From Candidatus Latescibacterota bacterium (GTDB taxonomy: Bacteria; Latescibacterota; UBA2968; GCA-2709665), in NCBI GenBank assembly GCA_965248435.1, contig OZ252100.1, forward strand, positions 3,872,001 through 3,936,000: a stretch of DNA of 64,000 nt. The letters are read 5' to 3'. Below are positions 1-64,000 of the stretch, piece after piece (the stretch's first letter is position 1; each line of letters starts with the position of its first letter). The notes under the pieces were generated by a model. That model did not search any database. It was not told where the DNA came from and was given only the letters and a program-made list of their open reading frames with translations. A program made the translations under genes and the position numbers.

Positions 1-64
1 TGAGCCCAGCCTGGCGATGAATCTTTCACATCGCTGGGGGAATTCCACGCGAAGCGAGAAGCGA

Positions 65-997
65 ATGGATCGAACCACGCTTGGCAGAACGGGCCTCGAG
101 GTCAGCGTCGCGGGAATCGGCGGCGGAGGTTCGAGCCGGATCGGCAAGAGAACCGGGAAGACGGACCGGGAGTCGGCCGACATCGTCCTGAGGGCGTTCG
201 AGGCCGGCGTCAACTTCATCGACACGTCTGAGGGATACGGTACCGAACCGATCATCCGGCTGGCTCTCGAGGACATCCCACGCGACCAGCTGATCATCTC
301 GACCAAGAAAAGCTCGAAGGGTCGAACAGCCGACTCTGTCGTCACAAGCTGCGAAGAGAGCCTGGAGCGGCTCGGGACCGACACCATCGACGTCTACAGC
401 CTCCACAGCGTCTTCCCCGACGACTACGCGCGATGCCGCGAAGAGCTCTACCCAGGGCTGGTCAAACTGCAGGAAGCGGGCAAGATCCGGTACATCGGCA
501 TCACGGAGATCTTCAACTCGGACAAGGCGCACGACATGCTGAAAGCCGCCCTCGCCGACGACCTGTGGGACGTCGCCATGGTCGGGTTCAACATCCTGAA
601 CCAGACCGCGCGGGACGCTGTTTTCGCGAGGGCGATCGAACAGGACGTCGGGATTCAGGTGATGTTCGCCGTTCGCAAAGCAATGAGCGACCCCGCGTTC
701 CTCGTCGAGGTAGTCGGCGGGCTGATCGAGGCCGGTCAGCTGGATGCGGGCGATCTGGACGACGTCGGCCATCCGCTCGACTTCCTCGTCCACGAGACCG
801 GCGCGGTCAGCATTCCCGACGCAGCCTACCGCTTCTGCCGATACGAGCCCGGCACCCACGTCATTCTGTCCGGAACCGGCAATCCCGATCACCTGCAGGA
901 AAACATCGCGAGCTTCGAGCGCCCACCGCTTCCCCAGGCCGACGTCGACCGCCTGAAGCGCATCTTCCGCAACGTCGATTCCATCACCGGTCAGTAG
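65..997 (+). CDS. Aldo/keto reductase
   Basis: LGRTGLEVS, GVNFIDTSEGYG, IISTK, SLERLGTDTIDVYSLH and GKIRYIG motifs; ATG at 65 preferred over 17. Confidence 0.9.
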   Translation: MDRTTLGRTGLEVSVAGIGGGGSSRIGKRTGKTDRESADIVLRAFEAGVNFIDTSEGYGTEPIIRLALEDIPRDQLIISTKKSSKGRTADSVVTSCEESLERLGTDTIDVYSLHSVFPDDYARCREELYPGLVKLQEAGKIRYIGITEIFNSDKAHDMLKAALADDLWDVAMVGFNILNQTARDAVFARAIEQDVGIQVMFAVRKAMSDPAFLVEVVGGLIEAGQLDAGDLDDVGHPLDFLVHETGAVSIPDAAYRFCRYEPGTHVILSGTGNPDHLQENIASFERPPLPQADVDRLKRIFRNVDSITGQ

Positions 998-1193
998 GTG
1001 ACCGCTCGATTCGAATTCGCGGTCGTGGGGTGGGGATGCTCTCGGCGCATTTTGTTTTCTGAGGCCACGGCCATTTCGGGTGCCCGCAGAACGTTAGCCG
1101 AAAGTTGCTGATTCGAATATGAGATAATCCGGACTTCGGAGTGATAATGGATTCTACATAGTTATACACTCCGTGAACCCTGGAGCTCACCCA

Positions 1194-2165
1194 ATGAACA
1201 CGTTGGCCATTCCCAACACCGACCTGCATGCATCGATGCTCTGTTTCGGCACGGAAAGCATCGGCGCCAAAAGCACCGAGTCCGAAGCCCACGCGCTGCT
1301 CGACACCTTTGTCACACACGGCGGCAATTTCATCGATACCGCACGCATCTACTCCAACTGGTTCCCCGGAGAATTAAACTGCAGCGAACGCATCATCGGC
1401 GACTGGCTCGCCAACCGCCGTGATCGCGATCGGCTCATCATCGCCACCAAGGGAGGACATTTCGACCTCAAAGACAGAATCCCGCGCCTATCAACCCGGG
1501 AACTCGAACTCGATCTAGCAGGCAGCCTGGCCAAACTGCAAACCGACTGTATCGACCTCTACTGGCTCCATCGTGACGATCCCAACCGAACCGTTGCCGA
1601 ACTGCTTGAGACGCTCCATACATTCCAACAAGCCGGCAAAATTCGCCACTACGCCTGCTCCAACTGGCATCCGGATCGCATTTCCCAGGCTATCGCGTAC
1701 GCCCGGGAAAAAGGCTACACCGGATTTGTCGCTAACCAAATGCGCTGGAGCATCGGCAGCCCAAACATGCGTCCATCCAGTGATCCCACCGTATTCGCCA
1801 TGGACGAACCGACCTACGACCTTCACGTTCAGACCGGCCTGGCAGCCGTCCCCTATTCCTCTCAAGCAGGCGGCTTTTTCACCAAGTTCAGTGATGATCC
1901 CAACATCCAGAGCGGCTACGCAACGCGCGCCAACCGGGCCCTACACCACAGTCTCCAGGCCCTATCCCAGAAGCTCAACTTAACCATCGGTCAGCTTGTC
2001 CTGGCCTATCTTTGGTCCCATCCGTTTCCCGTCATCCCCATCATCGGCTGCAGGAACGTCGAGCAACTCGAAGATTCCCTCAAAGCCCTCGGTCACCGCC
2101 TGCCAGACGATGTCGTGAAGCAACTTACAGAAAAACACAACCTGCCATTCGTGCAAGAACTATGA
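1194..2165 (+). CDS. Aldo/keto reductase
   Basis: GGNFIDTARIY, IATKGG, LQTDCIDLYWLHRD, GKIRHYACSNW. Confidence 0.9.
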   Translation: MNTLAIPNTDLHASMLCFGTESIGAKSTESEAHALLDTFVTHGGNFIDTARIYSNWFPGELNCSERIIGDWLANRRDRDRLIIATKGGHFDLKDRIPRLSTRELELDLAGSLAKLQTDCIDLYWLHRDDPNRTVAELLETLHTFQQAGKIRHYACSNWHPDRISQAIAYAREKGYTGFVANQMRWSIGSPNMRPSSDPTVFAMDEPTYDLHVQTGLAAVPYSSQAGGFFTKFSDDPNIQSGYATRANRALHHSLQALSQKLNLTIGQLVLAYLWSHPFPVIPIIGCRNVEQLEDSLKALGHRLPDDVVKQLTEKHNLPFVQEL

Positions 2166-2238
2166 TTATTTTGCCCGCTGTACCATTGAGGACATACCGG
2201 ATACTAAGTCCGACTCGGGAGGTGAAGGGAGGGAAGAA

Positions 2239-2601
2239 ATGGCGAGAGTAAGGTACATGGTCGACGATCCTGGGGCGTCTGCCGCATTCTACGTCGAGCA
2301 CTTCGGTTTCGTGATCGAGTTGCAAGTCCCCGCGATCTGCATCGTCTCCCGTGGTGACCTGACGCTCCTGCTCAGCGGCCCCAAGTCCTCGGGACGCCGC
2401 TCGATGCCCGACGGACAGGAGACGGAGCCTGGCGGTTGGAACCGCATCCTCATCGACGTCGATGACCTGGATGCCGAGGTCGAAAGAATCAGACGGGCCG
2501 GAGTCCAGCTCCGAAACGAGATAATCGGCGGCCCTGGTGGCAGGCAGATCCTCGCCGAAGACCCTGATGGCAACCCGATCGAGCTGTTCGAGCCTGCGTG
2601 A
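2239..2601 (+). CDS. VOC/glyoxalase family protein
   Basis: FYVEHFGF, VDDLDAEVERI, EDPDGNPIELFE; RBS GGAGG upstream. Confidence 0.9.
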   Translation: MARVRYMVDDPGASAAFYVEHFGFVIELQVPAICIVSRGDLTLLLSGPKSSGRRSMPDGQETEPGGWNRILIDVDDLDAEVERIRRAGVQLRNEIIGGPGGRQILAEDPDGNPIELFEPA

Positions 2602-2834
2602 GTCTTCTGAAGGTAATTCCTAGAGTGTGGGGCAGATCGCAGCCCTGACGGAATTTCAGGAACGATTCTTTAGAGCTCAGGACATCGCTTTGAGCGGATA
2701 AGCCTGTCTGGCAGCCTCGCACAGCGCCGGTCCCGTCTCTGACGCCCGGAAATCCTGCTGGACTTTTCGGGGACGCCGCCTTATCCATACCCTGCCTTCC
2801 ACTCTACCGGTCTACCGCTTCACGGAGGAACACT

Positions 2835-3353
2835 ATGGATTGGGAAATCAAGAAACGGGGACGCGTGACCTACTACCGCAAGAAGACCAACGAGGTCTTC
2901 TCGGACCTGGTCGTGGAGGAACTGGACAACGGGGACATAAAGATCCGGTTCGTGGGCATGTCGGGTGCGCTGGCTGCCACCAACGAACTCGGTCTCGGCG
3001 ATGTTGCGAGCATGGACCCCACGAATGAGATCCCGCGCTTGTTCGACACCTGGGATTTCTACGTTCGCGAGGCGGGGATTTGCGGCGGGCTATCCGACCT
3101 CGACTTCCTGGAGGTCCACTCCTTCGGAGCTGCACCCAAGCAGCCGAATCCCATCGTGGATCCTGAAGGCTATCTGCAGGAGAAGAGGCGCATCCGTCAG
3201 GCCTATCGCGAAGCATACGCGAAGTACTGGAAGGAGAAGCTTCCGGAGAACGGGTTGCCTGCGCGGTTTACGGTCTATCTTGAGGAACTCCCAGACACGG
3301 AGGCCAGCTACGAGCTGTGTGCGACGGCCTTGTTGCAGAAATCGCTTCAGTAA
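2835..3353 (+). CDS. Hypothetical protein
   Basis: Strong RBS GGAGG and coding-like codon usage; no family recognised. Confidence 0.7.
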   Translation: MDWEIKKRGRVTYYRKKTNEVFSDLVVEELDNGDIKIRFVGMSGALAATNELGLGDVASMDPTNEIPRLFDTWDFYVREAGICGGLSDLDFLEVHSFGAAPKQPNPIVDPEGYLQEKRRIRQAYREAYAKYWKEKLPENGLPARFTVYLEELPDTEASYELCATALLQKSLQ

Positions 3354-3428
3354 CTGCTTTTCAGTTAGCGGTGGTCAGCCGAACTTGGATTCGGCGGGTT
3401 CAGCGATTCTACAGGAGACACAGTTGCG

Positions 3429-4514
3429 ATGAACGAACGGCTGATCGTTGCCCGGGGTGACGCATTCGAACGAGGGCGCGTTATCGGCGAAAGAACCGTA
3501 GAGCGCATCCGCAAGGTGTTGCGAGCGCAGCAGCAGGCCGACGTCGACAAGGATGGACTGACCCTGCACGACTGGTTGCGACAAGCGGAGGCATTCATGC
3601 CTTACATCCGGGAGCATGCCGCCGATACGTTGACCGAGATGGAAGGAGTCGCAGCCGGATCGGGATTAGCTTTCGACGACATCCTGTTGTTGGCCTGTGT
3701 CTACGAGAAACACATGGGGAAAGGCGCGAAACACTGCACCGCCTTCGCGGCTGCGGGGACGGCAACCGCGACCGGCGAGCTCATCTGCGGGCAGAATAAC
3801 GACGAGGCCGTCGAGCCCTGGGTCGGGGGAGCCATGGATGTAGTCGTCCACCACATAGACGAGTCAGGCCATGAGGCTTTGCTTTACACCCACCCGGGGA
3901 TCCCGGCCTACATGGGCATGAACTCAGCGGGACTCTGCGTCACGTGGATGTATATCGATAACGGGGAACGCGGACCCGGTGTGCCAACCTGCGTCCTGAT
4001 CAGAGAGCTGCTGCGCCACGCGACCCTCGATGACGCCGTTGCCTACCTGGAGGCGACGCCGCGTGCGGTACCTAACGACTTCCTACTGGCGCACCGCACA
4101 GATGGAATCTGCAACGTCGAGTTCTCGCCGCGTCAGTTCCGACCGGCACGCGATGATCTTGTACTCTGCCACGCCAACCACATCCTCGACCCATCCATGG
4201 CTGTCGATGACGTGAGCCGGGGGGACGAGAAAGGCACCACAAGGTCGCGGTTCGACTGCATGTCCAGGCTAGTTGAGGAGCATCGTGGTCGGATAGATGT
4301 TGCCGTTGGACTGCAGATATTGTCCGATCACGGCAACGCACCGGGGTCGATATGTTGTCATCCCCGTGAAGAGACAGACCGCCCTAGCAAAACCCTAGCC
4401 AGCATGGTCTTCCAACCTGCCACAGGAACCATGCACATCGCCTTCGGCAACGGCTGCGAGACGCCGGCGAAACGATTTACATTCGCGACTCGGACCTCCG
4501 CATCTGTCGTTTAG
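3429..4514 (+). CDS. C45 family Ntn-hydrolase (acyl-CoA:6-APA acyltransferase-like)
   Basis: H-CTAF autoproteolytic Cys, GQNND, GMNSAGL, HANH. Confidence 0.85.
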   Translation: MNERLIVARGDAFERGRVIGERTVERIRKVLRAQQQADVDKDGLTLHDWLRQAEAFMPYIREHAADTLTEMEGVAAGSGLAFDDILLLACVYEKHMGKGAKHCTAFAAAGTATATGELICGQNNDEAVEPWVGGAMDVVVHHIDESGHEALLYTHPGIPAYMGMNSAGLCVTWMYIDNGERGPGVPTCVLIRELLRHATLDDAVAYLEATPRAVPNDFLLAHRTDGICNVEFSPRQFRPARDDLVLCHANHILDPSMAVDDVSRGDEKGTTRSRFDCMSRLVEEHRGRIDVAVGLQILSDHGNAPGSICCHPREETDRPSKTLASMVFQPATGTMHIAFGNGCETPAKRFTFATRTSASVV

Positions 4515-4557
4515 ACGAATTCATGGCCATGAGAATGGACGAAGAGGGAGCCCGACT

Positions 4558-6663
4558 ATGGAAGAAAAGCACGTAGAATTGGGTAATGACAGAATTTCGC
4601 TCAAGGCGACTGCTGCTGAATCTGGGGTGAGTGTCGATCTGCGGAGTGCAGGAACCGGGTTCAGCTACGCAGAAGGCATGTGTGTCTATCGGCTGAGCAA
4701 GAGAACTGAAGAGGGTATCCTGTTGGGCGAGGGCCTTAAGGACGTACACCTCGATATCGTTGACCAAAAGTGCGCAATTGTTGGCAAGCTCCTCGGGCTC
4801 GAAGTAAGGCACCAGCTCGAATGCGATCAGAAGAGCCATAGAATCGCAGAGTGCATCTCCATTACCAATCCGGGAAGATCCGAAGAGACGCTCATCGATT
4901 TTGCCTTCGGCCTCACCAGACCCATAGCCAATTCCGTAGGGACCGTCCATCCGGACCTGCGCGACGACCGCTTTGTGGCGATTCCGTTTCGCCACACCCC
5001 TATGGATGAGGCGGATTTTGATCTCGATTTCGCTGTAGAGGATCTGATACGGACTCCAGGAAGAATGCAGCGGACCGGACCCGGACCCCTCGAGTATCCG
5101 CGCAGAGGTTTTGTAGCGGCGCCCTACTGGGCTTCAGAAGGTTGGGCCTGGATCAGGGAGGGTGAGGTTCTCCTGGTTGCCGCGTTTTCTCAAGAGCGTA
5201 TGTTTTGGAGCACAATCGCTCCTGAATTCGAACCAGAAGAAACATTTTTGCGATTCGGCGGAGCTTCCATGGCAGCCCTGGATCCCCACTCTCCGCTAGT
5301 TCTGCCGCCGGGGGGTTCTCTGAGCCTCGGTGTCGTTCAGTATGAGATTGCTCCGGGCGGTATAAATCAGGCTTGCTATGCCTTCAGATCACTGCTTGAC
5401 GAGAACGGCTGTCGATTTCCACCAGGTTACGATCCGCCGGTCCACTGGAACGAACTCTACGACAACCCTGAATGGTCTCTCGGTACTCCCGGCGCCCCTC
5501 CTGGAAAGCGAATGACCCGTCCCAAAACTTATACGAGGTCAATGCTCGAGGAGGAAGCGGCAAAGGCGCGTGATTACCGATGTGAGTCCCTCTATCTGGA
5601 TCCTGGCTGGGACACAGATTTCGGCACGCTTGTCTGGGGAGAACAGTGGTTGGGACCCAGAAAGGACTTCGTCGACGCCGTGCGCGAGCAGTACGGACTT
5701 GGGCTCTCCCTCCACTGCCCGCTCGCTACCTGGATGTCCAAAGACGGAAGGGGCGTGACCGATTGGTCTGAAGAATCCTTCCAGATGGATAACCAGGGCA
5801 ATGTCATTGATGGCGCGGTGTGTATTGGATCAAAGCAATACCTCGACGCTGCTGGGGAAAGACTTGTGTCCCACTGTGCCGACGGCGTTACGTTTCTCAT
5901 GTTCGATGGAAACTGGTGGAACGGCGGATGTTGGAATCCTAACCACGGGCATCCGGTGCCCTTCACTATGGAAGACCAAATCCAAGCCTGCGTAGACCTG
6001 GCAAAGAGAGTACACCGGGAGTATCCGGCGGTACTTATCGAAATGCACGATATGATCGCGGGCGGCACGCGCCAGAGATTCACTCCGGTATACTACAGGT
6101 ACGGTCTTCCCGGAAGCTACGACGAGAACTGGGGCTTCGAGCTCATGTGGAAAGCCATGGCCGACATTAAGACGGGGAGGGCAAGATCTCTCTTCTATTA
6201 CAATCTGGCCTGCAACGTACCGGTCTATCTGCACGTTGATCTCAGGGACGACAATTTAAACTGTCTGCTCTTGTGGTGGTATGCTTCGACCTGCAGACAT
6301 CTGGGAATCGGCGGCACTCACCCAGTTCCGGAAGTCGCGGAAGCACAGAAACGGGCGATGGCCACCTATGCTCGCTACAGCAGGTTCTTCAAGCGCGGCG
6401 ATTTCTTTGCCATGAATGAGGAGGTGCACATCCACGTCCTCCCGGACGAGAACAGTTTTGTGGTGAATCTGTTCAATCTAAGCGATCAAGAGCGGGAGAT
6501 CGGTGGGAGCATATCGGTGGAAGAAATGGGGATTCAGAAAGACCTCTGGTATCACGCCCCAAAAGGCGGTCGTTTTTACTCGGAACCAGGCCGGTTTACG
6601 ATCAGCCGTAAGCTCGGTCCGTGGTCCGCGGAGCTGGCGTTTGCCCACTCCATAGAGAGCTAG
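4558..6663 (+). CDS. Putative clan GH-D (GH36/GH27-like) glycoside hydrolase
   Basis: PVHWNEL, YLDPGWD (DDGW-like) and FLMFDGN in a TIM-barrel-like order; distant match. Confidence 0.5.
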   Translation: MEEKHVELGNDRISLKATAAESGVSVDLRSAGTGFSYAEGMCVYRLSKRTEEGILLGEGLKDVHLDIVDQKCAIVGKLLGLEVRHQLECDQKSHRIAECISITNPGRSEETLIDFAFGLTRPIANSVGTVHPDLRDDRFVAIPFRHTPMDEADFDLDFAVEDLIRTPGRMQRTGPGPLEYPRRGFVAAPYWASEGWAWIREGEVLLVAAFSQERMFWSTIAPEFEPEETFLRFGGASMAALDPHSPLVLPPGGSLSLGVVQYEIAPGGINQACYAFRSLLDENGCRFPPGYDPPVHWNELYDNPEWSLGTPGAPPGKRMTRPKTYTRSMLEEEAAKARDYRCESLYLDPGWDTDFGTLVWGEQWLGPRKDFVDAVREQYGLGLSLHCPLATWMSKDGRGVTDWSEESFQMDNQGNVIDGAVCIGSKQYLDAAGERLVSHCADGVTFLMFDGNWWNGGCWNPNHGHPVPFTMEDQIQACVDLAKRVHREYPAVLIEMHDMIAGGTRQRFTPVYYRYGLPGSYDENWGFELMWKAMADIKTGRARSLFYYNLACNVPVYLHVDLRDDNLNCLLLWWYASTCRHLGIGGTHPVPEVAEAQKRAMATYARYSRFFKRGDFFAMNEEVHIHVLPDENSFVVNLFNLSDQEREIGGSISVEEMGIQKDLWYHAPKGGRFYSEPGRFTISRKLGPWSAELAFAHSIES

Positions 6664-6714
6664 CCGTCAGACCAGCTACTTCTCGAATGGCGCGAGCACC
6701 TCGCACTCTGTTCG

Positions 6715-6865
6715 ATACCACCACATTGTCCTCAAGCCGGATGCCTCCCATCTCCGGGTAGGTGATCCCAGGTTCAACGCTGTGCAGCATGCCGGGCTCG
6801 AGGACCACATCACTTCCAGGACAGATCAGGGGCACAGGTTCGCGCAACCCGAATCCCAAGCCGGC
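6715..6865 (-). pseudogene. C-terminal remnant of an M24 Xaa-Pro peptidase
   Basis: GLGFGLREP..LEPGMLHSVEPGITYPEMGGIRLEDNVVV with no N-terminal part. Confidence 0.75.
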
Positions 6866-6905
6866 TCGGTCACACGAAGAAACTCGTCGCTAGGAGCTGA
6901 TGCGC

Positions 6906-7937
6906 ATGAGCACCCGAACAGCCGTTGTCGGCGCCGGCGCCATGGGCAAGGGACACCTGCGGGCGCTGAACGGTCTCGACACCGCGCAGGTAGTCGCGCT
7001 GGTCGATCCCAACGCCGAGACGCTGGCCGCCGTAGCGGCGGAACACGAAGTGCCGGCGACCTACGCCGACGTTCCCAGCATGCTCGAGGCCGAGAAACCC
7101 GAATACGTCGTCGTCGCCTCGCCGGTGCTCTACCACGCCGAGCAGAGCATCGCCGCCTTCGAGGCCGGCGCCCATGTCCTGTGCGAGAAGCCCCTGAGCA
7201 TGGACATGGCCGAGGCCGAGGCCATCGTCGCTGCGTGCAAACGCGCCGGACGGTTGTTCACCATGGGTTTCCAGTTCCGTCAGAGCCGCGCCTACCGGGC
7301 GCTCAAAGCCTTCGTCGAGGCGGAGCGACTGGGCCCCGTGTATCACTCGCGCGTCTGGAGCGGGCACATTATGAACTACCCGTGGGGTCGCTACCACCAC
7401 AAGAAGGAGTACTCCTTCGGCGGTGTTATGGCGACCACCGTCGTCCACATCCTGGACGCCGCCATGTGGGTCCTGGGATCGCCGCAACCCGTGACGGTGA
7501 GCGCCAGCGCCTTCCGCAGACTGGACAAGCTCCCCGATCCGCCCATCAGCTTCGAGGGCACCCCGGCCGATGTGACCGTCGAGGACTTCAGTCACGCCCA
7601 CGTGCGTTTCTCCGACGGCTCCTCCATGTCCATCGAGGGCAACTGGCTCATGCACCCCAGCGACCACCGCACAGGTTTCGAACTGCACGGCGTGCTGGGA
7701 GTGGCCAGGGACAACGGCGAGGCCGTGGAGCTGGAGAAGAAGAGCGACATCATCCTCGAGAAGCTGAACGTCGAGGAGGGGCCGGCCGATCGAACCGCCG
7801 CAGAGCACGAGGAGTTCATCGCCGCCATCGGCGGATCCGGCGAGCCCCAGGTGAGCTTCAAAGAGGCGCTGAGCGTGCAGCGCATCCTCGTTGGCATCTA
7901 CCGATCGGCAGAGGCCAGCGCCGAGGTGGAGGTCTAG
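6906..7937 (+). CDS. Gfo/Idh/MocA oxidoreductase
   Basis: VVGAGAMG, HVLCEKP. Confidence 0.9.
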   Translation: MSTRTAVVGAGAMGKGHLRALNGLDTAQVVALVDPNAETLAAVAAEHEVPATYADVPSMLEAEKPEYVVVASPVLYHAEQSIAAFEAGAHVLCEKPLSMDMAEAEAIVAACKRAGRLFTMGFQFRQSRAYRALKAFVEAERLGPVYHSRVWSGHIMNYPWGRYHHKKEYSFGGVMATTVVHILDAAMWVLGSPQPVTVSASAFRRLDKLPDPPISFEGTPADVTVEDFSHAHVRFSDGSSMSIEGNWLMHPSDHRTGFELHGVLGVARDNGEAVELEKKSDIILEKLNVEEGPADRTAAEHEEFIAAIGGSGEPQVSFKEALSVQRILVGIYRSAEASAEVEV

Positions 7938-7953
7938 GCATCCACGTCCTCGC

Positions 7954-8949
7954 TTACCTACCCTGCGTCGCCCGCAGCAGCGACTCCTGAACCTGCCGGT
8001 CATGGTCTAGTGAACGGTCCGGCTCCTTTTGGCCACGCAGCACAGCCAGAAATGATCCCAGCTCCAAATCGTAAAGCCGCTGGCGCGATTGTGGCTCAAC
8101 CTGCACGATTTGCGATCCGGCCTGATAGCCATCTCTTGCTTCTGCCAGACACAGCCGAATCGACTCAGCCGGTTCAAATGGCTCCATGATGATGGCGCTG
8201 CCCTCGGTGCCGTAGACCTCGAAGCGGCGGGCCATGGGGCGAGTTTCCAGGGCGGCGATGTCGATGGTGGCCATGGCCTGCTCAAATTCAAAGACGACCA
8301 GGGTGTTGTCGGCAAAATTTGGCACAGGCACACCATCCTGGCGAAAGAAGGGGGTCACCTTAGCTGGGCGACCCAGCAGCCAGACAATCTGGTCCAGCAT
8401 ATGACCGGCCAAATCGTAGAAGATGCCGCCCTGATGACGGCTGATGGTTTCACGCTGTTCGATGGTCAGCCAGGTGGACATGTGTGCGCGCACCGAAAAT
8501 ACCCGGCCCAGCAAGCCCGACTTGACCCAATCGGCAATTCGGCCGAAACCGTTGTGGTAGCGAAACATGTAGCCCATCTGAATAAACAGATCGTTTTCTT
8601 CAGCCAGGTCGGCCACGCGTTGCCAGTGCGTCAAATCATCGCCGGCGGGCTTATCGTACCAGACGTGCTTCCCGGCACGAATGATTTGCTCGGTCTGGGC
8701 CAGGCTTTCGTCGTTTCTCCCCTCGGAGGCGACCGCCACAATCGAGGCATCGCCCAACATCGCCTCGGCACTCTCAAACCAGTGAACCCCGGCAAACGGT
8801 CCAGCCGCTTTCTCCAGCACCTCCAGCCGGGCCGGGTCCGGCTCAAAGACGCCTACCATCTCTACCTCTGGATTCTCGCACATCGAGATCAACTTGCCGG
8901 CGGCGTGGCCATGTTTGGTGCTGTATTGGGCCATTCGGATGGGGGGCAT
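7954..8949 (-). CDS. Gfo/Idh/MocA oxidoreductase
   Basis: GKHVWYDKP, GYMFRY, GGIFYDLAGHMLD. Confidence 0.85.
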   Translation of the reverse strand: MPPIRMAQYSTKHGHAAGKLISMCENPEVEMVGVFEPDPARLEVLEKAAGPFAGVHWFESAEAMLGDASIVAVASEGRNDESLAQTEQIIRAGKHVWYDKPAGDDLTHWQRVADLAEENDLFIQMGYMFRYHNGFGRIADWVKSGLLGRVFSVRAHMSTWLTIEQRETISRHQGGIFYDLAGHMLDQIVWLLGRPAKVTPFFRQDGVPVPNFADNTLVVFEFEQAMATIDIAALETRPMARRFEVYGTEGSAIIMEPFEPAESIRLCLAEARDGYQAGSQIVQVEPQSRQRLYDLELGSFLAVLRGQKEPDRSLDHDRQVQESLLRATQGR

Positions 8950-9049
8950 GGGGTGTCTCCTGGATGGATAGTGACGATTGGCTATTGATAATTGACTTCG
9001 GCGATGAGTTGCGGCCGCCTGGGTCTGTCTGCAGACGCACGTTACAATG

Positions 9050-9977
9050 TCCGGCCTGCCTTGCTCTGGCGGTTTCAGAGGATCTGAGGAATTGGGAAAT
9101 GAAATCCCCTTTCTATGCCCCGAATGTCCATTTTCACGCCCTTGAATGCCCCGATATTTTCAACGCTCAAGGTCGATGGTACGCAATTTACACTTCCGAT
9201 CGACGCACATTTTATCGAACGGTCGATAAGATCACGGGTCCCTGGCAAGCGGTGGGACCCGATAGTGCCGATCATTATTTTAAAGGAATTTATGCCCCCA
9301 AAACATTGAGTGACGGACAACGCCGTTTTCTATTTGGTTGGATTGGGACACGATCGGGGGAAAACGATGATGGCGATCACGAATGGGGTGGCGATATGTT
9401 GATTCCGAGAGAGCTGTTGCCGCTGCCGGGCGGCGAATTGGCCCAAATCTGCCCGGCTGAAATTTTGGCCGCTTGCGGACCAAATCTAGAGATTGAAATA
9501 GACTCTCGGTTAGGACATTGGCAACGGTTACCAGAGAAGATGCACGGCCAACGAGTAGACGGTCTTGCCTATGCCGCCTTGAACAACGCTCCCTCGAGCT
9601 ATCTTCTGGAATGTTCGGTGACCTTTGCTCCAGGGACCAATGCCGCCGGGATCATGTTTCGGGCTCATCATAAGTTGAGTACTTGTCATTCCTTACGCCT
9701 GGAACCCGTCTGGCATCGAGTCGTTTTGGAACGTTGGGAGTTAACACCACGGAAAAACCGCACCACTATTTTGGCAGAACGACCATTGACCACGATTCCG
9801 GGCAAATCCGTTTCCGTCCAATTATTTGTCGGCGGTGATATCATTGAAGCATTCATTGACGGCCGTTCAGCATTGTGTGGTCGAGGATACGATTTTCAAT
9901 CAGGCGAGAGCGGCTTATTTGTGGAGCACGGGGAAGCGGCATTTTCCCATGTCCATTTACGACAACTGCCCGTGTAG
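9050..9977 (+). pseudogene. 5'-truncated GH32 family glycoside hydrolase
   Basis: SEDLRNWE, ECPD, YAPKT, GRRFLFGW, PREL and C-terminal beta-sandwich (IIEAFIDG); NDPN and RDP motifs absent; lower GC than flanks. Confidence 0.7.
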
Positions 9978-10154
9978 GCAACCACAATCTAGACCCGCAA
10001 CATATACATACCTAAATTGAGCGATCCTTCTCTCCTGGGGTGAATATGAAGAATCCACTTTGAAGTTTCCTGCTGTCTGTGAAACTCGCGAAAAAGATCG
10101 CGCCAAACCGTCGGGGCCGCGGTGTGCGACTCCCTTGCAGTGATGCATCTTGAA

Positions 10155-10274
10155 ATCCCCCTTTAACAAAGGGGGAAGAATTAACTTTCTGAGTAGAGAA
10201 TCCACATCATTTAGAGCAATGTCCCCCCTTTGGAAAAGGGGGGCAGGGGGGATTTATTTTAATGTCAATTCCTT
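10155..10274. repeat. CCCCCTTT..AAAGGGGG hairpin repeats
   Basis: Hairpins at 10155-10176 and 10222-10253; inverted copy at 63127-63174; related hairpins at 18773-18812 and 18903-18944. Confidence 0.75.
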
Positions 10275-10696
10275 CTTGTGGCGAGAGACTGTGTGAATAG
10301 TCAAATCTGAGCGAGAGGCCATACTGTATATTGATTTGATCCAAAGAAAATGTCTATATATGGTATCCGATAATGTGATAAATGGAGTTTTCACACAGTC
10401 TCGGCGAGCAAGAAAAGCATGCCCTGAGCTTGCCGAAGGGTAGGCCGCCGGAGGCATGATGTTTAGGAGGTTGTATTTCAGCACGGGAGATCGCCTCACT
10501 TGATGAGTGAAACATTGTTGACCATTACAGACCTCTGATGGGCCTTTATCATTACGCTTTCTGAAACAATTTCCTTATATCTTGAAGTTAAAACCGCTCA
10601 ACTTGGGACATATTTATTTTATTCAGTCTTCACATTCATCAATCGGTTTTTGTTTTCGCCGATTTCGGTCAAACATTCAGTCAAGGTGTCGAGGTT

Positions 10697-10810
10697 TCCA
10701 CGACAGACACGACACCCAGGAATATCGGCACGGACAGACAGCTTTTCGTAGACGACTTCTGGATCGCTGAATCGAACGGAGTCTCCCGAAGACTTCACTC
10801 TCAGCCAAGC
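10697..10810 (+). pseudogene. N-terminal remnant of a beta-propeller hydrolase-like gene
   Basis: Manual translation TPRNIGTDRQLFVDDFWIAESNGVSRRLHSQP matches the NIGTRKQLFVDD start of the five paralogs. Confidence 0.7.
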
Positions 10811-10819
10811 GTGCGACGG

Positions 10820-12079
10820 TCACTTCTGGGTGACCTCGGATCGGCCACACCAGGCCAGGACGAAATTTACCAGCGATTTGAGCATGGGGCTAAGGTCTTT
10901 CAATTCGTAATACTCGTCGTAACCGTGGTCGCCGCCGCCACCGCCCGGTCCATAGAAGATTGCGTTGGCACAGCCCAGGAGCACCATGTCACCCCAGCCG
11001 CCGATCCAGCGGCTGACCAGAGGCGTGCCAGACCCTTGCTGGTGCGCCTGCGCTAACATTCGAAAGAAGTCTGTAGATTCATCGGTAATCATGGCCGGAA
11101 CTTCCAATGGCCCCCAATGCAACTCGGGCGGATGTTGTCTGAGCCAGGCAATGGTCTCGGCCGCCGTTTGCAGATGCTGGCCGAAAAGGCGCTTATATTC
11201 CTCCAGTGTCAGAGGTGGCGGCACACTGCAGTAGCCGTGCAAAACACATTCCTCAGGCACGTTGCTGAACCATCCTGCACTCTGCATCTCGGTAGCCACA
11301 ATGTTGGCAGGCGGCCAGCGTGGATCTACGTGACGCGCTTTAAGCAGGTCGCGCACCTGCTGCTCCAACGTGCCCAGGCTTTGAATCAGTCGCCCCATCA
11401 ACTCGATGGGGTTGGCCTCATGGGCAGGGCCCTGCGCCGAACCGAAAGGACCTTCGATGCAAATCGTAAAGTTGAGCACACCAGGATGACCGGTAATGCA
11501 ACGATTGGCCTTATTACCATCAATTAACAGGTGCCCGTCCGGCTGCACAGACTTGGGTCGTTTAAGATATGACCTCATACCCCCGCACGAAAATTCTTCC
11601 TCGGTGGTCACGAGAAAATGAAGATCGCCAGCTGTCGTCACCTCCAACTGTTGGAGCAGGTCGGCCACCATCCACAGCATTGCGGCGCCCACCCGGTCAT
11701 CGTGCGCCCCCCGGGCATACACCCGACCCTCGCGAATCGTCCCAGACCATGGGCTATCGCTCCAGCGCTGCCGCTTGCCAGGCGGCACGGTGTCCATATG
11801 CGCTTCGAGCAACAGGCTGCGTCCCCCACCGCCACCTTTGCGGTGGGCAATGCAGTTGAGCGGCCGGCCGACCGGGGTGGGTTCGCCCAATCCCTCCCCT
11901 TCGAAAAATTCCATAGCGCATCCCTGCGCCGCCAGTTCCCGGCCGACCAAACGCACTGAATCATGTTCCCGCATGCGCTCATTGGGTATTCGTAGCAGTT
12001 GAACCAGGAAGTCGACGTATCGCTTTAGTGATAATTCCAGCACGTCTTCGAGTGTGTGATCTGAGTCCCTTTTGCGCAT
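10820..12079 (-). CDS. M20 family metallohydrolase (ArgE/DapE-like)
   Basis: AHMDTV, RGAHDD, TEEE, HGYDEY. Confidence 0.88.
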   Translation of the reverse strand: MRKRDSDHTLEDVLELSLKRYVDFLVQLLRIPNERMREHDSVRLVGRELAAQGCAMEFFEGEGLGEPTPVGRPLNCIAHRKGGGGGRSLLLEAHMDTVPPGKRQRWSDSPWSGTIREGRVYARGAHDDRVGAAMLWMVADLLQQLEVTTAGDLHFLVTTEEEFSCGGMRSYLKRPKSVQPDGHLLIDGNKANRCITGHPGVLNFTICIEGPFGSAQGPAHEANPIELMGRLIQSLGTLEQQVRDLLKARHVDPRWPPANIVATEMQSAGWFSNVPEECVLHGYCSVPPPLTLEEYKRLFGQHLQTAAETIAWLRQHPPELHWGPLEVPAMITDESTDFFRMLAQAHQQGSGTPLVSRWIGGWGDMVLLGCANAIFYGPGGGGGDHGYDEYYELKDLSPMLKSLVNFVLAWCGRSEVTQK

Positions 12080-12378
12080 ATTATGTATTGACCTGCTCCG
12101 CTCTCGAGGCGCGTGGGTTATTTTTAGGGTAATCCACCCCTGCAGACGTAGCTACCATCAAGGAATAGCATACATGGCTAAATATACGAAATACGATCTT
12201 GGTAGCCATCGCGGATCCCAGTCGGGCAATCCTGCACGTCCAGCAAGTGCCGAGTCGTCCCGGAGAACGGTATCGAGGCAAGCGAGCGCAAGCATTCGAA
12301 CGTGTCGAGGTGTTGGCTGCCAGAGGCTGGTCTGTTTAATCGTCAGGTGGATAAGAAACGGGAAAGGAGACTGCTGGC

Positions 12379-13959
12379 ATGCGTGTGGAACTCAGAGATG
12401 CACTGGAATTTCTTTATGTTGATTCGGTGGTGTCAGGATCCCTCCGTCGTTCCATGACCGTGGATGTGCCGCGGGGCGGGACGGGCAGCTTCCACGTTCT
12501 GCTTTGCGGACTCTCCAGGGGGAAAACCGTCCGTTTCGCGATTCGCAGAGATGGGAGGGTCGTGCGGAACGCCGAATGGTTTCGCCTGGTCGATGTGCCG
12601 GTGGAAAAAAACACAGGTCCTGTTCTCGGTGTGGAGAAACGCGGTGAGCGGAACCCGTTCGTCATCCGTCGCGCACCTTTTCGCGTCTATGACGCCATGG
12701 AACCTGTTCAGGGTTCTGTCCAGGCCGTTTCATCAACCATGGCGCTCCGCGCTCACCTTCCAGCGGGCAGGGGGAAGGCAGGGCAGCGTGAATACAGGGT
12801 GGAAATTGAGCACGAAAAAGAGACGCGCACCCTTTCATTCTGCATGCGCGTTCACAAACCTGTCGTGCCGGGCATTGGAAAGGATAGCTTTTTCATGACC
12901 CATTTCTATAACCTGGGTAACGTGGCGGGCAGGCACGGATTGCGGCAGTGGAGCGAACCACACTGGCGAATGATCCGGCGCTATGCCGATTTGATGGCGC
13001 ACGCGCGTCAGAACACCTTTCGCGTTGCTCTGAACGACATCTTCACAAAGAGAGGGAAAGCACCCAGCCTGGATCGAAACCGCCTGCGTCGTATCGTCAG
13101 GCTGTTCAGCGATGCTGGAATGTATTATATCGAAGGCGGCCACCTCGCCGGCAAAAGGGGAAACCCTTGGAAAGCGACGAAGTTCGACCTCGGCCTCAGC
13201 GGCCTGCCGGCCACTTCCGCTGAGGGGAATGCGAGCCTGGCCGGCATCACCCGGCAGCTTATGTGCGAGATCGAGCGAAATGGGTGGCAGAAGCGATGGA
13301 TACAGCACGTTGCCGATGAGCCGCTCGATCCGAGTGCGACAGACTTCAGGATCCTCGCGGGCATGGTGCGCAAGTACATGCCGGGACTGCCGCTTCTGGA
13401 TGCCACCCAGACCCGGGAGCCTGTCGGCTCGGTAGACATCTGGTGCCCGCAGCTTCAAGAATACCAGAAACACCGCAAGCATTTCGAGGCGCAGCGGGCC
13501 CTCGGTGACAGGGTGTGGTTCTACAATTGCCTCGAGCCAGGGGGTCCGTGGCTGAACCGGCACCTGGACGCGGAATTGCTGCGCCCCGCGCTTTTCGGGT
13601 GGGGCGCAGCACGGTTCCGTCTCGAAGGCTATCTTCATTGGGCTCTCAATTACTACAGGCCGCACCAGGATCCTTTCAAGCTGAGCGTTATCGAGCACCA
13701 TAGCGGCCTCAGCCTGCCTGCGGGGGAGACCCACATCGTCTATCCCGGACCCGCTGGGCCGTGGTCAAGCGTGAGGTTGGAGGCCCAGCGGGAGGGATTC
13801 GAGGACTACGAACTTTTGCGCAGGCTGCGTGTTCAGGACGAGGAAAGTGCAACCAAGATAATCCGCAGGGTCATCAGAGGTTTTGACAAATACACGAAGC
13901 GTGTGAGGACGTTCCGTTCGGCTCGCAGGGACATGCTTGAGGCACTCGCTCGCGACTGA
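12379..13959 (+). CDS. DUF4091 / GH123-like protein
   Basis: ADEP, VWFYNC, GYLHWALNY, IVYPG..SSVRLEAQREGFEDYELL. Confidence 0.75.
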   Translation: MRVELRDALEFLYVDSVVSGSLRRSMTVDVPRGGTGSFHVLLCGLSRGKTVRFAIRRDGRVVRNAEWFRLVDVPVEKNTGPVLGVEKRGERNPFVIRRAPFRVYDAMEPVQGSVQAVSSTMALRAHLPAGRGKAGQREYRVEIEHEKETRTLSFCMRVHKPVVPGIGKDSFFMTHFYNLGNVAGRHGLRQWSEPHWRMIRRYADLMAHARQNTFRVALNDIFTKRGKAPSLDRNRLRRIVRLFSDAGMYYIEGGHLAGKRGNPWKATKFDLGLSGLPATSAEGNASLAGITRQLMCEIERNGWQKRWIQHVADEPLDPSATDFRILAGMVRKYMPGLPLLDATQTREPVGSVDIWCPQLQEYQKHRKHFEAQRALGDRVWFYNCLEPGGPWLNRHLDAELLRPALFGWGAARFRLEGYLHWALNYYRPHQDPFKLSVIEHHSGLSLPAGETHIVYPGPAGPWSSVRLEAQREGFEDYELLRRLRVQDEESATKIIRRVIRGFDKYTKRVRTFRSARRDMLEALARD

Positions 13960-14087
13960 TGTTGCTAACACGCATCAAGTGCCTGATCGACACCGTGCAG
14001 AAGATGTGAGCACACACCCGGGATGAGGGCGATTCCGGCACGAAGTTGCCCTAGACAAGGAAGCAGAGAGAGAAGAATAGGGAGAGC

Positions 14088-15629
14088 ATGGCTCAATACG
14101 ACGCGATCGTGGTCGGCGGAGGCCATAACGGACTCGTGGCTGCCAATTACATCGCCAGAGCGGGCATGTCGGTCCTGGTATTGGAACGCCGCGACTTCGT
14201 TGGTGGGGCATGCATTACAGAAGAACTGTTCCCCGGTTTCCGCGTATCCAGCTGCTCGTATATCTGCTATCTGCTACAAGAGAAGGTTATCGAGGACCTG
14301 GAACTCAGGAAGCACGGCTTCGAGGTGCATGCCCTCACGCCGTATCGCTTCCACCCCTTTCCGAACGGAGAGTATCTGCTGCACTGGCACGACGATGCCC
14401 GGACGGCCGACGAGATCCGCCGCATCTCGCCCCGTGATGCTGAAAGGTATCCCGAATGGGTCGCTTTCTGGGAGCGGGCTGCCGGCATCCTCAAACGGTA
14501 TTTTCTCGCTGAGCCTCCAACGATCACAGAGATCGCGGCCAGCGTCGAAGGCACACCAGATGAGCGGGTCTTCGAGCGGATGGTGACGGGAAACATGAAG
14601 GACCTCGTCGAGGAATACTTCGAGTCCGATCTCGTGCGTGCGAGCTACATCGATGCTCAGGATGCCGGCGATGTGAGCGCACCTGGCAGCGTCATGGCAG
14701 TTGCCTATTACAAGGTCGCTATACTGAGCGAGGAGAAGAACGTAGGAATACCCTATGGCGGCATGGGCGGTATCACGCAGGCGATGGCTCGGTCTGCTGA
14801 AGCGAGGGGCGTTGACATTCGGACCGGCGCAGAGATCCAGCGCATCGTGATTCACAACGGGCGTGCCGGCGGCGTTGTTCTGAACAACGGTGAGGAGATC
14901 GGCACCAGCGTGGTGGTCTCGAACGCCGACCCGAAGCGAACGTTTCTCGGACTCGTAGACCCTGCGGAACTCGAACCGGAGTTCGTGGAGAAGATCAAGC
15001 GACTGAAGAACGGCGTGACCTATCTCAAGTTCCACTGCGCGCTGAAGGAACTGCCCGATTTCTCAGCCCATCTGGGCAAAGACTTCGATCCACACTACCT
15101 GGCGCAGGCGCGCATATGTCCCTCCGTCGAGTATCACGAACAGAGCTGGGATGATGCCAGACGAGGTCTTCCGTCGAGTTGTCCCGTCATGTCGATTCAG
15201 ATCCCGTCCGTGTACGAGCACAGCCTGACCCCTCCCGGGCAGCACGTTATGTCCGTATGGGTGCTCTACGCGCCGCCACAGCTTCGAAATGGATCGTGGG
15301 ATGATGCGAACAGGCGAGTCGGAGAACACCTGATCGACACGATCAATGAATACGCGCCAAACTTTCGGGATGCGATCATCGACTGGAAGCTTTTCACGCC
15401 TCCAGATCTCGAACGCAGGGTGTATCTGACGAACGGGAGCATCCGTCATACAGACATCACGATCGATCAAATGCTGTCCAAGCGATTCGATGGCGGAGAA
15501 TCGGGCTACAGCACGCCGGTGAAGGGTCTCTATCTGTGCGGGGCTGGAACGCACCCCGGGGGAGAGGTCACCGGGGCACCGGGACATAACGCGGCGGAGG
15601 CTATTCTGAGGCTCGAATCGTGTTCGTAG
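14088..15629 (+). CDS. Phytoene-desaturase-family FAD-dependent oxidoreductase
   Basis: GGGHNGLVAA, GGMGGIT, GLYLCGAGTHPGGEVTGAPGHNAA. Confidence 0.9.
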   Translation: MAQYDAIVVGGGHNGLVAANYIARAGMSVLVLERRDFVGGACITEELFPGFRVSSCSYICYLLQEKVIEDLELRKHGFEVHALTPYRFHPFPNGEYLLHWHDDARTADEIRRISPRDAERYPEWVAFWERAAGILKRYFLAEPPTITEIAASVEGTPDERVFERMVTGNMKDLVEEYFESDLVRASYIDAQDAGDVSAPGSVMAVAYYKVAILSEEKNVGIPYGGMGGITQAMARSAEARGVDIRTGAEIQRIVIHNGRAGGVVLNNGEEIGTSVVVSNADPKRTFLGLVDPAELEPEFVEKIKRLKNGVTYLKFHCALKELPDFSAHLGKDFDPHYLAQARICPSVEYHEQSWDDARRGLPSSCPVMSIQIPSVYEHSLTPPGQHVMSVWVLYAPPQLRNGSWDDANRRVGEHLIDTINEYAPNFRDAIIDWKLFTPPDLERRVYLTNGSIRHTDITIDQMLSKRFDGGESGYSTPVKGLYLCGAGTHPGGEVTGAPGHNAAEAILRLESCS

Positions 15630-15885
15630 AAAAGGACCTGAGTTTTTGGGTACCGGGAAGGCAAAACACGGGTGCCGGGGACCGTAAGACGGTGTTGCTT
15701 AGAGAAACGAACCAAATATTCCTGTTGACATCCCGCGGTTTTTAGGTTCTTTTTTTGCAGAAATTGTAGATTTTTCTGCACCCTAAACGATTTAGCCAAA
15801 CCGGACTTGAGTGAACCTTGACATCGCGTGAAACAAAGGGATCGCCTTCTTCTACTCGCCGGGAAGACCAGAAGGAGGATTCACG

Positions 15886-17538
15886 GTGAGAGCATCACTT
15901 CTTAGGCGTTGGACTGTCGTGACGGTCGTCGGACTGGGCTGCTTTGCGTGCGGCAAAGACCAATCTCTCTCGCCCGGAATCGAGCGAGCAGGGGGCCTTG
16001 GAAAGCCCGCTGTTAAGGCAGCTGTGAACCATCGTTTGGTTGTGACTGTAACGGTGATTCAGGCCGGTGAGCCGGCATCGGGCGTGGAAGTTGCGTTCTC
16101 TCGCTCCATCTCCGGTCGAGCAGCCGACTACAGGTGGCAGGGCACAACGGACGAGAATGGCGAGGTGGAGATCGAGATTACGGCTGATCCGACGGGACAG
16201 TTCGGGCGGGTGGGGACGACCGGCTATTATCTCGCGATGGCCACCGAAACTGCAAGCGAAGAGGTCTTGGAGAAATGGGGCAGTATCCCGATCAACGATG
16301 GAGAGACGGCAGAACTGATTCTGGAGGTCGGGAGGCGAGCCTTCTTTAGACAGGATTTGAGAGGCAGGTTCGATCTTCGGACGCTTGGTCCCATTCCTTA
16401 TCCTTCGGACAACGCATACGATCCGCAAAGAATCGCTCTGGGAAAGCTGCTCTTCTACGACCCGATCCTGGGGGGAGAGAAAGACGTTGCTTGCGGGACC
16501 TGTCATTTACCGGGATCTGCCTTTGCCGATGGTCGTCAATTCGGTGCAGGCGTGAGTGGTGTAGGCCTGGGTAAAGACCGTGAGCTTTCTAACCTATCTA
16601 TCTCCGGCGATGAAATCCTGCTCGAGCCCAGGAATACGATGACGATTTATAACACGGCGTTTAATGCAGACGAGGGTGGCCTTCCTTCCGCCTTCGGGTT
16701 TTTTGCTGTGGATGGTAAAGCCAGGGGGCTGGAGGAGCTGGTTACGATTCCCATCGCTAATCGGGTCGAAATGCGGGGAGATGCCTACTCCGAGGAGGCT
16801 GCCCTGGATAGTGTGGTTGCAAGGCTTCGAACGGTTCCCGAATACGTTCAGCTTTTCCAGGAGGCCTTCCCGGCAGAGGCGATGCAAACCGGGGGAACGG
16901 CCGTCATCGACGGTTCCACATACAGTCGGGCGCTAGCGGCCTATGCGCGAGAATTGGTCACGCGAGACTCACCCTACGATCGCTATGTAAAAGGTAGTGA
17001 TGGCGCGCTAAGCGACGAACAGAAATTGGGCCTGGAGTTGTTCTTCACCAGGGCCAAGTGTTCCGTCTGTCACAACGGACCGATGTTGAGCGACTACCGG
17101 TTCATCCGTCAAGGGGTGCCCCAGGTAGGTGAGGGAAAAAGCTCGGGGGACGACAGGGGTCGGGAAGAATTTACCGGAAACCCTCTAGACCGGTATAAAT
17201 TCCGCACGCTGACGATTCGGAATGTTGAGCTGACCGCGCCCTACATGCACGACGGTTTTTTCGAAACGCTCGAGGAAGTCGTCCGATTTTATAACGATGG
17301 CGCTCGGCCACGACATCCTGTGGTGGTAGATGATGTGCTGGAGCCCATTCTGATCGAGCCTCTGGGCTTGACCGATGAGGAGATAGACGCCATCGTCGAG
17401 TTCATGAAGGCGTTGACCGATCCGGGAACGGCCCTGGATCCCTTCCTCGTGACCGTTCCGGACGAGGTCCCCAGCGGACTCACCCCGCTCATTGGGGTGA
17501 GTGCGGTAGGAAAAATCGCTTCGGGGCCTGGAAGATAG
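15886..17538 (+). CDS. Di-heme cytochrome c peroxidase/MauG-family protein with N-terminal lipoprotein-like extension
   Basis: LGKLLFYDPIL, CGTCH, CSVCH, RNVELTAPYMHDG, FYN. Confidence 0.9.
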   Translation: MRASLLRRWTVVTVVGLGCFACGKDQSLSPGIERAGGLGKPAVKAAVNHRLVVTVTVIQAGEPASGVEVAFSRSISGRAADYRWQGTTDENGEVEIEITADPTGQFGRVGTTGYYLAMATETASEEVLEKWGSIPINDGETAELILEVGRRAFFRQDLRGRFDLRTLGPIPYPSDNAYDPQRIALGKLLFYDPILGGEKDVACGTCHLPGSAFADGRQFGAGVSGVGLGKDRELSNLSISGDEILLEPRNTMTIYNTAFNADEGGLPSAFGFFAVDGKARGLEELVTIPIANRVEMRGDAYSEEAALDSVVARLRTVPEYVQLFQEAFPAEAMQTGGTAVIDGSTYSRALAAYARELVTRDSPYDRYVKGSDGALSDEQKLGLELFFTRAKCSVCHNGPMLSDYRFIRQGVPQVGEGKSSGDDRGREEFTGNPLDRYKFRTLTIRNVELTAPYMHDGFFETLEEVVRFYNDGARPRHPVVVDDVLEPILIEPLGLTDEEIDAIVEFMKALTDPGTALDPFLVTVPDEVPSGLTPLIGVSAVGKIASGPGR

Positions 17539-17567
17539 CGTTCTCTCTCCGATCGCAAGAAATCGAA

Positions 17568-17598
17568 AGGGCCTGCACCCTTATAGGTGCAGGCCCTG
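17568..17598. terminator. Hairpin between convergent genes (probable terminator)
   Basis: AGGGCCTGCACC-7nt-GGTGCAGGCCCT. Confidence 0.7.
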
Positions 17599-17612
17599 AA
17601 TATTTGTAGTCG

Positions 17613-17721
17613 GCGTTGACCGATCAGGGATCAGATCTCGATCCCTTCCTTCTGACCATTCCGGATGAGGTCCCCAGCAGACTCACGCCCATCTTTGGTG
17701 TGAGCACGGTTGGGAAGGTCG
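17613..17721 (+). pseudogene. Diverged duplicate of the peroxidase 3' end
   Basis: ALTDQGSDLDPFLLTIPDEVPSRLTPIFGVS versus ALTDPGTALDPFLVTVPDEVPSGLTPLIGVS (17410-17520). Confidence 0.85.
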
Positions 17722-17741
17722 CGTCATCTCGAAGAAGGGTG

Positions 17742-18581
17742 CTACTGCCTCACAAATGTGAGCGTCCCAAGCGGGGGCGAACCGCCTGGAAGGGGGCTTG
17801 ACTGGATCTTTTTGATCGGCTGAGGGGGATCGGTTACGACATCATCGGTCTCGAAGGTGACACCACTGTCGGTGCCCGCATCATAGGCAAAAAGGTCCAC
17901 GGCGAGCGTGTCCAGCCAGGTCCCTTCCGGGAACAGGTTGAGGCCTGACACGCCGACAAACCAGTCGGGGCTGGGCGCAATCATCGTAACGAGGGTGACG
18001 AGGGGGTGCGATTCAGTGATCTCAAACGTCATACTCAGCAACCCCGGAGATCTTTCCATTGACATTTCCAAAAGCTGGAGCTCTTCAGGCAGATGGAACT
18101 CTGCAGTCCCTGCCTCCATAGCCACTTCCACTTCGGCCCTCAGCTTGTTCGTGAAACCCAACTCGGCCATCTGCTTGATGCCGGGAGTGGCGAGCCCGCC
18201 CGGTTGCCAGAACACGACATCGGAGTCGTGGGTGGCCCCGACCAGGTCGGAGAAGTAGTTACGGAAAATCGGAAAATCTTCGGGATGGGTTTCCTGACTC
18301 CATTTACCTTCGAATATGACCTCATACGTAACCGTTTCTTTGGGGGGCTTGCCGAACTCGACCGCGAACGCGACGAAGTCAAAGAAGTTTACGTCTCCGT
18401 TTCCATCCAGGTCGACCTTGAGATCTAGATTGCCGAATCCTACGGCGAATTCCACAAAATCAAAGAAATTGACGACGCCATCTCCGGTAAAATCGATATC
18501 GACCGTCGATTGCGCAGGCAGCAAGGCCGGAATAGTGAGCAGCTGCAGCGTGAAGCCTAAAGTCATGACACGCTTCCGCAT
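17742..18581 (-). CDS. Secreted spondin-domain protein with dockerin/EF-hand-like repeats
   Basis: Signal peptide; DFTGDGVVNFFDF and DLDGNGDVNFFDF; Spondin_N motifs MIAPSPDWFVG and YDAGTDSG. Confidence 0.88.
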   Translation of the reverse strand: MRKRVMTLGFTLQLLTIPALLPAQSTVDIDFTGDGVVNFFDFVEFAVGFGNLDLKVDLDGNGDVNFFDFVAFAVEFGKPPKETVTYEVIFEGKWSQETHPEDFPIFRNYFSDLVGATHDSDVVFWQPGGLATPGIKQMAELGFTNKLRAEVEVAMEAGTAEFHLPEELQLLEMSMERSPGLLSMTFEITESHPLVTLVTMIAPSPDWFVGVSGLNLFPEGTWLDTLAVDLFAYDAGTDSGVTFETDDVVTDPPQPIKKIQSSPLPGGSPPLGTLTFVRQ

Positions 18582-18999
18582 CGATTTCTCCTGCCTTTTC
18601 GTCTCTCTACATTAATGTTACATTCAAGAAAAAAATTTAGCCAAAATAGACTCTGAGGGCAATCGAGAAGGTAGTCTGCACGGAAACGCGGGCCTGTGGC
18701 CGCTTCGGTGGAAGTGGAGGAGATGGTCATGCCCACGATCATGGTGACGGCGCCAATGGGATCGTGAATCGCAGACCCCTCCCTCGGTCCCTCCCCTAAA
18801 GGGGAGGGAAGGCAGTTGCAAACCTTCTGGCCTAAACGAAGTCCTGATCTTCTACCTTGAAACGTGTGGATCGTGAAGAACCTTATCTAATCACTGTGCC
18901 CGTTCCCCCTTCGCTTTAGGGAGGGGGGAGTTAGGGGGGATAGGTCAGCACGCTGCCTTTGCCACACCATTATGTCTTTTGCCGTTTTATCACCTGTTC

Positions 19000-19300
19000 C
19001 CGTTTCCCCAAGGTCCGAATCAGGATAAGTATCTATTTGTAGATGACTTAAGTCATGATAGGTTCGAGGAGTACGTAACAGTTGCTTCCGTAGCCGGTTT
19101 GGGCGATATGTTGCGGTAGCTTGTTGTTTTAAATATGCTAATATTTAATATTCAAATAGGAGCGATTTGGTCTTTTTTGCTTGACGGAGCTCGCAAAATA
19201 GCTTTTCTTATTAAAGTGAGTATTGAACCTAAGGCGATCTCTTATGCCAGTTCGCTTAGTACCTAATCAGCATTTCAAAATTACAAGAAATGGTCTTTGG
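19000..19300 (+). promoter_or_regulatory. AT-rich probable promoter region of the TonB receptor operon
   Basis: Marked AT enrichment and a TTGACG near 19181; exact promoter not resolved. Confidence 0.35.
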
Positions 19301-19499
19301 CCGCATTGACCGGGTTGCAGGCATGCGGCTATTTCCGTGCCTGAACGAAGGGGGGGATGACCAACCTAAGACGTTCAACGCTTTCTTCAAGATCTTTCGC
19401 TGAATACCGAATCACCGCAACGGAGGAGCGTAAATGCAGAGAATCGAATCTAGAGTTGCAGGTTTGAGGTTAGCCGGAAAACAAATAAGGAGGAACAAG

Positions 19500-22400
19500 A
19501 TGAAGTTTCTTTGCAGCTTCGTATCCATCCTTTTGGTGGGGGCGCTCGTCGCCTTCAGCCCGACGGATGGAACAGCCGGTACTGTCGGCAAGGTCCAGGG
19601 CGTGGTGCAGGACGATACGGGCAATCCGCTGCCCGGGGCCAACGTCGTGGTCGAGGGCACCCAGCGCGGTGCCACGACCGATTCCGACGGGTATTACGCG
19701 ATTCTGGGCATCGACCCGGGCAGGCAGCGGGTCGTTGCTTCGATGATCGGATATAACACCTCGGCCGTGGAAAACGTGTCCGTCAAGGCGGACTTCACGA
19801 CCACCCTCGATTTCACCCTTTCGGAGACCGCCATAGAGGCGGTGGAGATGGTGGTTACAGCGAAGCGGCCGCCCGTGGAGCCCGACAGGACCTCCAGCCG
19901 CTACGTGGTCGACATCTTCGAGATTCAGAATGTGCCGCTGGCACGGAACACCGAAGACCTGATCGAGCTTCAGCCGGGCGTTTCGCTGGATGGCGCGCTG
20001 CGCCTGCGGGGTTCCGACCACGTGCAGAACACGACGTCGTCGCAGGCCATGTACTATGAGGTGGATGGCGTCAGGATGATCAACGACGACGGCTCAGCCA
20101 ACTACCAGCAATGGACGCCCCTGAACAAGGGCGCGCTGCAGGAGATATCGGTCATCGTCGGCGGGATGGACGCCGAGTACGGCAGTGCGTCTGGCGGCGT
20201 TCTCAGCCTGGTGAGCAGAGAGTCCGGAGCCAGGTTCGGGGGCCAGGCAGAGGTCCGGATTCACCCGCCTGGAAAGAAGCACTTCGGGCCCAACGTCTAC
20301 GAGAGCGCTGAGTTCAAGCGCATGACCGGCCTGGAGAACCCCTGGTCCGATCAGGACTTCGTGAACTATGAGAGAGGTGCGGCCAACTCAGAGCTTCCCG
20401 GCCAGAAGCATCACGTGCGGCAGGACTACACGGACAACTGGGGGCAGTTCGTCGAAGGCTCGCTCAACGGCCCGATCTCGGATAACGCCGGGTTCTTCGT
20501 GAACGCGAGGACGAGCCGCGTACAGGCCCGTTGGCCCGACCGGTGGGGGCGCGAGCCGCCGAACTACCAGGGGTCGGGGAATGTGACCTTCCGCAGTGGC
20601 GCCAACTTGAAGTTCAAGGTGGGCGGCATCTACGGCTACCGTGAGCAGTCCTACGGTATGCAGACGATGACGTCAGCCTTGGGCGGGGTTGTTGGGGGCA
20701 ACAACTGGTGGAGGAAATTTTATCCGGACTTGCGCGTGCTTTTCCATCCGGAAGGCTTCTCCAGCCGCGGCACGATCGAGAACACTGAAAAGGTGGCCTA
20801 CGTGACGGCCACGCATTCCCTCTCGCCGAAGACCTTCTACGACATTCGGGCCTCCTTCCAGCAGACGACCGTAGGTGTGGGAGGCGCCGTTGCGGAGGGG
20901 CAGGGTTCGCAGTGGGTCACCTCTTCCATTCCCAGGGACGACTGGGGGTTCTTCCTGCTATGGTCGAATCACAACACGGTCGACGAGAACCGCAAGCGGA
21001 TGACCCTGAAGGCCGACGTGACCAGCCAGGTCCAGAAGTCGATCCTGGGCAAGGCCGGGTTCGAGCTCGTCCGCTACGATGTCTTCCTGGACAACTTCCA
21101 GGAGCATTTTGGGCACCCTGGAAGGTGGCGGCAGCTGGTCGGCGTGGGCGACCCGTACGTGGGGCAGGAGGGACACATCCTCAACCATCTGGGCGGCTAC
21201 GTCCAGACCAAGATGGAGTTCGAGGGCCTGGTGATCAACGCGGGCGTTCGGGGCGACATATTGCTGATGGACGACATGTGGCCGAACGACGCCTTTGTCT
21301 GGCCGCACTACTGGTCGCTTACGCGCTTCCGGAACGCGCTGCGGACATCGGCGGACCCGATGAAGAGCATCAGCCCCCGGCTCGGGATTTCGCATCCGAT
21401 CACGGAGCGCTCCACGGTCCGGTTCCACACCGGCGTGTTCCACACCTATCCGGACAAGGTCAGGCTCTACAAACGCTGGTACTGGGGCCTCGACGAAGAC
21501 ACCGACGTGAACGGGAACGGGCAGATCGACCAGCTCGAGAAAGAAAACGCGCTTACGGGGCGGAACGAAGCCCTGCAGTACTCGCGGGATATCGAGCCGG
21601 AGAAGACGATCGCCTTCGAGGCGGGCGTCGACTGGAACTTTGCCGGCGACTTCGTCCTGCAGGTCACGGCCTACCAGAAGGACCTGAAGGGGAAGGTCAT
21701 GCGTCACTCCACCCTGATCTACCCCGACAAGAGCCTGGTGACGGAAAGAGCCAGCGGCTCTGTGCTGGGCAACCACCGGGGGACAAACTCCAGCCGCGGG
21801 TTCGAGCTGTCGTTCAGGAAGATGTTCAGCCAGATGACCTCGTTCAACGTGTCGTGGAACATCGCCTGGGTTGAACAGCAGCAGACCCGCGAGGAACGAT
21901 ACCTGCTCCACGACGCCACTTACTTGAACGGGCCGAATTTCTTCTCCGGCGTGACGGCGAATGCCGACGGATCGGAATCGCCCAAGGCCCCGACGGCTGC
22001 GGAGCGTGCCGATTTTGTGGCCGCCGCGGAGAAAAACCTGGCCAATGCCCACGCCCGGGCAGGCACCATGGATGCGGGCCTCAACGTCTGGCACGACGTG
22101 AGGACAAGTTCGGATTCGGACCCCGGGCAGTACATCCAGATGCTGGAGCGGGCGATCTACGGAGCGGCTATCGGTCCGGAGACGCACGATCGCCGCAGCG
22201 TGGGTGCGGCCCAGTTCCTGTTCTCGGCCCCGCAAGATTTCCACATCAAGGCGCTCGCGGGAGCCCGGGCGACCATGGTCTGGAAGATCCAGGGCGGCAC
22301 CCCCTTCCGCTACACGCCGCCTCTGGGAGTTCAGGAGACCCGGAAGGGTCCCATTCAGACTATGACGGACGTGAACTTCGAGAAGGACTTCAGTGTCGGC

Positions 22401-22658
22401 CAGACCGGGCTGATCACGGGCTTCGTCGAAGTCCGGAACCTCTGGAACCAGAGGGCGGATATCGCAAACACCCGGGACTTCAACTACGTGCTCCACGGGC
22501 TGAGTCTGCCCGAGCCGGACGACGCGAACTACCTGAAGTTCGGGGACTACAAAGACGTCACGCGCTGGGCCTTGGGTGTCAATTCACAGGATCATGGCCA
22601 GGAAGCATTCGGACTCGGCCCGCGCGAGTTCGTGCTCGGCGCTCGACTATCATTCTGA
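19500..22658 (+). CDS. TonB-dependent receptor with carboxypeptidase-regulatory-like N-terminal domain
   Basis: Signal peptide, PLPGANVVVEGT, plug motif GGMDAEYG..GGV, SPRLGISHPIT, terminal Phe (GARLSF); RBS AGGAGG. Confidence 0.92.
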   Translation: MKFLCSFVSILLVGALVAFSPTDGTAGTVGKVQGVVQDDTGNPLPGANVVVEGTQRGATTDSDGYYAILGIDPGRQRVVASMIGYNTSAVENVSVKADFTTTLDFTLSETAIEAVEMVVTAKRPPVEPDRTSSRYVVDIFEIQNVPLARNTEDLIELQPGVSLDGALRLRGSDHVQNTTSSQAMYYEVDGVRMINDDGSANYQQWTPLNKGALQEISVIVGGMDAEYGSASGGVLSLVSRESGARFGGQAEVRIHPPGKKHFGPNVYESAEFKRMTGLENPWSDQDFVNYERGAANSELPGQKHHVRQDYTDNWGQFVEGSLNGPISDNAGFFVNARTSRVQARWPDRWGREPPNYQGSGNVTFRSGANLKFKVGGIYGYREQSYGMQTMTSALGGVVGGNNWWRKFYPDLRVLFHPEGFSSRGTIENTEKVAYVTATHSLSPKTFYDIRASFQQTTVGVGGAVAEGQGSQWVTSSIPRDDWGFFLLWSNHNTVDENRKRMTLKADVTSQVQKSILGKAGFELVRYDVFLDNFQEHFGHPGRWRQLVGVGDPYVGQEGHILNHLGGYVQTKMEFEGLVINAGVRGDILLMDDMWPNDAFVWPHYWSLTRFRNALRTSADPMKSISPRLGISHPITERSTVRFHTGVFHTYPDKVRLYKRWYWGLDEDTDVNGNGQIDQLEKENALTGRNEALQYSRDIEPEKTIAFEAGVDWNFAGDFVLQVTAYQKDLKGKVMRHSTLIYPDKSLVTERASGSVLGNHRGTNSSRGFELSFRKMFSQMTSFNVSWNIAWVEQQQTREERYLLHDATYLNGPNFFSGVTANADGSESPKAPTAAERADFVAAAEKNLANAHARAGTMDAGLNVWHDVRTSSDSDPGQYIQMLERAIYGAAIGPETHDRRSVGAAQFLFSAPQDFHIKALAGARATMVWKIQGGTPFRYTPPLGVQETRKGPIQTMTDVNFEKDFSVGQTGLITGFVEVRNLWNQRADIANTRDFNYVLHGLSLPEPDDANYLKFGDYKDVTRWALGVNSQDHGQEAFGLGPREFVLGARLSF

Positions 22659-22734
22659 AACCCCACGGCGCGCGCCCCGGAACGATTCGGACGAACCGCT
22701 CCGGGGGCACCCATTTGGAAGGAGTTGCGTGACC

Positions 22735-25113
22735 ATGTTCAACATTCAGTTAAAGAGATGGGGATGCGTCGGGCTGATCGTGGCGGTGTGGCTGGCCGCG
22801 GACCCATTCGGCGCGGCGGCCCAGCAAGACATGACTTCCTACCGGCGCAACTTTACACGCTCGCTCATGTGGTCGAGCTTTCAGAACAACGGCCTTTTCG
22901 GTTCAAGCTGGGGGGTTTGGGGAGAGGGGATGTACTGGCACACCTATCCCGGCCTCGGGGCCGGCTCGCAATCTACGGCCAGGTCTGACTGGTACTGGGG
23001 GATCAAGCCATCCGGCTGGGGCGGGGGCCACGAAGCGACCTACATCTCCGTCACCAGGTCCTACGTTACCATGACGACCGTGGGAGGCGAGGAATTCGTT
23101 TCGGACGGCATGTTCCTGGGGGGGAAGGGAGATCTGACGGCCCGCATCTACGACATCGAGAACAGCCCGGAGGCGACCTGGGGCCTGGACACCAAGGCGC
23201 CGGAACGGTCCACGTTAACGGGAGAGAGCACTGCGACCTGGTGGAACGGAAAAGCGACGTCGTTTATGAACGACGACCCGGCCACTACAGTCCCGTATGA
23301 GATCCACAACTACGACTACGGAGTCTACCCGCCGGTCCAGAACGCGGCTGAGGCGGTATTGATCTCGGAGTGGACCTCGAACGAGCACGGCGGGGAGAAC
23401 GTGCTTAAGGGCGTGCGCAGGGTGCTGGGCTGGAGCAACCAGGACCTGGACGACGGGCTCGTCTACGAGACGGAGTGGACGAACATCAGCAACCAGCAGA
23501 TCACGAACGCCTGGTTCGGCAAAGCCCAGGCAATGCACCTGAAGAACGCCGCGCATAAGACCCGGGGCAGCTATACTTATGGCATTGCCCTATACGGTAA
23601 GGGCGCGACGGAGTACGACGACCACTTCGGCTGGTCGGAGGATCCGAATTTCCAAGGCCCTTCCGATTACGTCGGGCACAACTGGATGGTGCAGTGGGAC
23701 GGTGACGACCCGTTTGCGCTGGACGAAGACACGGGCGACCCCTTCTGGTTGGACCTGTGCTTTCACCGTGTGTGCGGGGACCCGGGCTATCTGAACTCCC
23801 TGGACCGACCGGAAGGCATGGTCCAAACCCCCGATTACATCGCCACGGGATCCCTGGCCTGGCGGGGCAGCGGCACGGGCGCCTGGAACGCGAAGGACGC
23901 AGCGGTCGGCTACGTGGAGGCGCAGGGTGATCCGGTCTACCACCACTATGAACACACCCGTGCAGGAAGGTTTGGGTTTGCAGATCCGTATTACAACTTG
24001 AGCGGCGACGGTCCGAAAACCGTCGAAGATAGGTATGCAGCGATTTCCGGGCCGAGTACCACGCCGTCTTCGCTGTCAACCCCGACGACTGCCTTGACCG
24101 ACATCATGTTCGGGCCCTACAACCTGGACCCGGGCGACAAGGTCAAGCTGGTGCTGGCCCACATCGCCGGTGCGGGCTCCCACACCACGACGAATCCGGA
24201 CAACGGCTATCCGTATGACACGAGGGAGTGGGCATGGCAGATCGGCGAGCAAAATTCCTCGCGGGATAACCCGGAGGGACGCAAAACGGAGCTGGCCAAG
24301 GGCTGGCAGGGGCTGTGGACGAACATCGAGCACGCGTATTTCGCCTACAGCAACGACTGGCAGGTCCCGACGACCCCGCCCGACATCGACTTCCAGATCG
24401 GCAATTCTCTGAACGCGCAGGTCGAGCTCACCTGGAACGGGGACGCGGAAACGTCGATCAACCCGGACTACGGGACGACCGATGTCACCGCTTACCGGGT
24501 CTACGTGTCCGAATGGTCAGAAGCGGGGCCCTGGAAGTTGAAGGGCACGGTCTCGGCCACGGGGGCGAGCTCCTACACGTGGACCGACACGGAGTCGCTG
24601 GCCGGATTCAACAGGTTCTATAACGTCCGGTCCGTCGCCTCGGGGAAGACAGACTGGAGCGAGGGGACGATGACGCTGAGCGATCTGCCGTCGCAGATGG
24701 CCGCTCACGTGACCAACGGATTGGAGAGCGGCTACTCGGCGCCCGAGCAGCGTGAGATGAAGAACATCACGCCGAGCCAGCCCTCCGACCCCAAGAGCGA
24801 CGCTCTGGAGTTTCCGGTCACCGTGGTGCCCAACCCCCTGAACATCGAGGACGGGAATCAGAACTACAACGGCGAAATCAAGATGCGATTCGTGGGCATT
24901 CCGAGCAAGGCCAAGATTTCGATTTACAGCGTCGGGGGCGATCTGGTTTCGACCGTCTTCCACAACGATCCGACCTCGGGCGAGGCCGAGTTCAGGCTGC
25001 TGAACAGCACGCTCAGCGGCCAGCTCTACTCCGGCGTCTACGTCTGGGTCGTTGAAAGCATGGTTAACCAAAGCGCGAAGCCGCAGAGCGGATACCTGGT
25101 GATCCACAGATAA
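22735..25113 (+). CDS. Secreted protein with FN3-like and T9SS type-A sorting domains
   Basis: Signal peptide; C-terminal VVPNP..ISIYSVGGDLV..SGVYVWVV. Confidence 0.8.
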   Translation: MFNIQLKRWGCVGLIVAVWLAADPFGAAAQQDMTSYRRNFTRSLMWSSFQNNGLFGSSWGVWGEGMYWHTYPGLGAGSQSTARSDWYWGIKPSGWGGGHEATYISVTRSYVTMTTVGGEEFVSDGMFLGGKGDLTARIYDIENSPEATWGLDTKAPERSTLTGESTATWWNGKATSFMNDDPATTVPYEIHNYDYGVYPPVQNAAEAVLISEWTSNEHGGENVLKGVRRVLGWSNQDLDDGLVYETEWTNISNQQITNAWFGKAQAMHLKNAAHKTRGSYTYGIALYGKGATEYDDHFGWSEDPNFQGPSDYVGHNWMVQWDGDDPFALDEDTGDPFWLDLCFHRVCGDPGYLNSLDRPEGMVQTPDYIATGSLAWRGSGTGAWNAKDAAVGYVEAQGDPVYHHYEHTRAGRFGFADPYYNLSGDGPKTVEDRYAAISGPSTTPSSLSTPTTALTDIMFGPYNLDPGDKVKLVLAHIAGAGSHTTTNPDNGYPYDTREWAWQIGEQNSSRDNPEGRKTELAKGWQGLWTNIEHAYFAYSNDWQVPTTPPDIDFQIGNSLNAQVELTWNGDAETSINPDYGTTDVTAYRVYVSEWSEAGPWKLKGTVSATGASSYTWTDTESLAGFNRFYNVRSVASGKTDWSEGTMTLSDLPSQMAAHVTNGLESGYSAPEQREMKNITPSQPSDPKSDALEFPVTVVPNPLNIEDGNQNYNGEIKMRFVGIPSKAKISIYSVGGDLVSTVFHNDPTSGEAEFRLLNSTLSGQLYSGVYVWVVESMVNQSAKPQSGYLVIHR

Positions 25114-25147
25114 GACAATGAACACCTTTCACAAAGGAAGATACGCC

Positions 25148-26158
25148 ATGAAATGGATTGTATGCAGTCTGACGGTCCTGGTGTTCGCTGCCGCAGCTGT
25201 GGTTCCGCAGGTGTCGGCGCAGGACCTGCCCTTCGAGACCACGGGGGCGATCTTAAACGAAGACATCGAGGACGTAGACCGTTCCAGCAGGCAGATCCCG
25301 ACCACGTTCCACTTCCTGAAGATCACGCCGACCGCTCGGCTGGCCGCGATGGGCGGGGCCTACACGTCGGTGGCCGACGGGATGGACGCGATCTTCTACA
25401 ACCCGGCCGGCATCGCCAACATCGAGCGGTTCGGGTGGACGTTCGGGTATACGGACTGGTTCCTGGACATGAAGTTCTACTCGGCCGCGGTCGCGATCAA
25501 CACGAAGTTCGGGGTCGTCGGACTCTCGGTGCTCAGCCTCGAACTCCCCGACGTGGAACAGAGAACGACGCTGAGGCCTGGGGGCATGGGCACGATGCTG
25601 GACCTGGGCGACACGGCCGTCGGGCTCCACTATGCCTATCGGATGACCGACAAGATGTCGGCGGGCGTCCAGATGCGTTACGCCAAGTCCAAGCTGGGTC
25701 TGGATCAGGAACTAACGGGGTGGCTGGTGAGCGCCGGGACGGTGATGCACACCGGGTTCGAAAGCCTTCGGATCGGGATGGGCATCAAGAACCTGGGCGG
25801 AAACACGAGCGCGATCGGCACGTTCGAGTCGCGGATGCCCGCGACCTTCAACGTGGGCGCATCCGGCGAAATCATGGGCGACCTGGGCGACCCGGTCTCC
25901 CTGACGGTCTCGTTCGAAGGGTCCTACCACATGGACTCCAACCAGCGCTATCACGCGGGTGCGGAGCTCTGGCTGAGGGAGATGATCGCGATACGCGCCG
26001 GAAACAACTTCGAGTATGATGCGCAGAAGTGGGCTGTCGGCGCCGGGCTCAGGGGGAACTTCCAGGGCCGCCACATTTCGGTCGACGCCTCCTATTCCGA
26101 GCTGACGGAGGAGCTGGACCACCAGCCGATCCGGTTTACTGTGAGCGGCGAGTTCTAG
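25148..26158 (+). CDS. PorV/PorQ family outer-membrane protein
   Basis: FLKITPTARLAAMGGAY, FYNPAG, terminal Phe. Confidence 0.88.
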   Translation: MKWIVCSLTVLVFAAAAVVPQVSAQDLPFETTGAILNEDIEDVDRSSRQIPTTFHFLKITPTARLAAMGGAYTSVADGMDAIFYNPAGIANIERFGWTFGYTDWFLDMKFYSAAVAINTKFGVVGLSVLSLELPDVEQRTTLRPGGMGTMLDLGDTAVGLHYAYRMTDKMSAGVQMRYAKSKLGLDQELTGWLVSAGTVMHTGFESLRIGMGIKNLGGNTSAIGTFESRMPATFNVGASGEIMGDLGDPVSLTVSFEGSYHMDSNQRYHAGAELWLREMIAIRAGNNFEYDAQKWAVGAGLRGNFQGRHISVDASYSELTEELDHQPIRFTVSGEF

Positions 26159-26212
26159 ACAAGCCCAGAAACGAACGGCGCACGGCCAGATCGCCGGGCG
26201 CGTCACCGGTTG

Positions 26213-26250
26213 AAACAGCCGCCCGGAGCGTACGCTCCGGGCGGCTGTTT
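26213..26250 (+). terminator. Rho-independent terminator
   Basis: Perfect palindrome AAACAGCCGCCCGGAGCGTACGCTCCGGGCGGCTGTTT followed by a T-rich tail. Confidence 0.85.
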
Positions 26251-26298
26251 GTTTGTTCTATCCCCTGTTGAGAATTGGCATTATCTTGATGGCTAGGC

Positions 26299-27000
26299 CG
26301 GGAACCGGGACACCAGAACACGGGAACCGGGACACCAGAACACGGGAACCGGGACACCAGAACACGGGAACCGGGACACCAGAACACGGGAACCGGGACA
26401 CCAGAACACGGGAACCGGGACACCAGAACACGGGAACCGGGACACCAGAACACGGGAACCGGGACACCAGAACACGGGAACCGGGACACCAGAACACGGG
26501 AACCGGGACACCAGAACACGGGAACCGGGACACCAGAACACGGGAACCGGGACACCAGAACACGGGAACCGGGACACCAGAACACGGGAACCGGGACACC
26601 AGAACACGGGAACCGGGACACCAGAACACGGGAACCGGGACACCAGAACACGGGAACCGGGACACCAGAACACGGGTACCGGGGCATCAAAACACGGGTA
26701 CCGGGACACCAGAACACGGGAACCGGGACACCAGAACACGGGTACCGGGGCATCAAAACACGGGTACCGGGACACCAGAACACGGGAACCGGGACACCAG
26801 AACACGGGTACCGGGGCATCAAAACACGGGTACCGGGGCATCAAAACACGGGTACCGGGGCATCAAAACACGGGTACCGGGGAACCAAAACACGGGTACC
26901 GGGGCATCAAAACACGGGTACCGGGGAACCAAAACACGGGTACCGGGGCATCAAAACACGGGTACCGGGGCATCAAAACACGGGTACCGGGTACCGTAAG
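26299..27000 (+). repeat. Tandem array of 31 x 22-bp units CGGG(A/T)ACCGGG(ACACCAG/GCATCAA)AACA
   Basis: Counted directly: 26299-26980 = 31 units, the first 17 identical; no spacers. Confidence 0.97.
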
Positions 27001-27032
27001 AGACAGGCGAAGCTCACTTCCTGATATTGGGG

Positions 27033-27219
27033 TTCGCCAGCAGGAGCTGGCCACGAAAATGTTATGCCAACACCGTGAATCATTTTGTCGCCAACGGGAG
27101 TTGGCTCCTACCGGATAAAATTTCCAAATTCATTCGGTAGGAGCCGTCTCCTGACGGCGAACCATTCGATCACGGTGTGTTGTCTCTGACAACCGTACCC
27201 GCCGCCTCCCGGCGGCGAA
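27033..27219. repeat. 187-bp GTAG-type REP/REPIN-like palindromic element, copy 1
   Basis: Contains TCGCCAACGGGAGTTGGCTCCTAC and GTAGGAGCCGTCTCCTGACGGCGA; near-identical copies at 43486 and 46773. Confidence 0.88.
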
Positions 27220-27321
27220 CATTTACTCAATGTCGAAGGGCCAAGATTTCGTTCGAACCAAGATCCCCGGTACCCGAAATCGGGTCACAGATCAGTTGAT
27301 TTGGTGTAAGGAGGGTAATCC

Positions 27322-28845
27322 ATGAGGGTTCAGGTTCCAGGCTCAGAAAACGTCGTGAACATCGGCACGCGCAAGCAGCTGTTCGTGGATGACCACATCA
27401 TCGAGACGACGCGGTGGATATCGCCTCGCTCGTGTGAAACTGCCCGATGGCTGCAGCCCCCTGCACGCCCACGCGCTGACCTGGATGGATGGAGCGAAGG
27501 GGTCGATCGGATCGAGGACGACATTCCAGGGCACCTGCTGAGGGCGACGGCGTTCGTGACCCGGATCATCAATCAGCCAGAGCGCTACGAGGGCAATCCG
27601 ATCATGGGGAAGGAACGGCCCTGGGAGGGGGAGTCCGGCCCGTGGCCGACCGGGATCACGTACGATGAGGAGGACGAGATCTGGAAGATGTGGTACCTGA
27701 GCCTGACTCACGAAGACGAGGGCCGGAGGCACGTCTACAACTGTTTGTATGCGACTTCAGAGGATGGCATCACCTGGGACCGACCTGAGTTGGGCATGGT
27801 GAAGGACAGCGCGGGCAACGACACGAACATCGTTCACGAGGGCAAGATCCAGTTCGCCTTCAAGGACCCGAGGGCCGGAGATCCTTCGAGGCGATACAAG
27901 ATGGGTGTCTCGAAGGCCTCCAAAGAGGGACTGCAGCACCCGATGGTCTACTACTCGCCGGACGGCCTCCACTGGACGCCCGACCCGGGGCCGTTCAGCC
28001 ACAACCGCGGAGATGAAACCCTGTCTGTGATGTACGACCCGCAGAGCAAGAAGTACCTGGGCTTTTGTCGTAACCGGTATCCCAAACCGACCCTTCGTCA
28101 CCGGACGGAGCGATCGCTCCTGAGGATCCAGAGCAACGACCTGGTCCACTGGTCGATGTCGGAGCCGATCATGGACAAGGATTCGCTGGACCCGTTCGAC
28201 ACAGACTTCTACGGCATGAGAGGGACATTCTACGAGAGCGTGTACCTCGGTTTCGTGAATGTTCATCATACTGCGAAGGACGATTTCGACATCTGGTTCG
28301 CCTACAGCAGAGACAGCTTTCACTGGGAGCGGATTCGGACAGGACCTTTCTTGCCCCTGGGCCCTGAAGGGAGCTGGGACCAGGGCCAGGTTTCGGCGGT
28401 GCAAGAGCCGATTCGGCTGAACAACGAGCTCTGGTTCTACTACACGGGCGTGGACGGATATCACGATGCGCGGGGCAGGGCAGCCGCTCTGGGCCTGGCG
28501 AAGCTGCGCGTGGACGGCTTCGTGTCGATCGACGCGTTCGAGAACACGCACCGGGGGAAGAATTACCCCCCGACGCTCCTCACAAAGCCGCTCTACTCGC
28601 CGGGCAACAGGCTGGAGGTAAACGTGGATGCCTCCAAGGGGTTCATCGAGGCCGAGCTGTTGAACGTGGACGGGTATCCGATAGAGGGTTATTCGAATGA
28701 CGACTGCGACACGTTCAAGGGAGACAGCCTGGCGCACACGTTCACCTGGAAAGGGAGGTCGGATATCGGAGATCAGGTTCCGGTAAGGATTCGGTTTACG
28801 ATGAATAACGCGAAGCTTTATGCGTTGCAGATTCCTGAGGCGTAG
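27322..28845 (+). CDS. Beta-propeller glycoside-hydrolase-like protein (GH32/43/130-like), paralog 1
   Basis: KQLFVDD, WKMWY, YATSEDGITW, SPDGLHW, SRDSFHW, AKLRVDGF. Confidence 0.75.
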   Translation: MRVQVPGSENVVNIGTRKQLFVDDHIIETTRWISPRSCETARWLQPPARPRADLDGWSEGVDRIEDDIPGHLLRATAFVTRIINQPERYEGNPIMGKERPWEGESGPWPTGITYDEEDEIWKMWYLSLTHEDEGRRHVYNCLYATSEDGITWDRPELGMVKDSAGNDTNIVHEGKIQFAFKDPRAGDPSRRYKMGVSKASKEGLQHPMVYYSPDGLHWTPDPGPFSHNRGDETLSVMYDPQSKKYLGFCRNRYPKPTLRHRTERSLLRIQSNDLVHWSMSEPIMDKDSLDPFDTDFYGMRGTFYESVYLGFVNVHHTAKDDFDIWFAYSRDSFHWERIRTGPFLPLGPEGSWDQGQVSAVQEPIRLNNELWFYYTGVDGYHDARGRAAALGLAKLRVDGFVSIDAFENTHRGKNYPPTLLTKPLYSPGNRLEVNVDASKGFIEAELLNVDGYPIEGYSNDDCDTFKGDSLAHTFTWKGRSDIGDQVPVRIRFTMNNAKLYALQIPEA

Positions 28846-29267
28846 AGAATGGTCACTCAATTGCGGATTGCGGAATGGGGATTGCGGATTGAAAATGGCT
28901 GGATCACGAAAGGGCACGAAAGTCCACGAAGGAAAGTGAGAATTAAGAGTTCTAGGTCATTGAATCACTACTCCGTATTTGTCATTCCGAAGCGTCAGCG
29001 AGGAATCTCAACAGGCAACGGAACAGCCGTTACTTCGGGACGGGATTCGGTGAGTCCATCACTCTTGAGATCCCTCGTCACACGGCTGCTCAGAGGGTTA
29101 AGAAAGCATCTTAAGGACGCGAAGTGGCTCCTCGGGATAGACAAATCGGGTACGTTGCTTGTGTATATGTTAATGCGTGATGAATCACCAATCCGCAATC
29201 CGAAATCCCAAATCCGCAATTGGATAGCGGATCACTCTGTTTTTTCACTTATAAGGAGTAACGAGTC
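28841..29267. repeat. Composite spacer: inverted ATTGCGG heptamers around a GTCATTCCG..GGAATCTC palindrome pair
   Basis: Forward heptamers 28858-28892, reverse 29189-29222; near-identical copy at 30769-31196. Confidence 0.9.
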
Positions 29268-30773
29268 ATGAACTTACAGATTCCAGGTTCAGATCTCATC
29301 GTGAACATCGGGACGCGGAAGCAGCTGTTCTTCGACGATTACATCCTTGAAACGACGCGGTGGATCTGTCCGCGGCATTCCGAAACCGGTCGGTTTCTCC
29401 AGCCGCCCGGTCGCAGCACCCGAACCGATCTGGATGGATGGAGCGAAGGGGTGGACCGGATCGAGGGAGACGTGCCGGGACACCTGCTGAGAGCGACGGC
29501 GTTCGTGACCCGGACGGTAAACCAGCCCGAGCGGTATGAAGGCAATCCGATCATGGTGAAGACCGAAACGTGGGAGAAAGACGCCCCGCATCCGTGCAAG
29601 ATCATGTACGACGAGGAGGACGGGATCTGGAAGATGTGGTACCTGGGCCTGAAGGACCACATCACACATCAATATTTTCTGATGTATGCCACATCGAAAG
29701 ACGGGTTCGAATGGGAGAAACCGGACCTGGGGCTGGTGAAGGATGACGCGGGGAACGACACGAACATGATCATCGACGGAAAGTTCACGACCATTTACAA
29801 GGATCTTGAAGCCGACCCTTCCAGGCGCTACAAGATGGGGGGCTCGAGGCGGACGGATGGCGTGCAGCATCCGACGCTTTACCATTCGCCCGACGGTTTT
29901 CACTGGACGCCGGACCCCGGGCCTTTCAGCGACACTCGCGGAGATGAAAACTTCGGATTTATCCACGACCCGGAGAGCAAGAAGTTCATCGCGTTCTGTC
30001 GAAATGTCTATCCCAAACCGATGCTGGTTCACAGGACGGAGCGAAGGGTCTACCGGATGCAGAGCAACGATCTGCTGCACTGGACGATGTCAGAGCCCGT
30101 TATCCAGAAGGACGAACTGGATCCGCCCGACACCGACTTCTACGGCCTGGGATGCATGTTCTACGAGAGCATTTACGTTGGATTCGTGTCGGTCCACCAG
30201 ACCGCGATAGACGACTTTAAGACCTGGCTGGCCTTCAGCAGAGACAGTTTCAACTGGCATCGAATCAGGAGTCGACCGTTCCTTCCACTGGGACCCGAAG
30301 GCGGCTGGGAGTGGGGCATGGTTGGGTGTGGGCCCCCGCACCGGGTGGGAGATGAACTCAGGTTCTACTATTCGGGCAGGGACGGGCTGCACGACCAGCA
30401 GGGCAAGAATACCGGGATCGGGATTGCCAATCTGCGTCTGGACGGGTTCGTGTCGATGGATACGTTCGAGAACAAACATCGAACGAAGAACTACCCGCCG
30501 ATGCTGATGACCAAGCCGCTCTACTCCCCGGGGAATCGACTCGTCGTGAACGCCGATGCGACAGACGGATTCATCGACGCCGAGTTGTTGGACGTGGACG
30601 GGTATCCGATTGAGGGTTACTCGAGCGAGGACTGCGATACGTTCGAGGGAGATAGCCTGGCGCACACGTTTACCTGGAAAGGGAACCCGGATATCGGAGG
30701 GCGCCTTCCTGCCAGAGTTCGATTCACCCTGAATAACACGAAATTGTATGCTTTACAGATTCCTAAGGCGTAG
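29268..30773 (+). CDS. Beta-propeller glycoside-hydrolase-like protein, paralog 2
   Basis: Full-length similarity to paralog 1. Confidence 0.75.
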   Translation: MNLQIPGSDLIVNIGTRKQLFFDDYILETTRWICPRHSETGRFLQPPGRSTRTDLDGWSEGVDRIEGDVPGHLLRATAFVTRTVNQPERYEGNPIMVKTETWEKDAPHPCKIMYDEEDGIWKMWYLGLKDHITHQYFLMYATSKDGFEWEKPDLGLVKDDAGNDTNMIIDGKFTTIYKDLEADPSRRYKMGGSRRTDGVQHPTLYHSPDGFHWTPDPGPFSDTRGDENFGFIHDPESKKFIAFCRNVYPKPMLVHRTERRVYRMQSNDLLHWTMSEPVIQKDELDPPDTDFYGLGCMFYESIYVGFVSVHQTAIDDFKTWLAFSRDSFNWHRIRSRPFLPLGPEGGWEWGMVGCGPPHRVGDELRFYYSGRDGLHDQQGKNTGIGIANLRLDGFVSMDTFENKHRTKNYPPMLMTKPLYSPGNRLVVNADATDGFIDAELLDVDGYPIEGYSSEDCDTFEGDSLAHTFTWKGNPDIGGRLPARVRFTLNNTKLYALQIPKA

Positions 30774-31196
30774 AGAATGGTCACTCAATTGCGGATTGCG
30801 GAATGGGGATTGCGGATTGAAAAGGCTGGATCACGAAAGGGCACGAAAACCCGCGAAGGAAAGTGAGAAATAAGAGTTCTAGGTCATTGAATCACTCCTG
30901 CCGCCCCCTATTTGTCATTCCGAAGCGTCAGCGAGGAATCTCAACAGGCAACGGAACAGCCGTTACTTCGAGACAGGATTTAGTGAGTCCATCACTCTTG
31001 GGATCCCTCGTCGCCCGGCTGCTCAGAGGGTTAAGAAAGCATCTCAAGGACGTGAAGTGGCTCCTCGGGATGACAAATCGGGCACGTTGCTTGTGTATAT
31101 GTTAATGCGTGGTGAATCGCCAATCCGCAATCCGAAATCCCAAATCCGCAATTGGATAGCGGGTCACTCTGTTTCAGTTATAAGGAGTAACGAGCC
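30769..31196. repeat. Second copy of the composite spacer
   Basis: Aligns by eye along its length with 28841-29267. Confidence 0.9.
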
Positions 31197-32714
31197 ATGA
31201 ACTTACAGATCCCAGGTTCAGATCTCATCGTGAACGTCGGCACGCGCAAGCAGATGTTCTTCGACGACTATATCTTGGAAACCACGCGGTGGATTTGTCC
31301 GCGGCACTCCGAAACCGGTCGGTTTCTCCAGCCGCCCGGACGCAGCACCCGTACAGATCTGGACGGATGGAGCGAAGGGGTGGACCGGATCGAGGAAGAC
31401 GTGCCAGGCCACCTTCTCAGGGCGACGGCGTTCGTGACCCGGACCGTGAATCAACCGGATCGGTACGAGGGCAACCCGATCATGGTGAAGACCGAACCGT
31501 GGGAGAAGGACGCGCCGCATCCGTGCAAGATCATGTACGATGAGGAGGACGGGATCTGGAAGATGTGGTATCTCGGCGTGAGTGCTGTCAGCACGAAGGA
31601 GTATTATGACTGGTACTTCCTGATGTATGCCACGTCGAAAGACGGATTCGAATGGGAGAAGCCGAAGCTGGGGCTGGTGAAAGACGACGATGGGAATGAC
31701 ACGAACATGATCATAAACGGCAAATTTACGACCATCTACAAGGACCCGGAAGCCGATCCGTCCAGACGCTACAAGATGGGAGGCTCGAGAAAAACAGAAG
31801 GTGTGCAGCATCCCACGCTCTACTATTCGCCCGACGGCTTCCACTGGACGCCGGACCCGGGGCCTTTCAGTGAGACTCGCGGCGATGAAAACTTCGGGTT
31901 TATCCACGATCCGGAGAGCAAGAAGTTTATCGCGGTCTGTAGGAATATCTATCCGAAGCCGATGCTGGTTCCCAGGATAGAGCGAAGGACCTACCGGATG
32001 CAGAGCAACGACCTGCTCCACTGGACGATGTCAGAGCAGATCATCCAGAAGGACGAACTGGACCCGCCAGACACCGACTTCTACGGCCTGGGATTCGCGT
32101 TCTACGAGAGCATTTACGTCGGATTCGTGTCAGTCCACCACACCGCAAGAGACGACTTTCAGACCTGGCTGGCCTACAGCAGAGACAGCTTCAACTGGCA
32201 TCGACTCAGGAGCCGACCGTTCCTGCCCCTGGGACCAGAAGGCAGCTGGGAGTGGGGCATGGTGGGGTGCGGGCCCCCGCACCGGGTGGGGGATGAGCTC
32301 CGGTTCTACTATTCAGGGCGGGACGGGCTGCACGACCAGCAGGGTAAGAATACCGGGATCGGGATTGCCGACCTGCGCCTGGACGGGTTCGTGTCGATGG
32401 ATACGTTCGAGAACAAACATCGAACGAAGAACTACCCGCCGACGCTGATGACCAAGCCGCTCTACTCCCCGGGGAATCGACTCGTCGTGAACGCGGATGC
32501 GAGGGACGGATTTATCGACGCCGAGCTGCTGGACGTGGACGGGTATCCGATAGAGGGTTACTCGAAGGAGGACTGCGATACGTTCGAGGGGGACAGCCTG
32601 GCGCACACGTTTACCTGGAAAGGGAATCCGGATATCGGAGGGCGCCTTCCGGCCCGAGTTCGATTTACCCTGAATAACACGAAGCTGTATGCGCTGCAGA
32701 TTCCCAAAGCGTAA
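31197..32714 (+). CDS. Beta-propeller glycoside-hydrolase-like protein, paralog 3
   Basis: Very close to paralog 2. Confidence 0.75.
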   Translation: MNLQIPGSDLIVNVGTRKQMFFDDYILETTRWICPRHSETGRFLQPPGRSTRTDLDGWSEGVDRIEEDVPGHLLRATAFVTRTVNQPDRYEGNPIMVKTEPWEKDAPHPCKIMYDEEDGIWKMWYLGVSAVSTKEYYDWYFLMYATSKDGFEWEKPKLGLVKDDDGNDTNMIINGKFTTIYKDPEADPSRRYKMGGSRKTEGVQHPTLYYSPDGFHWTPDPGPFSETRGDENFGFIHDPESKKFIAVCRNIYPKPMLVPRIERRTYRMQSNDLLHWTMSEQIIQKDELDPPDTDFYGLGFAFYESIYVGFVSVHHTARDDFQTWLAYSRDSFNWHRLRSRPFLPLGPEGSWEWGMVGCGPPHRVGDELRFYYSGRDGLHDQQGKNTGIGIADLRLDGFVSMDTFENKHRTKNYPPTLMTKPLYSPGNRLVVNADARDGFIDAELLDVDGYPIEGYSKEDCDTFEGDSLAHTFTWKGNPDIGGRLPARVRFTLNNTKLYALQIPKA

Positions 32715-32742
32715 TGCCGTGGATCGAAAAATCAAAACACGG

Positions 32743-32860
32743 GCCCTCACCCTGCCTCGCTTCGCTCGGCATCCCTCTCCCATATATGGGAGAGGGAAAA
32801 AGCATCTTGCTATACCCTCTCCCCTCTCCCACGTGTGGGAGAGGGGCCGGGGGTGAGGGC
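32743..32860. repeat. CCCTCACCC..CCCTCTCCC/GGGAGAGGG..GGGTGAGGG palindromic element
   Basis: Copies at 48253-48395 and 50240-50360. Confidence 0.88.
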
Positions 32861-32950
32861 CTTAAGCCTATGAATTTTCGAACCCCGGTACGTGGTTCCC
32901 GGTACCCGAAATCAGGTACAGATCCCTCGATTCTGATGATAAGGAGCATG

Positions 32951-34690
32951 ATGTTAAGCGATCTGGAAATCGCCCAGGCGGCAAAGCTGAAGCCGATTGC
33001 CGATGTTGCGGGTGATCTGGGGCTGAACGAAGAGGACCTGGATTTATACGGAAAGTACAAGGCCAAGGTCCACCTGGATGTCCTGAACCGGCACTGCGAC
33101 CGTCCGAACGGGAAGTACGTCTTTGTCACGGGGATTACGCCGACGCCGCTGGGTGAGGGCAAGACCGTCACGACGGTCGGGTTGAGCCAGGGGCTGAATG
33201 CCATCGGCAAGCGGGTGATCACCTGCCTTCGCCAGCCCTCGCTCGGGCCCACCTTCGGGTTTAAGGGGGGCGCTGCTGGAGGGGGCTACGCGCAGGTGGT
33301 CCCGATGGAGGAGTTCAACCTCCACCTGACCGGGGACGTGCACGCGGTGGGGGCAGCCCACAACCTGCTGGCCGCGGCCGTCGATGCCCGAATTCTTCAC
33401 GAAAATCGACTGAGTGATCAGCGCCTTTCGAAGCTGGGTCTTCGTCGCCTGAACCTGGACCCCTACAGCGTCTCGTGGAAGCGCGTGGTTGATGTGAACG
33501 ACCGGTCGCTACGGGATATCGTCCTGGGGCTTGGCGGTGAAGAAAACGGCCGCCCGCGGGAGACCGGATTCGAGATCACGGCGGCCTCGGAGGTGATGGC
33601 CATCCTGGCACTGGCGAGCGATCTGCAAGACCTCCGAGAGCGACTGGGACGCATCGTCGTGGGCTCCGACAGGACGGGTCGGCCGGTGACCGCGGAGGAC
33701 CTGGAGGTCGCGGGGGCGATGGCTGTCCTCATGAAGGACGCGATGATGCCCAATCTGATGCAGACGCTGGAACAGACGCCGGTCTTCGTGCACGCGGGGC
33801 CGTTCGGCAACATCGCCCACGGCAACAGCTCGATTATCGCGGACCGGATCGGTCTGAAGCTGGTGTCGGATGGTTACCTGGTGACGGAGAGCGGATTCGG
33901 GGCGGATTGCGGCGCCGAGAAGTTCTGCGACATCAAGTGCCGTTGTTCAGGCCTCGCGCCGGACTGCGCCGTTCTCGTGGCCTCCGTTCGGGCCTTGAAG
34001 ATGCACGGCGGGGGCCCGAGTGTGGTTCCCGGCCGGGCACTGAAGCCGGTCTACCGAAGGGAGAACCTGGAGCTTCTGGACAAGGGCATCATGAACCTGG
34101 AGGCGAACATCGGAATCGTCAGGCGATTCGGCATCCCCGTGGTTGTCGCGGTGAACCGGTTTCCCACGGATACCGATGCAGAGCTCGAGCTTGTGAAACG
34201 GGCGGCGATCCAGGCCGGGGCGGAGGACGCCTGCGTGAGCGAGGTGTGGGCTCTCGGGGGCTCAGGTGGACGGGAGCTGGCCGAGGCCGTCGCGGCAGCG
34301 TGCGAGAAGGCATCGAACTTCCGGTTCCTGTATCCCCTGCACGCGCCGATCCGGGAGAAGATCGAGACGATCGCGACGAAGCTCTATGGGGCTTCTGAGG
34401 TGGAGTTTCTGCCCCTGACCCAGGAAAAGATCGACCGGTATGAAAAACTGGGCTACGGCGGGCTGGCGATCAACATGGCCAAGACGCCGTTGTCGCTTTC
34501 GCACGACCCGCACTTAAAGGGTACCCCGAAAGGCTACACGCTTCCGGTGAGGGACATCCGCGCCTCGATCGGCGCCGGGTTCCTGTATCCGCTGTGTGGT
34601 AAGGTAGAGACCATGCCGGGGATGCCCTCATCGCCCGCCTTCAGGCAGGTGGACCTGGATGAGGAGGGTAAGATCGTAGGCCTGTTTTAG
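32951..34690 (+). CDS. fhs: Formate--tetrahydrofolate ligase
   Basis: TPTPLGEGKT, KGGAAGGGYAQV, HAGPFGNIAHG, TESGFGAD, MAKT; the ORF-track N-terminal extension is repeat DNA. Confidence 0.97.
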   Translation: MLSDLEIAQAAKLKPIADVAGDLGLNEEDLDLYGKYKAKVHLDVLNRHCDRPNGKYVFVTGITPTPLGEGKTVTTVGLSQGLNAIGKRVITCLRQPSLGPTFGFKGGAAGGGYAQVVPMEEFNLHLTGDVHAVGAAHNLLAAAVDARILHENRLSDQRLSKLGLRRLNLDPYSVSWKRVVDVNDRSLRDIVLGLGGEENGRPRETGFEITAASEVMAILALASDLQDLRERLGRIVVGSDRTGRPVTAEDLEVAGAMAVLMKDAMMPNLMQTLEQTPVFVHAGPFGNIAHGNSSIIADRIGLKLVSDGYLVTESGFGADCGAEKFCDIKCRCSGLAPDCAVLVASVRALKMHGGGPSVVPGRALKPVYRRENLELLDKGIMNLEANIGIVRRFGIPVVVAVNRFPTDTDAELELVKRAAIQAGAEDACVSEVWALGGSGGRELAEAVAAACEKASNFRFLYPLHAPIREKIETIATKLYGASEVEFLPLTQEKIDRYEKLGYGGLAINMAKTPLSLSHDPHLKGTPKGYTLPVRDIRASIGAGFLYPLCGKVETMPGMPSSPAFRQVDLDEEGKIVGLF

Positions 34691-34936
34691 AGGCCGGGTA
34701 CCGGGAAAGCAAAACACGGGTACCGGGTGCCGCAAAAGAACGGGTCACCGAATCGCGGATTGCAGATTTCGGAATGAAAAGCAGAATCGATTGAGGCAAG
34801 TAAATTACGAAACGAATAATCAATCGCGAATCCGGAACTGAATTTTCGATCCCCGGACCCCGGTACCCGGTACCCGGTACCCGGTACCCGAAATCGGGAA
34901 GCAGGCTACATGATGATGGGGATGAGGGAGCCAGCG

Positions 34937-37420
34937 ATGTCGAACATATATAATGTAAGAGAGTTCGGCGCGAAGGGCGACGGCACAACGTTGGATACGG
35001 AGGCGATCCAGAGGGCGATCGACGGCTGTTCCGAAAGTGGCGGCGGCGTGGTCACCTTTCCTCCAGGGACCTATTTGTCCGGCACCTTCTTCCTGAAGAG
35101 TCACGTGAAGATGGAGATCGGTCAGGGTGCCGTTCTTCTTGGAAGTAAGGATCTCTCGGACTACGTGAAGACGGAACCGGGCGCATTCTGCCGAAAGCAC
35201 GGGTTCATTCGTGCGATGAACGTCCGGAACGTTACGGTGTGCGGACCTGGAGTGATCGACGCCGCCATGGTGCTCGAAGAAGACGGCAATCACGGTCCGA
35301 TGTCCGTTGCGTTCGAATACTGCCGGGACGTCACGTTTCAGGACATCACGCTGGATCGCTCGCCGGGATGGGGGTTCTGGTTCCTGGAGTGCGAAAATCT
35401 CAGGCTTCTGGGCGTCAAGGTCCTGGACTCCGCGGGTGCGGGAACGACGATCGTGAACTGCCGACGGGTGCTCTACGACGGCTGCGTGATCGACGGTACG
35501 TTCGACGATCCGATCGTGATCAAGAACGAGCCCAGGCCGGAGAATCCCGGGAACCCCGACATCAGGACAGAGGATGTGATCGTATCGAACACGGTGGTCC
35601 GAAACTCGTCCCACCCGGCGGTCAAGATCGGGACGCAGACGGCCGGACTGTTTCGGAACATCCTCGTATCGAACTGCATCTTCACCGACGTCCGGACCGT
35701 GTTTCAGATCGCTCTCATGCGGAATAAGGTGAAGGAGACGAAGCAGCGCCTTATCGAGAACGTCTCCTTTTCGAACGTGATTGCGCGGAACGTGGGGGAC
35801 GTCTTCGATATCCAGACGAGTGGGGTGGATGAAGCGGCCGTATCCGATCTCGTGTTCGACAACCTCCTTGTATCCGGGATGGAGCGGCCCTCGATCATCC
35901 AGGGCTACGCTCACGTCCCGATTCGAAACGTGACGATCAAGAATTCTCGATTTGTCCACTCTCGGAAGAGCTTGACGAAGTGGCTTTCCACGGATCACAC
36001 GGAGCACCTCACGATTCGAGACGTGGATTTCGAACTCCGGGAGCCTCTGGACAGGCTCGTGGAGATGGAGCACGCAGACGGGTTCACGTGGGACAACGTG
36101 TCCGTCCGGGGAGAAAAGGTGGGTGACAGCGTGATCACGATGCGCGATTCCGGCAGCGCCGAGATCCGGAACTGTATTGCAAAACATTGTGACAGATATG
36201 TGACGGTGGAAGGGGGGATGGAGGAGATCCGCTATCATAACAATGATATGGATGGTATCACCGACCCCCTCGTGGCCGATTCGGCATTGAAGAAGACACG
36301 TCCGCTGACGGATTCCGTAGCGTCTTCTATCCGGGAGATGGATCGAGAGATCGACCCCGGCGAGCGGCCGACGATCGAGGTCGGTCTGAACAATCGGGGG
36401 ACCGCAGCCGCCTTTCTGGCTAAGGCGACTGGAGACGGGGAGGTACTGGGTGGTCGTTGGGTCTTCCTGCGTCCGAAGGAGAAGAGAACGGCGAAGTTCG
36501 AGACACAGCCGATCTACCGATCGGGGCGACACGAGATGGATGTCGCCGGCGTGCAGGAGACGGTGACCGTTCGCGAGGTGCCGTGCACGCTCGATTATCC
36601 CGGGCCCTTCGAGTTGTGGATTGAAGAAGGTAAGCCTGAGGCGGCCTGGGTGAAGGTTCCGGTCCAGAACATCGGGGGGCAGCCCGGCACGGCCGAGGTG
36701 ACGCTGGATGCAGCGGGACACAAGATAAAGAAGGAGATCCCGCTGGAACCGGGCGAGTCGTCGTTCGTGACCTTCGATGACTTCACAGGCACAGCTTCTC
36801 TTCTTCCGCTCAAAGTCGGCGATTATCCCGCTCTGACGCACTATACGTATACAAACACGGAGGGGCGGTTCTTCTACCACCATGACGGCCGAATCGAGAT
36901 CCACGCCGGCGGCGAGCGTGGAACGTTCGAACAGCACGCCGTGGTCTACCTCCCGCAGATTGCGGGCGATTACACGGCCGTCTGCCGCATCCACCACCAG
37001 GACACTCACACAGGTGAATACGCGAGCGTGGGACTGGTCGCTCGAAACGGGATGGCGGACGATGGCTCTGCGGGTCACGCGAAGTATCATCGCGTGATCA
37101 AGTACGGTGGGTTCATGAATTTTAGGGCTGACCGAGACGGGGATGGGAAACTTGACACGGGTGGCGGCGGCGGCGGGGGAGGCATCCCGGTTTGGCTGAA
37201 GCTGGAGAAGCGAGGGAAGGATTTCTGGGCCTACAACAGCCGGGACGGGAAGGAATGGGTGGAGAATCAGGCGCTGAAGGGGGGCAAGCGAAAGATGCTC
37301 AGGAACCATCACGTCCTGGACAACGTGGCTGACACACAGGATGTCGGCGTTTTCGGGCTGTCCTACGGCGACGGGATCTCCAGAGTGATTGTGGGAGACT
37401 TTAGCGTTACTCAGGCCTGA
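34937..37420 (+). CDS. GH28-like/pectin-lyase-fold beta-helix protein with C-terminal Ig-like and lectin-like domains, copy 1
   Basis: YNVREFGAKGDGTTLDTEAIQRAID..GGGVVTFPPGTYL, DDPIVIK, VKIGT. Confidence 0.8.
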   Translation: MSNIYNVREFGAKGDGTTLDTEAIQRAIDGCSESGGGVVTFPPGTYLSGTFFLKSHVKMEIGQGAVLLGSKDLSDYVKTEPGAFCRKHGFIRAMNVRNVTVCGPGVIDAAMVLEEDGNHGPMSVAFEYCRDVTFQDITLDRSPGWGFWFLECENLRLLGVKVLDSAGAGTTIVNCRRVLYDGCVIDGTFDDPIVIKNEPRPENPGNPDIRTEDVIVSNTVVRNSSHPAVKIGTQTAGLFRNILVSNCIFTDVRTVFQIALMRNKVKETKQRLIENVSFSNVIARNVGDVFDIQTSGVDEAAVSDLVFDNLLVSGMERPSIIQGYAHVPIRNVTIKNSRFVHSRKSLTKWLSTDHTEHLTIRDVDFELREPLDRLVEMEHADGFTWDNVSVRGEKVGDSVITMRDSGSAEIRNCIAKHCDRYVTVEGGMEEIRYHNNDMDGITDPLVADSALKKTRPLTDSVASSIREMDREIDPGERPTIEVGLNNRGTAAAFLAKATGDGEVLGGRWVFLRPKEKRTAKFETQPIYRSGRHEMDVAGVQETVTVREVPCTLDYPGPFELWIEEGKPEAAWVKVPVQNIGGQPGTAEVTLDAAGHKIKKEIPLEPGESSFVTFDDFTGTASLLPLKVGDYPALTHYTYTNTEGRFFYHHDGRIEIHAGGERGTFEQHAVVYLPQIAGDYTAVCRIHHQDTHTGEYASVGLVARNGMADDGSAGHAKYHRVIKYGGFMNFRADRDGDGKLDTGGGGGGGGIPVWLKLEKRGKDFWAYNSRDGKEWVENQALKGGKRKMLRNHHVLDNVADTQDVGVFGLSYGDGISRVIVGDFSVTQA

Positions 37421-37635
37421 TAGCGGGTACCGGGAAATCAAAAACACGGGTACCGGGTACCGTAAAACCGTGGATCGCGGATCGTGAATCGTGGATCGGA
37501 AAGCGGCCAGATAGAACGCGGCCGTGCATCTGGTAGGAGCCGCCTCCCGGCGGCGAATCTTCACGTGGTAATCGTGTTGGTGATGGTTCGAACCCCGGTA
37601 CCCTGTACCCGGTACCCGGAATTCAGTGATGCGAA

Positions 37636-39609
37636 ATGGAATCTAGCGCTGCATATCGAATAGCAGAGACTGAGATAGAGACCGCGCCGGCGCATCCTCC
37701 TGAACGGGTGACGGGCCGGGCCTTCCTGCTCGGGCTGGCGACGATCGTGGCCATGTGCCTGTTCGCCGAGCATTACGGGCGAGGGCTCGTGCGGGTGTTT
37801 ATGCCGACGACCTGCCTGCTCGTGCTCGTGTTCTGGACCCTTCTGAATATTCTGCTGAAGGCCGTGCAGCCGCGCTGGGCGCTGTCGCGGATCGAGGTGC
37901 TTACGATCTTCGGGATGACCTGGCTGGTGGGGACGCTGCCGGGAATCGGGCTGATAGGCAGTCTGTTCAGACAGATCGCGGCACCGTCCTACTTTTCCAC
38001 GCCGGAGGATCGGTTCTGGGAGGTCGTGGGCCCCTACCTTCCGATGCATCTGTTTTTCGAAGAGCGGCATCCGGCCGTGGAGGGCTACTACCTGGGAGTG
38101 GGTCCCGGCGAGTCGATTCCCTGGCTGGCGTGGGTCAGGCCGGTCTTCTGGTGGTTTTCCGGGACGGTCTCCCTGGTGATGACAGGATTCTTCGGGAGCG
38201 TGCTGTTCTACAGGCAGTGGTCCGATCACGAGCGCCTGACTTTCCCTCTGTCCACCTTTCCGGCCGACCTCCTGGAGACGTCAGAGGGCAGCCGGGTACC
38301 GGACGCCATCAGGACAAAGGCCTTCTGGGCGGGGTTCGCGCTGGTGGGCGGTATCTACGCCTGGAACATCGCGGGCTACTTCATCCTGGACATGCCCAGG
38401 ATCACGATCTTCGATAGTGCCGGAAAAGCGATCGATCTCGGAAATTATTTTCCCCCGCTCCATACCTTTGTCTCTCCGTTGTTCATCGGACTGTCCTACC
38501 TCTGTCCGCTCAACATCCTGTTGAGCTTCTGGGTCTACTACTTATGGCGCATTACCAAGCTCGGGTTGATGAGCCGGATCGGGTTTACGGTGGGCCTCGC
38601 GGGACAGTCGATCGGACCGTTCGAGACCGTGATACTGGAGGAGCACGGCGCGCTGACCTTCCTGGTGGCCTGGTCGGTATGGGTTGCCCGGGGCCACTTG
38701 AAAGCATCTTTCCGAAAGGCGTTTCGGGAGCCGGAGCGGGATGACGGCGTGCCGATCCGCTATCGCACGGCGTGGCTGGGATTCCTTTGTGCGACCTGTT
38801 TCGTGTTCGGCTGGCTCGTGTCGGCGGGCTACTCACCGCACATCGCGATCATCCAGCTTTTGCTTTACTTCGTTGTCTATTTCGGGCTGGCGAAGTATGC
38901 CGCCGCGACCGGTTTCGTCTGGCTGCGAACGCCGGGTCGAACGGGCTGGAAGATCCTGAGGGCGGTTGCGGGCAGCCGGCACCTGTCGCAGGGCGATCTC
39001 GTCGGCCTCGTTATCGGGGATTCAAGCGGCCTTGCGTCCGGGTTTGCCCGACCGCTGGCGATCCCGGCGATTGTCCACGTCTTTCGCATGATCGGGAATG
39101 CCCTTCAGCGTCGTCCCCTGGTGTGGGGGCTCCTGCCCGCGGCACTTCTCGTGGGATACGTCGCCCAGTGCTCTTTCCACCTGAATCTGAGTTACACACA
39201 GGGGGCGGTGAACGTCGGAGGTACATCGGTCGGTCACCACTTCCTCGGCCTGGTCGGCGACATCGAAGCGACCAGCCCGCCAGGATTCGATCTCCAGAAG
39301 CTGCTGGTCTGGATCATCGGAGCGGCGGAGGCCGCTTTCCTGGGCTTTCTGGGGACACGGTTCACGGGCTGGCCCTTTCACCCGATCGCGCTGGCCTTTC
39401 CGAATGTCCTGGGATTCAATGTCTTTCTGGTCTGGCTGAGTAAGACCATCATCATCCGGCTCGGGGGCGTGGCCCTCTTCCAGCGCTCGAAACCGTTCTA
39501 TTATGCGCTGATTGTCGCCTGGCTGGTCATGCTCAGCGTCTCTACCGTAGTGGACATCATCTGGTTTCCAACGGTCAAGGGATACGGGACGATGCATAGC
39601 TTTAGATAG
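37636..39609 (+). CDS. DUF6785/DUF6784-like polytopic membrane protein (putative transporter), copy 1
   Basis: Many TM segments; RQWSDHERLTFPL, WPFHPI. Confidence 0.75.
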   Translation: MESSAAYRIAETEIETAPAHPPERVTGRAFLLGLATIVAMCLFAEHYGRGLVRVFMPTTCLLVLVFWTLLNILLKAVQPRWALSRIEVLTIFGMTWLVGTLPGIGLIGSLFRQIAAPSYFSTPEDRFWEVVGPYLPMHLFFEERHPAVEGYYLGVGPGESIPWLAWVRPVFWWFSGTVSLVMTGFFGSVLFYRQWSDHERLTFPLSTFPADLLETSEGSRVPDAIRTKAFWAGFALVGGIYAWNIAGYFILDMPRITIFDSAGKAIDLGNYFPPLHTFVSPLFIGLSYLCPLNILLSFWVYYLWRITKLGLMSRIGFTVGLAGQSIGPFETVILEEHGALTFLVAWSVWVARGHLKASFRKAFREPERDDGVPIRYRTAWLGFLCATCFVFGWLVSAGYSPHIAIIQLLLYFVVYFGLAKYAAATGFVWLRTPGRTGWKILRAVAGSRHLSQGDLVGLVIGDSSGLASGFARPLAIPAIVHVFRMIGNALQRRPLVWGLLPAALLVGYVAQCSFHLNLSYTQGAVNVGGTSVGHHFLGLVGDIEATSPPGFDLQKLLVWIIGAAEAAFLGFLGTRFTGWPFHPIALAFPNVLGFNVFLVWLSKTIIIRLGGVALFQRSKPFYYALIVAWLVMLSVSTVVDIIWFPTVKGYGTMHSFR

Positions 39610-39920
39610 GGGCGTCATTCAATTGCGGATTGCGGAATGGAAGACCGGGTATCGGGAAAGCAAAACACGGGTACCGGGTACCGTAGAATCTGTATCTCAC
39701 GAATACTGCAATAGTGGAGACCGTTCGTCTCGCCTGTCCCGAGCTTGTCGAGGGGAGTGCCCCGAGCCCTTCAAAACGTTTTAGTTCTCAGAGGGCGAGG
39801 GGTTTATCGAGAGACAAGGATCGCCGAATGGGTGGTGTCGGCTGGCCTGGCCCCTCGATACACCCGCGAGATTATTCGGCCTTGGGAAAACAAAACCTTC
39901 ACCCTTAAAGGAGTTCCATC

Positions 39921-41348
39921 GTGTCAACAAAGCGGCCCAACGTAGTGCTGATCATGTGCGACGAGCTCCGCCACGACTGCGGCGGTTTCGCGAATCACCC
40001 GCTGGTTCGCACACCGAATCTGGACCGGCTCGCCGAGAACGGCGTCGTGTTCGAGAACGCGTATTGCGCGACGCCGGTCTGCTCACCGGCGCGAGCGAGC
40101 TGGCTGACCGGGCTCTACCCGCACGCGCACGGTCAGCTCGTCAATTACGGACCCGGAAGGCTGCTCGGGCGGCCGGGGTCCGAGATGCGCTCGGACTGTG
40201 TCACGATCGGGGACGTGCTCAAACGTGAGGGCTACCGATGCGGCATCGTGGGTCCGTGGCATCTGGGGCAAGACCATCAACCCCAGCACGGGTTCACCGA
40301 TTTCTGGCGGGCGGTGGGTTACCAGGGCGACAACCCGGATCCCTGGCAGGAGTACCTCAAACGGGAATCGGTGCCTGACATCAATTCCGCGGGCACGATG
40401 ACGGACGACGGCTTTATGATGAAATACGCAACGCTGACCGACCCGCGCCAGCAGCGGACCACGTGGATGATCGATCGCACATTCGACTTCCTGGACGGGC
40501 GGGACGACGGGGCGTTCTTTTTGTTCCTCAGCGTGAAGGACCCGCACCCGCCCATCATCGTTGCCCCCGAACTCGTGGAGATGTATCCGGAAGACCGGAT
40601 CGAGTTGCCGCCCACTTGGGCCGATCCGCTGGACGGCCGGCCGGACTACCTGCACGCGGAGGTCGGTCGACTGAAACCGGATGTGAAGGAAGCGACCTTC
40701 AAGCGGATGATGGCGCACTACTTCGCGCTGGTCACGCATATCGACCGAGAAGTGGGACGGCTGATCGACCGGCTTCGAGCGCTGGATCTTCTGGATCATA
40801 CGATCGTTGCGTTCATCAGCGATCACGGCGAGATGCTGGGCGACCACGGGTTTACGAGCAAGCGGGTATTCTACGAGGGCTCCGTGAGGGTGCCCTGCAT
40901 CCTTTCGTGGCCGGACGGGCTCCCTGCAGGCCTCCGAATCGGGACCCCCCTCGGAGGGGTGGACCTGATGCCGACGCTGCTGGAGCTGGCGGGTGCCGAG
41001 CTGGAGTCGGAGATTGACGGCCGCAGCGTCGCAGAGCCTGTGGCCGGCGGTCGTGAGCCGGACCCGGTTCCGGTCTTCTCAGAGATTTCATCCTGGAAGG
41101 CCATCTCGGCACTGAGCGAGGATCCGGCGGAGCTGGCGGTCCAGATGATGGTCCTCGACGGCTCGTGGAAATACATACGGAACCGGTTCGACGAGGACGA
41201 GCTCTACGACCTCGAGACGGATCCGAACGAGATCACTAATCTCGCCGGGCAACCCGAGCAGGCGGATCGCATCTCGGATCTGCGAGAGAAAATCCGATCG
41301 ATGCTGGGCCGCACGGGTCCGGGACCTTATGACTGGTGCCTTTCATGA
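39921..41348 (+). CDS. Sulfatase
   Basis: PNVVLIMCD, CSPAR (formylglycine motif), SDHGEMLGDHG, ELYDLETDPNE. Confidence 0.93.
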   Translation: MSTKRPNVVLIMCDELRHDCGGFANHPLVRTPNLDRLAENGVVFENAYCATPVCSPARASWLTGLYPHAHGQLVNYGPGRLLGRPGSEMRSDCVTIGDVLKREGYRCGIVGPWHLGQDHQPQHGFTDFWRAVGYQGDNPDPWQEYLKRESVPDINSAGTMTDDGFMMKYATLTDPRQQRTTWMIDRTFDFLDGRDDGAFFLFLSVKDPHPPIIVAPELVEMYPEDRIELPPTWADPLDGRPDYLHAEVGRLKPDVKEATFKRMMAHYFALVTHIDREVGRLIDRLRALDLLDHTIVAFISDHGEMLGDHGFTSKRVFYEGSVRVPCILSWPDGLPAGLRIGTPLGGVDLMPTLLELAGAELESEIDGRSVAEPVAGGREPDPVPVFSEISSWKAISALSEDPAELAVQMMVLDGSWKYIRNRFDEDELYDLETDPNEITNLAGQPEQADRISDLREKIRSMLGRTGPGPYDWCLS

Positions 41349-41353
41349 GGGAA

Positions 41354-41406
41354 CGGGTACCGGGAATCAAACACGGGTACCGGGGATCGGGTACCGGGTA
41401 CCGCAA
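41354..41406 (+). repeat. GGGTACC repeat, left arm
   Basis: Same motif after stop codons near 15648, 26299, 34695, 37424, 39646, 45223, 48229, 50216, 53974, 56176, 59019 and 60245. Confidence 0.92.
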
Positions 41407-41429
41407 GAATCAGTTCTGAGACAGGAGAT

Positions 41430-41798
41430 ATGAACGTAAAGAGCTACAAGGACCTGGAGGTATGGAGAAAGGGTATTGAGATTGTAGATCTCGTGTATGA
41501 TATCACGGCTCAGTTTCCGAAGGAAGAAACGTATGGTTTGGCTGCGCATATGCAAAAAACGGCGATCTCCATACCATCCAACATTGCAGAGGGCCATGCC
41601 CGACAGCACACCAGAGAGTATCAGCAGTTCTGTCACATCGCGTTGGGTTCGTGTGCTGAATTGGCAACACAGTTGACGATCGCAGAACGACGTAGTTATG
41701 TGTGTGGTGAAAACCTATCGAAATTGGAGGAGGAATTGGACCACGAGACTCGAATGCTCCACAACTTGATAAAGAGTCTTAAGGATAAGTCGCGCTAG
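41430..41798 (+). CDS. Four-helix-bundle protein (23S rRNA-IVP/bAvd-like family)
   Basis: SYKDLEVWRKG, FPKEETYGL, SIPSNIAEG, IALGSCAEL; RBS AGGAG; lower GC. Confidence 0.93.
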   Translation: MNVKSYKDLEVWRKGIEIVDLVYDITAQFPKEETYGLAAHMQKTAISIPSNIAEGHARQHTREYQQFCHIALGSCAELATQLTIAERRSYVCGENLSKLEEELDHETRMLHNLIKSLKDKSR

Positions 41799-41830
41799 GA
41801 ATCTCAAATTTGAAATCAGGACAAATTGGT

Positions 41831-41879
41831 TTTTCGAACCCCGGACCCCGGTACCCGGTACCCGGTACCCAAAATCGGG
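41831..41879 (-). repeat. GGTACCC repeat, right (inverted) arm
   Basis: TTTTCGAACCCCGG..(GGTACCC)n..AAATCGGG; also at 27265, 32875, 34843, 37587 and 54126, each shortly before a start codon. Confidence 0.92.
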
Positions 41880-41918
41880 TAGCTGACCACTTGGTGGCGA
41901 TGAGGAGGGCTATACAAG

Positions 41919-43424
41919 ATGAGGTTGGAAGTTCCCGGCTCGGAACTGATCGTGAACATCGGGACGCGAAAGCAGCTGTTCATCGATGACTATATCCTCG
42001 AGCGGAGTCGATGGATCACGCCCCGACTCGCCGAGACGGCTCGCTACATTCAGCCCCCGGCGCGAGACCGGAGCGATCTGGACGGATGGACGGAGGGGGT
42101 GGATCGGATCGCGGGAGACGTTCCGGGTCACCTGATTCGGGCGACATCCTTCGTGACGCGGACCCTGAATCAGCCTCAGCGGTTCGAGGGCAACCCGGTC
42201 ATGAAGCGTGCCTATCCGTGGGAGGGGAAGTCAGGGCCGTGGCCGACGAGCATCATCTACGACGAAGAGGAAGGCATCTGGAAGATGTGGTACAATGGCC
42301 TGACCCTGGAGGACGTCCCGGTCGAAAGGTTTCTCTACAGGTGTCTCTACGCCACCTCCAAGGACGGCATCAGCTGGGACCGGTCGCCCCTGGGCCTGCA
42401 CAAGGACGAAGACGGCAACGATACGAACGTCTTCTACTGGGGCAAGGGACAGTATATCCTCAAGGACAAAGAGGCCGATCCTTCCAGGCGGTACAAGATG
42501 GTCTACTCCACGCGAGGAAAGGAGGGGCTGCAGCAACCGATGGTCCAGCATTCCCCGGACGGCCTTCACTGGACGGAGGATCCCGGGCCCTTTAGCCACG
42601 GCCGTGGAGATGAAAACCTGAGCGTGATGTATGACCCGGTGAGCAAGAAGTATGTCGGGATCTGCCGCAACGTCTATCCTAAACCGATGCTGGTCCACAG
42701 GACGGAACGATCCATCTTCAGGATGCAGAGCAATGATCTGATCCACTGGTCCACACCCCTGCCGATCATCGACAGGGACGAGCTGGATCCGCTGGATTTG
42801 GACTTCGAGGGGATGTGGGGGATGTACTATGAGGGCATGTACCTGGGCTTCCTGAGGGTCAGCCACACCGCGCCCAGCTCGATGGACAGCTGGTTCGCCC
42901 ACAGCAGAGACGGGTTCCACTGGCAGAGGCCGAGGACCGGGCCGTTCTTTACCTGGGGACCGGAGGGGAGCTGGGACTCGAAATCGGTGTCGATCTTGAC
43001 CCACCCGAATCGGGTGGGCGACGAGCTCTGGGTCTACTATTCGGGGTCGAACCACGAAGACACGGCTGTTGGGCTGGCCAAGCTGCGTCTGGACGGGTTC
43101 GTGTCGATCGATGCCCCTCCCAACACTCGCCATCCGAAGAGCAGCCCGGCCACGCTGATGACGAAGCCCCTCTACTCTCCCGGCAATCGGCTGGTGATCA
43201 ATGCGGAAGCTCCCGAGGGCAGTATCGAGGCCGAGTTGTTGAGCGTGGATGGCGTCGTCATCGATGGTTACTCGAGGGAAGACTGCGACAGCTTCAGAGG
43301 AGACAGCCCCGCGCATACCGTCACGTGGAAAGGGAGGGGGGATATAGGAGAGGGTATTCCTGTGAGGATTCGTTTTTATATGGAGAAGGCGAAGCTTTAC
43401 GCATTGCAGATTCCCAAGACGTAA
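41919..43424 (+). CDS. Beta-propeller glycoside-hydrolase-like protein, paralog 4
   Basis: Full-length similarity to paralogs 1-3. Confidence 0.75.
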   Translation: MRLEVPGSELIVNIGTRKQLFIDDYILERSRWITPRLAETARYIQPPARDRSDLDGWTEGVDRIAGDVPGHLIRATSFVTRTLNQPQRFEGNPVMKRAYPWEGKSGPWPTSIIYDEEEGIWKMWYNGLTLEDVPVERFLYRCLYATSKDGISWDRSPLGLHKDEDGNDTNVFYWGKGQYILKDKEADPSRRYKMVYSTRGKEGLQQPMVQHSPDGLHWTEDPGPFSHGRGDENLSVMYDPVSKKYVGICRNVYPKPMLVHRTERSIFRMQSNDLIHWSTPLPIIDRDELDPLDLDFEGMWGMYYEGMYLGFLRVSHTAPSSMDSWFAHSRDGFHWQRPRTGPFFTWGPEGSWDSKSVSILTHPNRVGDELWVYYSGSNHEDTAVGLAKLRLDGFVSIDAPPNTRHPKSSPATLMTKPLYSPGNRLVINAEAPEGSIEAELLSVDGVVIDGYSREDCDSFRGDSPAHTVTWKGRGDIGEGIPVRIRFYMEKAKLYALQIPKT

Positions 43425-43485
43425 GTGCCGTGGATTGTGGATCGTGAATCGTGACTGGGAAAAGCAGGTGGTCCTGATACGCGGG

Positions 43486-43672
43486 TTCGCCAGCAGGAGC
43501 TGGCCACGAAAATGTTATGCCAACACCGTGAATCTTTTTGTCGCCAACGGGAGTTGGCTCCTACCGGATAATATTTCCAAATTCATTCGGTAGGAGCCGT
43601 CTCCTGACGGCGAACAATTTGATCACGGTGGGTTGTCTCTGACAACCGTACCCGCCGCCTCCCGGCGGCGAA
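43486..43672. repeat. 187-bp REP/REPIN-like element, copy 2
   Basis: Near-identical to 27033-27219. Confidence 0.88.
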
Positions 43673-43700
43673 TATCGGATGATAAGGAGGGTCATACCAG

Positions 43701-45203
43701 ATGAGATTAGAAATCCCTGGTTCAGAACTGATCGTGAACGTCGGGACGCAAAAGCAGCTGTTCATAGATGACTATATCATCGAGCGGTCGCGGTGGATCA
43801 CGCCCCGACTCGCCGAGACGGCCCGATATATTCAGCCCCCCGCGCGAGATCGCAGCGATCTGGACGGATGGACGGAGGGGGTGGATCGGATCGTGGGAGA
43901 CGTCCCGGGTCACCTGATCCGGGCGACCAGCTTCGTGACGCGGTCCCTGAATCATCCGGAGCGGTTTGAAGGCAACCCGGTCATGAAGCGTGCCTATCCG
44001 TGGGAGGGGGAGTCTGCGCCGTGGCCGACGAGCATCATCTACGACGAAGAGGAAGACATCTGGAAGATGTGGTACAACGGCCTGACCACGGTGGACGTTC
44101 CGAAGCGGGCGTGGCATTATCGGTGTCTCTACGCCACCTCCAAGGACGGCATCAACTGGGATCGGTCGCCCCTGGGGCTGCACAGGGACGAAGAGGGCAA
44201 CGATACGAACGTCTTCTACTGGGGAAAAGGGCAGTATATCTTCAAGGACAAAGAGGCCGATCCTTCCAGACGGTACAAGATGGTCTACTCCACGCGAAGC
44301 AAAGAGGGGCTGCAGCACCCGATGGTCCAGCATTCCCCCGACGGCCTTCACTGGATAGAGGACCCCGGCCCTTTCAGCCACGGACGTGGGGATGAAAACC
44401 TCGGGGTGATGTATGACCCCGTAAGTAAGAAGTATGTCGGGATCTGCCGAAACGTCTATCCTAAACCGGTCCTGGTCCACAGGACGGAACGGTCCATCTA
44501 TAGGATGCAGAGCAATGACCTGGTTCACTGGTCCACGCCCGTGCCCATCATCGACAGGGACGAGCTGGATCCGATGGATATGGACTTCGAGGGGATGGGG
44601 GGGATGTTTTATGAGGGCATGTACCTGGGCTTCCTGAGAACCAGCCACACCGCGCCCACCAAGATGGACAGCTGGTTCGCCCACAGCAGAGACGGGTTCC
44701 ACTGGCAGAGGCCGAGGACCGGGCCGTTCTTTACCTGGGGACCGGAGGGGAGCTGGGACTCGAAATCGGTGACGATCTCGACCCCGAAACGGGTCGGGGA
44801 CGAGCTCTGGGTCTTCTATTCGGGGTCGGACGACGAAGACACGGCTGTTGGGCTGGCGAAGCTGCGGCTGGACGGGTTCGTGTCGATCGATTCCCCTCCC
44901 AACACTCGCCACCCGAAGAACAACCCGGCCACGCTGATGACGAAGCCCCTCTACTCTCCGGGCAATCGACTCGTGATCAATGCCGAGGCCAACCAGGGCA
45001 GTATTGAGGCCGAGTTGCTGAGCGTGGATGGTTTCGTGCTCGATGGTTATTCGAGGGAAGACTGCGACAGCTTCAGCGGAGACAGCCCCCCGCATACCTT
45101 CACGTGGAAAGGAAATGCGGATCTAGGAGAGTGTCTTCCTGTGAGGGTTCGTCTTTATATGGAGAAGGCGAAACTCTACGCGTTGCAGATACCTCAGGGT
45201 TAA
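43701..45203 (+). CDS. Beta-propeller glycoside-hydrolase-like protein, paralog 5
   Basis: Very close to paralog 4. Confidence 0.75.
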   Translation: MRLEIPGSELIVNVGTQKQLFIDDYIIERSRWITPRLAETARYIQPPARDRSDLDGWTEGVDRIVGDVPGHLIRATSFVTRSLNHPERFEGNPVMKRAYPWEGESAPWPTSIIYDEEEDIWKMWYNGLTTVDVPKRAWHYRCLYATSKDGINWDRSPLGLHRDEEGNDTNVFYWGKGQYIFKDKEADPSRRYKMVYSTRSKEGLQHPMVQHSPDGLHWIEDPGPFSHGRGDENLGVMYDPVSKKYVGICRNVYPKPVLVHRTERSIYRMQSNDLVHWSTPVPIIDRDELDPMDMDFEGMGGMFYEGMYLGFLRTSHTAPTKMDSWFAHSRDGFHWQRPRTGPFFTWGPEGSWDSKSVTISTPKRVGDELWVFYSGSDDEDTAVGLAKLRLDGFVSIDSPPNTRHPKNNPATLMTKPLYSPGNRLVINAEANQGSIEAELLSVDGFVLDGYSREDCDSFSGDSPPHTFTWKGNADLGECLPVRVRLYMEKAKLYALQIPQG

Positions 45204-45623
45204 TATAGAGGATGTGAGTATCCGGGTACCGGATACGGTAGATCGGCTACAGAGACCTGACGGTTTAGGTGCGACGCAAGCGTCGCCCCGGGGGAACCGA
45301 AACACGGGTACCGGGTACCGCAAAGGCAGATGGTCACCACATAGGGATTGAAAGTTATTTTGGAATCCGACCTGAAGTGTTAAGTTAGAAGGAAAAAAAG
45401 GGGGGTATCTGTCTCTCATTTGCAAATTGTTGAGTTATCATACGAATAAATGATAGGTTAGGGCTTTTGTGGGCTGCAGAATGCTTGTCCTTGAAACTTG
45501 GAAGAAGAGGTCTTGCGAAGTCGTCGTACCGCAGTCCGGAACCGCGGAGGCCGGCTTCTCGTTCTGAAGCGCGACTGATCGCATGAATAAATCTCTCAGG
45601 ATTCGTCTGGTCTCCACTCAACG

Positions 45624-46598
45624 ATGGAATACTCACGACTAGGGTGCGCCGGGGTCAAGGTCTCCAGGATCGCCCTGGGTCTCGGCTTCAGAGGCCAGTC
45701 CTCGGTTGTCGAAGCCCAACGCGTCATCGAGCACGCCATAGACTCTGGCGTGAACTTCATCGACTGCGCCAACTTCTATCGCGTCGGGGGTTGGGAGGGG
45801 AGCGGGCCGCTGTCCGAGGAAGTCCTTGGCGCCGTCCTCGAGACGAGGCGTGAAGAGGTCGTGATCACTTCGAAGGTCTTCGGCAGAGTCGGCCCTGGCG
45901 TGAACGACAGAGGCAGCTCCAGGGTTCACATCCTGTCAGAAGTAGAGGAGTCGCTGAATAGACTGCGCACTGACCATATCGACGTTTACCTGCTTCATAG
46001 ATTCGATGAAGAAACGCCCATCGACGAAACGATAAGGGCCCTGGACGACCTCGTGACCTCGGGCAAGGTGCGCTACATCGGGGTCTGCAACTTCAAAGCC
46101 TGGCAGGTGTGCAGGGCCTTGTGGGCCGAGGACAGTATCGGCGCCGACCCGCTCGTGACCATCCAGAACCCCTACAGCCTGATGGACCGGGCACTGGAGG
46201 GAGAGATGTTCGGCCTGATCCGAGACCAGGGCCTCGGGGCCATGGCCTACAGTCCGCTCGGCGTCGGTCTGTTCAGCGGCCTCTACGCACCTGGCGATCC
46301 ACCGCCCGCCGGCTTGGCCGCGAAGGAACGTGCCCGCTTCGACCGCTTGCTTTCGGGCCAGGCTCCTGCGATCATCGAGGTCCTGCGTGACATCGCTGGC
46401 CAGCGAGAAAAGACCCCGGCACAGGTCGCCCTCAACTGGGTCATATCGAAGCAGGAGATCACCGCTGCGATCTCTGGCAGCGACACGATAGAGCAACTCG
46501 ATGAGAACCTTGGGGCAGTCGGTTGGGACCTGTCCGAGGACGAGATCACCAGGTTGGACCAAGCATCCGAAGGCATCGAAAGCAACTTTTCTGTATGA
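45624..46598 (+). CDS. Aldo/keto reductase
   Basis: GVNFIDCANFY, LRTDHIDVYLLH, GKVRYIG, YSPLGVG. Confidence 0.92.
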   Translation: MEYSRLGCAGVKVSRIALGLGFRGQSSVVEAQRVIEHAIDSGVNFIDCANFYRVGGWEGSGPLSEEVLGAVLETRREEVVITSKVFGRVGPGVNDRGSSRVHILSEVEESLNRLRTDHIDVYLLHRFDEETPIDETIRALDDLVTSGKVRYIGVCNFKAWQVCRALWAEDSIGADPLVTIQNPYSLMDRALEGEMFGLIRDQGLGAMAYSPLGVGLFSGLYAPGDPPPAGLAAKERARFDRLLSGQAPAIIEVLRDIAGQREKTPAQVALNWVISKQEITAAISGSDTIEQLDENLGAVGWDLSEDEITRLDQASEGIESNFSV

Positions 46599-46772
46599 TT
46601 GTTAGTGGGAAGAAACTGCGTAAATTAGATTCTTTCCGGCGCTGTCGTAGGTAAAAATCAGTCCAGTCCCTAGTGTGGATGACGCAAGATCGACTACTAC
46701 CCCCCCGCTACTGTTTACTACCTGTAATCGCCTTACCTGAATTAAGTCACTTACCTGTGTTTTCTTAGAGGC

Positions 46773-46959
46773 TTCGCCAGCAGGAGCTGGCCACGAAAAT
46801 GTTATGCCAATACCGTGAATCATTTTGTCGCCAACGGGAGTTGGCTCCTACCGGATAAAATTTCCAAATTCATTCGGTAGGAGCCGTCTCCTGACGGCGA
46901 ACCATTTGATCACGGTGTGTTGTCTCTGACAACCGTACCCGCCGCCTCCCGGCGGCGAA
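46773..46959. repeat. 187-bp REP/REPIN-like element, copy 3
   Basis: Near-identical to copies 1 and 2; diverged partial copy at about 51272-51440. Confidence 0.88.
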
Positions 46960-46999
46960 GGGCAAAACATCGGGTTTTGCGTCCAGGCCCGTTTGTCGT

Positions 47000-47111
47000 G
47001 TAGTCGCACCCTTCAGGGTGCGGCAGGTTTTAGGTCCAGGTGTAAGCATGCGGTACCACGAACTGAAAACGATCCCCCACGAGGGTGCCGCAGGCTAAAG
47101 CCTGCGACTAC
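47000..47111. repeat. Second GTAG-type inverted REP pair
   Basis: GTAGTCGCACCCTTCAGGGTGCGGC ... GCCGCAGGCTAAAGCCTGCGACTAC. Confidence 0.75.
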
Positions 47112-47167
47112 ATTGATGCATTTCGGGGTTCTGCCGCCCTTATTCTTAATGTGAAGAGACCCTACCG

Positions 47168-48223
47168 ATGAACAAAGACTTGCCGAGTCACCGAGCTTCC
47201 CGCGAAAAGGTCAGGTCGGTGATGGGCTGCGACAATCCGGACCCGGTCCCCCTGTACATGCCGGCCATCTACGAACACAAGGCATGGTTCATCGACGACA
47301 CGCCGTCGAATGTTTCGCGGGATACAGATCTCTTTGAAAAGGCGGTGATCACTGAATTCGAACAGATCGGCCCGGACGCGCTGACGATCGGGATCGACGT
47401 CTACAACCTCGAGGCTGAGGCCGCGGGCTGCTCGGTCAAATTTTACGAGGGGGATGATACGAGCATCCCCGGCATCCGGCCCGGTGACCACATCATCAAG
47501 CTGGGTGACGACGTAGTCAACCGCCGAGTGCCGAACCCCTTGTCGGACGGGCGAATGCCGATCAACATCGAGGTTGCCCGCCGTGTGGTTGCCGAACTGG
47601 GCGACGAGGTATGGATACGCGGGGCGGTGTCGGGGCCGTTCTCACTGGCAATCAGCCTCATGGGTGCCGAGGATCTGTTCCTCACGACACTGGACGATCC
47701 GAAATTCGTACACGAACTGCTCGCCTACGCGGGGCGCATCATAAAAACATTTGGTGAGGCGTACATGGACGTGGGCGCCGATGTGATCGTGTTCGACTCC
47801 CAGGCCTCGCCCGACCTGTTGTCACCCCAGATGTATGCAGACTATGTGACGCCCGTGATGCAGGACCTGAACCGCCACTTCGCCGAGCTGGGGGTAGCGC
47901 ACGTGCCGCTGATCATTGGCGGCAATACCACGCGCCTGATCGATGCCCTGCTCTCGACCGGCGCGAACAACCTGCTATGCGATTTCACGGCGGACTGGCC
48001 GACCTGGTTGGAAAAGTGCCGAAGCGAGAATCGAGCACTCCGTCGCAATTTGGACCCTGCGTTCATTCAGAAGTCCGATCCCGATCAAATCCACAATGTG
48101 GCTAAGAGCGTTGTTGAGGAGGGGGAAGGCTACGGCGGGTTTATCGTTGGGACGGCTGTCGTGCCCTATGGAACGCCGACGGCGAATTTACTGGCTGTTA
48201 AGCAGGCCTGTGTAGAAGCGTAA
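47168..48223 (+). CDS. Uroporphyrinogen decarboxylase-family protein (MtaA/CmuA-like fold)
   Basis: EAEAAGC, GPFSLA, SPQMY, NLDP, VPYGTPTANL. Confidence 0.8.
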   Translation: MNKDLPSHRASREKVRSVMGCDNPDPVPLYMPAIYEHKAWFIDDTPSNVSRDTDLFEKAVITEFEQIGPDALTIGIDVYNLEAEAAGCSVKFYEGDDTSIPGIRPGDHIIKLGDDVVNRRVPNPLSDGRMPINIEVARRVVAELGDEVWIRGAVSGPFSLAISLMGAEDLFLTTLDDPKFVHELLAYAGRIIKTFGEAYMDVGADVIVFDSQASPDLLSPQMYADYVTPVMQDLNRHFAELGVAHVPLIIGGNTTRLIDALLSTGANNLLCDFTADWPTWLEKCRSENRALRRNLDPAFIQKSDPDQIHNVAKSVVEEGEGYGGFIVGTAVVPYGTPTANLLAVKQACVEA

Positions 48224-48442
48224 AGGACCGGGTACCGGGAAGGCAAAACACGGGCCCTCACCCTGCCTCGCGGAGTTTATCCTGAGCCTGCCGAAGGGCT
48301 CGGCATCCCTCTCCCATAAATGGGAGAGGGAACAAACATCTCGCAGAGCTTTCCTCCCCTCTCCCACGTGTGGGAGAGGGGCCGGGGGTGAGGGCCTTTT
48401 AAAATCCAATATCCAATATTCAAGGGCGACAGGAGGGGTGAC

Positions 48443-50188
48443 ATGAGTGGGTCTATGGAAAATCGTGAAAAACCGAACGTGGTCATCGTGCTGACGGATG
48501 ATCAGGGCTATGGCGACATCGCCCGACACGGCAATCCCGTGGTCCGAACGCCGCATCTGGACGCGTTGCACGATGAGAGCGTGCGCCTCCGGGATTTTCA
48601 CGTCGATCCGACATGCTCACCCTCCCGGTCGGCGATCATGACGGGTTGTTACTCTCATCGCGTGAACGTCTGGAACACGACGAGCGGGCGGAATCACCTG
48701 CAGAAGGACGCCGTGACGATGGCAGAGGTCTTCCGGAGCAACGGGTATCGCACCGGACACTTCGGGAAGTGGCACCTGGGCGGAAACTACCCATATCGCC
48801 CGATGGACCGCGGGTTCGACGAATGGCTCGGTCACGGCGATGGCGGAACGGGCACGGCGAACGATTACTGGGGAAACGTGCGCGTCAACGATATGTATAA
48901 CCGGAACGGAGTTCGGGAACGGATCGAAGGATATGCCGCGGACGTGTTCTTTGACGAGGCCATGCGTTTTGTCCGGGAGGATAAGGAGCAGCCGTTCTTT
49001 CTGTATCTGGCGACCTACATTCCACACACGCCCTGCACCGTACCAGACAAAAGCTGGGTCGATCCGTATCGCGACAGGGTGCCCATCCATACCGCCTATT
49101 TCTACGCCGCGGTAGAGCGAGCAGATTATAACGTCGGCCGACTGCGCGCGTTCCTGGAGGCTGAGGGCCTTGCCGAGAATACGCTGTTGATCTTCATGAC
49201 CGACAACGGCACGACATCGGGCTCCGAACAGGTTTTCAACGCGGGGATGCGCGGGACGAAGCTCTCGATCTACGACGGGGGTCACCGGGTTCCCTGCTTT
49301 TTCCACTGGCCCGGCGGCGGCCTGAAGGAGTCTCTGGACGTGGAACCGATTACCGCCCACGTCGATCTTCTGCCGACCCTGATTGGTCTCTGCGGGCTCG
49401 AAGCGGTGGATATCGATTTTGACGGGACTAACCTCGAGCCGCTTCTACACGGGACCTCCACGGACTGGCCGGAGCGGACGTTCGTCGTGGAATCCCAGCG
49501 CATCCGGGACCCCGAGAAGTGGCGAAACTGCTCGGTGATGACGGATCGATGGCGGCTCGTGAACGGCCGCGAGCTTTACGACATGCCCTCTGATCCGGGT
49601 CAGCAGCACGACGTGAGCGCTGAGAACCCGGAGGTGGTCGAGACGCTCCGCGGGGCATATGAAGCCTTCTGGACTCGTGCGACACAGGGGGATGAGGAAC
49701 TGGCTCGACCTCATCTGGGGACATCCGCTCAGGATGAAATCTTCCTCAGCTCGATCGACTGGGTCGCGGAAGAGAGCGAGCGGCCCTGGAATCAGGGTCA
49801 CGTGGCAGCGGGACTGGACGGCTTCGGCGTCTGGCACACGCAGGTCAGCGAGGCGGGACGGTACCGGTTCGAGGTGAGGCGCTGGCCCAGGGAGATCGAT
49901 CTCCCGATGACGGCTGTCCCCGAGCTGAGAGAGAATCCCGAAGCGTATCTGATGGACGAACCGGTGATGGGCACGATATACGGCGACACGTTCGCCGGGC
50001 TTCCGGTTGCTCGCGTCCGGCTGAAGGTGGGTGAGGACGTACAGGAGACGCTAGTGGAACCGAGTGCCGCCGGCGCGACGTTCGAGGTCGAGCTGGATGC
50101 GGGGCCGGTCGATGTCAGAACCTTTCTGCTCGATGAGAACGGCAAGGCGCTCTGTGGGGGTTACTTTACGTATGTGAAAAGGATCTGA
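48443..50188 (+). CDS. Arylsulfatase
   Basis: PNVVIVLTDDQGYGD, CSPSR, GKWHLG, TDNG. Confidence 0.93.
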   Translation: MSGSMENREKPNVVIVLTDDQGYGDIARHGNPVVRTPHLDALHDESVRLRDFHVDPTCSPSRSAIMTGCYSHRVNVWNTTSGRNHLQKDAVTMAEVFRSNGYRTGHFGKWHLGGNYPYRPMDRGFDEWLGHGDGGTGTANDYWGNVRVNDMYNRNGVRERIEGYAADVFFDEAMRFVREDKEQPFFLYLATYIPHTPCTVPDKSWVDPYRDRVPIHTAYFYAAVERADYNVGRLRAFLEAEGLAENTLLIFMTDNGTTSGSEQVFNAGMRGTKLSIYDGGHRVPCFFHWPGGGLKESLDVEPITAHVDLLPTLIGLCGLEAVDIDFDGTNLEPLLHGTSTDWPERTFVVESQRIRDPEKWRNCSVMTDRWRLVNGRELYDMPSDPGQQHDVSAENPEVVETLRGAYEAFWTRATQGDEELARPHLGTSAQDEIFLSSIDWVAEESERPWNQGHVAAGLDGFGVWHTQVSEAGRYRFEVRRWPREIDLPMTAVPELRENPEAYLMDEPVMGTIYGDTFAGLPVARVRLKVGEDVQETLVEPSAAGATFEVELDAGPVDVRTFLLDENGKALCGGYFTYVKRI

Positions 50189-50429
50189 TGGCCGTGAATC
50201 GTAGATCGTAGAGACCGGGTACCGGGAAATCAAAACACGGGCCCTCACCCTGCCTCGCTTCGCTCGGCCTCCCTCTCCCATAAATGGGAGAGGGAACAAA
50301 CATCTTGCAGAGCCTTTCTCCCCTCTCCCACGTGTGGGAGAGGGGCCGGGGGTGAGGGCCTAGAACATTGATTAATATCGAATATCCGATATCCAATAAT
50401 CAAGGACGATGACAATGCGTGAGCACCAA

Positions 50430-50457
50430 CTGGATTCCCGCCTCCGCGGGAATGACA
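50430..50457. repeat. GGATTCCCGC..GCGGGAATGAC palindrome
   Basis: Hairpin related to the GTCATTCC elements at 28980 and 30913. Confidence 0.65.
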
Positions 50458-50503
50458 GCAAGGTGTCTCGTTTAACATTTAGATCAGTCGAGGAGAGAGA
50501 AAA

Positions 50504-51133
50504 ATGAAAGTACTCGTGATCGGAGCAAACGGAAAGACGGCGACTCGCGTGGTGAGGCGGCTGAAAGAGGGCCCCCACGAGCCGCTGGCGATGATCCGCA
50601 ACCCGGAACAGCGGGCTAAGTTCGACGACATGGGCGTTCAGACGGTCCTGGCGGACCTGGAGTACCCGATCGACCACGCGGTGAAGGGCTGTGACGCGGT
50701 GATCTTCGCGGCCGGATCGGGCGGGCACACCGGAAAGGACAAGACGGTACTGATCGATCACATCGGCGCGATCCGGTCCATGGTGACCGCCCAGGTGCAC
50801 GGCGCAATGCGTTTTATCATGCTCAGCACGATCAACGCGGATGTGAACAGTCAGTCTCGCGTGCCTCATTACCACAAGGCCAAGGCTTATGCCGACCTCC
50901 ATTTGCGGGAGAGCGAGTTAGAAGATACAATTATCTGTCCGGGCGGGTTGACGGAAGATGAGGGATCTGGCAAGGTCTCGATCAGCCCCGACCTGCACGA
51001 AAGTGGGAAGACGTCACGCGAGAACCTCGCCGCCGCGCTCATTATGTGCCTCGATCTCGACAATACGATCGGCAAACAGTTCAGCATGCTTGAAGGGGAT
51101 ACGCCGCTGGAAGAAGCGCTTCGGGCCATATAG
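50504..51133 (+). CDS. Atypical SDR / NAD(P)H-binding protein (YhfK-like)
   Basis: VIGANGKTA, DAVIFAAGSG, KAKAYAD. Confidence 0.88.
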   Translation: MKVLVIGANGKTATRVVRRLKEGPHEPLAMIRNPEQRAKFDDMGVQTVLADLEYPIDHAVKGCDAVIFAAGSGGHTGKDKTVLIDHIGAIRSMVTAQVHGAMRFIMLSTINADVNSQSRVPHYHKAKAYADLHLRESELEDTIICPGGLTEDEGSGKVSISPDLHESGKTSRENLAAALIMCLDLDNTIGKQFSMLEGDTPLEEALRAI

Positions 51134-51459
51134 AGGTGCGTGATACAATTGCAGATTGCGGATTGGGGATTGCGGATTAGGCGGTGCTGACGAGCAGTTC
51201 TGCACAGATCCTCTCGTTTGTCAACAGGAGTTGGCTATTGAAATGGCGTGTAGACCGTGGCCATCCTTTGGTTCGCCAACGGGAGACGGCAACGAAAATT
51301 GTGTGCCGACACCGTGAATCATTTCGTCGCCAACGGGAGTTGGCTCCTACCGTATTTGTAATCTTATAACATTGGTAAATTCAATACGCCCACAAATCCG
51401 GTAGGAGCCGTCTCCAGACGGCGAACAATCTGACTACGGCTTTGAAGGAGCTGCTGGAA

Positions 51460-53970
51460 ATGTCGAACCGATATAATGTAAAGGACTTCGGAGCGAAGGG
51501 CGACGGCCTGACGCTGGATACGGAGGCGATCCAGAAGACGATCGATGCCTGCGCCGAGGCAGGCGGGGGGACCGTGACCTTTCCCGCGGGGACCTATCTT
51601 TGCTCGACAATCTACTTGAAGAGTCACCTCACGTTCGAGGTCGGTCAGGGAGCGGTGTTGCTTGGAAGCAAGAACCTGTCTGATTATGGGGCTTTAACAG
51701 AAAGAGAGTTCTGCAGGGTGGCCAGTTGCGCAGGCTACTTCATCCGCGGCACCGACCTCGAAGAAGTGACGATATGCGGACCGGGTCAGATCGACGGCAA
51801 CGAGGCGGTCCGTGAAGACGGGACTCGTGGGCCGATGACGATTCTGTTCGAGGATTGCCGGAACGTGACGGTTCGAGACATCACGATCATTCGCGCCCCG
51901 GGATGGTGCACGACGTTCGTCGAGTGTGAAGATCTGCGGATTCTGAGGGTCAACGCACTGAATTGTGAGTGCGACGGGATCAACATCGTAGGCTGCAGAC
52001 AGGTTCTCTACGATGGCTGTGTGATCGATACGGCCCACGATGACCCGCTGTGCATCAAGAACGAAGGGAGACCAGGTGATCCCACCCGACACCGTTACAA
52101 CAATGTGACAGAGGATGTGATCATCACCAACACGGTGATCCGAAACACGACACACCCGGCGATAAAGATCGGGACGGGGTCTTCGGGGGTCTTCCGTAAC
52201 ATCCTGGTGACGAACTGCATCTTCGAGAACGTGAGGAGCATGTTTACGATCCAGCTTATGCGGCCGAAGCTCGAAGAGACGAAGGAACGGATGATCGAGA
52301 ACGTCGTGTTTTCGAATGTTACGGTTCGCGGCGTCCACGACGTCTTCGACATCACGGCGATGGCTGTGGATGAGGCGGCCGTTTCAGATCTGGTGTTCGA
52401 CAATCTGCTCGTCTCAGGGGTGAGGGAAACGTCGAAGATCTGGGGGACCGAGCAGGTCTGGATGAGCAACGTCACGATCAAGAACTCCCGCTTCGTTCAT
52501 TCTGAAAGCAGCATGACAAAATGGCTGTCCTGCGCCTACACGAAGAACCTGACGGTTCGGGATGTGACGTTCGATCTCCGTGAGCCGTTGGACAGCGTGG
52601 TGGAGTTGGACCGCGCTGATGGGTTTACCTGGGACAGGGTGTCGACGACTGGCGAGGCTGTTCGTGACCGCGTGATCGCGATCGGAAACTCTACCGGTGT
52701 AGAGATCCGGGGCTGTAGCGCGAGAGATGTCGATACTTACCTTCAAGTTGGCGAAGGAGGGCTCACAGACCTCAGATTTCTGGGGAACGACCTGCAGGAG
52801 GCGCGGGAACCGCTACTGGCTGGGTGTGACGCGATCTCAGGGAATGTCCGACCTCTGGCCGAGCGGGTTTCTTGCTCTGTCCTGGAGATGGATCGGAAGA
52901 TCGACCCCGGTACAGCGCTGGCGATCAAGGCCGACCTGAAGAACGAGGGAGAGGCTGGCGCGTTTCTGCTGAAGGTGACCGAGGGCGATCAGACGCTGGG
53001 TGGGCGGTGGGTGTACCTCGGAGCCGGAGAGCAGAGGACCGTGGCGTTCCAGACGGAGCCGATCTATCGATCCGGAAAGCACGAGGTGGAGGTCGGAGGT
53101 GTATCGGAAGCGGTGACCGTCCGAGACGTGCCGTGCGCGCTTGCTTACCCAGGTCCGTTCGAACTGGTCGTGGAGGACGGTCAGCCTGAATTGACGTGGG
53201 TGAAGGTGCCGGTCCAGAACATCGGAGGTCAGCCCGGCACGGCGGAAGTGACACTGGATGCAGCGGGGCACGTTATAAAGAAGGAAATCTCACTCGATCC
53301 GGGCGATTCTTCTTTCGTGACGTTCGACGATTTCAAAGGGGCTTCGTCCCTTCTGCCCCTGAGGGTCGGTGATTATCCTCCGCTAGAGTATTGCACGTAC
53401 GCAAACACGGACGGGCGATTCTTCTACCACCACGACGGCCGGATCGAGATTCACGCCGGCGGAGAGCGGGGTTCGTTCGAGCAGCACGCCGTCGTTTACC
53501 TGCCGCGGATCGCGGGCGATTACACGGCGGTCTGTCGCTTGTGTTACCAGGACACCCATACCGGGGAGTACGCGAGCGTGGGCCTTATCGCGCGGAACGT
53601 GATGGCGGACGATCACTCTGCGGGTCACGCCAAGTACTATCACGTGATCAAGTACGGTGGATTTATGATTTTCAATGTCGACCGCGACGGGGATGGAAAA
53701 TTTGACGATGGGGGCAGCGGGCAGGTTTACCCCATCCCGTTCTGGATAAAGCTGGAGCGGCGGGGCAAGGAGTTCCGGGCCTACGTGAGCGAAGATGGCG
53801 AGCACTGGGAGGAGAACCAGGTAAGGAGGGGGGGCAAGCGGCTACAGCTCAGCGGCCACTTTGTCCAGGAAAACGTCTCGGAAACGCAGGACGTGGGGGT
53901 TTTCGGCCTGGCCTACGGAGAGGGGATATCCAAGGTGATCTTGGGAGACTTCAGCGTTACACAGGCCTGA
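51460..53970 (+). CDS. GH28-like beta-helix protein, copy 2
   Basis: Full-length paralog of 34937-37420; ECDGINI, HDDPLCIK. Confidence 0.8.
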   Translation: MSNRYNVKDFGAKGDGLTLDTEAIQKTIDACAEAGGGTVTFPAGTYLCSTIYLKSHLTFEVGQGAVLLGSKNLSDYGALTEREFCRVASCAGYFIRGTDLEEVTICGPGQIDGNEAVREDGTRGPMTILFEDCRNVTVRDITIIRAPGWCTTFVECEDLRILRVNALNCECDGINIVGCRQVLYDGCVIDTAHDDPLCIKNEGRPGDPTRHRYNNVTEDVIITNTVIRNTTHPAIKIGTGSSGVFRNILVTNCIFENVRSMFTIQLMRPKLEETKERMIENVVFSNVTVRGVHDVFDITAMAVDEAAVSDLVFDNLLVSGVRETSKIWGTEQVWMSNVTIKNSRFVHSESSMTKWLSCAYTKNLTVRDVTFDLREPLDSVVELDRADGFTWDRVSTTGEAVRDRVIAIGNSTGVEIRGCSARDVDTYLQVGEGGLTDLRFLGNDLQEAREPLLAGCDAISGNVRPLAERVSCSVLEMDRKIDPGTALAIKADLKNEGEAGAFLLKVTEGDQTLGGRWVYLGAGEQRTVAFQTEPIYRSGKHEVEVGGVSEAVTVRDVPCALAYPGPFELVVEDGQPELTWVKVPVQNIGGQPGTAEVTLDAAGHVIKKEISLDPGDSSFVTFDDFKGASSLLPLRVGDYPPLEYCTYANTDGRFFYHHDGRIEIHAGGERGSFEQHAVVYLPRIAGDYTAVCRLCYQDTHTGEYASVGLIARNVMADDHSAGHAKYYHVIKYGGFMIFNVDRDGDGKFDDGGSGQVYPIPFWIKLERRGKEFRAYVSEDGEHWEENQVRRGGKRLQLSGHFVQENVSETQDVGVFGLAYGEGISKVILGDFSVTQA

Positions 53971-54162
53971 TAACGGGTACCGGGGAATCAAAACACGGGT
54001 ACCGGGGATCGGGAAAACCAAAACCAGAAATCACCGCAGAGGACGCAGAGAAAACTCGGGTAGCGGGAAACCAAAACACGGGTACCTGGGATCGGGTAAT
54101 GGCAAAATTTGGATTGAAATTGATCTTTCGAACCCCGGTACCCGGTACCCGGTACCCGAACA

Positions 54163-56169
54163 GTGGCTGCTTTGAATCCTAATCAGAGTGCCTCGCTTCC
54201 TGAAGGGGAGGCCGGTCCGGCCTCAGAGCGTGGGGTCACCTTCCGGGCCGTGGTCCTGGGTCTCGCGATCGTCGTGGTCATCAACCTCTGGGTGACCTAT
54301 GCCGAAGCGGTCGTCATATCCACCCGGCTCAATCTGAACTACTTCCAACTCCCCCTTCTCGTCTTCTTCATCTTCCTGGTTGGCGCTGTCAATCCGCTGC
54401 TCAAGCTTTTCAATCAGAGGCTCGCCTTCTCTTCGTCAGAGCTTCTGACCGTCGTGGCGATCGGCATCGTCGGGTCGGCCGTGCCCGGTTCTGGAATCAC
54501 CGGGTTCTTCATGGGCGTCATCTCTTCTCCGTTCTACTTTGCCACAGCTGAAAACCAGTGGTCCGAGTTCTATCACCCGCATCTCGATTCGTGGATGGTC
54601 CCCACGGATCGTGAAGCGTTAAGGGTGTTCTATGAAGGGCTCCCTGCGGGTGCGCAGATCCCCTGGGGGGCGTGGACAGTCCCGCTGGCGTGGTGGAGCA
54701 GTCTGATTCTGGCCGTTCTGGTGGGGATCGCGTGTCTGATGGTGATCCTGCGCAAACAGTGGGTCGAACACGAAAGACTGGCCTACCCGCTCGTGGCCGT
54801 ACCGCTCGAGATGGTCCAGGATGCGGATTCGGAGCGTTTTCTTCCGGGATTCATGCGAGGCAAGCTCTTCTGGATAGCGGCGGCTCTCGCATTCGGCATG
54901 TTCGTCTGGAAGTCGCTTCGGTGGTTCTGGCCCGCAGTCCCGGACTTTGTGCTGGTGCCTCCCCGGCCCTTTTCACCTTACTTCCGGTTCACGCGGCATT
55001 CTCCGGCACTCGTCATCTCCCCCCTTAATTTCTTCACCCTCGGGTTCGCCTATTTCGCCAACCTTGAAGTCCTGTTCAGCGTCTGGTTCTTCTTTATGAT
55101 ACACGTCATAGAGGGGACGATACTCACCCGGCTGGGACTCCAGACTCAGCAGGCGACCGACCACTTCACGGCCGATCAGGAGATCCAGGCCTGGCAGTGT
55201 TTCGGGGCCCTGGCCTGTATGGTCGTGTGGCGGCTCTGGGTGGCGCGCAATCACCTGAAAGCGGTCTTCCTGAAGGCACTGAATGGCCGTTATCCGGTCG
55301 AGGACAGGGATGAGATCCTTTCCTACCGGATGGCTGTGACAGGGCTGTTACTGAGCCTGAGTTACCTTCTGTTCTTGATGCATCGCGCGGGCATGGATTT
55401 CATCACCGCCATCGTCTTCATGGCGGGCACGGGGATCATCTACGTGGGAATGGCCCGAGTCGTGTCTGAAGCCGGCCTGGTGACCACACAGTCCCCGATT
55501 TCGGCGCAGGCCTTCACGATGGACATGCGAGGGACCGCGGTGATGTCGGGGTCCACTCTGACATCTATCATGCTATCCTACTCGCTGATCGACTACGTTC
55601 GGGGGCTGTTCACGCCGGCACTCGCGCAGTCCGTGAAGCTGGGCGATCTGATCCGGCGCAACCGGCGGAAACTGGTCTTCTGGGTGTGCGCGGGCATGCT
55701 GGCTGGACTGGCCTCCTCTGTGTGGATCACCCTCACCCTGGGTCACGCCCGCGGTGCCTACAACTATCGGCGGTTCCACAGGGGGAATCCCAAGGGGGTC
55801 ATGTCCGTCCCTGTGGGGCAGATGAAATCGGCTCAGCCCCCGCAGCTGGATCGGATGCTTTTCTTCGGCATCGGCGCGGTATTGATGGGACTGTTGACCT
55901 TCCTGAGATATCGCTTCAGCTGGTGGTCGATTCATCCTATCGGCTTTGCCATCTCGGCGTCGGACAACTCCAAGTCGATCCTGATGCCGGTGTTCTTCGC
56001 CTGGATGTTCAAATCGATCGTGATGCGGTTCGGGGGGATGAGGCTTTACCTGCGCTCGAAGCCTCTCTTTCTGGGGCTGCTGGTCGGCTACACACTCGGC
56101 GTGTTTTACTGTTTCCTGATCGATCTGATCTGGTTCTCGGGTCACGGACACGGGGTCCATGGCTGGTGA
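54163..56169 (+). CDS. DUF6785/DUF6784-like membrane protein, copy 2
   Basis: LRKQWVEHERLAYPL, WSIHPIG; many TM segments. Confidence 0.78.
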   Translation: MAALNPNQSASLPEGEAGPASERGVTFRAVVLGLAIVVVINLWVTYAEAVVISTRLNLNYFQLPLLVFFIFLVGAVNPLLKLFNQRLAFSSSELLTVVAIGIVGSAVPGSGITGFFMGVISSPFYFATAENQWSEFYHPHLDSWMVPTDREALRVFYEGLPAGAQIPWGAWTVPLAWWSSLILAVLVGIACLMVILRKQWVEHERLAYPLVAVPLEMVQDADSERFLPGFMRGKLFWIAAALAFGMFVWKSLRWFWPAVPDFVLVPPRPFSPYFRFTRHSPALVISPLNFFTLGFAYFANLEVLFSVWFFFMIHVIEGTILTRLGLQTQQATDHFTADQEIQAWQCFGALACMVVWRLWVARNHLKAVFLKALNGRYPVEDRDEILSYRMAVTGLLLSLSYLLFLMHRAGMDFITAIVFMAGTGIIYVGMARVVSEAGLVTTQSPISAQAFTMDMRGTAVMSGSTLTSIMLSYSLIDYVRGLFTPALAQSVKLGDLIRRNRRKLVFWVCAGMLAGLASSVWITLTLGHARGAYNYRRFHRGNPKGVMSVPVGQMKSAQPPQLDRMLFFGIGAVLMGLLTFLRYRFSWWSIHPIGFAISASDNSKSILMPVFFAWMFKSIVMRFGGMRLYLRSKPLFLGLLVGYTLGVFYCFLIDLIWFSGHGHGVHGW

Positions 56170-56364
56170 AGAGAACGGGTACCGGGAAGGCAGAACACGG
56201 GAAGGCAGAACACGGGTACCGGGAAGGCAGAACACGGGTACCGGGTACCGCAAAACCCTGGGATCGACGTTCGTCATGTGTTTCATCGGGGACATCCTCA
56301 GTCATAGCTTATCCGTAGGGCTTCAGCGAAATCGTGTCTTTCAGGATCGCGTCTGGCATTGCTT

Positions 56365-57696
56365 TCAATTGTTGAACACAGTGGCAAGGGAGCTGTCCAG
56401 GGCTTTCAGGGTAGTGGCGATATCCTCTTCCGTGTGCGCCGCGGAGATCGAGCATTGCTTGGTGGCCACCGGAAAGAAGTAGATTCCTGCGTCGATCAGG
56501 GCGCGGCGCATGGCCACGTCCTGCTCGAAGTCGTGGTGAGAGGCCAGGTCGTGCCAGTCGCGGGGCTCGTGGTCCATGAAGTAGATGCAGAAGGCTGAGC
56601 CCTGGCGCGCCACCATGCCTTCTATGCTGTGGGAGCGCAGGAGCGCCTCGATGCCTTCCTGGGCCTGCGCGCCCAGGTGCTCCAGGTGGCGGTAGACCGC
56701 ACCGTCGTCTTCGAGCAGGCGTTCGATCGTGGCGATGGCCGCGGCAACGGAGACGGGGTGGCCGCTGTAGGTCCCGGCGATGAGCGGGCGCAAGGTCGGA
56801 TCCGGATGGGCGAAGCGGTCCATGAGCTCGGCTTTACCGCCCAGTGCGGCCAGGGGGAAGCCGTTGGCAATTGCCTTGGCAAAGACCACCAGGTCGGGCC
56901 GGACGCCGCTGATGTGGCTGTAGCCGCCCACCGAGTAGCGGAAACCGGTCTTGACCTCGTCGAAGATGAGGACAAAGCCGTAGTGATCGGCCAGCTCGCG
57001 CAGGCCCTGGAGGTAGCCCGGCTTCGGCTTGAGGATGCCGATGTTCTGGAGGATGGGCTCGGTGACGAGGGCGGCGACGGGGTCGCGCTCGCAGATGTAG
57101 CGCACGGAGTCCAGGTCGTTGAAGTTGATCACGTGCACCAGTTGCTCCTGTACCCGGGGGAGGCCCGGTCCCAGGCGGACGTAAGGGTATTCGCCGGGGG
57201 AGACGCGCGGCCCGAGCTGCTCCAGGGGGGTGAGGACATTGCAGGCGAGTTCGTTGTGCGAGCCGTTGAAGCCGCCCTGCATGACGATGACGTGGTCGCG
57301 CCCGGTTGTGGCGCGGGCGAGGCGCAGGGCGGCGATATTGGCTTCGGAGCCGGTGTTGAGGAGCTCGACATTTTCCACCGCCGGTACGTGGGTGCAGATG
57401 AATTCGGCCAGGCGGCCCTCGAGTGCGTTGGTGCCCGTGCCATAGAGGCTCATTTTGTCCTCGAGGACCTTGGTGACAGCCTGGTTGACGTGCGGGTCGT
57501 TGTGCCCCAGGACGTGCGGTGCAAAGGCGGCGTGAAAGTCGATGTAGCGGTTGTCGTCCACGTCCCACATGTAGGCACCCTGGGCGCGGGCAAAGGCGAT
57601 GGTGGGCTCCACCTTGCGAACGCCCGAAACCACGCCGCCGGGGATGTATTGCTGGTTGTGTTCGAGGACTTTGATGGATCGGGGCCGCTCTTTCAT
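56365..57696 (-). CDS. Class III PLP aminotransferase (GSA-aminomutase-like)
   Basis: WDVDDNRYID, FDEVKTGFR, FAKAIANG, GTYSG. Confidence 0.9.
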   Translation of the reverse strand: MKERPRSIKVLEHNQQYIPGGVVSGVRKVEPTIAFARAQGAYMWDVDDNRYIDFHAAFAPHVLGHNDPHVNQAVTKVLEDKMSLYGTGTNALEGRLAEFICTHVPAVENVELLNTGSEANIAALRLARATTGRDHVIVMQGGFNGSHNELACNVLTPLEQLGPRVSPGEYPYVRLGPGLPRVQEQLVHVINFNDLDSVRYICERDPVAALVTEPILQNIGILKPKPGYLQGLRELADHYGFVLIFDEVKTGFRYSVGGYSHISGVRPDLVVFAKAIANGFPLAALGGKAELMDRFAHPDPTLRPLIAGTYSGHPVSVAAAIATIERLLEDDGAVYRHLEHLGAQAQEGIEALLRSHSIEGMVARQGSAFCIYFMDHEPRDWHDLASHHDFEQDVAMRRALIDAGIYFFPVATKQCSISAAHTEEDIATTLKALDSSLATVFNN

Positions 57697-57709
57697 CTTC
57701 GGTTTCCCT

Positions 57710-57838
57710 TTAGCGGAAGGTCAGAAACTGGGCGGGGTTCTCCACCAGCATCTGCTGGATGGCTGCGCCGGAGACGCCTTTGTCTTTGAGGCGCGGGACG
57801 ATGTATGCGAGGACGTGGCCGTAGCCGTGGCCGCCATC
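57710..57838 (-). pseudogene. C-terminal remnant of a phosphotriesterase-family protein
   Basis: Manual translation GGHGYGHVLAYIVPRLKDKGVSGAAIQQMLVENPAQFLTFR*; upstream DNA switches abruptly to AT-rich. Confidence 0.8.
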
Positions 57839-58042
57839 GACTGTTTTAAGTAAGTAGCAACAAAGAATAGTATAGCATATTTAAGAAAGTAATAAAGTAT
57901 CTTAGCATGCAGTAGATCCTGGGCGACGCCGAGGCAATACCCTTCCCGATTTTCCGGGACAAGTGTCTTCCTTTCTCAGGCGAAGGAGTGGCACACGAGG
58001 TGATAGCAGATCGCGTTCAAGGACACGTTTGGAGGGACACCG

Positions 58043-58966
58043 ATGATGAACTTGGAGGCATTGAAAGGACGGGTGAAGGGGATCTTTCCTCCCATCACCA
58101 CTCCGCTGACGGAAACTGAGGAATTCGATGAACAGGGCATGCGGCGGCTGGTTCAGTACCTGATCGATAGCGGGGTGCACGGACTGTTCGTGCTGGGATC
58201 GACGGGGGAATTCGCGACCTTTACCCAGGCAGAGCGGCAGCGGATCATCGAGGTGGTGGTGGATGAGGCGGCCGGCAGGGTGCCGATCCTGGCGAATGCG
58301 ACAGAAATCGGGACCAAGAAGACCGTGCAAAGTGCCAGGATGGTGGCGGAGACGGGGGCTGACGCGATGGTCCTGATGGTCCCCTTCTATTTCACGCACA
58401 CCGCCTCGGAGGTGATGCGTCACTTCAAAGATGTGACCGCATCGGTCGACCTCCCGGCCTTTATCTACAACAATCCAGAGAGCACCAAATTCAACCTGAC
58501 GCCGGAGATGCTGGAGGAGCTGTGCCAGGAGGGGCGAATCGTCGGGATCAAGGACAGCAGCAACGACTTCGCCCAATTTCAGGAGCTGCTCAGGCGGTTC
58601 AAAGGCTCGAAGGATTTCGAGGTCTTCCAGGGGGAGGAACATCACCTCGCAGCCAGCATACTTTTGGGCGCAGCAGGCGCGGTGCTGACCGTCGCCAACG
58701 CGGTTCCAAAGCTCTGCGTGGCGCTCTACGAAGCAGGCGTGAACGGGGAGATCGAAAGGGCGTTCTCTCTGCAGGATCGATTGATGAAGGCCTTCGGGAT
58801 GTTCCAGATCCCGGGCGCGTTGACGGCCGGTTCGGCAATCGGTGGGGTGAAGGCCGCTCTAGCCCTGCGTGGGATATGCGGGGGGACCGTGAAAAAGCCT
58901 TTTGAGCCGCCACCCGAAACAGATGTCAAAAGGATCAAGGAGATTCTGGACGAAGTTGAGAAGTAA
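58043..58966 (+). CDS. Dihydrodipicolinate-synthase-family aldolase/lyase
   Basis: GSTGE, YNNP, GIKDS. Confidence 0.92.
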   Translation: MMNLEALKGRVKGIFPPITTPLTETEEFDEQGMRRLVQYLIDSGVHGLFVLGSTGEFATFTQAERQRIIEVVVDEAAGRVPILANATEIGTKKTVQSARMVAETGADAMVLMVPFYFTHTASEVMRHFKDVTASVDLPAFIYNNPESTKFNLTPEMLEELCQEGRIVGIKDSSNDFAQFQELLRRFKGSKDFEVFQGEEHHLAASILLGAAGAVLTVANAVPKLCVALYEAGVNGEIERAFSLQDRLMKAFGMFQIPGALTAGSAIGGVKAALALRGICGGTVKKPFEPPPETDVKRIKEILDEVEK

Positions 58967-59150
58967 AGATAGGGTAATAGCAATTGCGGATTGCGGATTT
59001 GGGATTGCGGAATAAAACCGGGTACCGGGAAAGCAACACAAGGGTGCCGGGGATCGGGAAAACCAAAACCAGAAATCACCGCAGAGGCCTGTCCCGGCAA
59101 TGCTTTTGAGCCGGGACGCAGAGAAAATCGCGTAACGGAAGGAGAGAGAC

Positions 59151-60221
59151 ATGAACGTTGCACTGCTGGGAGCGGGCGAGCCTCACTTCGACGGGCACTT
59201 GAAGACGCTGCAGGTTCTGCCCGAGGTAGAAGCCGTTCACGTTTGGGGCGATATCGTCGAGGCGGTGGAAGCGCTCGAAGCGGACAAACCGGCGAAAGTA
59301 GAGACGGTAACGTCCGACCTGGATGATCTGCTGGCGCGAGTGAAACCGTCCTTCGCGATCGCCACGACACGCAACAACCGGAAGCCGGCCATTTTCGCAC
59401 GCCTGCTCGAGGCCGATATTCACCTGATGGCGGAAAAACCTATCGCGAACACCGGCCGGGAGGTCGCCAGCCTCGTGGACCTGGCCGAAAGCCGGGGACT
59501 CGCGCTCGGGACCTGCTATACGAATCGCTACCATCCCGTCATACAGGAGGCGCGCCGGCTGGTCGCGGAGGGACTCATCGGTCCTATGATGTCGATGGAG
59601 ATCAGGATGCTGACGACCCAGCCGGGAATTCGGGACCCGAAGAAATGGCTGTTCCACAAGGAACACGCCGGCGGGGGGATTCTGGCCTGGCTGGGATGCC
59701 ACTACATCGACCTGATGCGCTACATCACCGGTGATGAAATCGTCTCCGTCCAGGCGGAGGTGGCCACGCGAAGCGGCGAAGAGATTGACGTGGAAGACAT
59801 TGCCGTCCTGTCCCTGCGATTCCGATCGGGCGCGGTTGGGTCGCTCCACAATGGATATACCATGGCCCTGAAAGGGGAGCGCTACGGGGACATGCCCGCC
59901 TACGATACGTACATGGGCATCAACGGCCAGCTCGGACGCATCTACTGGGATGATGTCGGCCAACCCAGCCACATGTTTGCCGAGACGACACACGAAGCGT
60001 GGGCTGACTCGCCCGTGAGAGAGTTCGATTTCACCGTCGCGGAGTCGCCCGCCTACAGCGGGGTCCACGGCGAGGCGTTTATGCGGGACTTCATCCACGC
60101 GGCCCAGGGGAAGGGCGAGGTCCCTGCCTCAGGTCGCGACGCCCTGCAGGTTGCCCGGGTGATCGATGGGGCTTACGCGTCGAGTGCTACGGGTCGTCGC
60201 GTTGATATTGAAGCACCATGA
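59151..60221 (+). CDS. Gfo/Idh/MocA oxidoreductase
   Basis: HLMAEKP, GGGILAWLGCHYID, VEDIA. Confidence 0.9.
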   Translation: MNVALLGAGEPHFDGHLKTLQVLPEVEAVHVWGDIVEAVEALEADKPAKVETVTSDLDDLLARVKPSFAIATTRNNRKPAIFARLLEADIHLMAEKPIANTGREVASLVDLAESRGLALGTCYTNRYHPVIQEARRLVAEGLIGPMMSMEIRMLTTQPGIRDPKKWLFHKEHAGGGILAWLGCHYIDLMRYITGDEIVSVQAEVATRSGEEIDVEDIAVLSLRFRSGAVGSLHNGYTMALKGERYGDMPAYDTYMGINGQLGRIYWDDVGQPSHMFAETTHEAWADSPVREFDFTVAESPAYSGVHGEAFMRDFIHAAQGKGEVPASGRDALQVARVIDGAYASSATGRRVDIEAP

Positions 60222-60442
60222 GTGAGGAAGACTCCCGCCACGACCGGGTACCGGGAAAGCAAAACACGGGTACCGGGTACCGTAGAACCGGAGAGCCATT
60301 CAATTGCGGATTGCGGATTTGGGATTGCGGAATGGAAGGCAGGATCACGAAGGGCGTCACGAAATTCCTCGTACAAAAAAATGAGGATTCTGAGAATCGG
60401 AGGGTCACCCCCCGTTAGGCCTTCGGTGACAAGGGAGCCGCC

Positions 60443-61681
60443 GTGAAACAACCGGAGTTTTCGGACTTCCCTCTGGATGAGTACCTTGCCAGGGTCAGTA
60501 GGCTCAGGGCAGCGCTGCAGGAGGCGGAGATCGACGCGCTCCTCGTCAGCAACAAGGAGAACGTGACGTACTTCGCAGGCCTTCTGCACGGCTACTACTG
60601 GGTCACCAGCTGGGACGAGGAGTCTCAATTCGCACTGTTTCCGGCAACAGAGGATGAGCGATGCACGCTCATCACTGCCGAGGGGCTCGAGGAGACGACA
60701 CGGACCAGCTGGATAGAGGACTTGCGGTTGTGGGCACAGTATCGGCCCGGATCGAAGCGGACGCCCCTGACCGTCCTGGTCGCTGCAATCAAAGAGAGAG
60801 GCCTCGAGAATGCCCGGATCGCGGCCGAGATCGGTCCCAATGACAGGATGGCTGCATCTGCAGCGCTTTACGAAGGGCTGAAGGAACAGCTGCCGAACGT
60901 CGAGTTCGTCTCGTGCTACGAGGTGGTCAGCAAGGTTCGCGCGATCAAGTCCGATCGCGAAGTGGCGTGTGTTCGCAGGGCCTGTGACATTACCTGCAAG
61001 GGGTTCGAAGCAGGGCTCAGGGAATTGCGCGGGGGCATGTCCGAGAAGGAGCTGACGCACATCATCTGCTCGACGATGCTGAAGCACAATCCAGAGGGCG
61101 TGGCGGCCGTTCCCTGGTCGATTTTTCTCACTACAAGCGGCCGTAGCCCCGTGTTGTTCGATGCGCCCCCGAGCGACTACCGTTTCAAGAAAGGCGACAC
61201 CGTCTGGATCGATGGAGGTGCCCTATATAAGGGGTACTGGTGCGACATGCTCCGGTGCGCCTCCGTAGGCACGCCGAATGAAGATGTTGTGAGGTTTTAC
61301 GAGGTAAGCCGACGGGGCAACGAGGTCTGTATGGAGATGATCAAGCCCGGTGTGAAGGTTTCGGACCTGTGGAAAGGCTTCGTTGAAACGTGCGAGGAGA
61401 TGGGATTCGCCAGCGAGATAAAACAATCGGTGGACCACGGCTATTCTTTCCTGGGACACAGCATCGGGCTTTCGCTTCACGAACAGCCGTTTATTACCGC
61501 AAACGCGGAAGGACGCGTCGAGGAGAACATGATCCTGACCATCGAAGGGATCGTTCCCGACGTTCTGCCGTGGTCCGAGACACGTATCGCCCTGAAGTGC
61601 GAGGACGACGTCGTCGTGACGAAGGATGGCTTTGAACTGCTGACGCCTCTGTCCAGGGACCTGTGGGTGACGCCGGATTGA
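60443..61681 (+). CDS. M24 Xaa-Pro peptidase family protein
   Basis: RAIKS, YWCDM, GHSIGLSLHE, TIEG, CEDDVVVT. Confidence 0.9.
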   Translation: MKQPEFSDFPLDEYLARVSRLRAALQEAEIDALLVSNKENVTYFAGLLHGYYWVTSWDEESQFALFPATEDERCTLITAEGLEETTRTSWIEDLRLWAQYRPGSKRTPLTVLVAAIKERGLENARIAAEIGPNDRMAASAALYEGLKEQLPNVEFVSCYEVVSKVRAIKSDREVACVRRACDITCKGFEAGLRELRGGMSEKELTHIICSTMLKHNPEGVAAVPWSIFLTTSGRSPVLFDAPPSDYRFKKGDTVWIDGGALYKGYWCDMLRCASVGTPNEDVVRFYEVSRRGNEVCMEMIKPGVKVSDLWKGFVETCEEMGFASEIKQSVDHGYSFLGHSIGLSLHEQPFITANAEGRVEENMILTIEGIVPDVLPWSETRIALKCEDDVVVTKDGFELLTPLSRDLWVTPD

Positions 61682-61976
61682 TCGGGTTTGCACCCTGCCG
61701 GTGCCTCATCGGTTGAGGATTTCACATAAGAATCCTCTGATCCACGGGTTCAAATGCGGGGATATGGATCATGAGCCAGAACAACGGGAAGTTCATAACG
61801 GGTATCATCAGCTACGGGGATCGCATCCACATGCATTGGGATGAAGATACCGGACTGAATACCCCGGACAAAATCGTGGTCCCTGAACCCGAATAGGAAA
61901 GGTGCTGCGACGACGATGTTGCAAGTAAGAGCGGATCGCAACTCACGCGAACGCCGATTCGAGAGGAAAACAGTCG

Positions 61977-63101
61977 TTGAAGGTCGTTTACAGGGGTACT
62001 TGCTACAGAGCTCCAGAAAACTCGAGCAGCCAGAGCTGCGCCTTTCCTGCGATCTGCGTCCTGCCCGGCAGACGCTGGATTTGCGGGTTTCGCGCTGCTC
62101 CGACGAAAGCGGCCACGACCGGACAGCACGTGCTGATCACATGGTCCGACGATGAGGGACGATCCTGGCAGGAGCCGACCGCCCCGTTCGGGCCGACGAC
62201 CGTCGAGGGCAGACCCGGGTTGTTTCGTGGCGCCTATCTGACTGCTCTAGGGGAGCGTCGCGTATTGGCCGTGTTGTGTTGGGTCGATCATTCAGATCCC
62301 GATCTCCCTTTCTTCAACGAGGTAACACAGGGGCTGCTCGATACGCGGATCTTTCTTGCTAGGTCCGAAGACGGCGGCGAGACGTGGTCGAATCCCGAGT
62401 TGATGGATACGTCCCCTTACAAACTGCCGACGCCCATCACCGGGCCGGTTCTGCTGTTATCCAACGGGGACTGGGCCTGCCAGTTCGAGCTCAACAAGCA
62501 TTATGAGGACCGTGCGGAGTGGCGACACTCGTCGGTGATGAAGTTCTCCTCTGACGGAGGGCGTAGCTGGCTCGAGCACGTCGTGACAGCGCACGATCCC
62601 GAAAACCGGATCTTCTACTGGGATCAACGCCCCGGAATCCTGGCCTCGGGCGATATTCTGAACCTGTTCTGGACGTACGACAATCGGGAATCCACGTATC
62701 GAAACATACACGCCAGCGTCTCCTCGGATCACGGACGCACCTGGTCGGAGTTGTGGGATACCGGAGTGCAAGAACAGCCCGCGCAGCCGGTGTCGCTGCC
62801 CGACGGGCGAATCGCCATGGCGTATGTCGACCGGTCGGGCGCGCCCGCGATCAGAATGCGCACGAGTGAGAACGGGGGTCGAAGCTGGCCAGATCGGACG
62901 GAGATGACGCTGTATGACAGTGAGGCGGGGAGCCAGAAGAAGAATAAGCAAAAGATGCAGGATGCCTGGTCCGAGATGCGAGGCTTTTCAGTCGGGTTGC
63001 CTGCAACAGCGTCTTTGAGCAATGGCGAGGTTGTCGTCGTCTACTACGCAGGTCCTGATAAAGACAATACAGAAATCCAGTGGGTCCGCGTGAGAGCGTA
63101 G
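61977..63101 (+). CDS. Sialidase-fold (BNR/Asp-box) protein
   Basis: Five Asp-boxes: SDDEGRSW, SEDGGETW, SSDGGRSW, SSDHGRTW, SENGGRSW. Confidence 0.82.
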   Translation: MKVVYRGTCYRAPENSSSQSCAFPAICVLPGRRWICGFRAAPTKAATTGQHVLITWSDDEGRSWQEPTAPFGPTTVEGRPGLFRGAYLTALGERRVLAVLCWVDHSDPDLPFFNEVTQGLLDTRIFLARSEDGGETWSNPELMDTSPYKLPTPITGPVLLLSNGDWACQFELNKHYEDRAEWRHSSVMKFSSDGGRSWLEHVVTAHDPENRIFYWDQRPGILASGDILNLFWTYDNRESTYRNIHASVSSDHGRTWSELWDTGVQEQPAQPVSLPDGRIAMAYVDRSGAPAIRMRTSENGGRSWPDRTEMTLYDSEAGSQKKNKQKMQDAWSEMRGFSVGLPATASLSNGEVVVVYYAGPDKDNTEIQWVRVRA

Positions 63102-63172
63102 TTAGTAAAGGTTCATCACCGATTTCAAGGAATTGACATTGAAATAAATCCCCCCTGCCCCCCTTTTCCAAA

Positions 63173-64000
63173 GGTTCTTCGTCAAATGTTGGGGTAGAAA
63201 ATAGACGAGACAACGGCATCCGACCTATCTTCAGAGTATCCTCTATAAACCTGAAGGTAGAAAGGAGAGCGCGTTGTCTCAGGTGCAAAGTATATCCTTA
63301 CTGGGTAGGTGGCAAGGGTTTGTGGTAGTTGGCATTCAACGTCAGGAAGCAGACGTTGTTGGAGTCGAGTTACGTCCCAAGACAGGCCGCCTTCCTCGGT
63401 GTGGTGGTTGCGGGAAGAAGGCGTACCGGGTTCATGATTGGGCAGTGCGATTTGCTCAGGATTTGCCGATCTGGGGGTCTCGAACCAGGCTGATCGTGCA
63501 CTCCCGGCGCGTCCTATGTCCCCGATGTGGCTGCCGGACGGAGCAGATTGACTGGCTGGATCGGTATTCACGGGTCACTCAACGCCTGGCTGAAAGTGTT
63601 GTTCGATTGTGCGAAGTCCTGCCCATCCAGCACGTGGCACAGCACTATGGGATGAGCTGGAATACCGTGAAGCGCATTCACAAGACCCATCTCCAGCAAG
63701 AGCTGGAACCGCCGGATTTTGCCAGGGTCACGGTGATCGGCATGGACGAATTTGCGATCCAAAAGGGCCATCGCTACGCCACAGTGATTGTTGACATGGA
63801 GACCAAGCGTGTCCTATGGGTGGGTCGCGGCCGAAGTCGAGAGGACATCCGCCCGTTTTTCCACCTCCTTGGAGAAGAAGGCTGCAAGCAACTTGAGGCC
63901 GTGGCGATGGACATGAACGGTGCCTACGAAGAGGAGGTGCGATCCCATTGCCCGGATGTGGACATCATCTATGACCTGTATCACGTTAAAGCCAAGTACA
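63173..64000 (+). mobile_element. ISL3-family insertion sequence, truncated by the window edge
   Basis: Putative left end GGTTCTTCG followed by the transposase ORF. Confidence 0.85.
63274..64000 (+). CDS. ISL3 transposase (partial; absent from the ORF track)
   Basis: TTG start after AAGGAG; CGGC..CPRC zinc finger, IGMDEFAIQKGHRYATV, VAMDM, YDLYHV. Confidence 0.92.
   Translation, partial: MSQVQSISLLGRWQGFVVVGIQRQEADVVGVELRPKTGRLPRCGGCGKKAYRVHDWAVRFAQDLPIWGSRTRLIVHSRRVLCPRCGCRTEQIDWLDRYSRVTQRLAESVVRLCEVLPIQHVAQHYGMSWNTVKRIHKTHLQQELEPPDFARVTVIGMDEFAIQKGHRYATVIVDMETKRVLWVGRGRSREDIRPFFHLLGEEGCKQLEAVAMDMNGAYEEEVRSHCPDVDIIYDLYHVKAKY

Follow-up and report, generated by a model that had tools for sequence, protein, structure and literature searches.

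The window, by which is meant the whole stretch of 64,000 nucleotides that was analysed, carries two kinds of heptamer-based repeat arm (Table 1). The left (L) arm is G-rich and combines CGGGTAC heptamers with a conserved A-rich 15-mer into a 22-nt unit, and the right (R) arm is the L heptamer run inverted. The initial annotation had listed 13 L loci, and all 13 were found on the plus strand, each 3' of a plus-strand ORF (at 15648, 26299-26991 as an array, 34696, 37425, 39650, 41355, 45306, 48230, 50217, 53975, 56177, 59020 and 60246); an additional partial arm lies at 32735 on the plus strand, again 3' of a plus-strand ORF. The six R loci that it had reported are also present, each a short way 5' of a start codon, and the material enclosed between arms is as it had described: a REPIN, a CCCTCACCC palindrome, ATTGCGG-like heptamers, a REP, a four-helix gene and CACCGCAGAG. 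Gene positions rest on a crude ORF and codon-score model of our own, and the start codons are therefore approximate.

The heptamer motif GGGTACC occurs 59 times in the window as compared to 5.4 expected from shuffled sequence, a count reached in none of 100 shuffles. The copies are split between the strands as 44 plus and 15 minus, with 14 of the 15 minus-strand copies inside the six R loci, the lone exception being a GGGTACCC palindrome within a gene at 34519. With up to two mismatches allowed, AAAACACGGGTACC is present in 43 copies, all on the plus strand, against an expectation of 0.24. At the same tolerance, TTCGAACCCCGG taken alone is not enriched in the window (15 copies against 11.5 expected); its four exact copies (32877, 37587, 41833 and 54127) and a one-mismatch copy at 34845 are all located at R loci.

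Table 1. Repeat arms and associated features, in window coordinates.
Feature	Position	Strand	Remarks
Solo L arm	15645..15690	+	16 nt past stop of ORF 14088-15629; duplicate at G000 3050265
L arm, tandem-expanded	26299..26996	+	31.5 copies of 22-nt unit (heptamer + 15-mer); left side of bracket closing at 27253-27285
R arm, variant TTCGAACCAAGATCCCCGGTACCCG	27253..27285	+	~40 nt 5' of ATG 27322; aligns to cassette model positions 514-566
Second bracket family	28858..29222	+	ATTGCGG heptamers left, CCGCAAT heptamers right
Partial L arm AAAATCAAAACACGGG	32735..32745	+	Interrupted by CCCTCACCC palindromic element, 32743-32868
R arm	32875..32915	+	Cassette model positions 499-567
L arm	34693..34735	+	Begins 3 nt past stop of ORF ending 34690; pairs with R arm 34843-34895 in predicted fold
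R arm	34843..34895	+	4 exact GTACCCG heptamers; ~20 nt 5' of ATG 34910
L arm	37422..37465	+	Immediately past stop 37420; followed by CGTGGAT heptamers and REP
R arm	37587..37620	+	~16 nt 5' of ATG 37636 (DUF6785 gene)
Solo L arm	39645..39687	+	ATTGCGG heptamers on its 5' side; within 286-nt mosaic wholly missing at orthologous G001 site (pair 106)
L arm of intact cassette	41352..41405	+	Begins 4 nt past sulfatase stop 41348
Cargo gene, PF05635 23S_rRNA_IVP	41430..41798	+	Four-helix bundle, bAvd-like, 122 aa
R arm of intact cassette	41831..41875	+	~45 nt 5' of ATG 41919
L arm	45224..45323	+	GC-hairpin module (GGCTACAGAGACC...GCGACGCAAGCGTCGC) between first heptamer and core
L arm	48227..48254	+	CCCTCACCC element interrupts it after ACACGGG
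L arm	50214..50242	+	CCCTCACCC element interrupts it after ACACGGG
L arm, two copies	53972..54095	+	CACCGCAGAG between copies; begins 2 nt past stop 53970
R arm	54126..54162	+	3 exact heptamers; adjoins GTG 54163 (DUF6785 gene)
L arm	56174..56255	+	2.2 copies of 22-nt unit; convergent gap, 3' of leading-strand gene
Solo L arm (variant)	59017..59050	+	ATTGCGG heptamers on its 5' side
Solo L arm	60243..60288	+	ATTGCGG heptamers on its 3' side

The second bracket family, for which the ~300 nt inside the bracket gave no Pfam match, precedes a paralogue of genes found after R arms, and a twin of this bracket is situated at 30786-31153.

In the case of the intact cassette, the order of parts is L arm, a gene of family PF05635 ("23S rRNA intervening-sequence protein"), and R arm. 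The match of the ORF to PF05635 is strong (E 7.2e-34; 116.7 bits, with the cut-off at 33.8). Such cassettes lie between co-directional genes, with L on the sense strand and only a few bases past the upstream stop codon, and R 20-60 nt ahead of the following one to start. The genome contains 11 PF05635 loci, seven of which have L upstream and R downstream; two others are flanked by different inverted heptamers (ATTGCGG/CCGCAAT and CGTCGTT/AACGACG), and two by direct heptamers. Among relatives, inverted arms scoring at least 22 accompany 11 of 24 PF05635 loci, as compared to 3 of the 142 slid controls. Arms and gene are not strictly inherited as a unit, since one PF05635 gene of close DNA similarity (E 8e-49) has wholly different arms. 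The brackets are probably the two repeat arms, mirror images of each other, of an intervening-sequence-like cassette with a four-helix-bundle gene, accompanied by gene-less copies and single L arms.

The proposal that the brackets are gene-less derivatives of one element is supported by the armed PF05635 loci, and by a graded series of decay. A search of the genome with a cassette model (nhmmer) returned five full copies, one interrupted by an inserted 1.23-kb IS630-like element, one truncated at model position 277, one remnant made up of the 3'UTR and R only, and six R-only matches at model positions 480-567, so that the series runs from intact to IS-cut, 3'-truncated, 3'UTR plus R, and finally arms only. 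In G001, a sister species of the same genus, at least five L...R brackets hold gene remnants of 27-30 codons or of the 3' end. A seawater contig has 133 nt in place of the 548-nt cassette of the window, and another related seawater contig carries the PF05635 gene upstream of the orthologue of 27322, where the arms of the window hold only a REPIN. The same search gave 45 L-only matches, none of which reached beyond model position 115, and the solo L arms are therefore without trace of the gene.

The two arms co-occur above chance: intergenic regions with both L and R number seven in the genome against 1.5 expected (P 1.7e-4), and L comes first in 8 of 8 cases. Predicted folds of three gene-less brackets pair L with R (z = -5.1, -3.5 and -4.0), and the arms of the gene-bearing cassette (41346-41880) pair in silico in both minimum-energy and centroid folds (z = -2.45). 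The R arms are nevertheless rare, with ~16 loci genome-wide as compared to at least 135 for L, and most L arms must therefore be solo. The bracket grammar put forward in the initial annotation thus holds for the minority of L arms with a partner, but not for the solo majority. An R arm, in contrast, is almost never solo, and random decay of cassettes does not explain this asymmetry.

Across this Latescibacterota genome, the L core is found at 135 loci, 128 of them intergenic, and 114 of these 128 follow a co-oriented gene. Orientation is non-random with respect to transcription, and the supposed tie to transcription direction is real as far as polarity is concerned, which gives partial support to the other proposal of the initial annotation, an operon-punctuation or mRNA-processing code; polarity with respect to replication, however, is at least as strong, with 119 of the 128 intergenic loci pointing with replication. 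In convergent gaps, 29 L arms point with replication and 3 against, and an L arm follows 100 of 2726 leading-strand genes, as compared to 4 of 1739 lagging-strand genes. Collapsing paralogous flanks leaves 100 of 114 co-oriented with the gene, 105 of 114 with replication, and 28 versus 3 in convergent gaps. The dnaA gene lies 65 kb from the GC-skew minimum, and in G001 the direction of L agrees with the sign of the local GC skew in four of four separate regions. For R arms, 9 of 10 clear cases are positioned 18-63 nt before the next ORF.

The position of L after stop codons might suggest a 3'-end signal that serves the host. L would then act at the RNA or DNA level as a sequence-specific site (for instance by offering a binding platform, stabilising 3' ends or blocking antisense transcription), with the cassette gene merely lodged alongside it. 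The L core begins 10-15 nt past the stop codon in 38 of the 114 co-oriented loci, and no more than 40 nt from it in 68. Moreover, 110 copies of the core block show at least 90% conservation, and orthologous L arms of two species are near-identical while the adjoining intergenic DNA is unalignable (pairs 8, 19 and 35), although such near-identity could fit homogenisation as easily as host function. No L arm was flagged as an intrinsic terminator on the plus strand, where the core is followed by CGYAAAAC; the antisense strand reads as a weak 5-bp hairpin and T-run, and the L-bearing gaps between 27322 and 45203 have no canonical plus-strand terminator, both of which would suit a signal of this kind. 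Yet only ~4% of leading-strand genes possess an L arm, and the near absence from lagging-strand genes would not be predicted by a general host mRNA code. Between sister species, L arms have also come and gone at gaps that are otherwise conserved (pairs 24, 39, 42, 44, 106 and 113); they have expanded in tandem to 31 copies, were restricted to one genus in a search of 41 relatives, and match no Rfam family. A host signal is thus an unlikely explanation; rather than forming a host code, the solo L arms have most likely been left behind as selfish or neutral remnants, or act as seeds.

About a hundred L arms in the genome are solo or tandemly expanded. In the hairpin predicted for solo arms, the main stem shows no double compensatory changes, and about a third of copies have another module in place of the first heptamer; conservation thus applies to the block GGGAAAnCAAAACACGGGTACCGGG and not to the pairing.

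If the arms are indeed those of an intervening-sequence-like cassette, the cassette would be co-transcribed with the neighbouring genes, and L and R in the transcript may close a stem of ~25 bp from which the A-rich segment is bulged out. By analogy with 23S rRNA intervening sequences, RNase III, a gene for which is present in the genome, could cut this stem and separate the cistrons. The arms themselves may spread or expand via DNA in single-stranded form. For a gene on the leading strand, the sense strand serves as non-template strand in transcription and as lagging-strand template in replication, which would explain the near-confinement of L to the ends of leading-strand genes. A more speculative version, which we regard as possible but doubtful, joins these elements into a mobile PF05635 cassette that spreads through hairpins in single-stranded DNA at the replication fork, with the four-helix protein binding the arms and the polar heptamer repeats found in this genome and in many other bacteria being its shed arms. 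That protein is related to Avd, an accessory protein of retroelements. If true, one origin would account for intervening-sequence elements, for the 'G4' heptamer repeats and for the excess of 7-nt tandem repeats long noted in bacteria.

Short extragenic repeats that form hairpins, follow gene ends and are oriented to the upstream gene are known as REP, BIME or REPIN elements, and are associated with RAYT. L arms resemble them in post-gene site, orientation to the upstream gene, hairpin formation and a mosaic arrangement with other modules, and could be REP/RAYT- or MITE-type elements moved by a transposase encoded elsewhere, either a Y1 HUH or an IS630-family enzyme. Single-strand transposition by Y1 enzymes, as known for IS608, yields a replication-oriented polarity such as that of L, and the genome has Y1_Tnp genes (five matches), classical REPs with a GTAG head, and an IS630-like insertion sequence. 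The L arm, however, has no GTAG head, and the classical REPs are separate in this genome, occurring as cargo inside brackets. Both of the two full-length Y1 genes lack L or R within 420 nt and have other palindromes at their flanks; the presence/absence sites show no visible target-site duplication, and the IS630-like element interrupts a cassette but does not carry cassette arms. Mobilisation by such an enzyme is thus very unlikely.

A second family of repeats with similar placement are the G-rich heptamers GGGAATC of Xanthomonas and GGGGA(C/T)T of Nostoc (Rehm et al. 2015, PMC4692102), in which the G-rich strand coincides with the coding strand up to 50 bp past a stop codon and with the non-coding strand up to 50 bp ahead of an ORF. 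L and R arms follow this rule, and share with those repeats 7-nt units containing G3, a mostly intergenic location between aligned ORFs, inverted pairs (common there), and a length that varies between sister species (PMC4692102), as evidenced here by the differing heptamer number at one orthologous L (pair 35). The arms might then be G-quadruplex-type microsatellites born of slippage, with no mobile cassette, their polarity reflecting selection on the placement of G4 or i-motif structures. The L arm does carry four GGG tracts (G3-N4-G3-N12-G3-N4-G3, with loops of 4, 12 and 4 nt), and period 7 dominates the tandem repeats of the genome (900 of 3069 TRF rows), with 362 of the 438 period-7 arrays of at least 2.5 copies being intergenic. 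However, whereas G4 formation was shown in vitro for the published repeats (PMC4692102), a G4 appeared in none of 105 minimum-energy folds of solo L arms in silico (ViennaRNA, G4 allowed), and GGUACC palindromes favour hairpins. The published repeats prefer four units (PMC4692102), whereas L is a composite of 7 and 15 nt whose best-conserved part, the A-rich spacer, is not needed for a G4. Slippage also cannot account for one and the same 40-nt sequence past the ends of 120 or more unrelated genes, and the Xanthomonas repeats are described as having neither leading/lagging preference nor origin-proximal clustering (PMC4692102), in contrast to the replication polarity of L. An origin by slippage alone is therefore improbable. 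The portion of that paper available to us (PMC4692102) draws no link to a PF05635 gene.

The TAACTGA direct repeats of Beggiatoaceae, Cyanobacteria and Bacteroidetes (MacGregor 2015, PMC4679880) are likewise abundant intergenic heptamers that occupy a fixed position with respect to ORFs and are patchily distributed across the phylogeny. They lie just upstream of start codons, with one inverted case in 170 (PMC4679880), whereas here the main arm is found past stop codons and inverted pairs have a gene between them.

Together with the G-rich heptamer repeats, the closest likeness is to the ORF-bearing intervening sequences of 23S rRNA. That of Coxiella burnetii has a 28-bp terminal stem, is excised by RNase III, and has variable heptamers preceding its S23p ORF (PMC4990558). 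The cassette shares with these elements (PMC4990558) a PF05635 protein encoded inside the loop, terminal inverted repeats whose stem of ~25-28 bp contains a mismatch or bulge, a 5' arm with tandem heptamers of strain-variable copy number, and arms that persist while the ORF decays. RNase III processing was shown in Coxiella (PMC4990558), whereas it is presumed for the cassette. The 23S elements occupy helix 25 or 45 of 23S rRNA (PMC4990558); the window has no rRNA match, and all L/R cassettes lie between protein-coding ORFs and not in a 23S rRNA gene. Unlike those elements as described there, one arm of the cassette has been multiplied, with at least 100 copies standing alone and others in tandem arrays that reach 31 units, and the cassette's polarity is strict with respect to both transcription and replication. 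What this case adds is a replication polarity and a large family of solo arms.

The initial annotation had read this stretch as carrying a polar arrangement of repeats, in which a left arm (L, made of G-rich heptamers and an A-rich 15-mer) follows stop codons and a right arm (R, of inverted heptamers) precedes start codons. Both the loci and their arrangement are real: all 13 L loci in the window lie 3' of plus-strand ORFs, all six R loci lie a short way upstream of start codons, and the motifs occur far above chance. The window contains 59 copies of GGGTACC (5.4 expected), with 14 of the 15 minus-strand copies falling within the six R loci, and AAAACACGGGTACC at up to 2 mismatches is found 43 times, every time on the plus strand, where 0.24 would be expected. 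The window loci read together give L the consensus CGGGTACC-GGGAAAnCAAAACA-CGGGTACCGGGTACCG-YAAAAC, with a unit of 22 nt that consists of the heptamer CGGGTAC and the 15-mer. R consists of TTCGAACCCCGG and then two to four GTACCCG heptamers, that is, the heptamer run inverted; TTCGAACCCCGG alone showed no enrichment in the window at 2 mismatches, and was dropped as a stand-alone motif.

The four-helix-bundle gene at 41430-41798 belongs to PF05635 (23S_rRNA_IVP, E 7e-34), and together with its flanking L and R forms a cassette. There are 11 PF05635 loci in the host genome, seven with L upstream and R downstream, one flanked by ATTGCGG heptamers on its upstream side and CCGCAAT heptamers on its downstream side, one (near tRNA-Ala) with CGTCGTT and AACGACG arms, and two with direct heptamer arrays. 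A DNA profile built from five intact cassettes of about 550 nt each, and searched against the host genome, recovered five full copies, one copy interrupted by a 1.23-kb IS630-like insertion, one ending at model position 277, one reduced to the 3'UTR and R, and six matches to R alone; none of the 45 L-only matches extends beyond model position 115. The cassette architecture is thus accompanied by a decay series of which all stages are visible in one genome, namely gene-bearing cassettes, gene-less brackets (L...R pairs), solo arms and tandem expansions, and this series supports the earlier suggestion that the brackets are gene-less derivatives of one element.

In predicted folds, L pairs with R in the gene-bearing cassette and in three gene-less brackets, with 11 A-rich nucleotides bulged out of the stem. 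The host genome has approximately 16 R arms, all on the plus strand between 3.02 and 4.0 Mb, and nearly all of them have L upstream, such that R is almost never solo. The two arms share one intergenic region seven times against 1.5 expected (P 1.7e-4; the count is conservative, with the cargo gene treated as a separate gene), with L before R in 8/8 cases, and co-occurrence above chance, which had been named as a test of the bracket reading, is borne out.

Features of the arm system and of neighbouring repeats
Feature	Position	Remark
22-nt unit array	window 26299-26991	31.5 tandem copies
GTAG-headed REP/REPIN (GGTAGGAGCCGCCTCCCGGCGGCGAA)	window 27033-27230, 37520-37560	cargo within brackets
ATTGCGG (left) / CCGCAAT (right) brackets	window 28858-29222, 30786-31153	~300 nt enclosed
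Palindromic GGGCCCTCACCC element	window 32743-32868, 48255-48392, 50243-50363	three copies
GC-hairpin module	window 45236-45290	~30 further loci in the host genome
Frameshifted PF05635 gene, CGTCGTT / AACGACG heptamer arms	G000:C1:772018-772365 (host contig)	between tRNA-Ala(cgc) and SRP-RNA-like sequence (SRP likeness by eye)
IS630-family-like insertion, two overlapping transposase ORFs	G000:C1:3044555-3045783 (locus L051)	splits PF05635 cassette at model position ~317; family by reading translated ORFs

Genome-wide, a Hamming scan with the 25-nt core of L at up to 5 mismatches found at least 135 loci, a lower bound given that indel variants are missed and that 10 of the 13 window loci are recovered. 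Relative to our own gene set (4465 genes from an ORF and codon-score model), 114 of 128 intergenic L loci have a co-oriented gene on the 5' side (binomial P 1e-20), and the non-random orientation to transcription anticipated by the initial annotation therefore extends across the genome. The core starts 40 nt or less from the stop codon in 68 of the 114 co-oriented loci, and 10-15 nt past it in 38, in which case the full arm starts 1-6 nt past the stop. Orientation to replication is equally pronounced. With the GC-skew minimum at 3.018 Mb taken as the origin, 119 of the 128 intergenic loci point with replication, and in gaps between convergent genes, where L would come after a gene whichever way it pointed, it lies with replication 29 times versus 3 against. 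In addition, 100 of 2726 genes on the leading strand are followed by L, versus 4 of 1739 on the lagging strand, an odds ratio of 16.5. These ratios hold when paralogous upstream flanks are collapsed into 120 clusters (100/114 for the gene, 105/114 for replication, and 28 versus 3 for convergent gaps), and setting the origin at dnaA (3.082 Mb) flips six L loci but leaves the replication bias in place. In each of four separate regions of G001, a relative of the same genus, L direction agrees with the sign of the local GC skew, an agreement that is confounded by gene direction. Thus, the proposal of a punctuation code tied to transcription is supported only in part, because the polarity of L is as much to replication as to transcription. 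This double polarity is strong, and points to a spread or expansion that depends on single-stranded DNA.

Directional heptamer arrays are not confined to L in this genome. Seven is the commonest tandem-repeat period (900 of 3069 TRF rows), and 362 (83%) of the 438 period-7 arrays with at least 2.5 copies are intergenic. Arrays of CGTGGAT type lie with replication in 21/21 cases and ATTGCGG arrays in 63/68, and the latter are antisense in seven of eight gaps between lagging-strand genes; for the ATTGCGG family, direction is set by replication rather than transcription. The cargo of the two ATTGCGG/CCGCAAT brackets has no Pfam match and includes GTCATTCCGAAGCGTCAGCGAGGAATCTC, and both brackets precede paralogues (MNLQIPG...) of genes that follow R arms.

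By itself, a solo L can form a predicted hairpin of about 10 bp around the A-rich loop, with a mean fold energy of -13.6 kcal/mol versus -9.5 for shuffles. No compensatory changes were found in this hairpin, where variation takes the form of module replacement: in roughly one-third of L loci a GC-hairpin module (GGTTACAGAGACCTGACGGTTTGGGGGCGACGCCTGCGTCGCCCC) takes the place of the first heptamer, always with the fusion point GAGAAATCAAAACACGGG. The constant part of L is for these reasons taken to be the block GGGAAAnCAAAACACGGGTACCGGG. A G4 structure is not favoured in silico (0 of 105 minimum-energy folds), and a terminator scan rules out L as a sense-strand intrinsic terminator. A strong canonical terminator, with a 17-bp stem and a T-run, does stand at 26213-26260, following the ORF at 25118-26158 and preceding the 22-nt array, and the organism therefore uses ordinary terminators. 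No Rfam family was matched by the window as a whole at gathering score, nor by 34600-42000 with E relaxed up to 1. A link to RAYTs was likewise rejected, as neither L nor R lies within 420 nt of the two full-length Y1 transposase genes of the host genome, where GTAGGAGCC occurs 43 times on the plus and 28 times on the minus strand.

The palindromic GGGCCCTCACCC ... GGGTGAGGGCC element, about 125-140 nt in length and with CCCTCTCCCA..TGGGAGAGGG hairpins inside it, is joined to L at one and the same point, behind AAAACACGGG, in each of its three copies in the window, and takes the place of the rest of L. GGTACC occurs 1105 times in the host genome against some 1700 expected (a hand estimate from base composition), and most copies stand in a GGGTACC context, so this KpnI-type palindrome appears under-represented outside the repeats. 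Window 15600-15800 and G000:C1:3050220-3050420 are identical over a gene end, its L and 95 nt or more beyond it, which indicates a recent segmental duplication. The window region also holds large families of tandem paralogues, namely proteins of about 500 aa that begin MRLQIPG and have no Pfam match, DUF6785/DUF6784 proteins, GH28/pectate-lyase-like proteins and sulfatases.

The arms have a narrow distribution and turn over between close relatives. The exact 22-mer was found in one further genome of the searched collection, the Candidatus Latescibacterota MAG G001, and the 15-mer AACACGGGTACCGGG occurs 121 times in the host, 18 times in G001 and once in a further relative (G006), with zero occurrences in the remaining 38 of the 41 genomes searched (the host and 40 relatives). 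Positions 1-160 kb of G001 are syntenic with 3.75-3.97 Mb of the host, in inverted order, and orthologous intergenic gaps could be paired and numbered. At pairs 8, 19, 35 and 112, the two species have almost the same L beside intergenic DNA that is unalignable; at pair 19, a site of the GGGCCCTCACCC element, G001 has an uninterrupted L. At pairs 42, 44, 106 and 113 the whole mosaic is in the host only, and at pairs 24 and 39 in G001 only. The reading frame could be placed at two of the four sites with a host-specific insert, and at both, pairs 42 and 106, the stop codon is at the same position in the two species; the idea that the element supplies the stop is therefore rejected. At least five L...R brackets in G001 retain a PF05635 remnant (27-30 N-terminal codons, or the 3' end); tblastn over that stretch of G001 returned only one remnant and no intact PF05635 gene. 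One contig of a related seawater population has 133 nt at the site of the window's 548-nt cassette, and in a second contig a PF05635 homologue precedes the orthologue of the gene at 27322, a place at which the window shows nothing but the 22-nt array, a REPIN and R. More widely, PF05635 is present in 25 of the 41 genomes across the order, with inverted heptamer-like arms within 130 nt at 11 of 24 loci examined versus 3 of 142 slid-window controls.

A mechanism for the cassette can be proposed. It would be co-transcribed with neighbouring genes, and from 27322 to 45203 the terminator scan found no plus-strand terminator in the gaps that carry L. RNase III, whose gene is present in the host, may then cut the L/R stem, by analogy with the Coxiella intervening sequence (IVS). 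The arms might spread or expand via single-stranded DNA, as transcription and lagging-strand synthesis would both expose the sense strand in leading-strand genes. Against this reading stand the gene-free state of solo L (0/45), the scarcity of solo R, and the unrelated arms on one close PF05635 gene; L may therefore be more than a relic, and may itself be a primary unit of dispersal or a favoured landing site. The 25-nt conserved core, the defined stem with its A-rich bulge, and the gaps at which one of two paired species has the element and the other lacks it provide concrete objects for testing, and such repeats should not by default be annotated as terminators or regulatory sites.

To our knowledge, the function of PF05635 proteins has not been known since their discovery in rRNA intervening sequences, and bacterial heptamer repeats, while repeatedly described, have never been explained. 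A literature search, subscription journals aside, turned up no account of PF05635 genes flanked by heptamer arms at sites other than rRNA. In the Coxiella IVS, RNase III cuts a 28-bp terminal stem, and the S23p ORF is preceded by variable heptamers (PMC4990558). Heptamers upstream of start codons are also known, for instance the TAACTGA repeats of MacGregor 2015 (PMC4679880). The G-rich heptamers of Xanthomonas and Nostoc, inverted pairs included (Rehm et al. 2015, PMC4692102), have the same positional grammar as L and R; however, no replication bias, which is strong for L, is reported for them, and the available portion of that account makes no link to PF05635. The L/R system is a variant of IVS elements and polar heptamer repeats, both already known, and this genome unites PF05635 genes and heptamer repeats in one system, to which it adds a strong double polarity with respect to transcription and replication.

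Follow-up and report, generated by a model that had tools for sequence, protein, structure and literature searches.

What the protein encoded by 23S rRNA intervening sequences (IVSs) does has been an open question ever since the first description of its open reading frame (ORF), in Leptospira. Its relatives, the IVP family (PF05635), sit outside rRNA in the great majority of cases and are annotated there merely as 'four helix bundle protein'. In Coxiella, the S23p-bearing 23S IVS is described as having a 28-bp terminal stem, with two to three tandem copies of GACAGAT just upstream of the ORF. RNase III is reported to cleave this IVS within the stem, at the start of the first repeat, and the authors of that account conclude that S23p is probably not made there (PMC4990558). 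Tandem 7-bp units are also described from cyanobacterial intergenic regions, where these STRRs can form hairpins between cistrons and have no known function (PMC2670836). The Correia elements of Neisseria (CREE/NEMIS) are reported to have inverted ends and to be co-transcribed with their neighbours, and their hairpin is bound by RNase III, upon which it is either cut or protected (PMC2649163). REPIN-RAYT systems, described as vertically inherited, consist of a gene between inverted copies of a dispersed intergenic repeat (PMC3337134, PMC3116915).

In this study, we analysed a 64-kb stretch of DNA from a Candidatus Latescibacterota bacterium, referred to as the window, in which a PF05635 gene is enclosed by inverted heptamer arms in the spacer between two protein-coding genes. 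The features of this locus are:

39921 to 41348, + strand: upstream host gene, sulfatase of 475 aa (PF00884, E 4e-53), stop codon at 41346-41348
41355 to 41402, + strand: left (5') arm with four GGGTACC, the last two in tandem, in 22-nt-type modules (..AAACACGGGTACCGGG..), from the heptamer scan
41424 to 41427, + strand: GGAG, a Shine-Dalgarno-like motif read from the sequence (putative function), 2 nt 5' of the ATG and within the loop, between left arm and start codon
41430 to 41798, + strand: cargo gene, PF05635/TIGR02436 four-helix-bundle protein (23S rRNA IVP family) of 122 aa, from the ORF list and profile match
41833 to 41879, + strand: right (3') arm, TTCGAACCCCGGACCCC(GGTACCC)3 AAAATCGGG, complementary to the left arm, from the heptamer scan and fold
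41919 to 43424, + strand: downstream host gene with ATG at 41919, one of a tandem family of ~500-aa paralogs without a Pfam match (ORF list, profile search)

The + strand heptamers GGGTACC start at 41355, 41375, 41389 and 41396 in the left arm, and GGTACCC starts at 41850, 41857 and 41864 in the right arm, in tandem over 41850-41870. The first heptamer lies 6 nt 3' of the sulfatase stop codon, and the AAATCGGG tail of the right arm ends at 41879, 40 nt 5' of the ATG at 41919, exactly as placed in the preliminary description of this DNA (6 bp after the stop, about 40 bp before the next start). That description had also claimed that the inverted arms enclose the gene and pair, and had proposed a fold of the spacer. 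In the RNA fold of 41346-41921 the arms are paired in both the minimum-energy and the centroid structures, and the arm-arm duplex alone has a predicted energy of -62.9 kcal/mol, with about 23 bp, one mismatch and additional outer pairs. The claim thus holds in silico. The energy of the whole folded spacer is unexceptional (z -1.81; 4 of 100 shuffles are as low).

The cargo protein matches PF05635 with 116.7 bits (cut-off 33.8, E 7e-34) and TIGR02436, 'four helix bundle protein', with 109.8 bits (cut-off 24) in profile searches. An AlphaFold (AF2) model based on a 10-sequence alignment (pLDDT 95.5) contains helices at residues 10-26, 37-56, 61-87 and 94-121. Foldseek aligned this model to 2GSC (TM 0.90), 2RLD (TM 0.79) and Avd, 4DWL (TM 0.78), and ribonucleoprotein entries of diversity-generating retroelements (DGRs) such as 8UB7 are also among the structural matches. 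2GSC is XCC0516 of Xanthomonas, which shares 39-41% identity with the 122-aa protein (phmmer E 7e-24 to 2gsc_A), and 2RLD is BT_0352, 'S23 ribosomal protein family'; both entries contain five chains each. The bAvd/IVP-like four-helix-bundle assignment proposed from the letters is therefore borne out by two models above cut-off and a 2GSC-like structure, and the lower-GC gene that had been noted is present, with a GC content of 47.4% vs 58.6% in the window, 63.5% in the sulfatase gene and 59.9% in the downstream gene. Identity with Avd itself was considered and rejected, the scores being below the cut-offs (NF033474, 25.7 vs 80; PF22296, 24.5 vs 40). Only PF05635 and bAvd models match the 122-aa protein, in which no catalytic domain was detected, and the profile search gave no match to HUH/Y1 tyrosine transposases.

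The host site of the cassette is the spacer between the sulfatase gene and the ~500-aa gene and not 23S rRNA; the genome has one 23S gene, 2.5 Mb away (C1:1364982-1368012). The 20 neighbouring ORFs scanned, from 19434 to 63098, encode sulfatases, pectate-lyase/GH28-like proteins, DUF6785/6784 proteins and housekeeping enzymes, and 19 of them are on the + strand. As stated in the preliminary description, there is neither a reverse transcriptase nor a transposase among these 20 ORFs. A scan confined to sigma-70-type sites found no sigma-70-like promoter in the cassette spacer, and no + strand terminator was found there. No Rfam family reached its gathering score anywhere in the 64-kb window. An RNase III gene is encoded in this genome. 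Four sequencing runs, all of one sample, match the stretch and gave contigs at flat, DNA-like depth that are broken at repeats; one metatranscriptome run contains 8% of the stretch's words.

We lean, with moderate confidence, towards reading the locus as an IVS-type PF05635 cassette in an operon spacer that is read through, folds by arm pairing, is cut by RNase III and encodes a protein that recognises its own repeats. The PF05635 gene, with its own putative ribosome-binding site, would lie in the loop of a long-range stem formed by the inverted tandem-heptamer arms. With no recognisable promoter or terminator within it, the cassette would rely on read-through from the sulfatase gene, which runs in the same direction. 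Once transcribed, the two arms would form a near-perfect helix of about 23 bp, the type of substrate that RNase III cleaves, and the cut would free a short IVP mRNA with ends closed by stem remnants and would uncouple the flanking cistrons. The protein probably recognises heptamer arrays, both in its own arms and in ~70 other GGGTACC dimer clusters, and its binding would feed back on arm pairing or cleavage. What we infer here is that transcription runs through the spacer, that the arms pair in the cell, that the stem is cut and that the protein binds the arms. By analogy, this course of events appears the most likely one given the precedent of the Coxiella IVS, the lack of a promoter and terminator in the spacer scan and the presence of an RNase III gene.

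The GGGTACC arms are not unique to the cargo gene. The window contains 59 heptamers vs 5.4 +/- 2.7 in shuffles, and 18 heptamer dimers with at most one mismatch vs 0.01 expected, which is far above chance. Genome-wide, 79 perfect GGGTACC dimers form 71 clusters. The earlier suggestion that the arms belong to an intergenic element family is supported by these clusters and by further arm pairs in the window:

26299 to 27275, + strand: left arm expanded to 31.5 copies of a 22-nt unit, with a GGGTACC dimer at its end, followed by 270 nt of spacer and one right heptamer at 27269 (duplex -29.9 kcal/mol)
34696 to 34890, + strand: gene-less GGGTACC arm pair, left arm 34696-34731, right arm 34851-34890 (duplex -60.0 kcal/mol)
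37425 to 37617, + strand: gene-less GGGTACC arm pair (duplex -49.9 kcal/mol)
53975 to 54157, + strand: gene-less GGGTACC arm pair (duplex -51.9 kcal/mol)

These four gene-less pairs enclose 130-270 nt of non-coding sequence, and TRF reports a period of 7 at 34859-34890 and 54134-54158. Left arms start 2-60 nt 3' of 12 stop codons of + strand ORFs in the window, and right arms stop 6-49 nt short of the next start codon. In 12 gene-less spacers of the window, no remnant of an IVP gene was found beyond the ~20-27 nt that adjoin the right arm. A second repeat family, (GCGGATT)n, forms inverted pairs at 28858-28891/29188-29223 and 30786-30819/31120-31155. The position of gene-less pairs in tight co-directional spacers, right behind stop codons, is also what would be expected of a structural RNA device that works without cleavage. 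The stem would then insulate or tune the cassette by protecting mRNA ends, by coupling or occluding translation or by blocking read-through, as was proposed for the cyanobacterial STRR hairpins between cistrons, and the job of the protein would be unrelated. The 7-bp-repeat hairpins between hupS and hupL are described as thought to stabilise transcripts or couple translation (PMC2670836). Such a device leaves the RNase III cut reported for the equivalent rRNA stem (PMC4990558) unexplained, and we consider it quite unlikely, also in view of the protein families described below.

The genome contains 14 PF05635 matches, including five intact paralogs with 82-83% protein identity; among the others are one copy split by an insertion, one truncated copy, three divergent genes and one pseudogene. 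All copies of the GGGTACC type carry GGGTACC arms, and the right-arm module is kept in five of five paralogous cassettes. Of the seven GGGTACC-flanked copies or fragments examined, six precede a paralog of the ~500-aa gene, most examined paralogs of this gene are preceded by a leader of the right-arm type, and segmental homology spans the small gene together with its flanks. The arms might thus be a local coincidence, namely leader and trailer repeats of the tandem ~500-aa family with the small gene copied along. Since co-duplication was possible with most copies followed by this paralog, flank complementarity was scored for each match separately, as the local complementarity between 200 nt upstream and 250 nt downstream. 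RNAduplex full-length energy of the same 200/250-nt flanks did not separate cognate from random pairs, and the local score was used instead. At 3000 random positions of this genome, a score of 12 corresponds to the 99th percentile, and at least 12 was reached at 7 of 9 PF05635 loci. Four divergent loci each have a repeat of their own (GCGGATTG, CGAATATCG, CGTCGTTCG and GGAGTATTGGAG), and in a cross matrix of their arms the highest scores belong to the cognate pairs. The same layout with other repeats and other neighbours, at these divergent paralogs and at most loci of the multi-phylum sample described below (63/75), makes local coincidence highly improbable; it is contradicted by both and by the gene-level control given with that sample.

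Among the five paralogs (the cargo gene vs the four others), dN/dS is 0.07-0.15 at dS 0.47-1.48, which we take to mean that these are old genes that are translated and under constraint. Identity is 0.71-0.72 in their arm regions vs 0.59 at fourfold-degenerate sites, a modest excess. The preliminary description had suggested looking for empty sites at orthologous junctions. In the sister species (G001), the genes on both sides of the orthologous junction from the sulfatase to the downstream gene are 83-85% identical to those of the window, and the sequence between them retains only ~15 codons from the start of the small gene, with stop codons, and degenerate arms. Behind an array of 22-nt units that covers about 740 nt lies a second remnant, of 29 codons. 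The difference at this junction is therefore the decay of an old copy, and there is no empty insertion site. The decayed copy implies that at least some gene-less arm pairs are decayed cassettes. No intact cognate copy is present in G001, which has 11 perfect GGGTACC dimers vs 79 here. In a further genome (G021), the arm heptamer dimer occurs at two places only, so that dispersal of the arms throughout the genome is particular to this lineage.

These data bear on an alternative at the DNA level, a mobile or recombining cassette. Here, the arms would serve as terminal inverted repeats that carry iterated binding sites. The four-helix protein would be a DNA-binding accessory of machinery encoded elsewhere, and the gene-less pairs would be non-autonomous derivatives of the MITE or REPIN kind. 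The gene-less arms in the window, the low GC of the cargo gene and the higher dimer number here than in the sister species, where the cognate gene occurs only in broken copies, are in line with such a cassette. The age of the five paralogs, however, argues against recent movement, the sister-species junction holds a decayed copy and not an empty site, and the two places in G021 speak against a general dispersal. Furthermore, the 122-aa protein lacks a catalytic domain.

The layout was then followed beyond this genome by extracting the flanks of family genes, as the preliminary description had proposed. In addition to the 7/9 own loci, 8 of 18 loci in related genomes reach the threshold, with other tandem heptamers. 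For a broad sample, a family-motif scan of one genome per species yielded 80 loci from Planctomycetota, Bacteroidota, Acidobacteriota, Patescibacteria, Omnitrophota, Clostridia, Proteobacteria, Cyanobacteria and two archaea; five had flanks that were too short, leaving 75 scorable. A score of at least 12 was found at 63 of these 75 loci vs 81 of 2454 shifted positions at the same loci, and at least 14 at 53 of 75 vs 22 of 2454. At the gene level, 53 of 74 ORFs identified by the family HMM score at least 14 vs 3 of 169 small ORFs of other kinds that have no IVP gene next to them (Fisher p 2e-32). The outcome that the preliminary description had set against its own proposal, four-helix genes that are no more often arm-flanked than other genes, is contradicted by these numbers. 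Ten further IVP genes were found in the flanks, where they had first been seen as high-scoring 'controls'. The loci tested for similarity to 23S rRNA (L016-L124) showed none. The gene-plus-arms layout is a hallmark of the PF05635 family.

The top-scoring non-IVP ORF in the flanks is a PF13366 (PDDEXK_3, 'GxxExxY') gene. The single PF13366 gene of the genome studied here has a perfect 14-bp inverted flank repeat, and among the 30 best loci from 151 genomes of the phylum, 25 of the 27 that could be scored reach at least 12 vs 1 of 128 controls. PDDEXK_3/GxxExxY is a small family unrelated to PF05635 that has the same gene-plus-inverted-arms layout. Its repeat unit differs: 39 of 50 arms have units of 9 or 10 nt and only 2 have units of 7 nt, whereas the best autocorrelation lag in 126 IVP arms is 7 nt in 97, 8 nt in 20, 9 nt in 7 and 12 nt in 2. 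A unit length of its own in each of two unrelated families points to repeats that are read by the encoded protein and not to generic hairpins. A structural RNA device would leave this tie to two protein families, each with its own repeat unit, unexplained. For a DNA-level cassette, it is favourable that PD-(D/E)XK, a nuclease fold, shares the layout. No PDDEXK_3 remnant was found in the two GCGGATT-bounded spacers of the window.

Across the IVP loci, the paired part of the arms has a median length of 31 nt (interquartile range 24-37), and the median gap between the paired part and the protein match is 23 nt on the 5' side and 26 nt on the 3' side. The genes lie close to their neighbours (median spacers of 68 nt upstream and 47 nt downstream) and are co-oriented with the upstream neighbour in 56 of 68 cases (p 0.013) and with the downstream neighbour in 58 of 67 (p 0.001), against a background of 212 of 317 adjacent pairs, which favours the IVS-type reading. 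In the 5' arm, G exceeds C at 50 loci and falls below it at 8 (p 2e-8). A G-rich 5' arm is a strand-specific property, which symmetric DNA termini would not need, and its steadiness relative to the coding strand is unexpected for a DNA-level cassette. The arm sequences vary between loci and the heptamer changes fast; its identity tracks protein similarity weakly (0.53 vs 0.47). Between the Pseudoxanthomonas loci L052 and L091, every unit of both arms has switched together, GGGGACC vs GGGACCC, and this concerted change suits a DNA-level cassette. An RNA stem under selection should show an excess of G-U over A-C mismatches, and none was found in the arms (99 vs 112; 20 loci vs 24), although ambiguity in the register of tandem repeats weakens this test. 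This counts against an RNA reading of the cassette, the complementarity looks strand-symmetric as a DNA-level cassette would have it, and the lack of excess fits DNA-level homogenisation as well. Taken with the age of the copies, the decayed junction and the arm polarity, we regard a DNA-level mobile cassette as unlikely.

For the RNase III-cut, IVS-type cassette that we prefer, the unexceptional energy of the whole spacer (z -1.81), the threshold being reached at only 8/18 related loci and the weak link between heptamer and protein similarity are counted against it as well. Most archaea are not known to have RNase III, which counts against the cleavage reading, two of the 80 loci being archaeal. 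Potentially, PF05635 and PF13366 represent a class of self-recognising hairpin cassettes that is widespread among bacteria, extends to some archaea and has so far gone undescribed; its inverted iteron arrays, with a unit set by the protein family (7 nt and 9-10 nt, respectively), would be bound by the protein. ORF-bearing 23S IVSs might then be members that landed in rRNA, and intergenic heptamer arrays, perhaps including STRRs, might be gene-less remains or dependants. We offer this broader proposal tentatively and hold it to be possible but doubtful. The bracket, shared by relatives in most of the sampled genomes, is a first testable clue to the function of the PF05635 family. If nearly all relatives are arm-enclosed, the family gains a partner in cis, its function becomes directly testable, and three subjects so far handled apart are linked: rRNA IVSs, heptamer repeats between genes and two large families without a known function. 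For annotation, the layout accounts for odd, low-GC small genes and for long repeat arrays within operons.

The full texts searched, with subscription journals, curators' notes and supplements aside, contain no description of inverted repeats around PF05635 or PF13366 genes outside rRNA. Compared with the ORF-bearing 23S IVSs of Leptospira and Coxiella, the cassette shares the protein family encoded in the loop and the complementary termini that form a long stem, with tandem heptamers in the 5' arm just upstream of an ORF that is sense to the host transcript. Its host is an intercistronic spacer and not helix 9, 25 or 45 of 23S rRNA. Moreover, the Shine-Dalgarno-like motif lies inside the loop here, whereas that of the Coxiella IVS is described as removed by the cut, and the gene here is under purifying selection, whereas the Coxiella gene is described as decaying. 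By this comparison, the cassette would work like an IVS in design, yet without the 23S rRNA location that defines one. STRRs resemble the arms in their tandem 7-bp intergenic units that are able to pair; their definition is cyanobacterial, and a cyanobacterial locus of the broad sample, from Phormidium (L121), has tandem-heptamer arms around a PF05635 gene. The arrays described here differ from STRRs in being inverted pairs around the gene of one family, and the literature searched contains no link between STRRs and a protein. CREE/NEMIS, which are short and have inverted ends, are the closest functional analogue of the gene-less arm pairs. Unlike the arms, they are gene-free, their ends are unique and not tandem heptamers, and they occur in Neisseria only. 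Of the features of MITE- or Correia-type elements, inverted ends are present here, and the one orthologous junction compared showed decay and not an empty site. As in REPIN-RAYT systems, the gene is flanked by an inverted repeat that is also dispersed in this genome (71 dimer clusters) but not in G021. RAYT, however, is an HUH tyrosine transposase, whereas the 122-aa protein is a four-helix bundle without a catalytic motif, and REPs are single palindromes, not tandem heptamers. The protein shares its fold with Avd (TM 0.78 to 4DWL), which is described as acting bound to RNA and a reverse transcriptase; it scores below the cut-offs of the Avd models, and no reverse transcriptase is encoded among the 20 neighbouring ORFs. 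In summary, the IVS design itself was already known, and what appears to be new, going by the literature searched, is the family-wide rule together with a repeat unit that is specific to each family.

In the window, a second family of inverted arms, (GCGGATT)n, bounds non-coding spacers of about 300 nt between paralogs of a tandemly amplified family of about 500 aa. The duplex of these arms has an energy of -47.3 kcal/mol. The same heptamer flanks a divergent PF05635 gene (four-helix-bundle, 23S rRNA IVP family) at C1:778521 on the host contig. A cargo remnant was sought in the (GCGGATT)n-bounded spacers of the window and none was found. Nested within such a spacer, 9-10-mers of the CACGAAAGG type form a solo run.

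Second arm family and paralogs (window coordinates)
28858-28891 with 29188-29223, first (GCGGATT)n inverted arm pair
30786-30819 with 31120-31155, second (GCGGATT)n inverted arm pair
27322-28845, 29268-30773, 31197-32714, 41919-43424 and 43701-45203, members of the family of about 500 aa

These paralogs share a conserved N-terminus, MR(L/V)(E/Q)(V/I)PGSE, and further copies occur elsewhere in the host genome and in the sister species G001. They have no match in Pfam, and their sole other match is a sub-threshold one to the NCBIfam beta-1,2-mannobiose phosphorylase model (24 bits vs 450).

Expanded arrays were also observed. At window 26299-26991 a 22-nt unit is repeated 31.5 times (95% matches) with a GGGTACC dimer at the array end, and the 248-aa ORF at 26253-26999 is spurious, a product of this array. 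In the sister species, an IVP remnant (L136) is preceded by a comparable array of about 22-nt units, about 740 nt long. Additionally, a short GC-rich palindromic repeat of the GTAGGAGCCGCCTCCCGGCGGCGAA type recurs in arm-bounded spacers (window about 27135-27170, 27195-27220 and 37535-37560), and seven plus-strand copies of this type are present genome-wide.

At window 39670-39682 and 41376-41395 the left-arm module, which on the minus strand reads GGTACC..GGTACC and then CGTGTTTTG, was detected as a terminator-like site on that strand and could thereby also stop antisense transcription; the number of terminator-like sites in the surrounding region equals the shuffle expectation.

Broken PF05635 copies in the host genome include:

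G000:C1:3044337-3045934 (L041, L043), GGGTACC-flanked copy split into N-terminal and C-terminal parts by an insertion of about 1.2 kb that contains a long ORF
G000:C1:772013-772338 (L042, L044), minus strand, frame-broken pseudogene with CGTCGTTCG-type inverted arms

The pseudogene directly follows a putative tRNA-like sequence, and the DNA beyond the pseudogene looks, by eye, like signal-recognition-particle RNA.

Inverted repeats are also found around other genes. Two further ORFs in the sampled loci lie within strong inverted flank repeats (flank score, local complementarity between both flanks):

L121:1211-1831, plus strand, 207-aa ORF without clear family on a Phormidium contig, score 45.5
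L111:1923-2486, plus strand, LigT-like 2'-5' RNA ligase gene, score 22

Moreover, inverted tandem repeats enclose genes of PF13366 / TIGR04256 (PDDEXK_3, GxxExxY), a small family unrelated to PF05635, at 25 of 27 scorable loci compared with 1 of 128 controls (30 loci sampled within the phylum, L138-L167). Repeats surround such genes at:

G000:C1:2879047-2879385, minus strand, PF13366 gene in the host genome
L073:772-1164, minus strand, PF13366 gene in a sampled locus

The repeat unit of the PF13366 arms is 9-10 nt, whereas that of the PF05635 arms is 7 nt.
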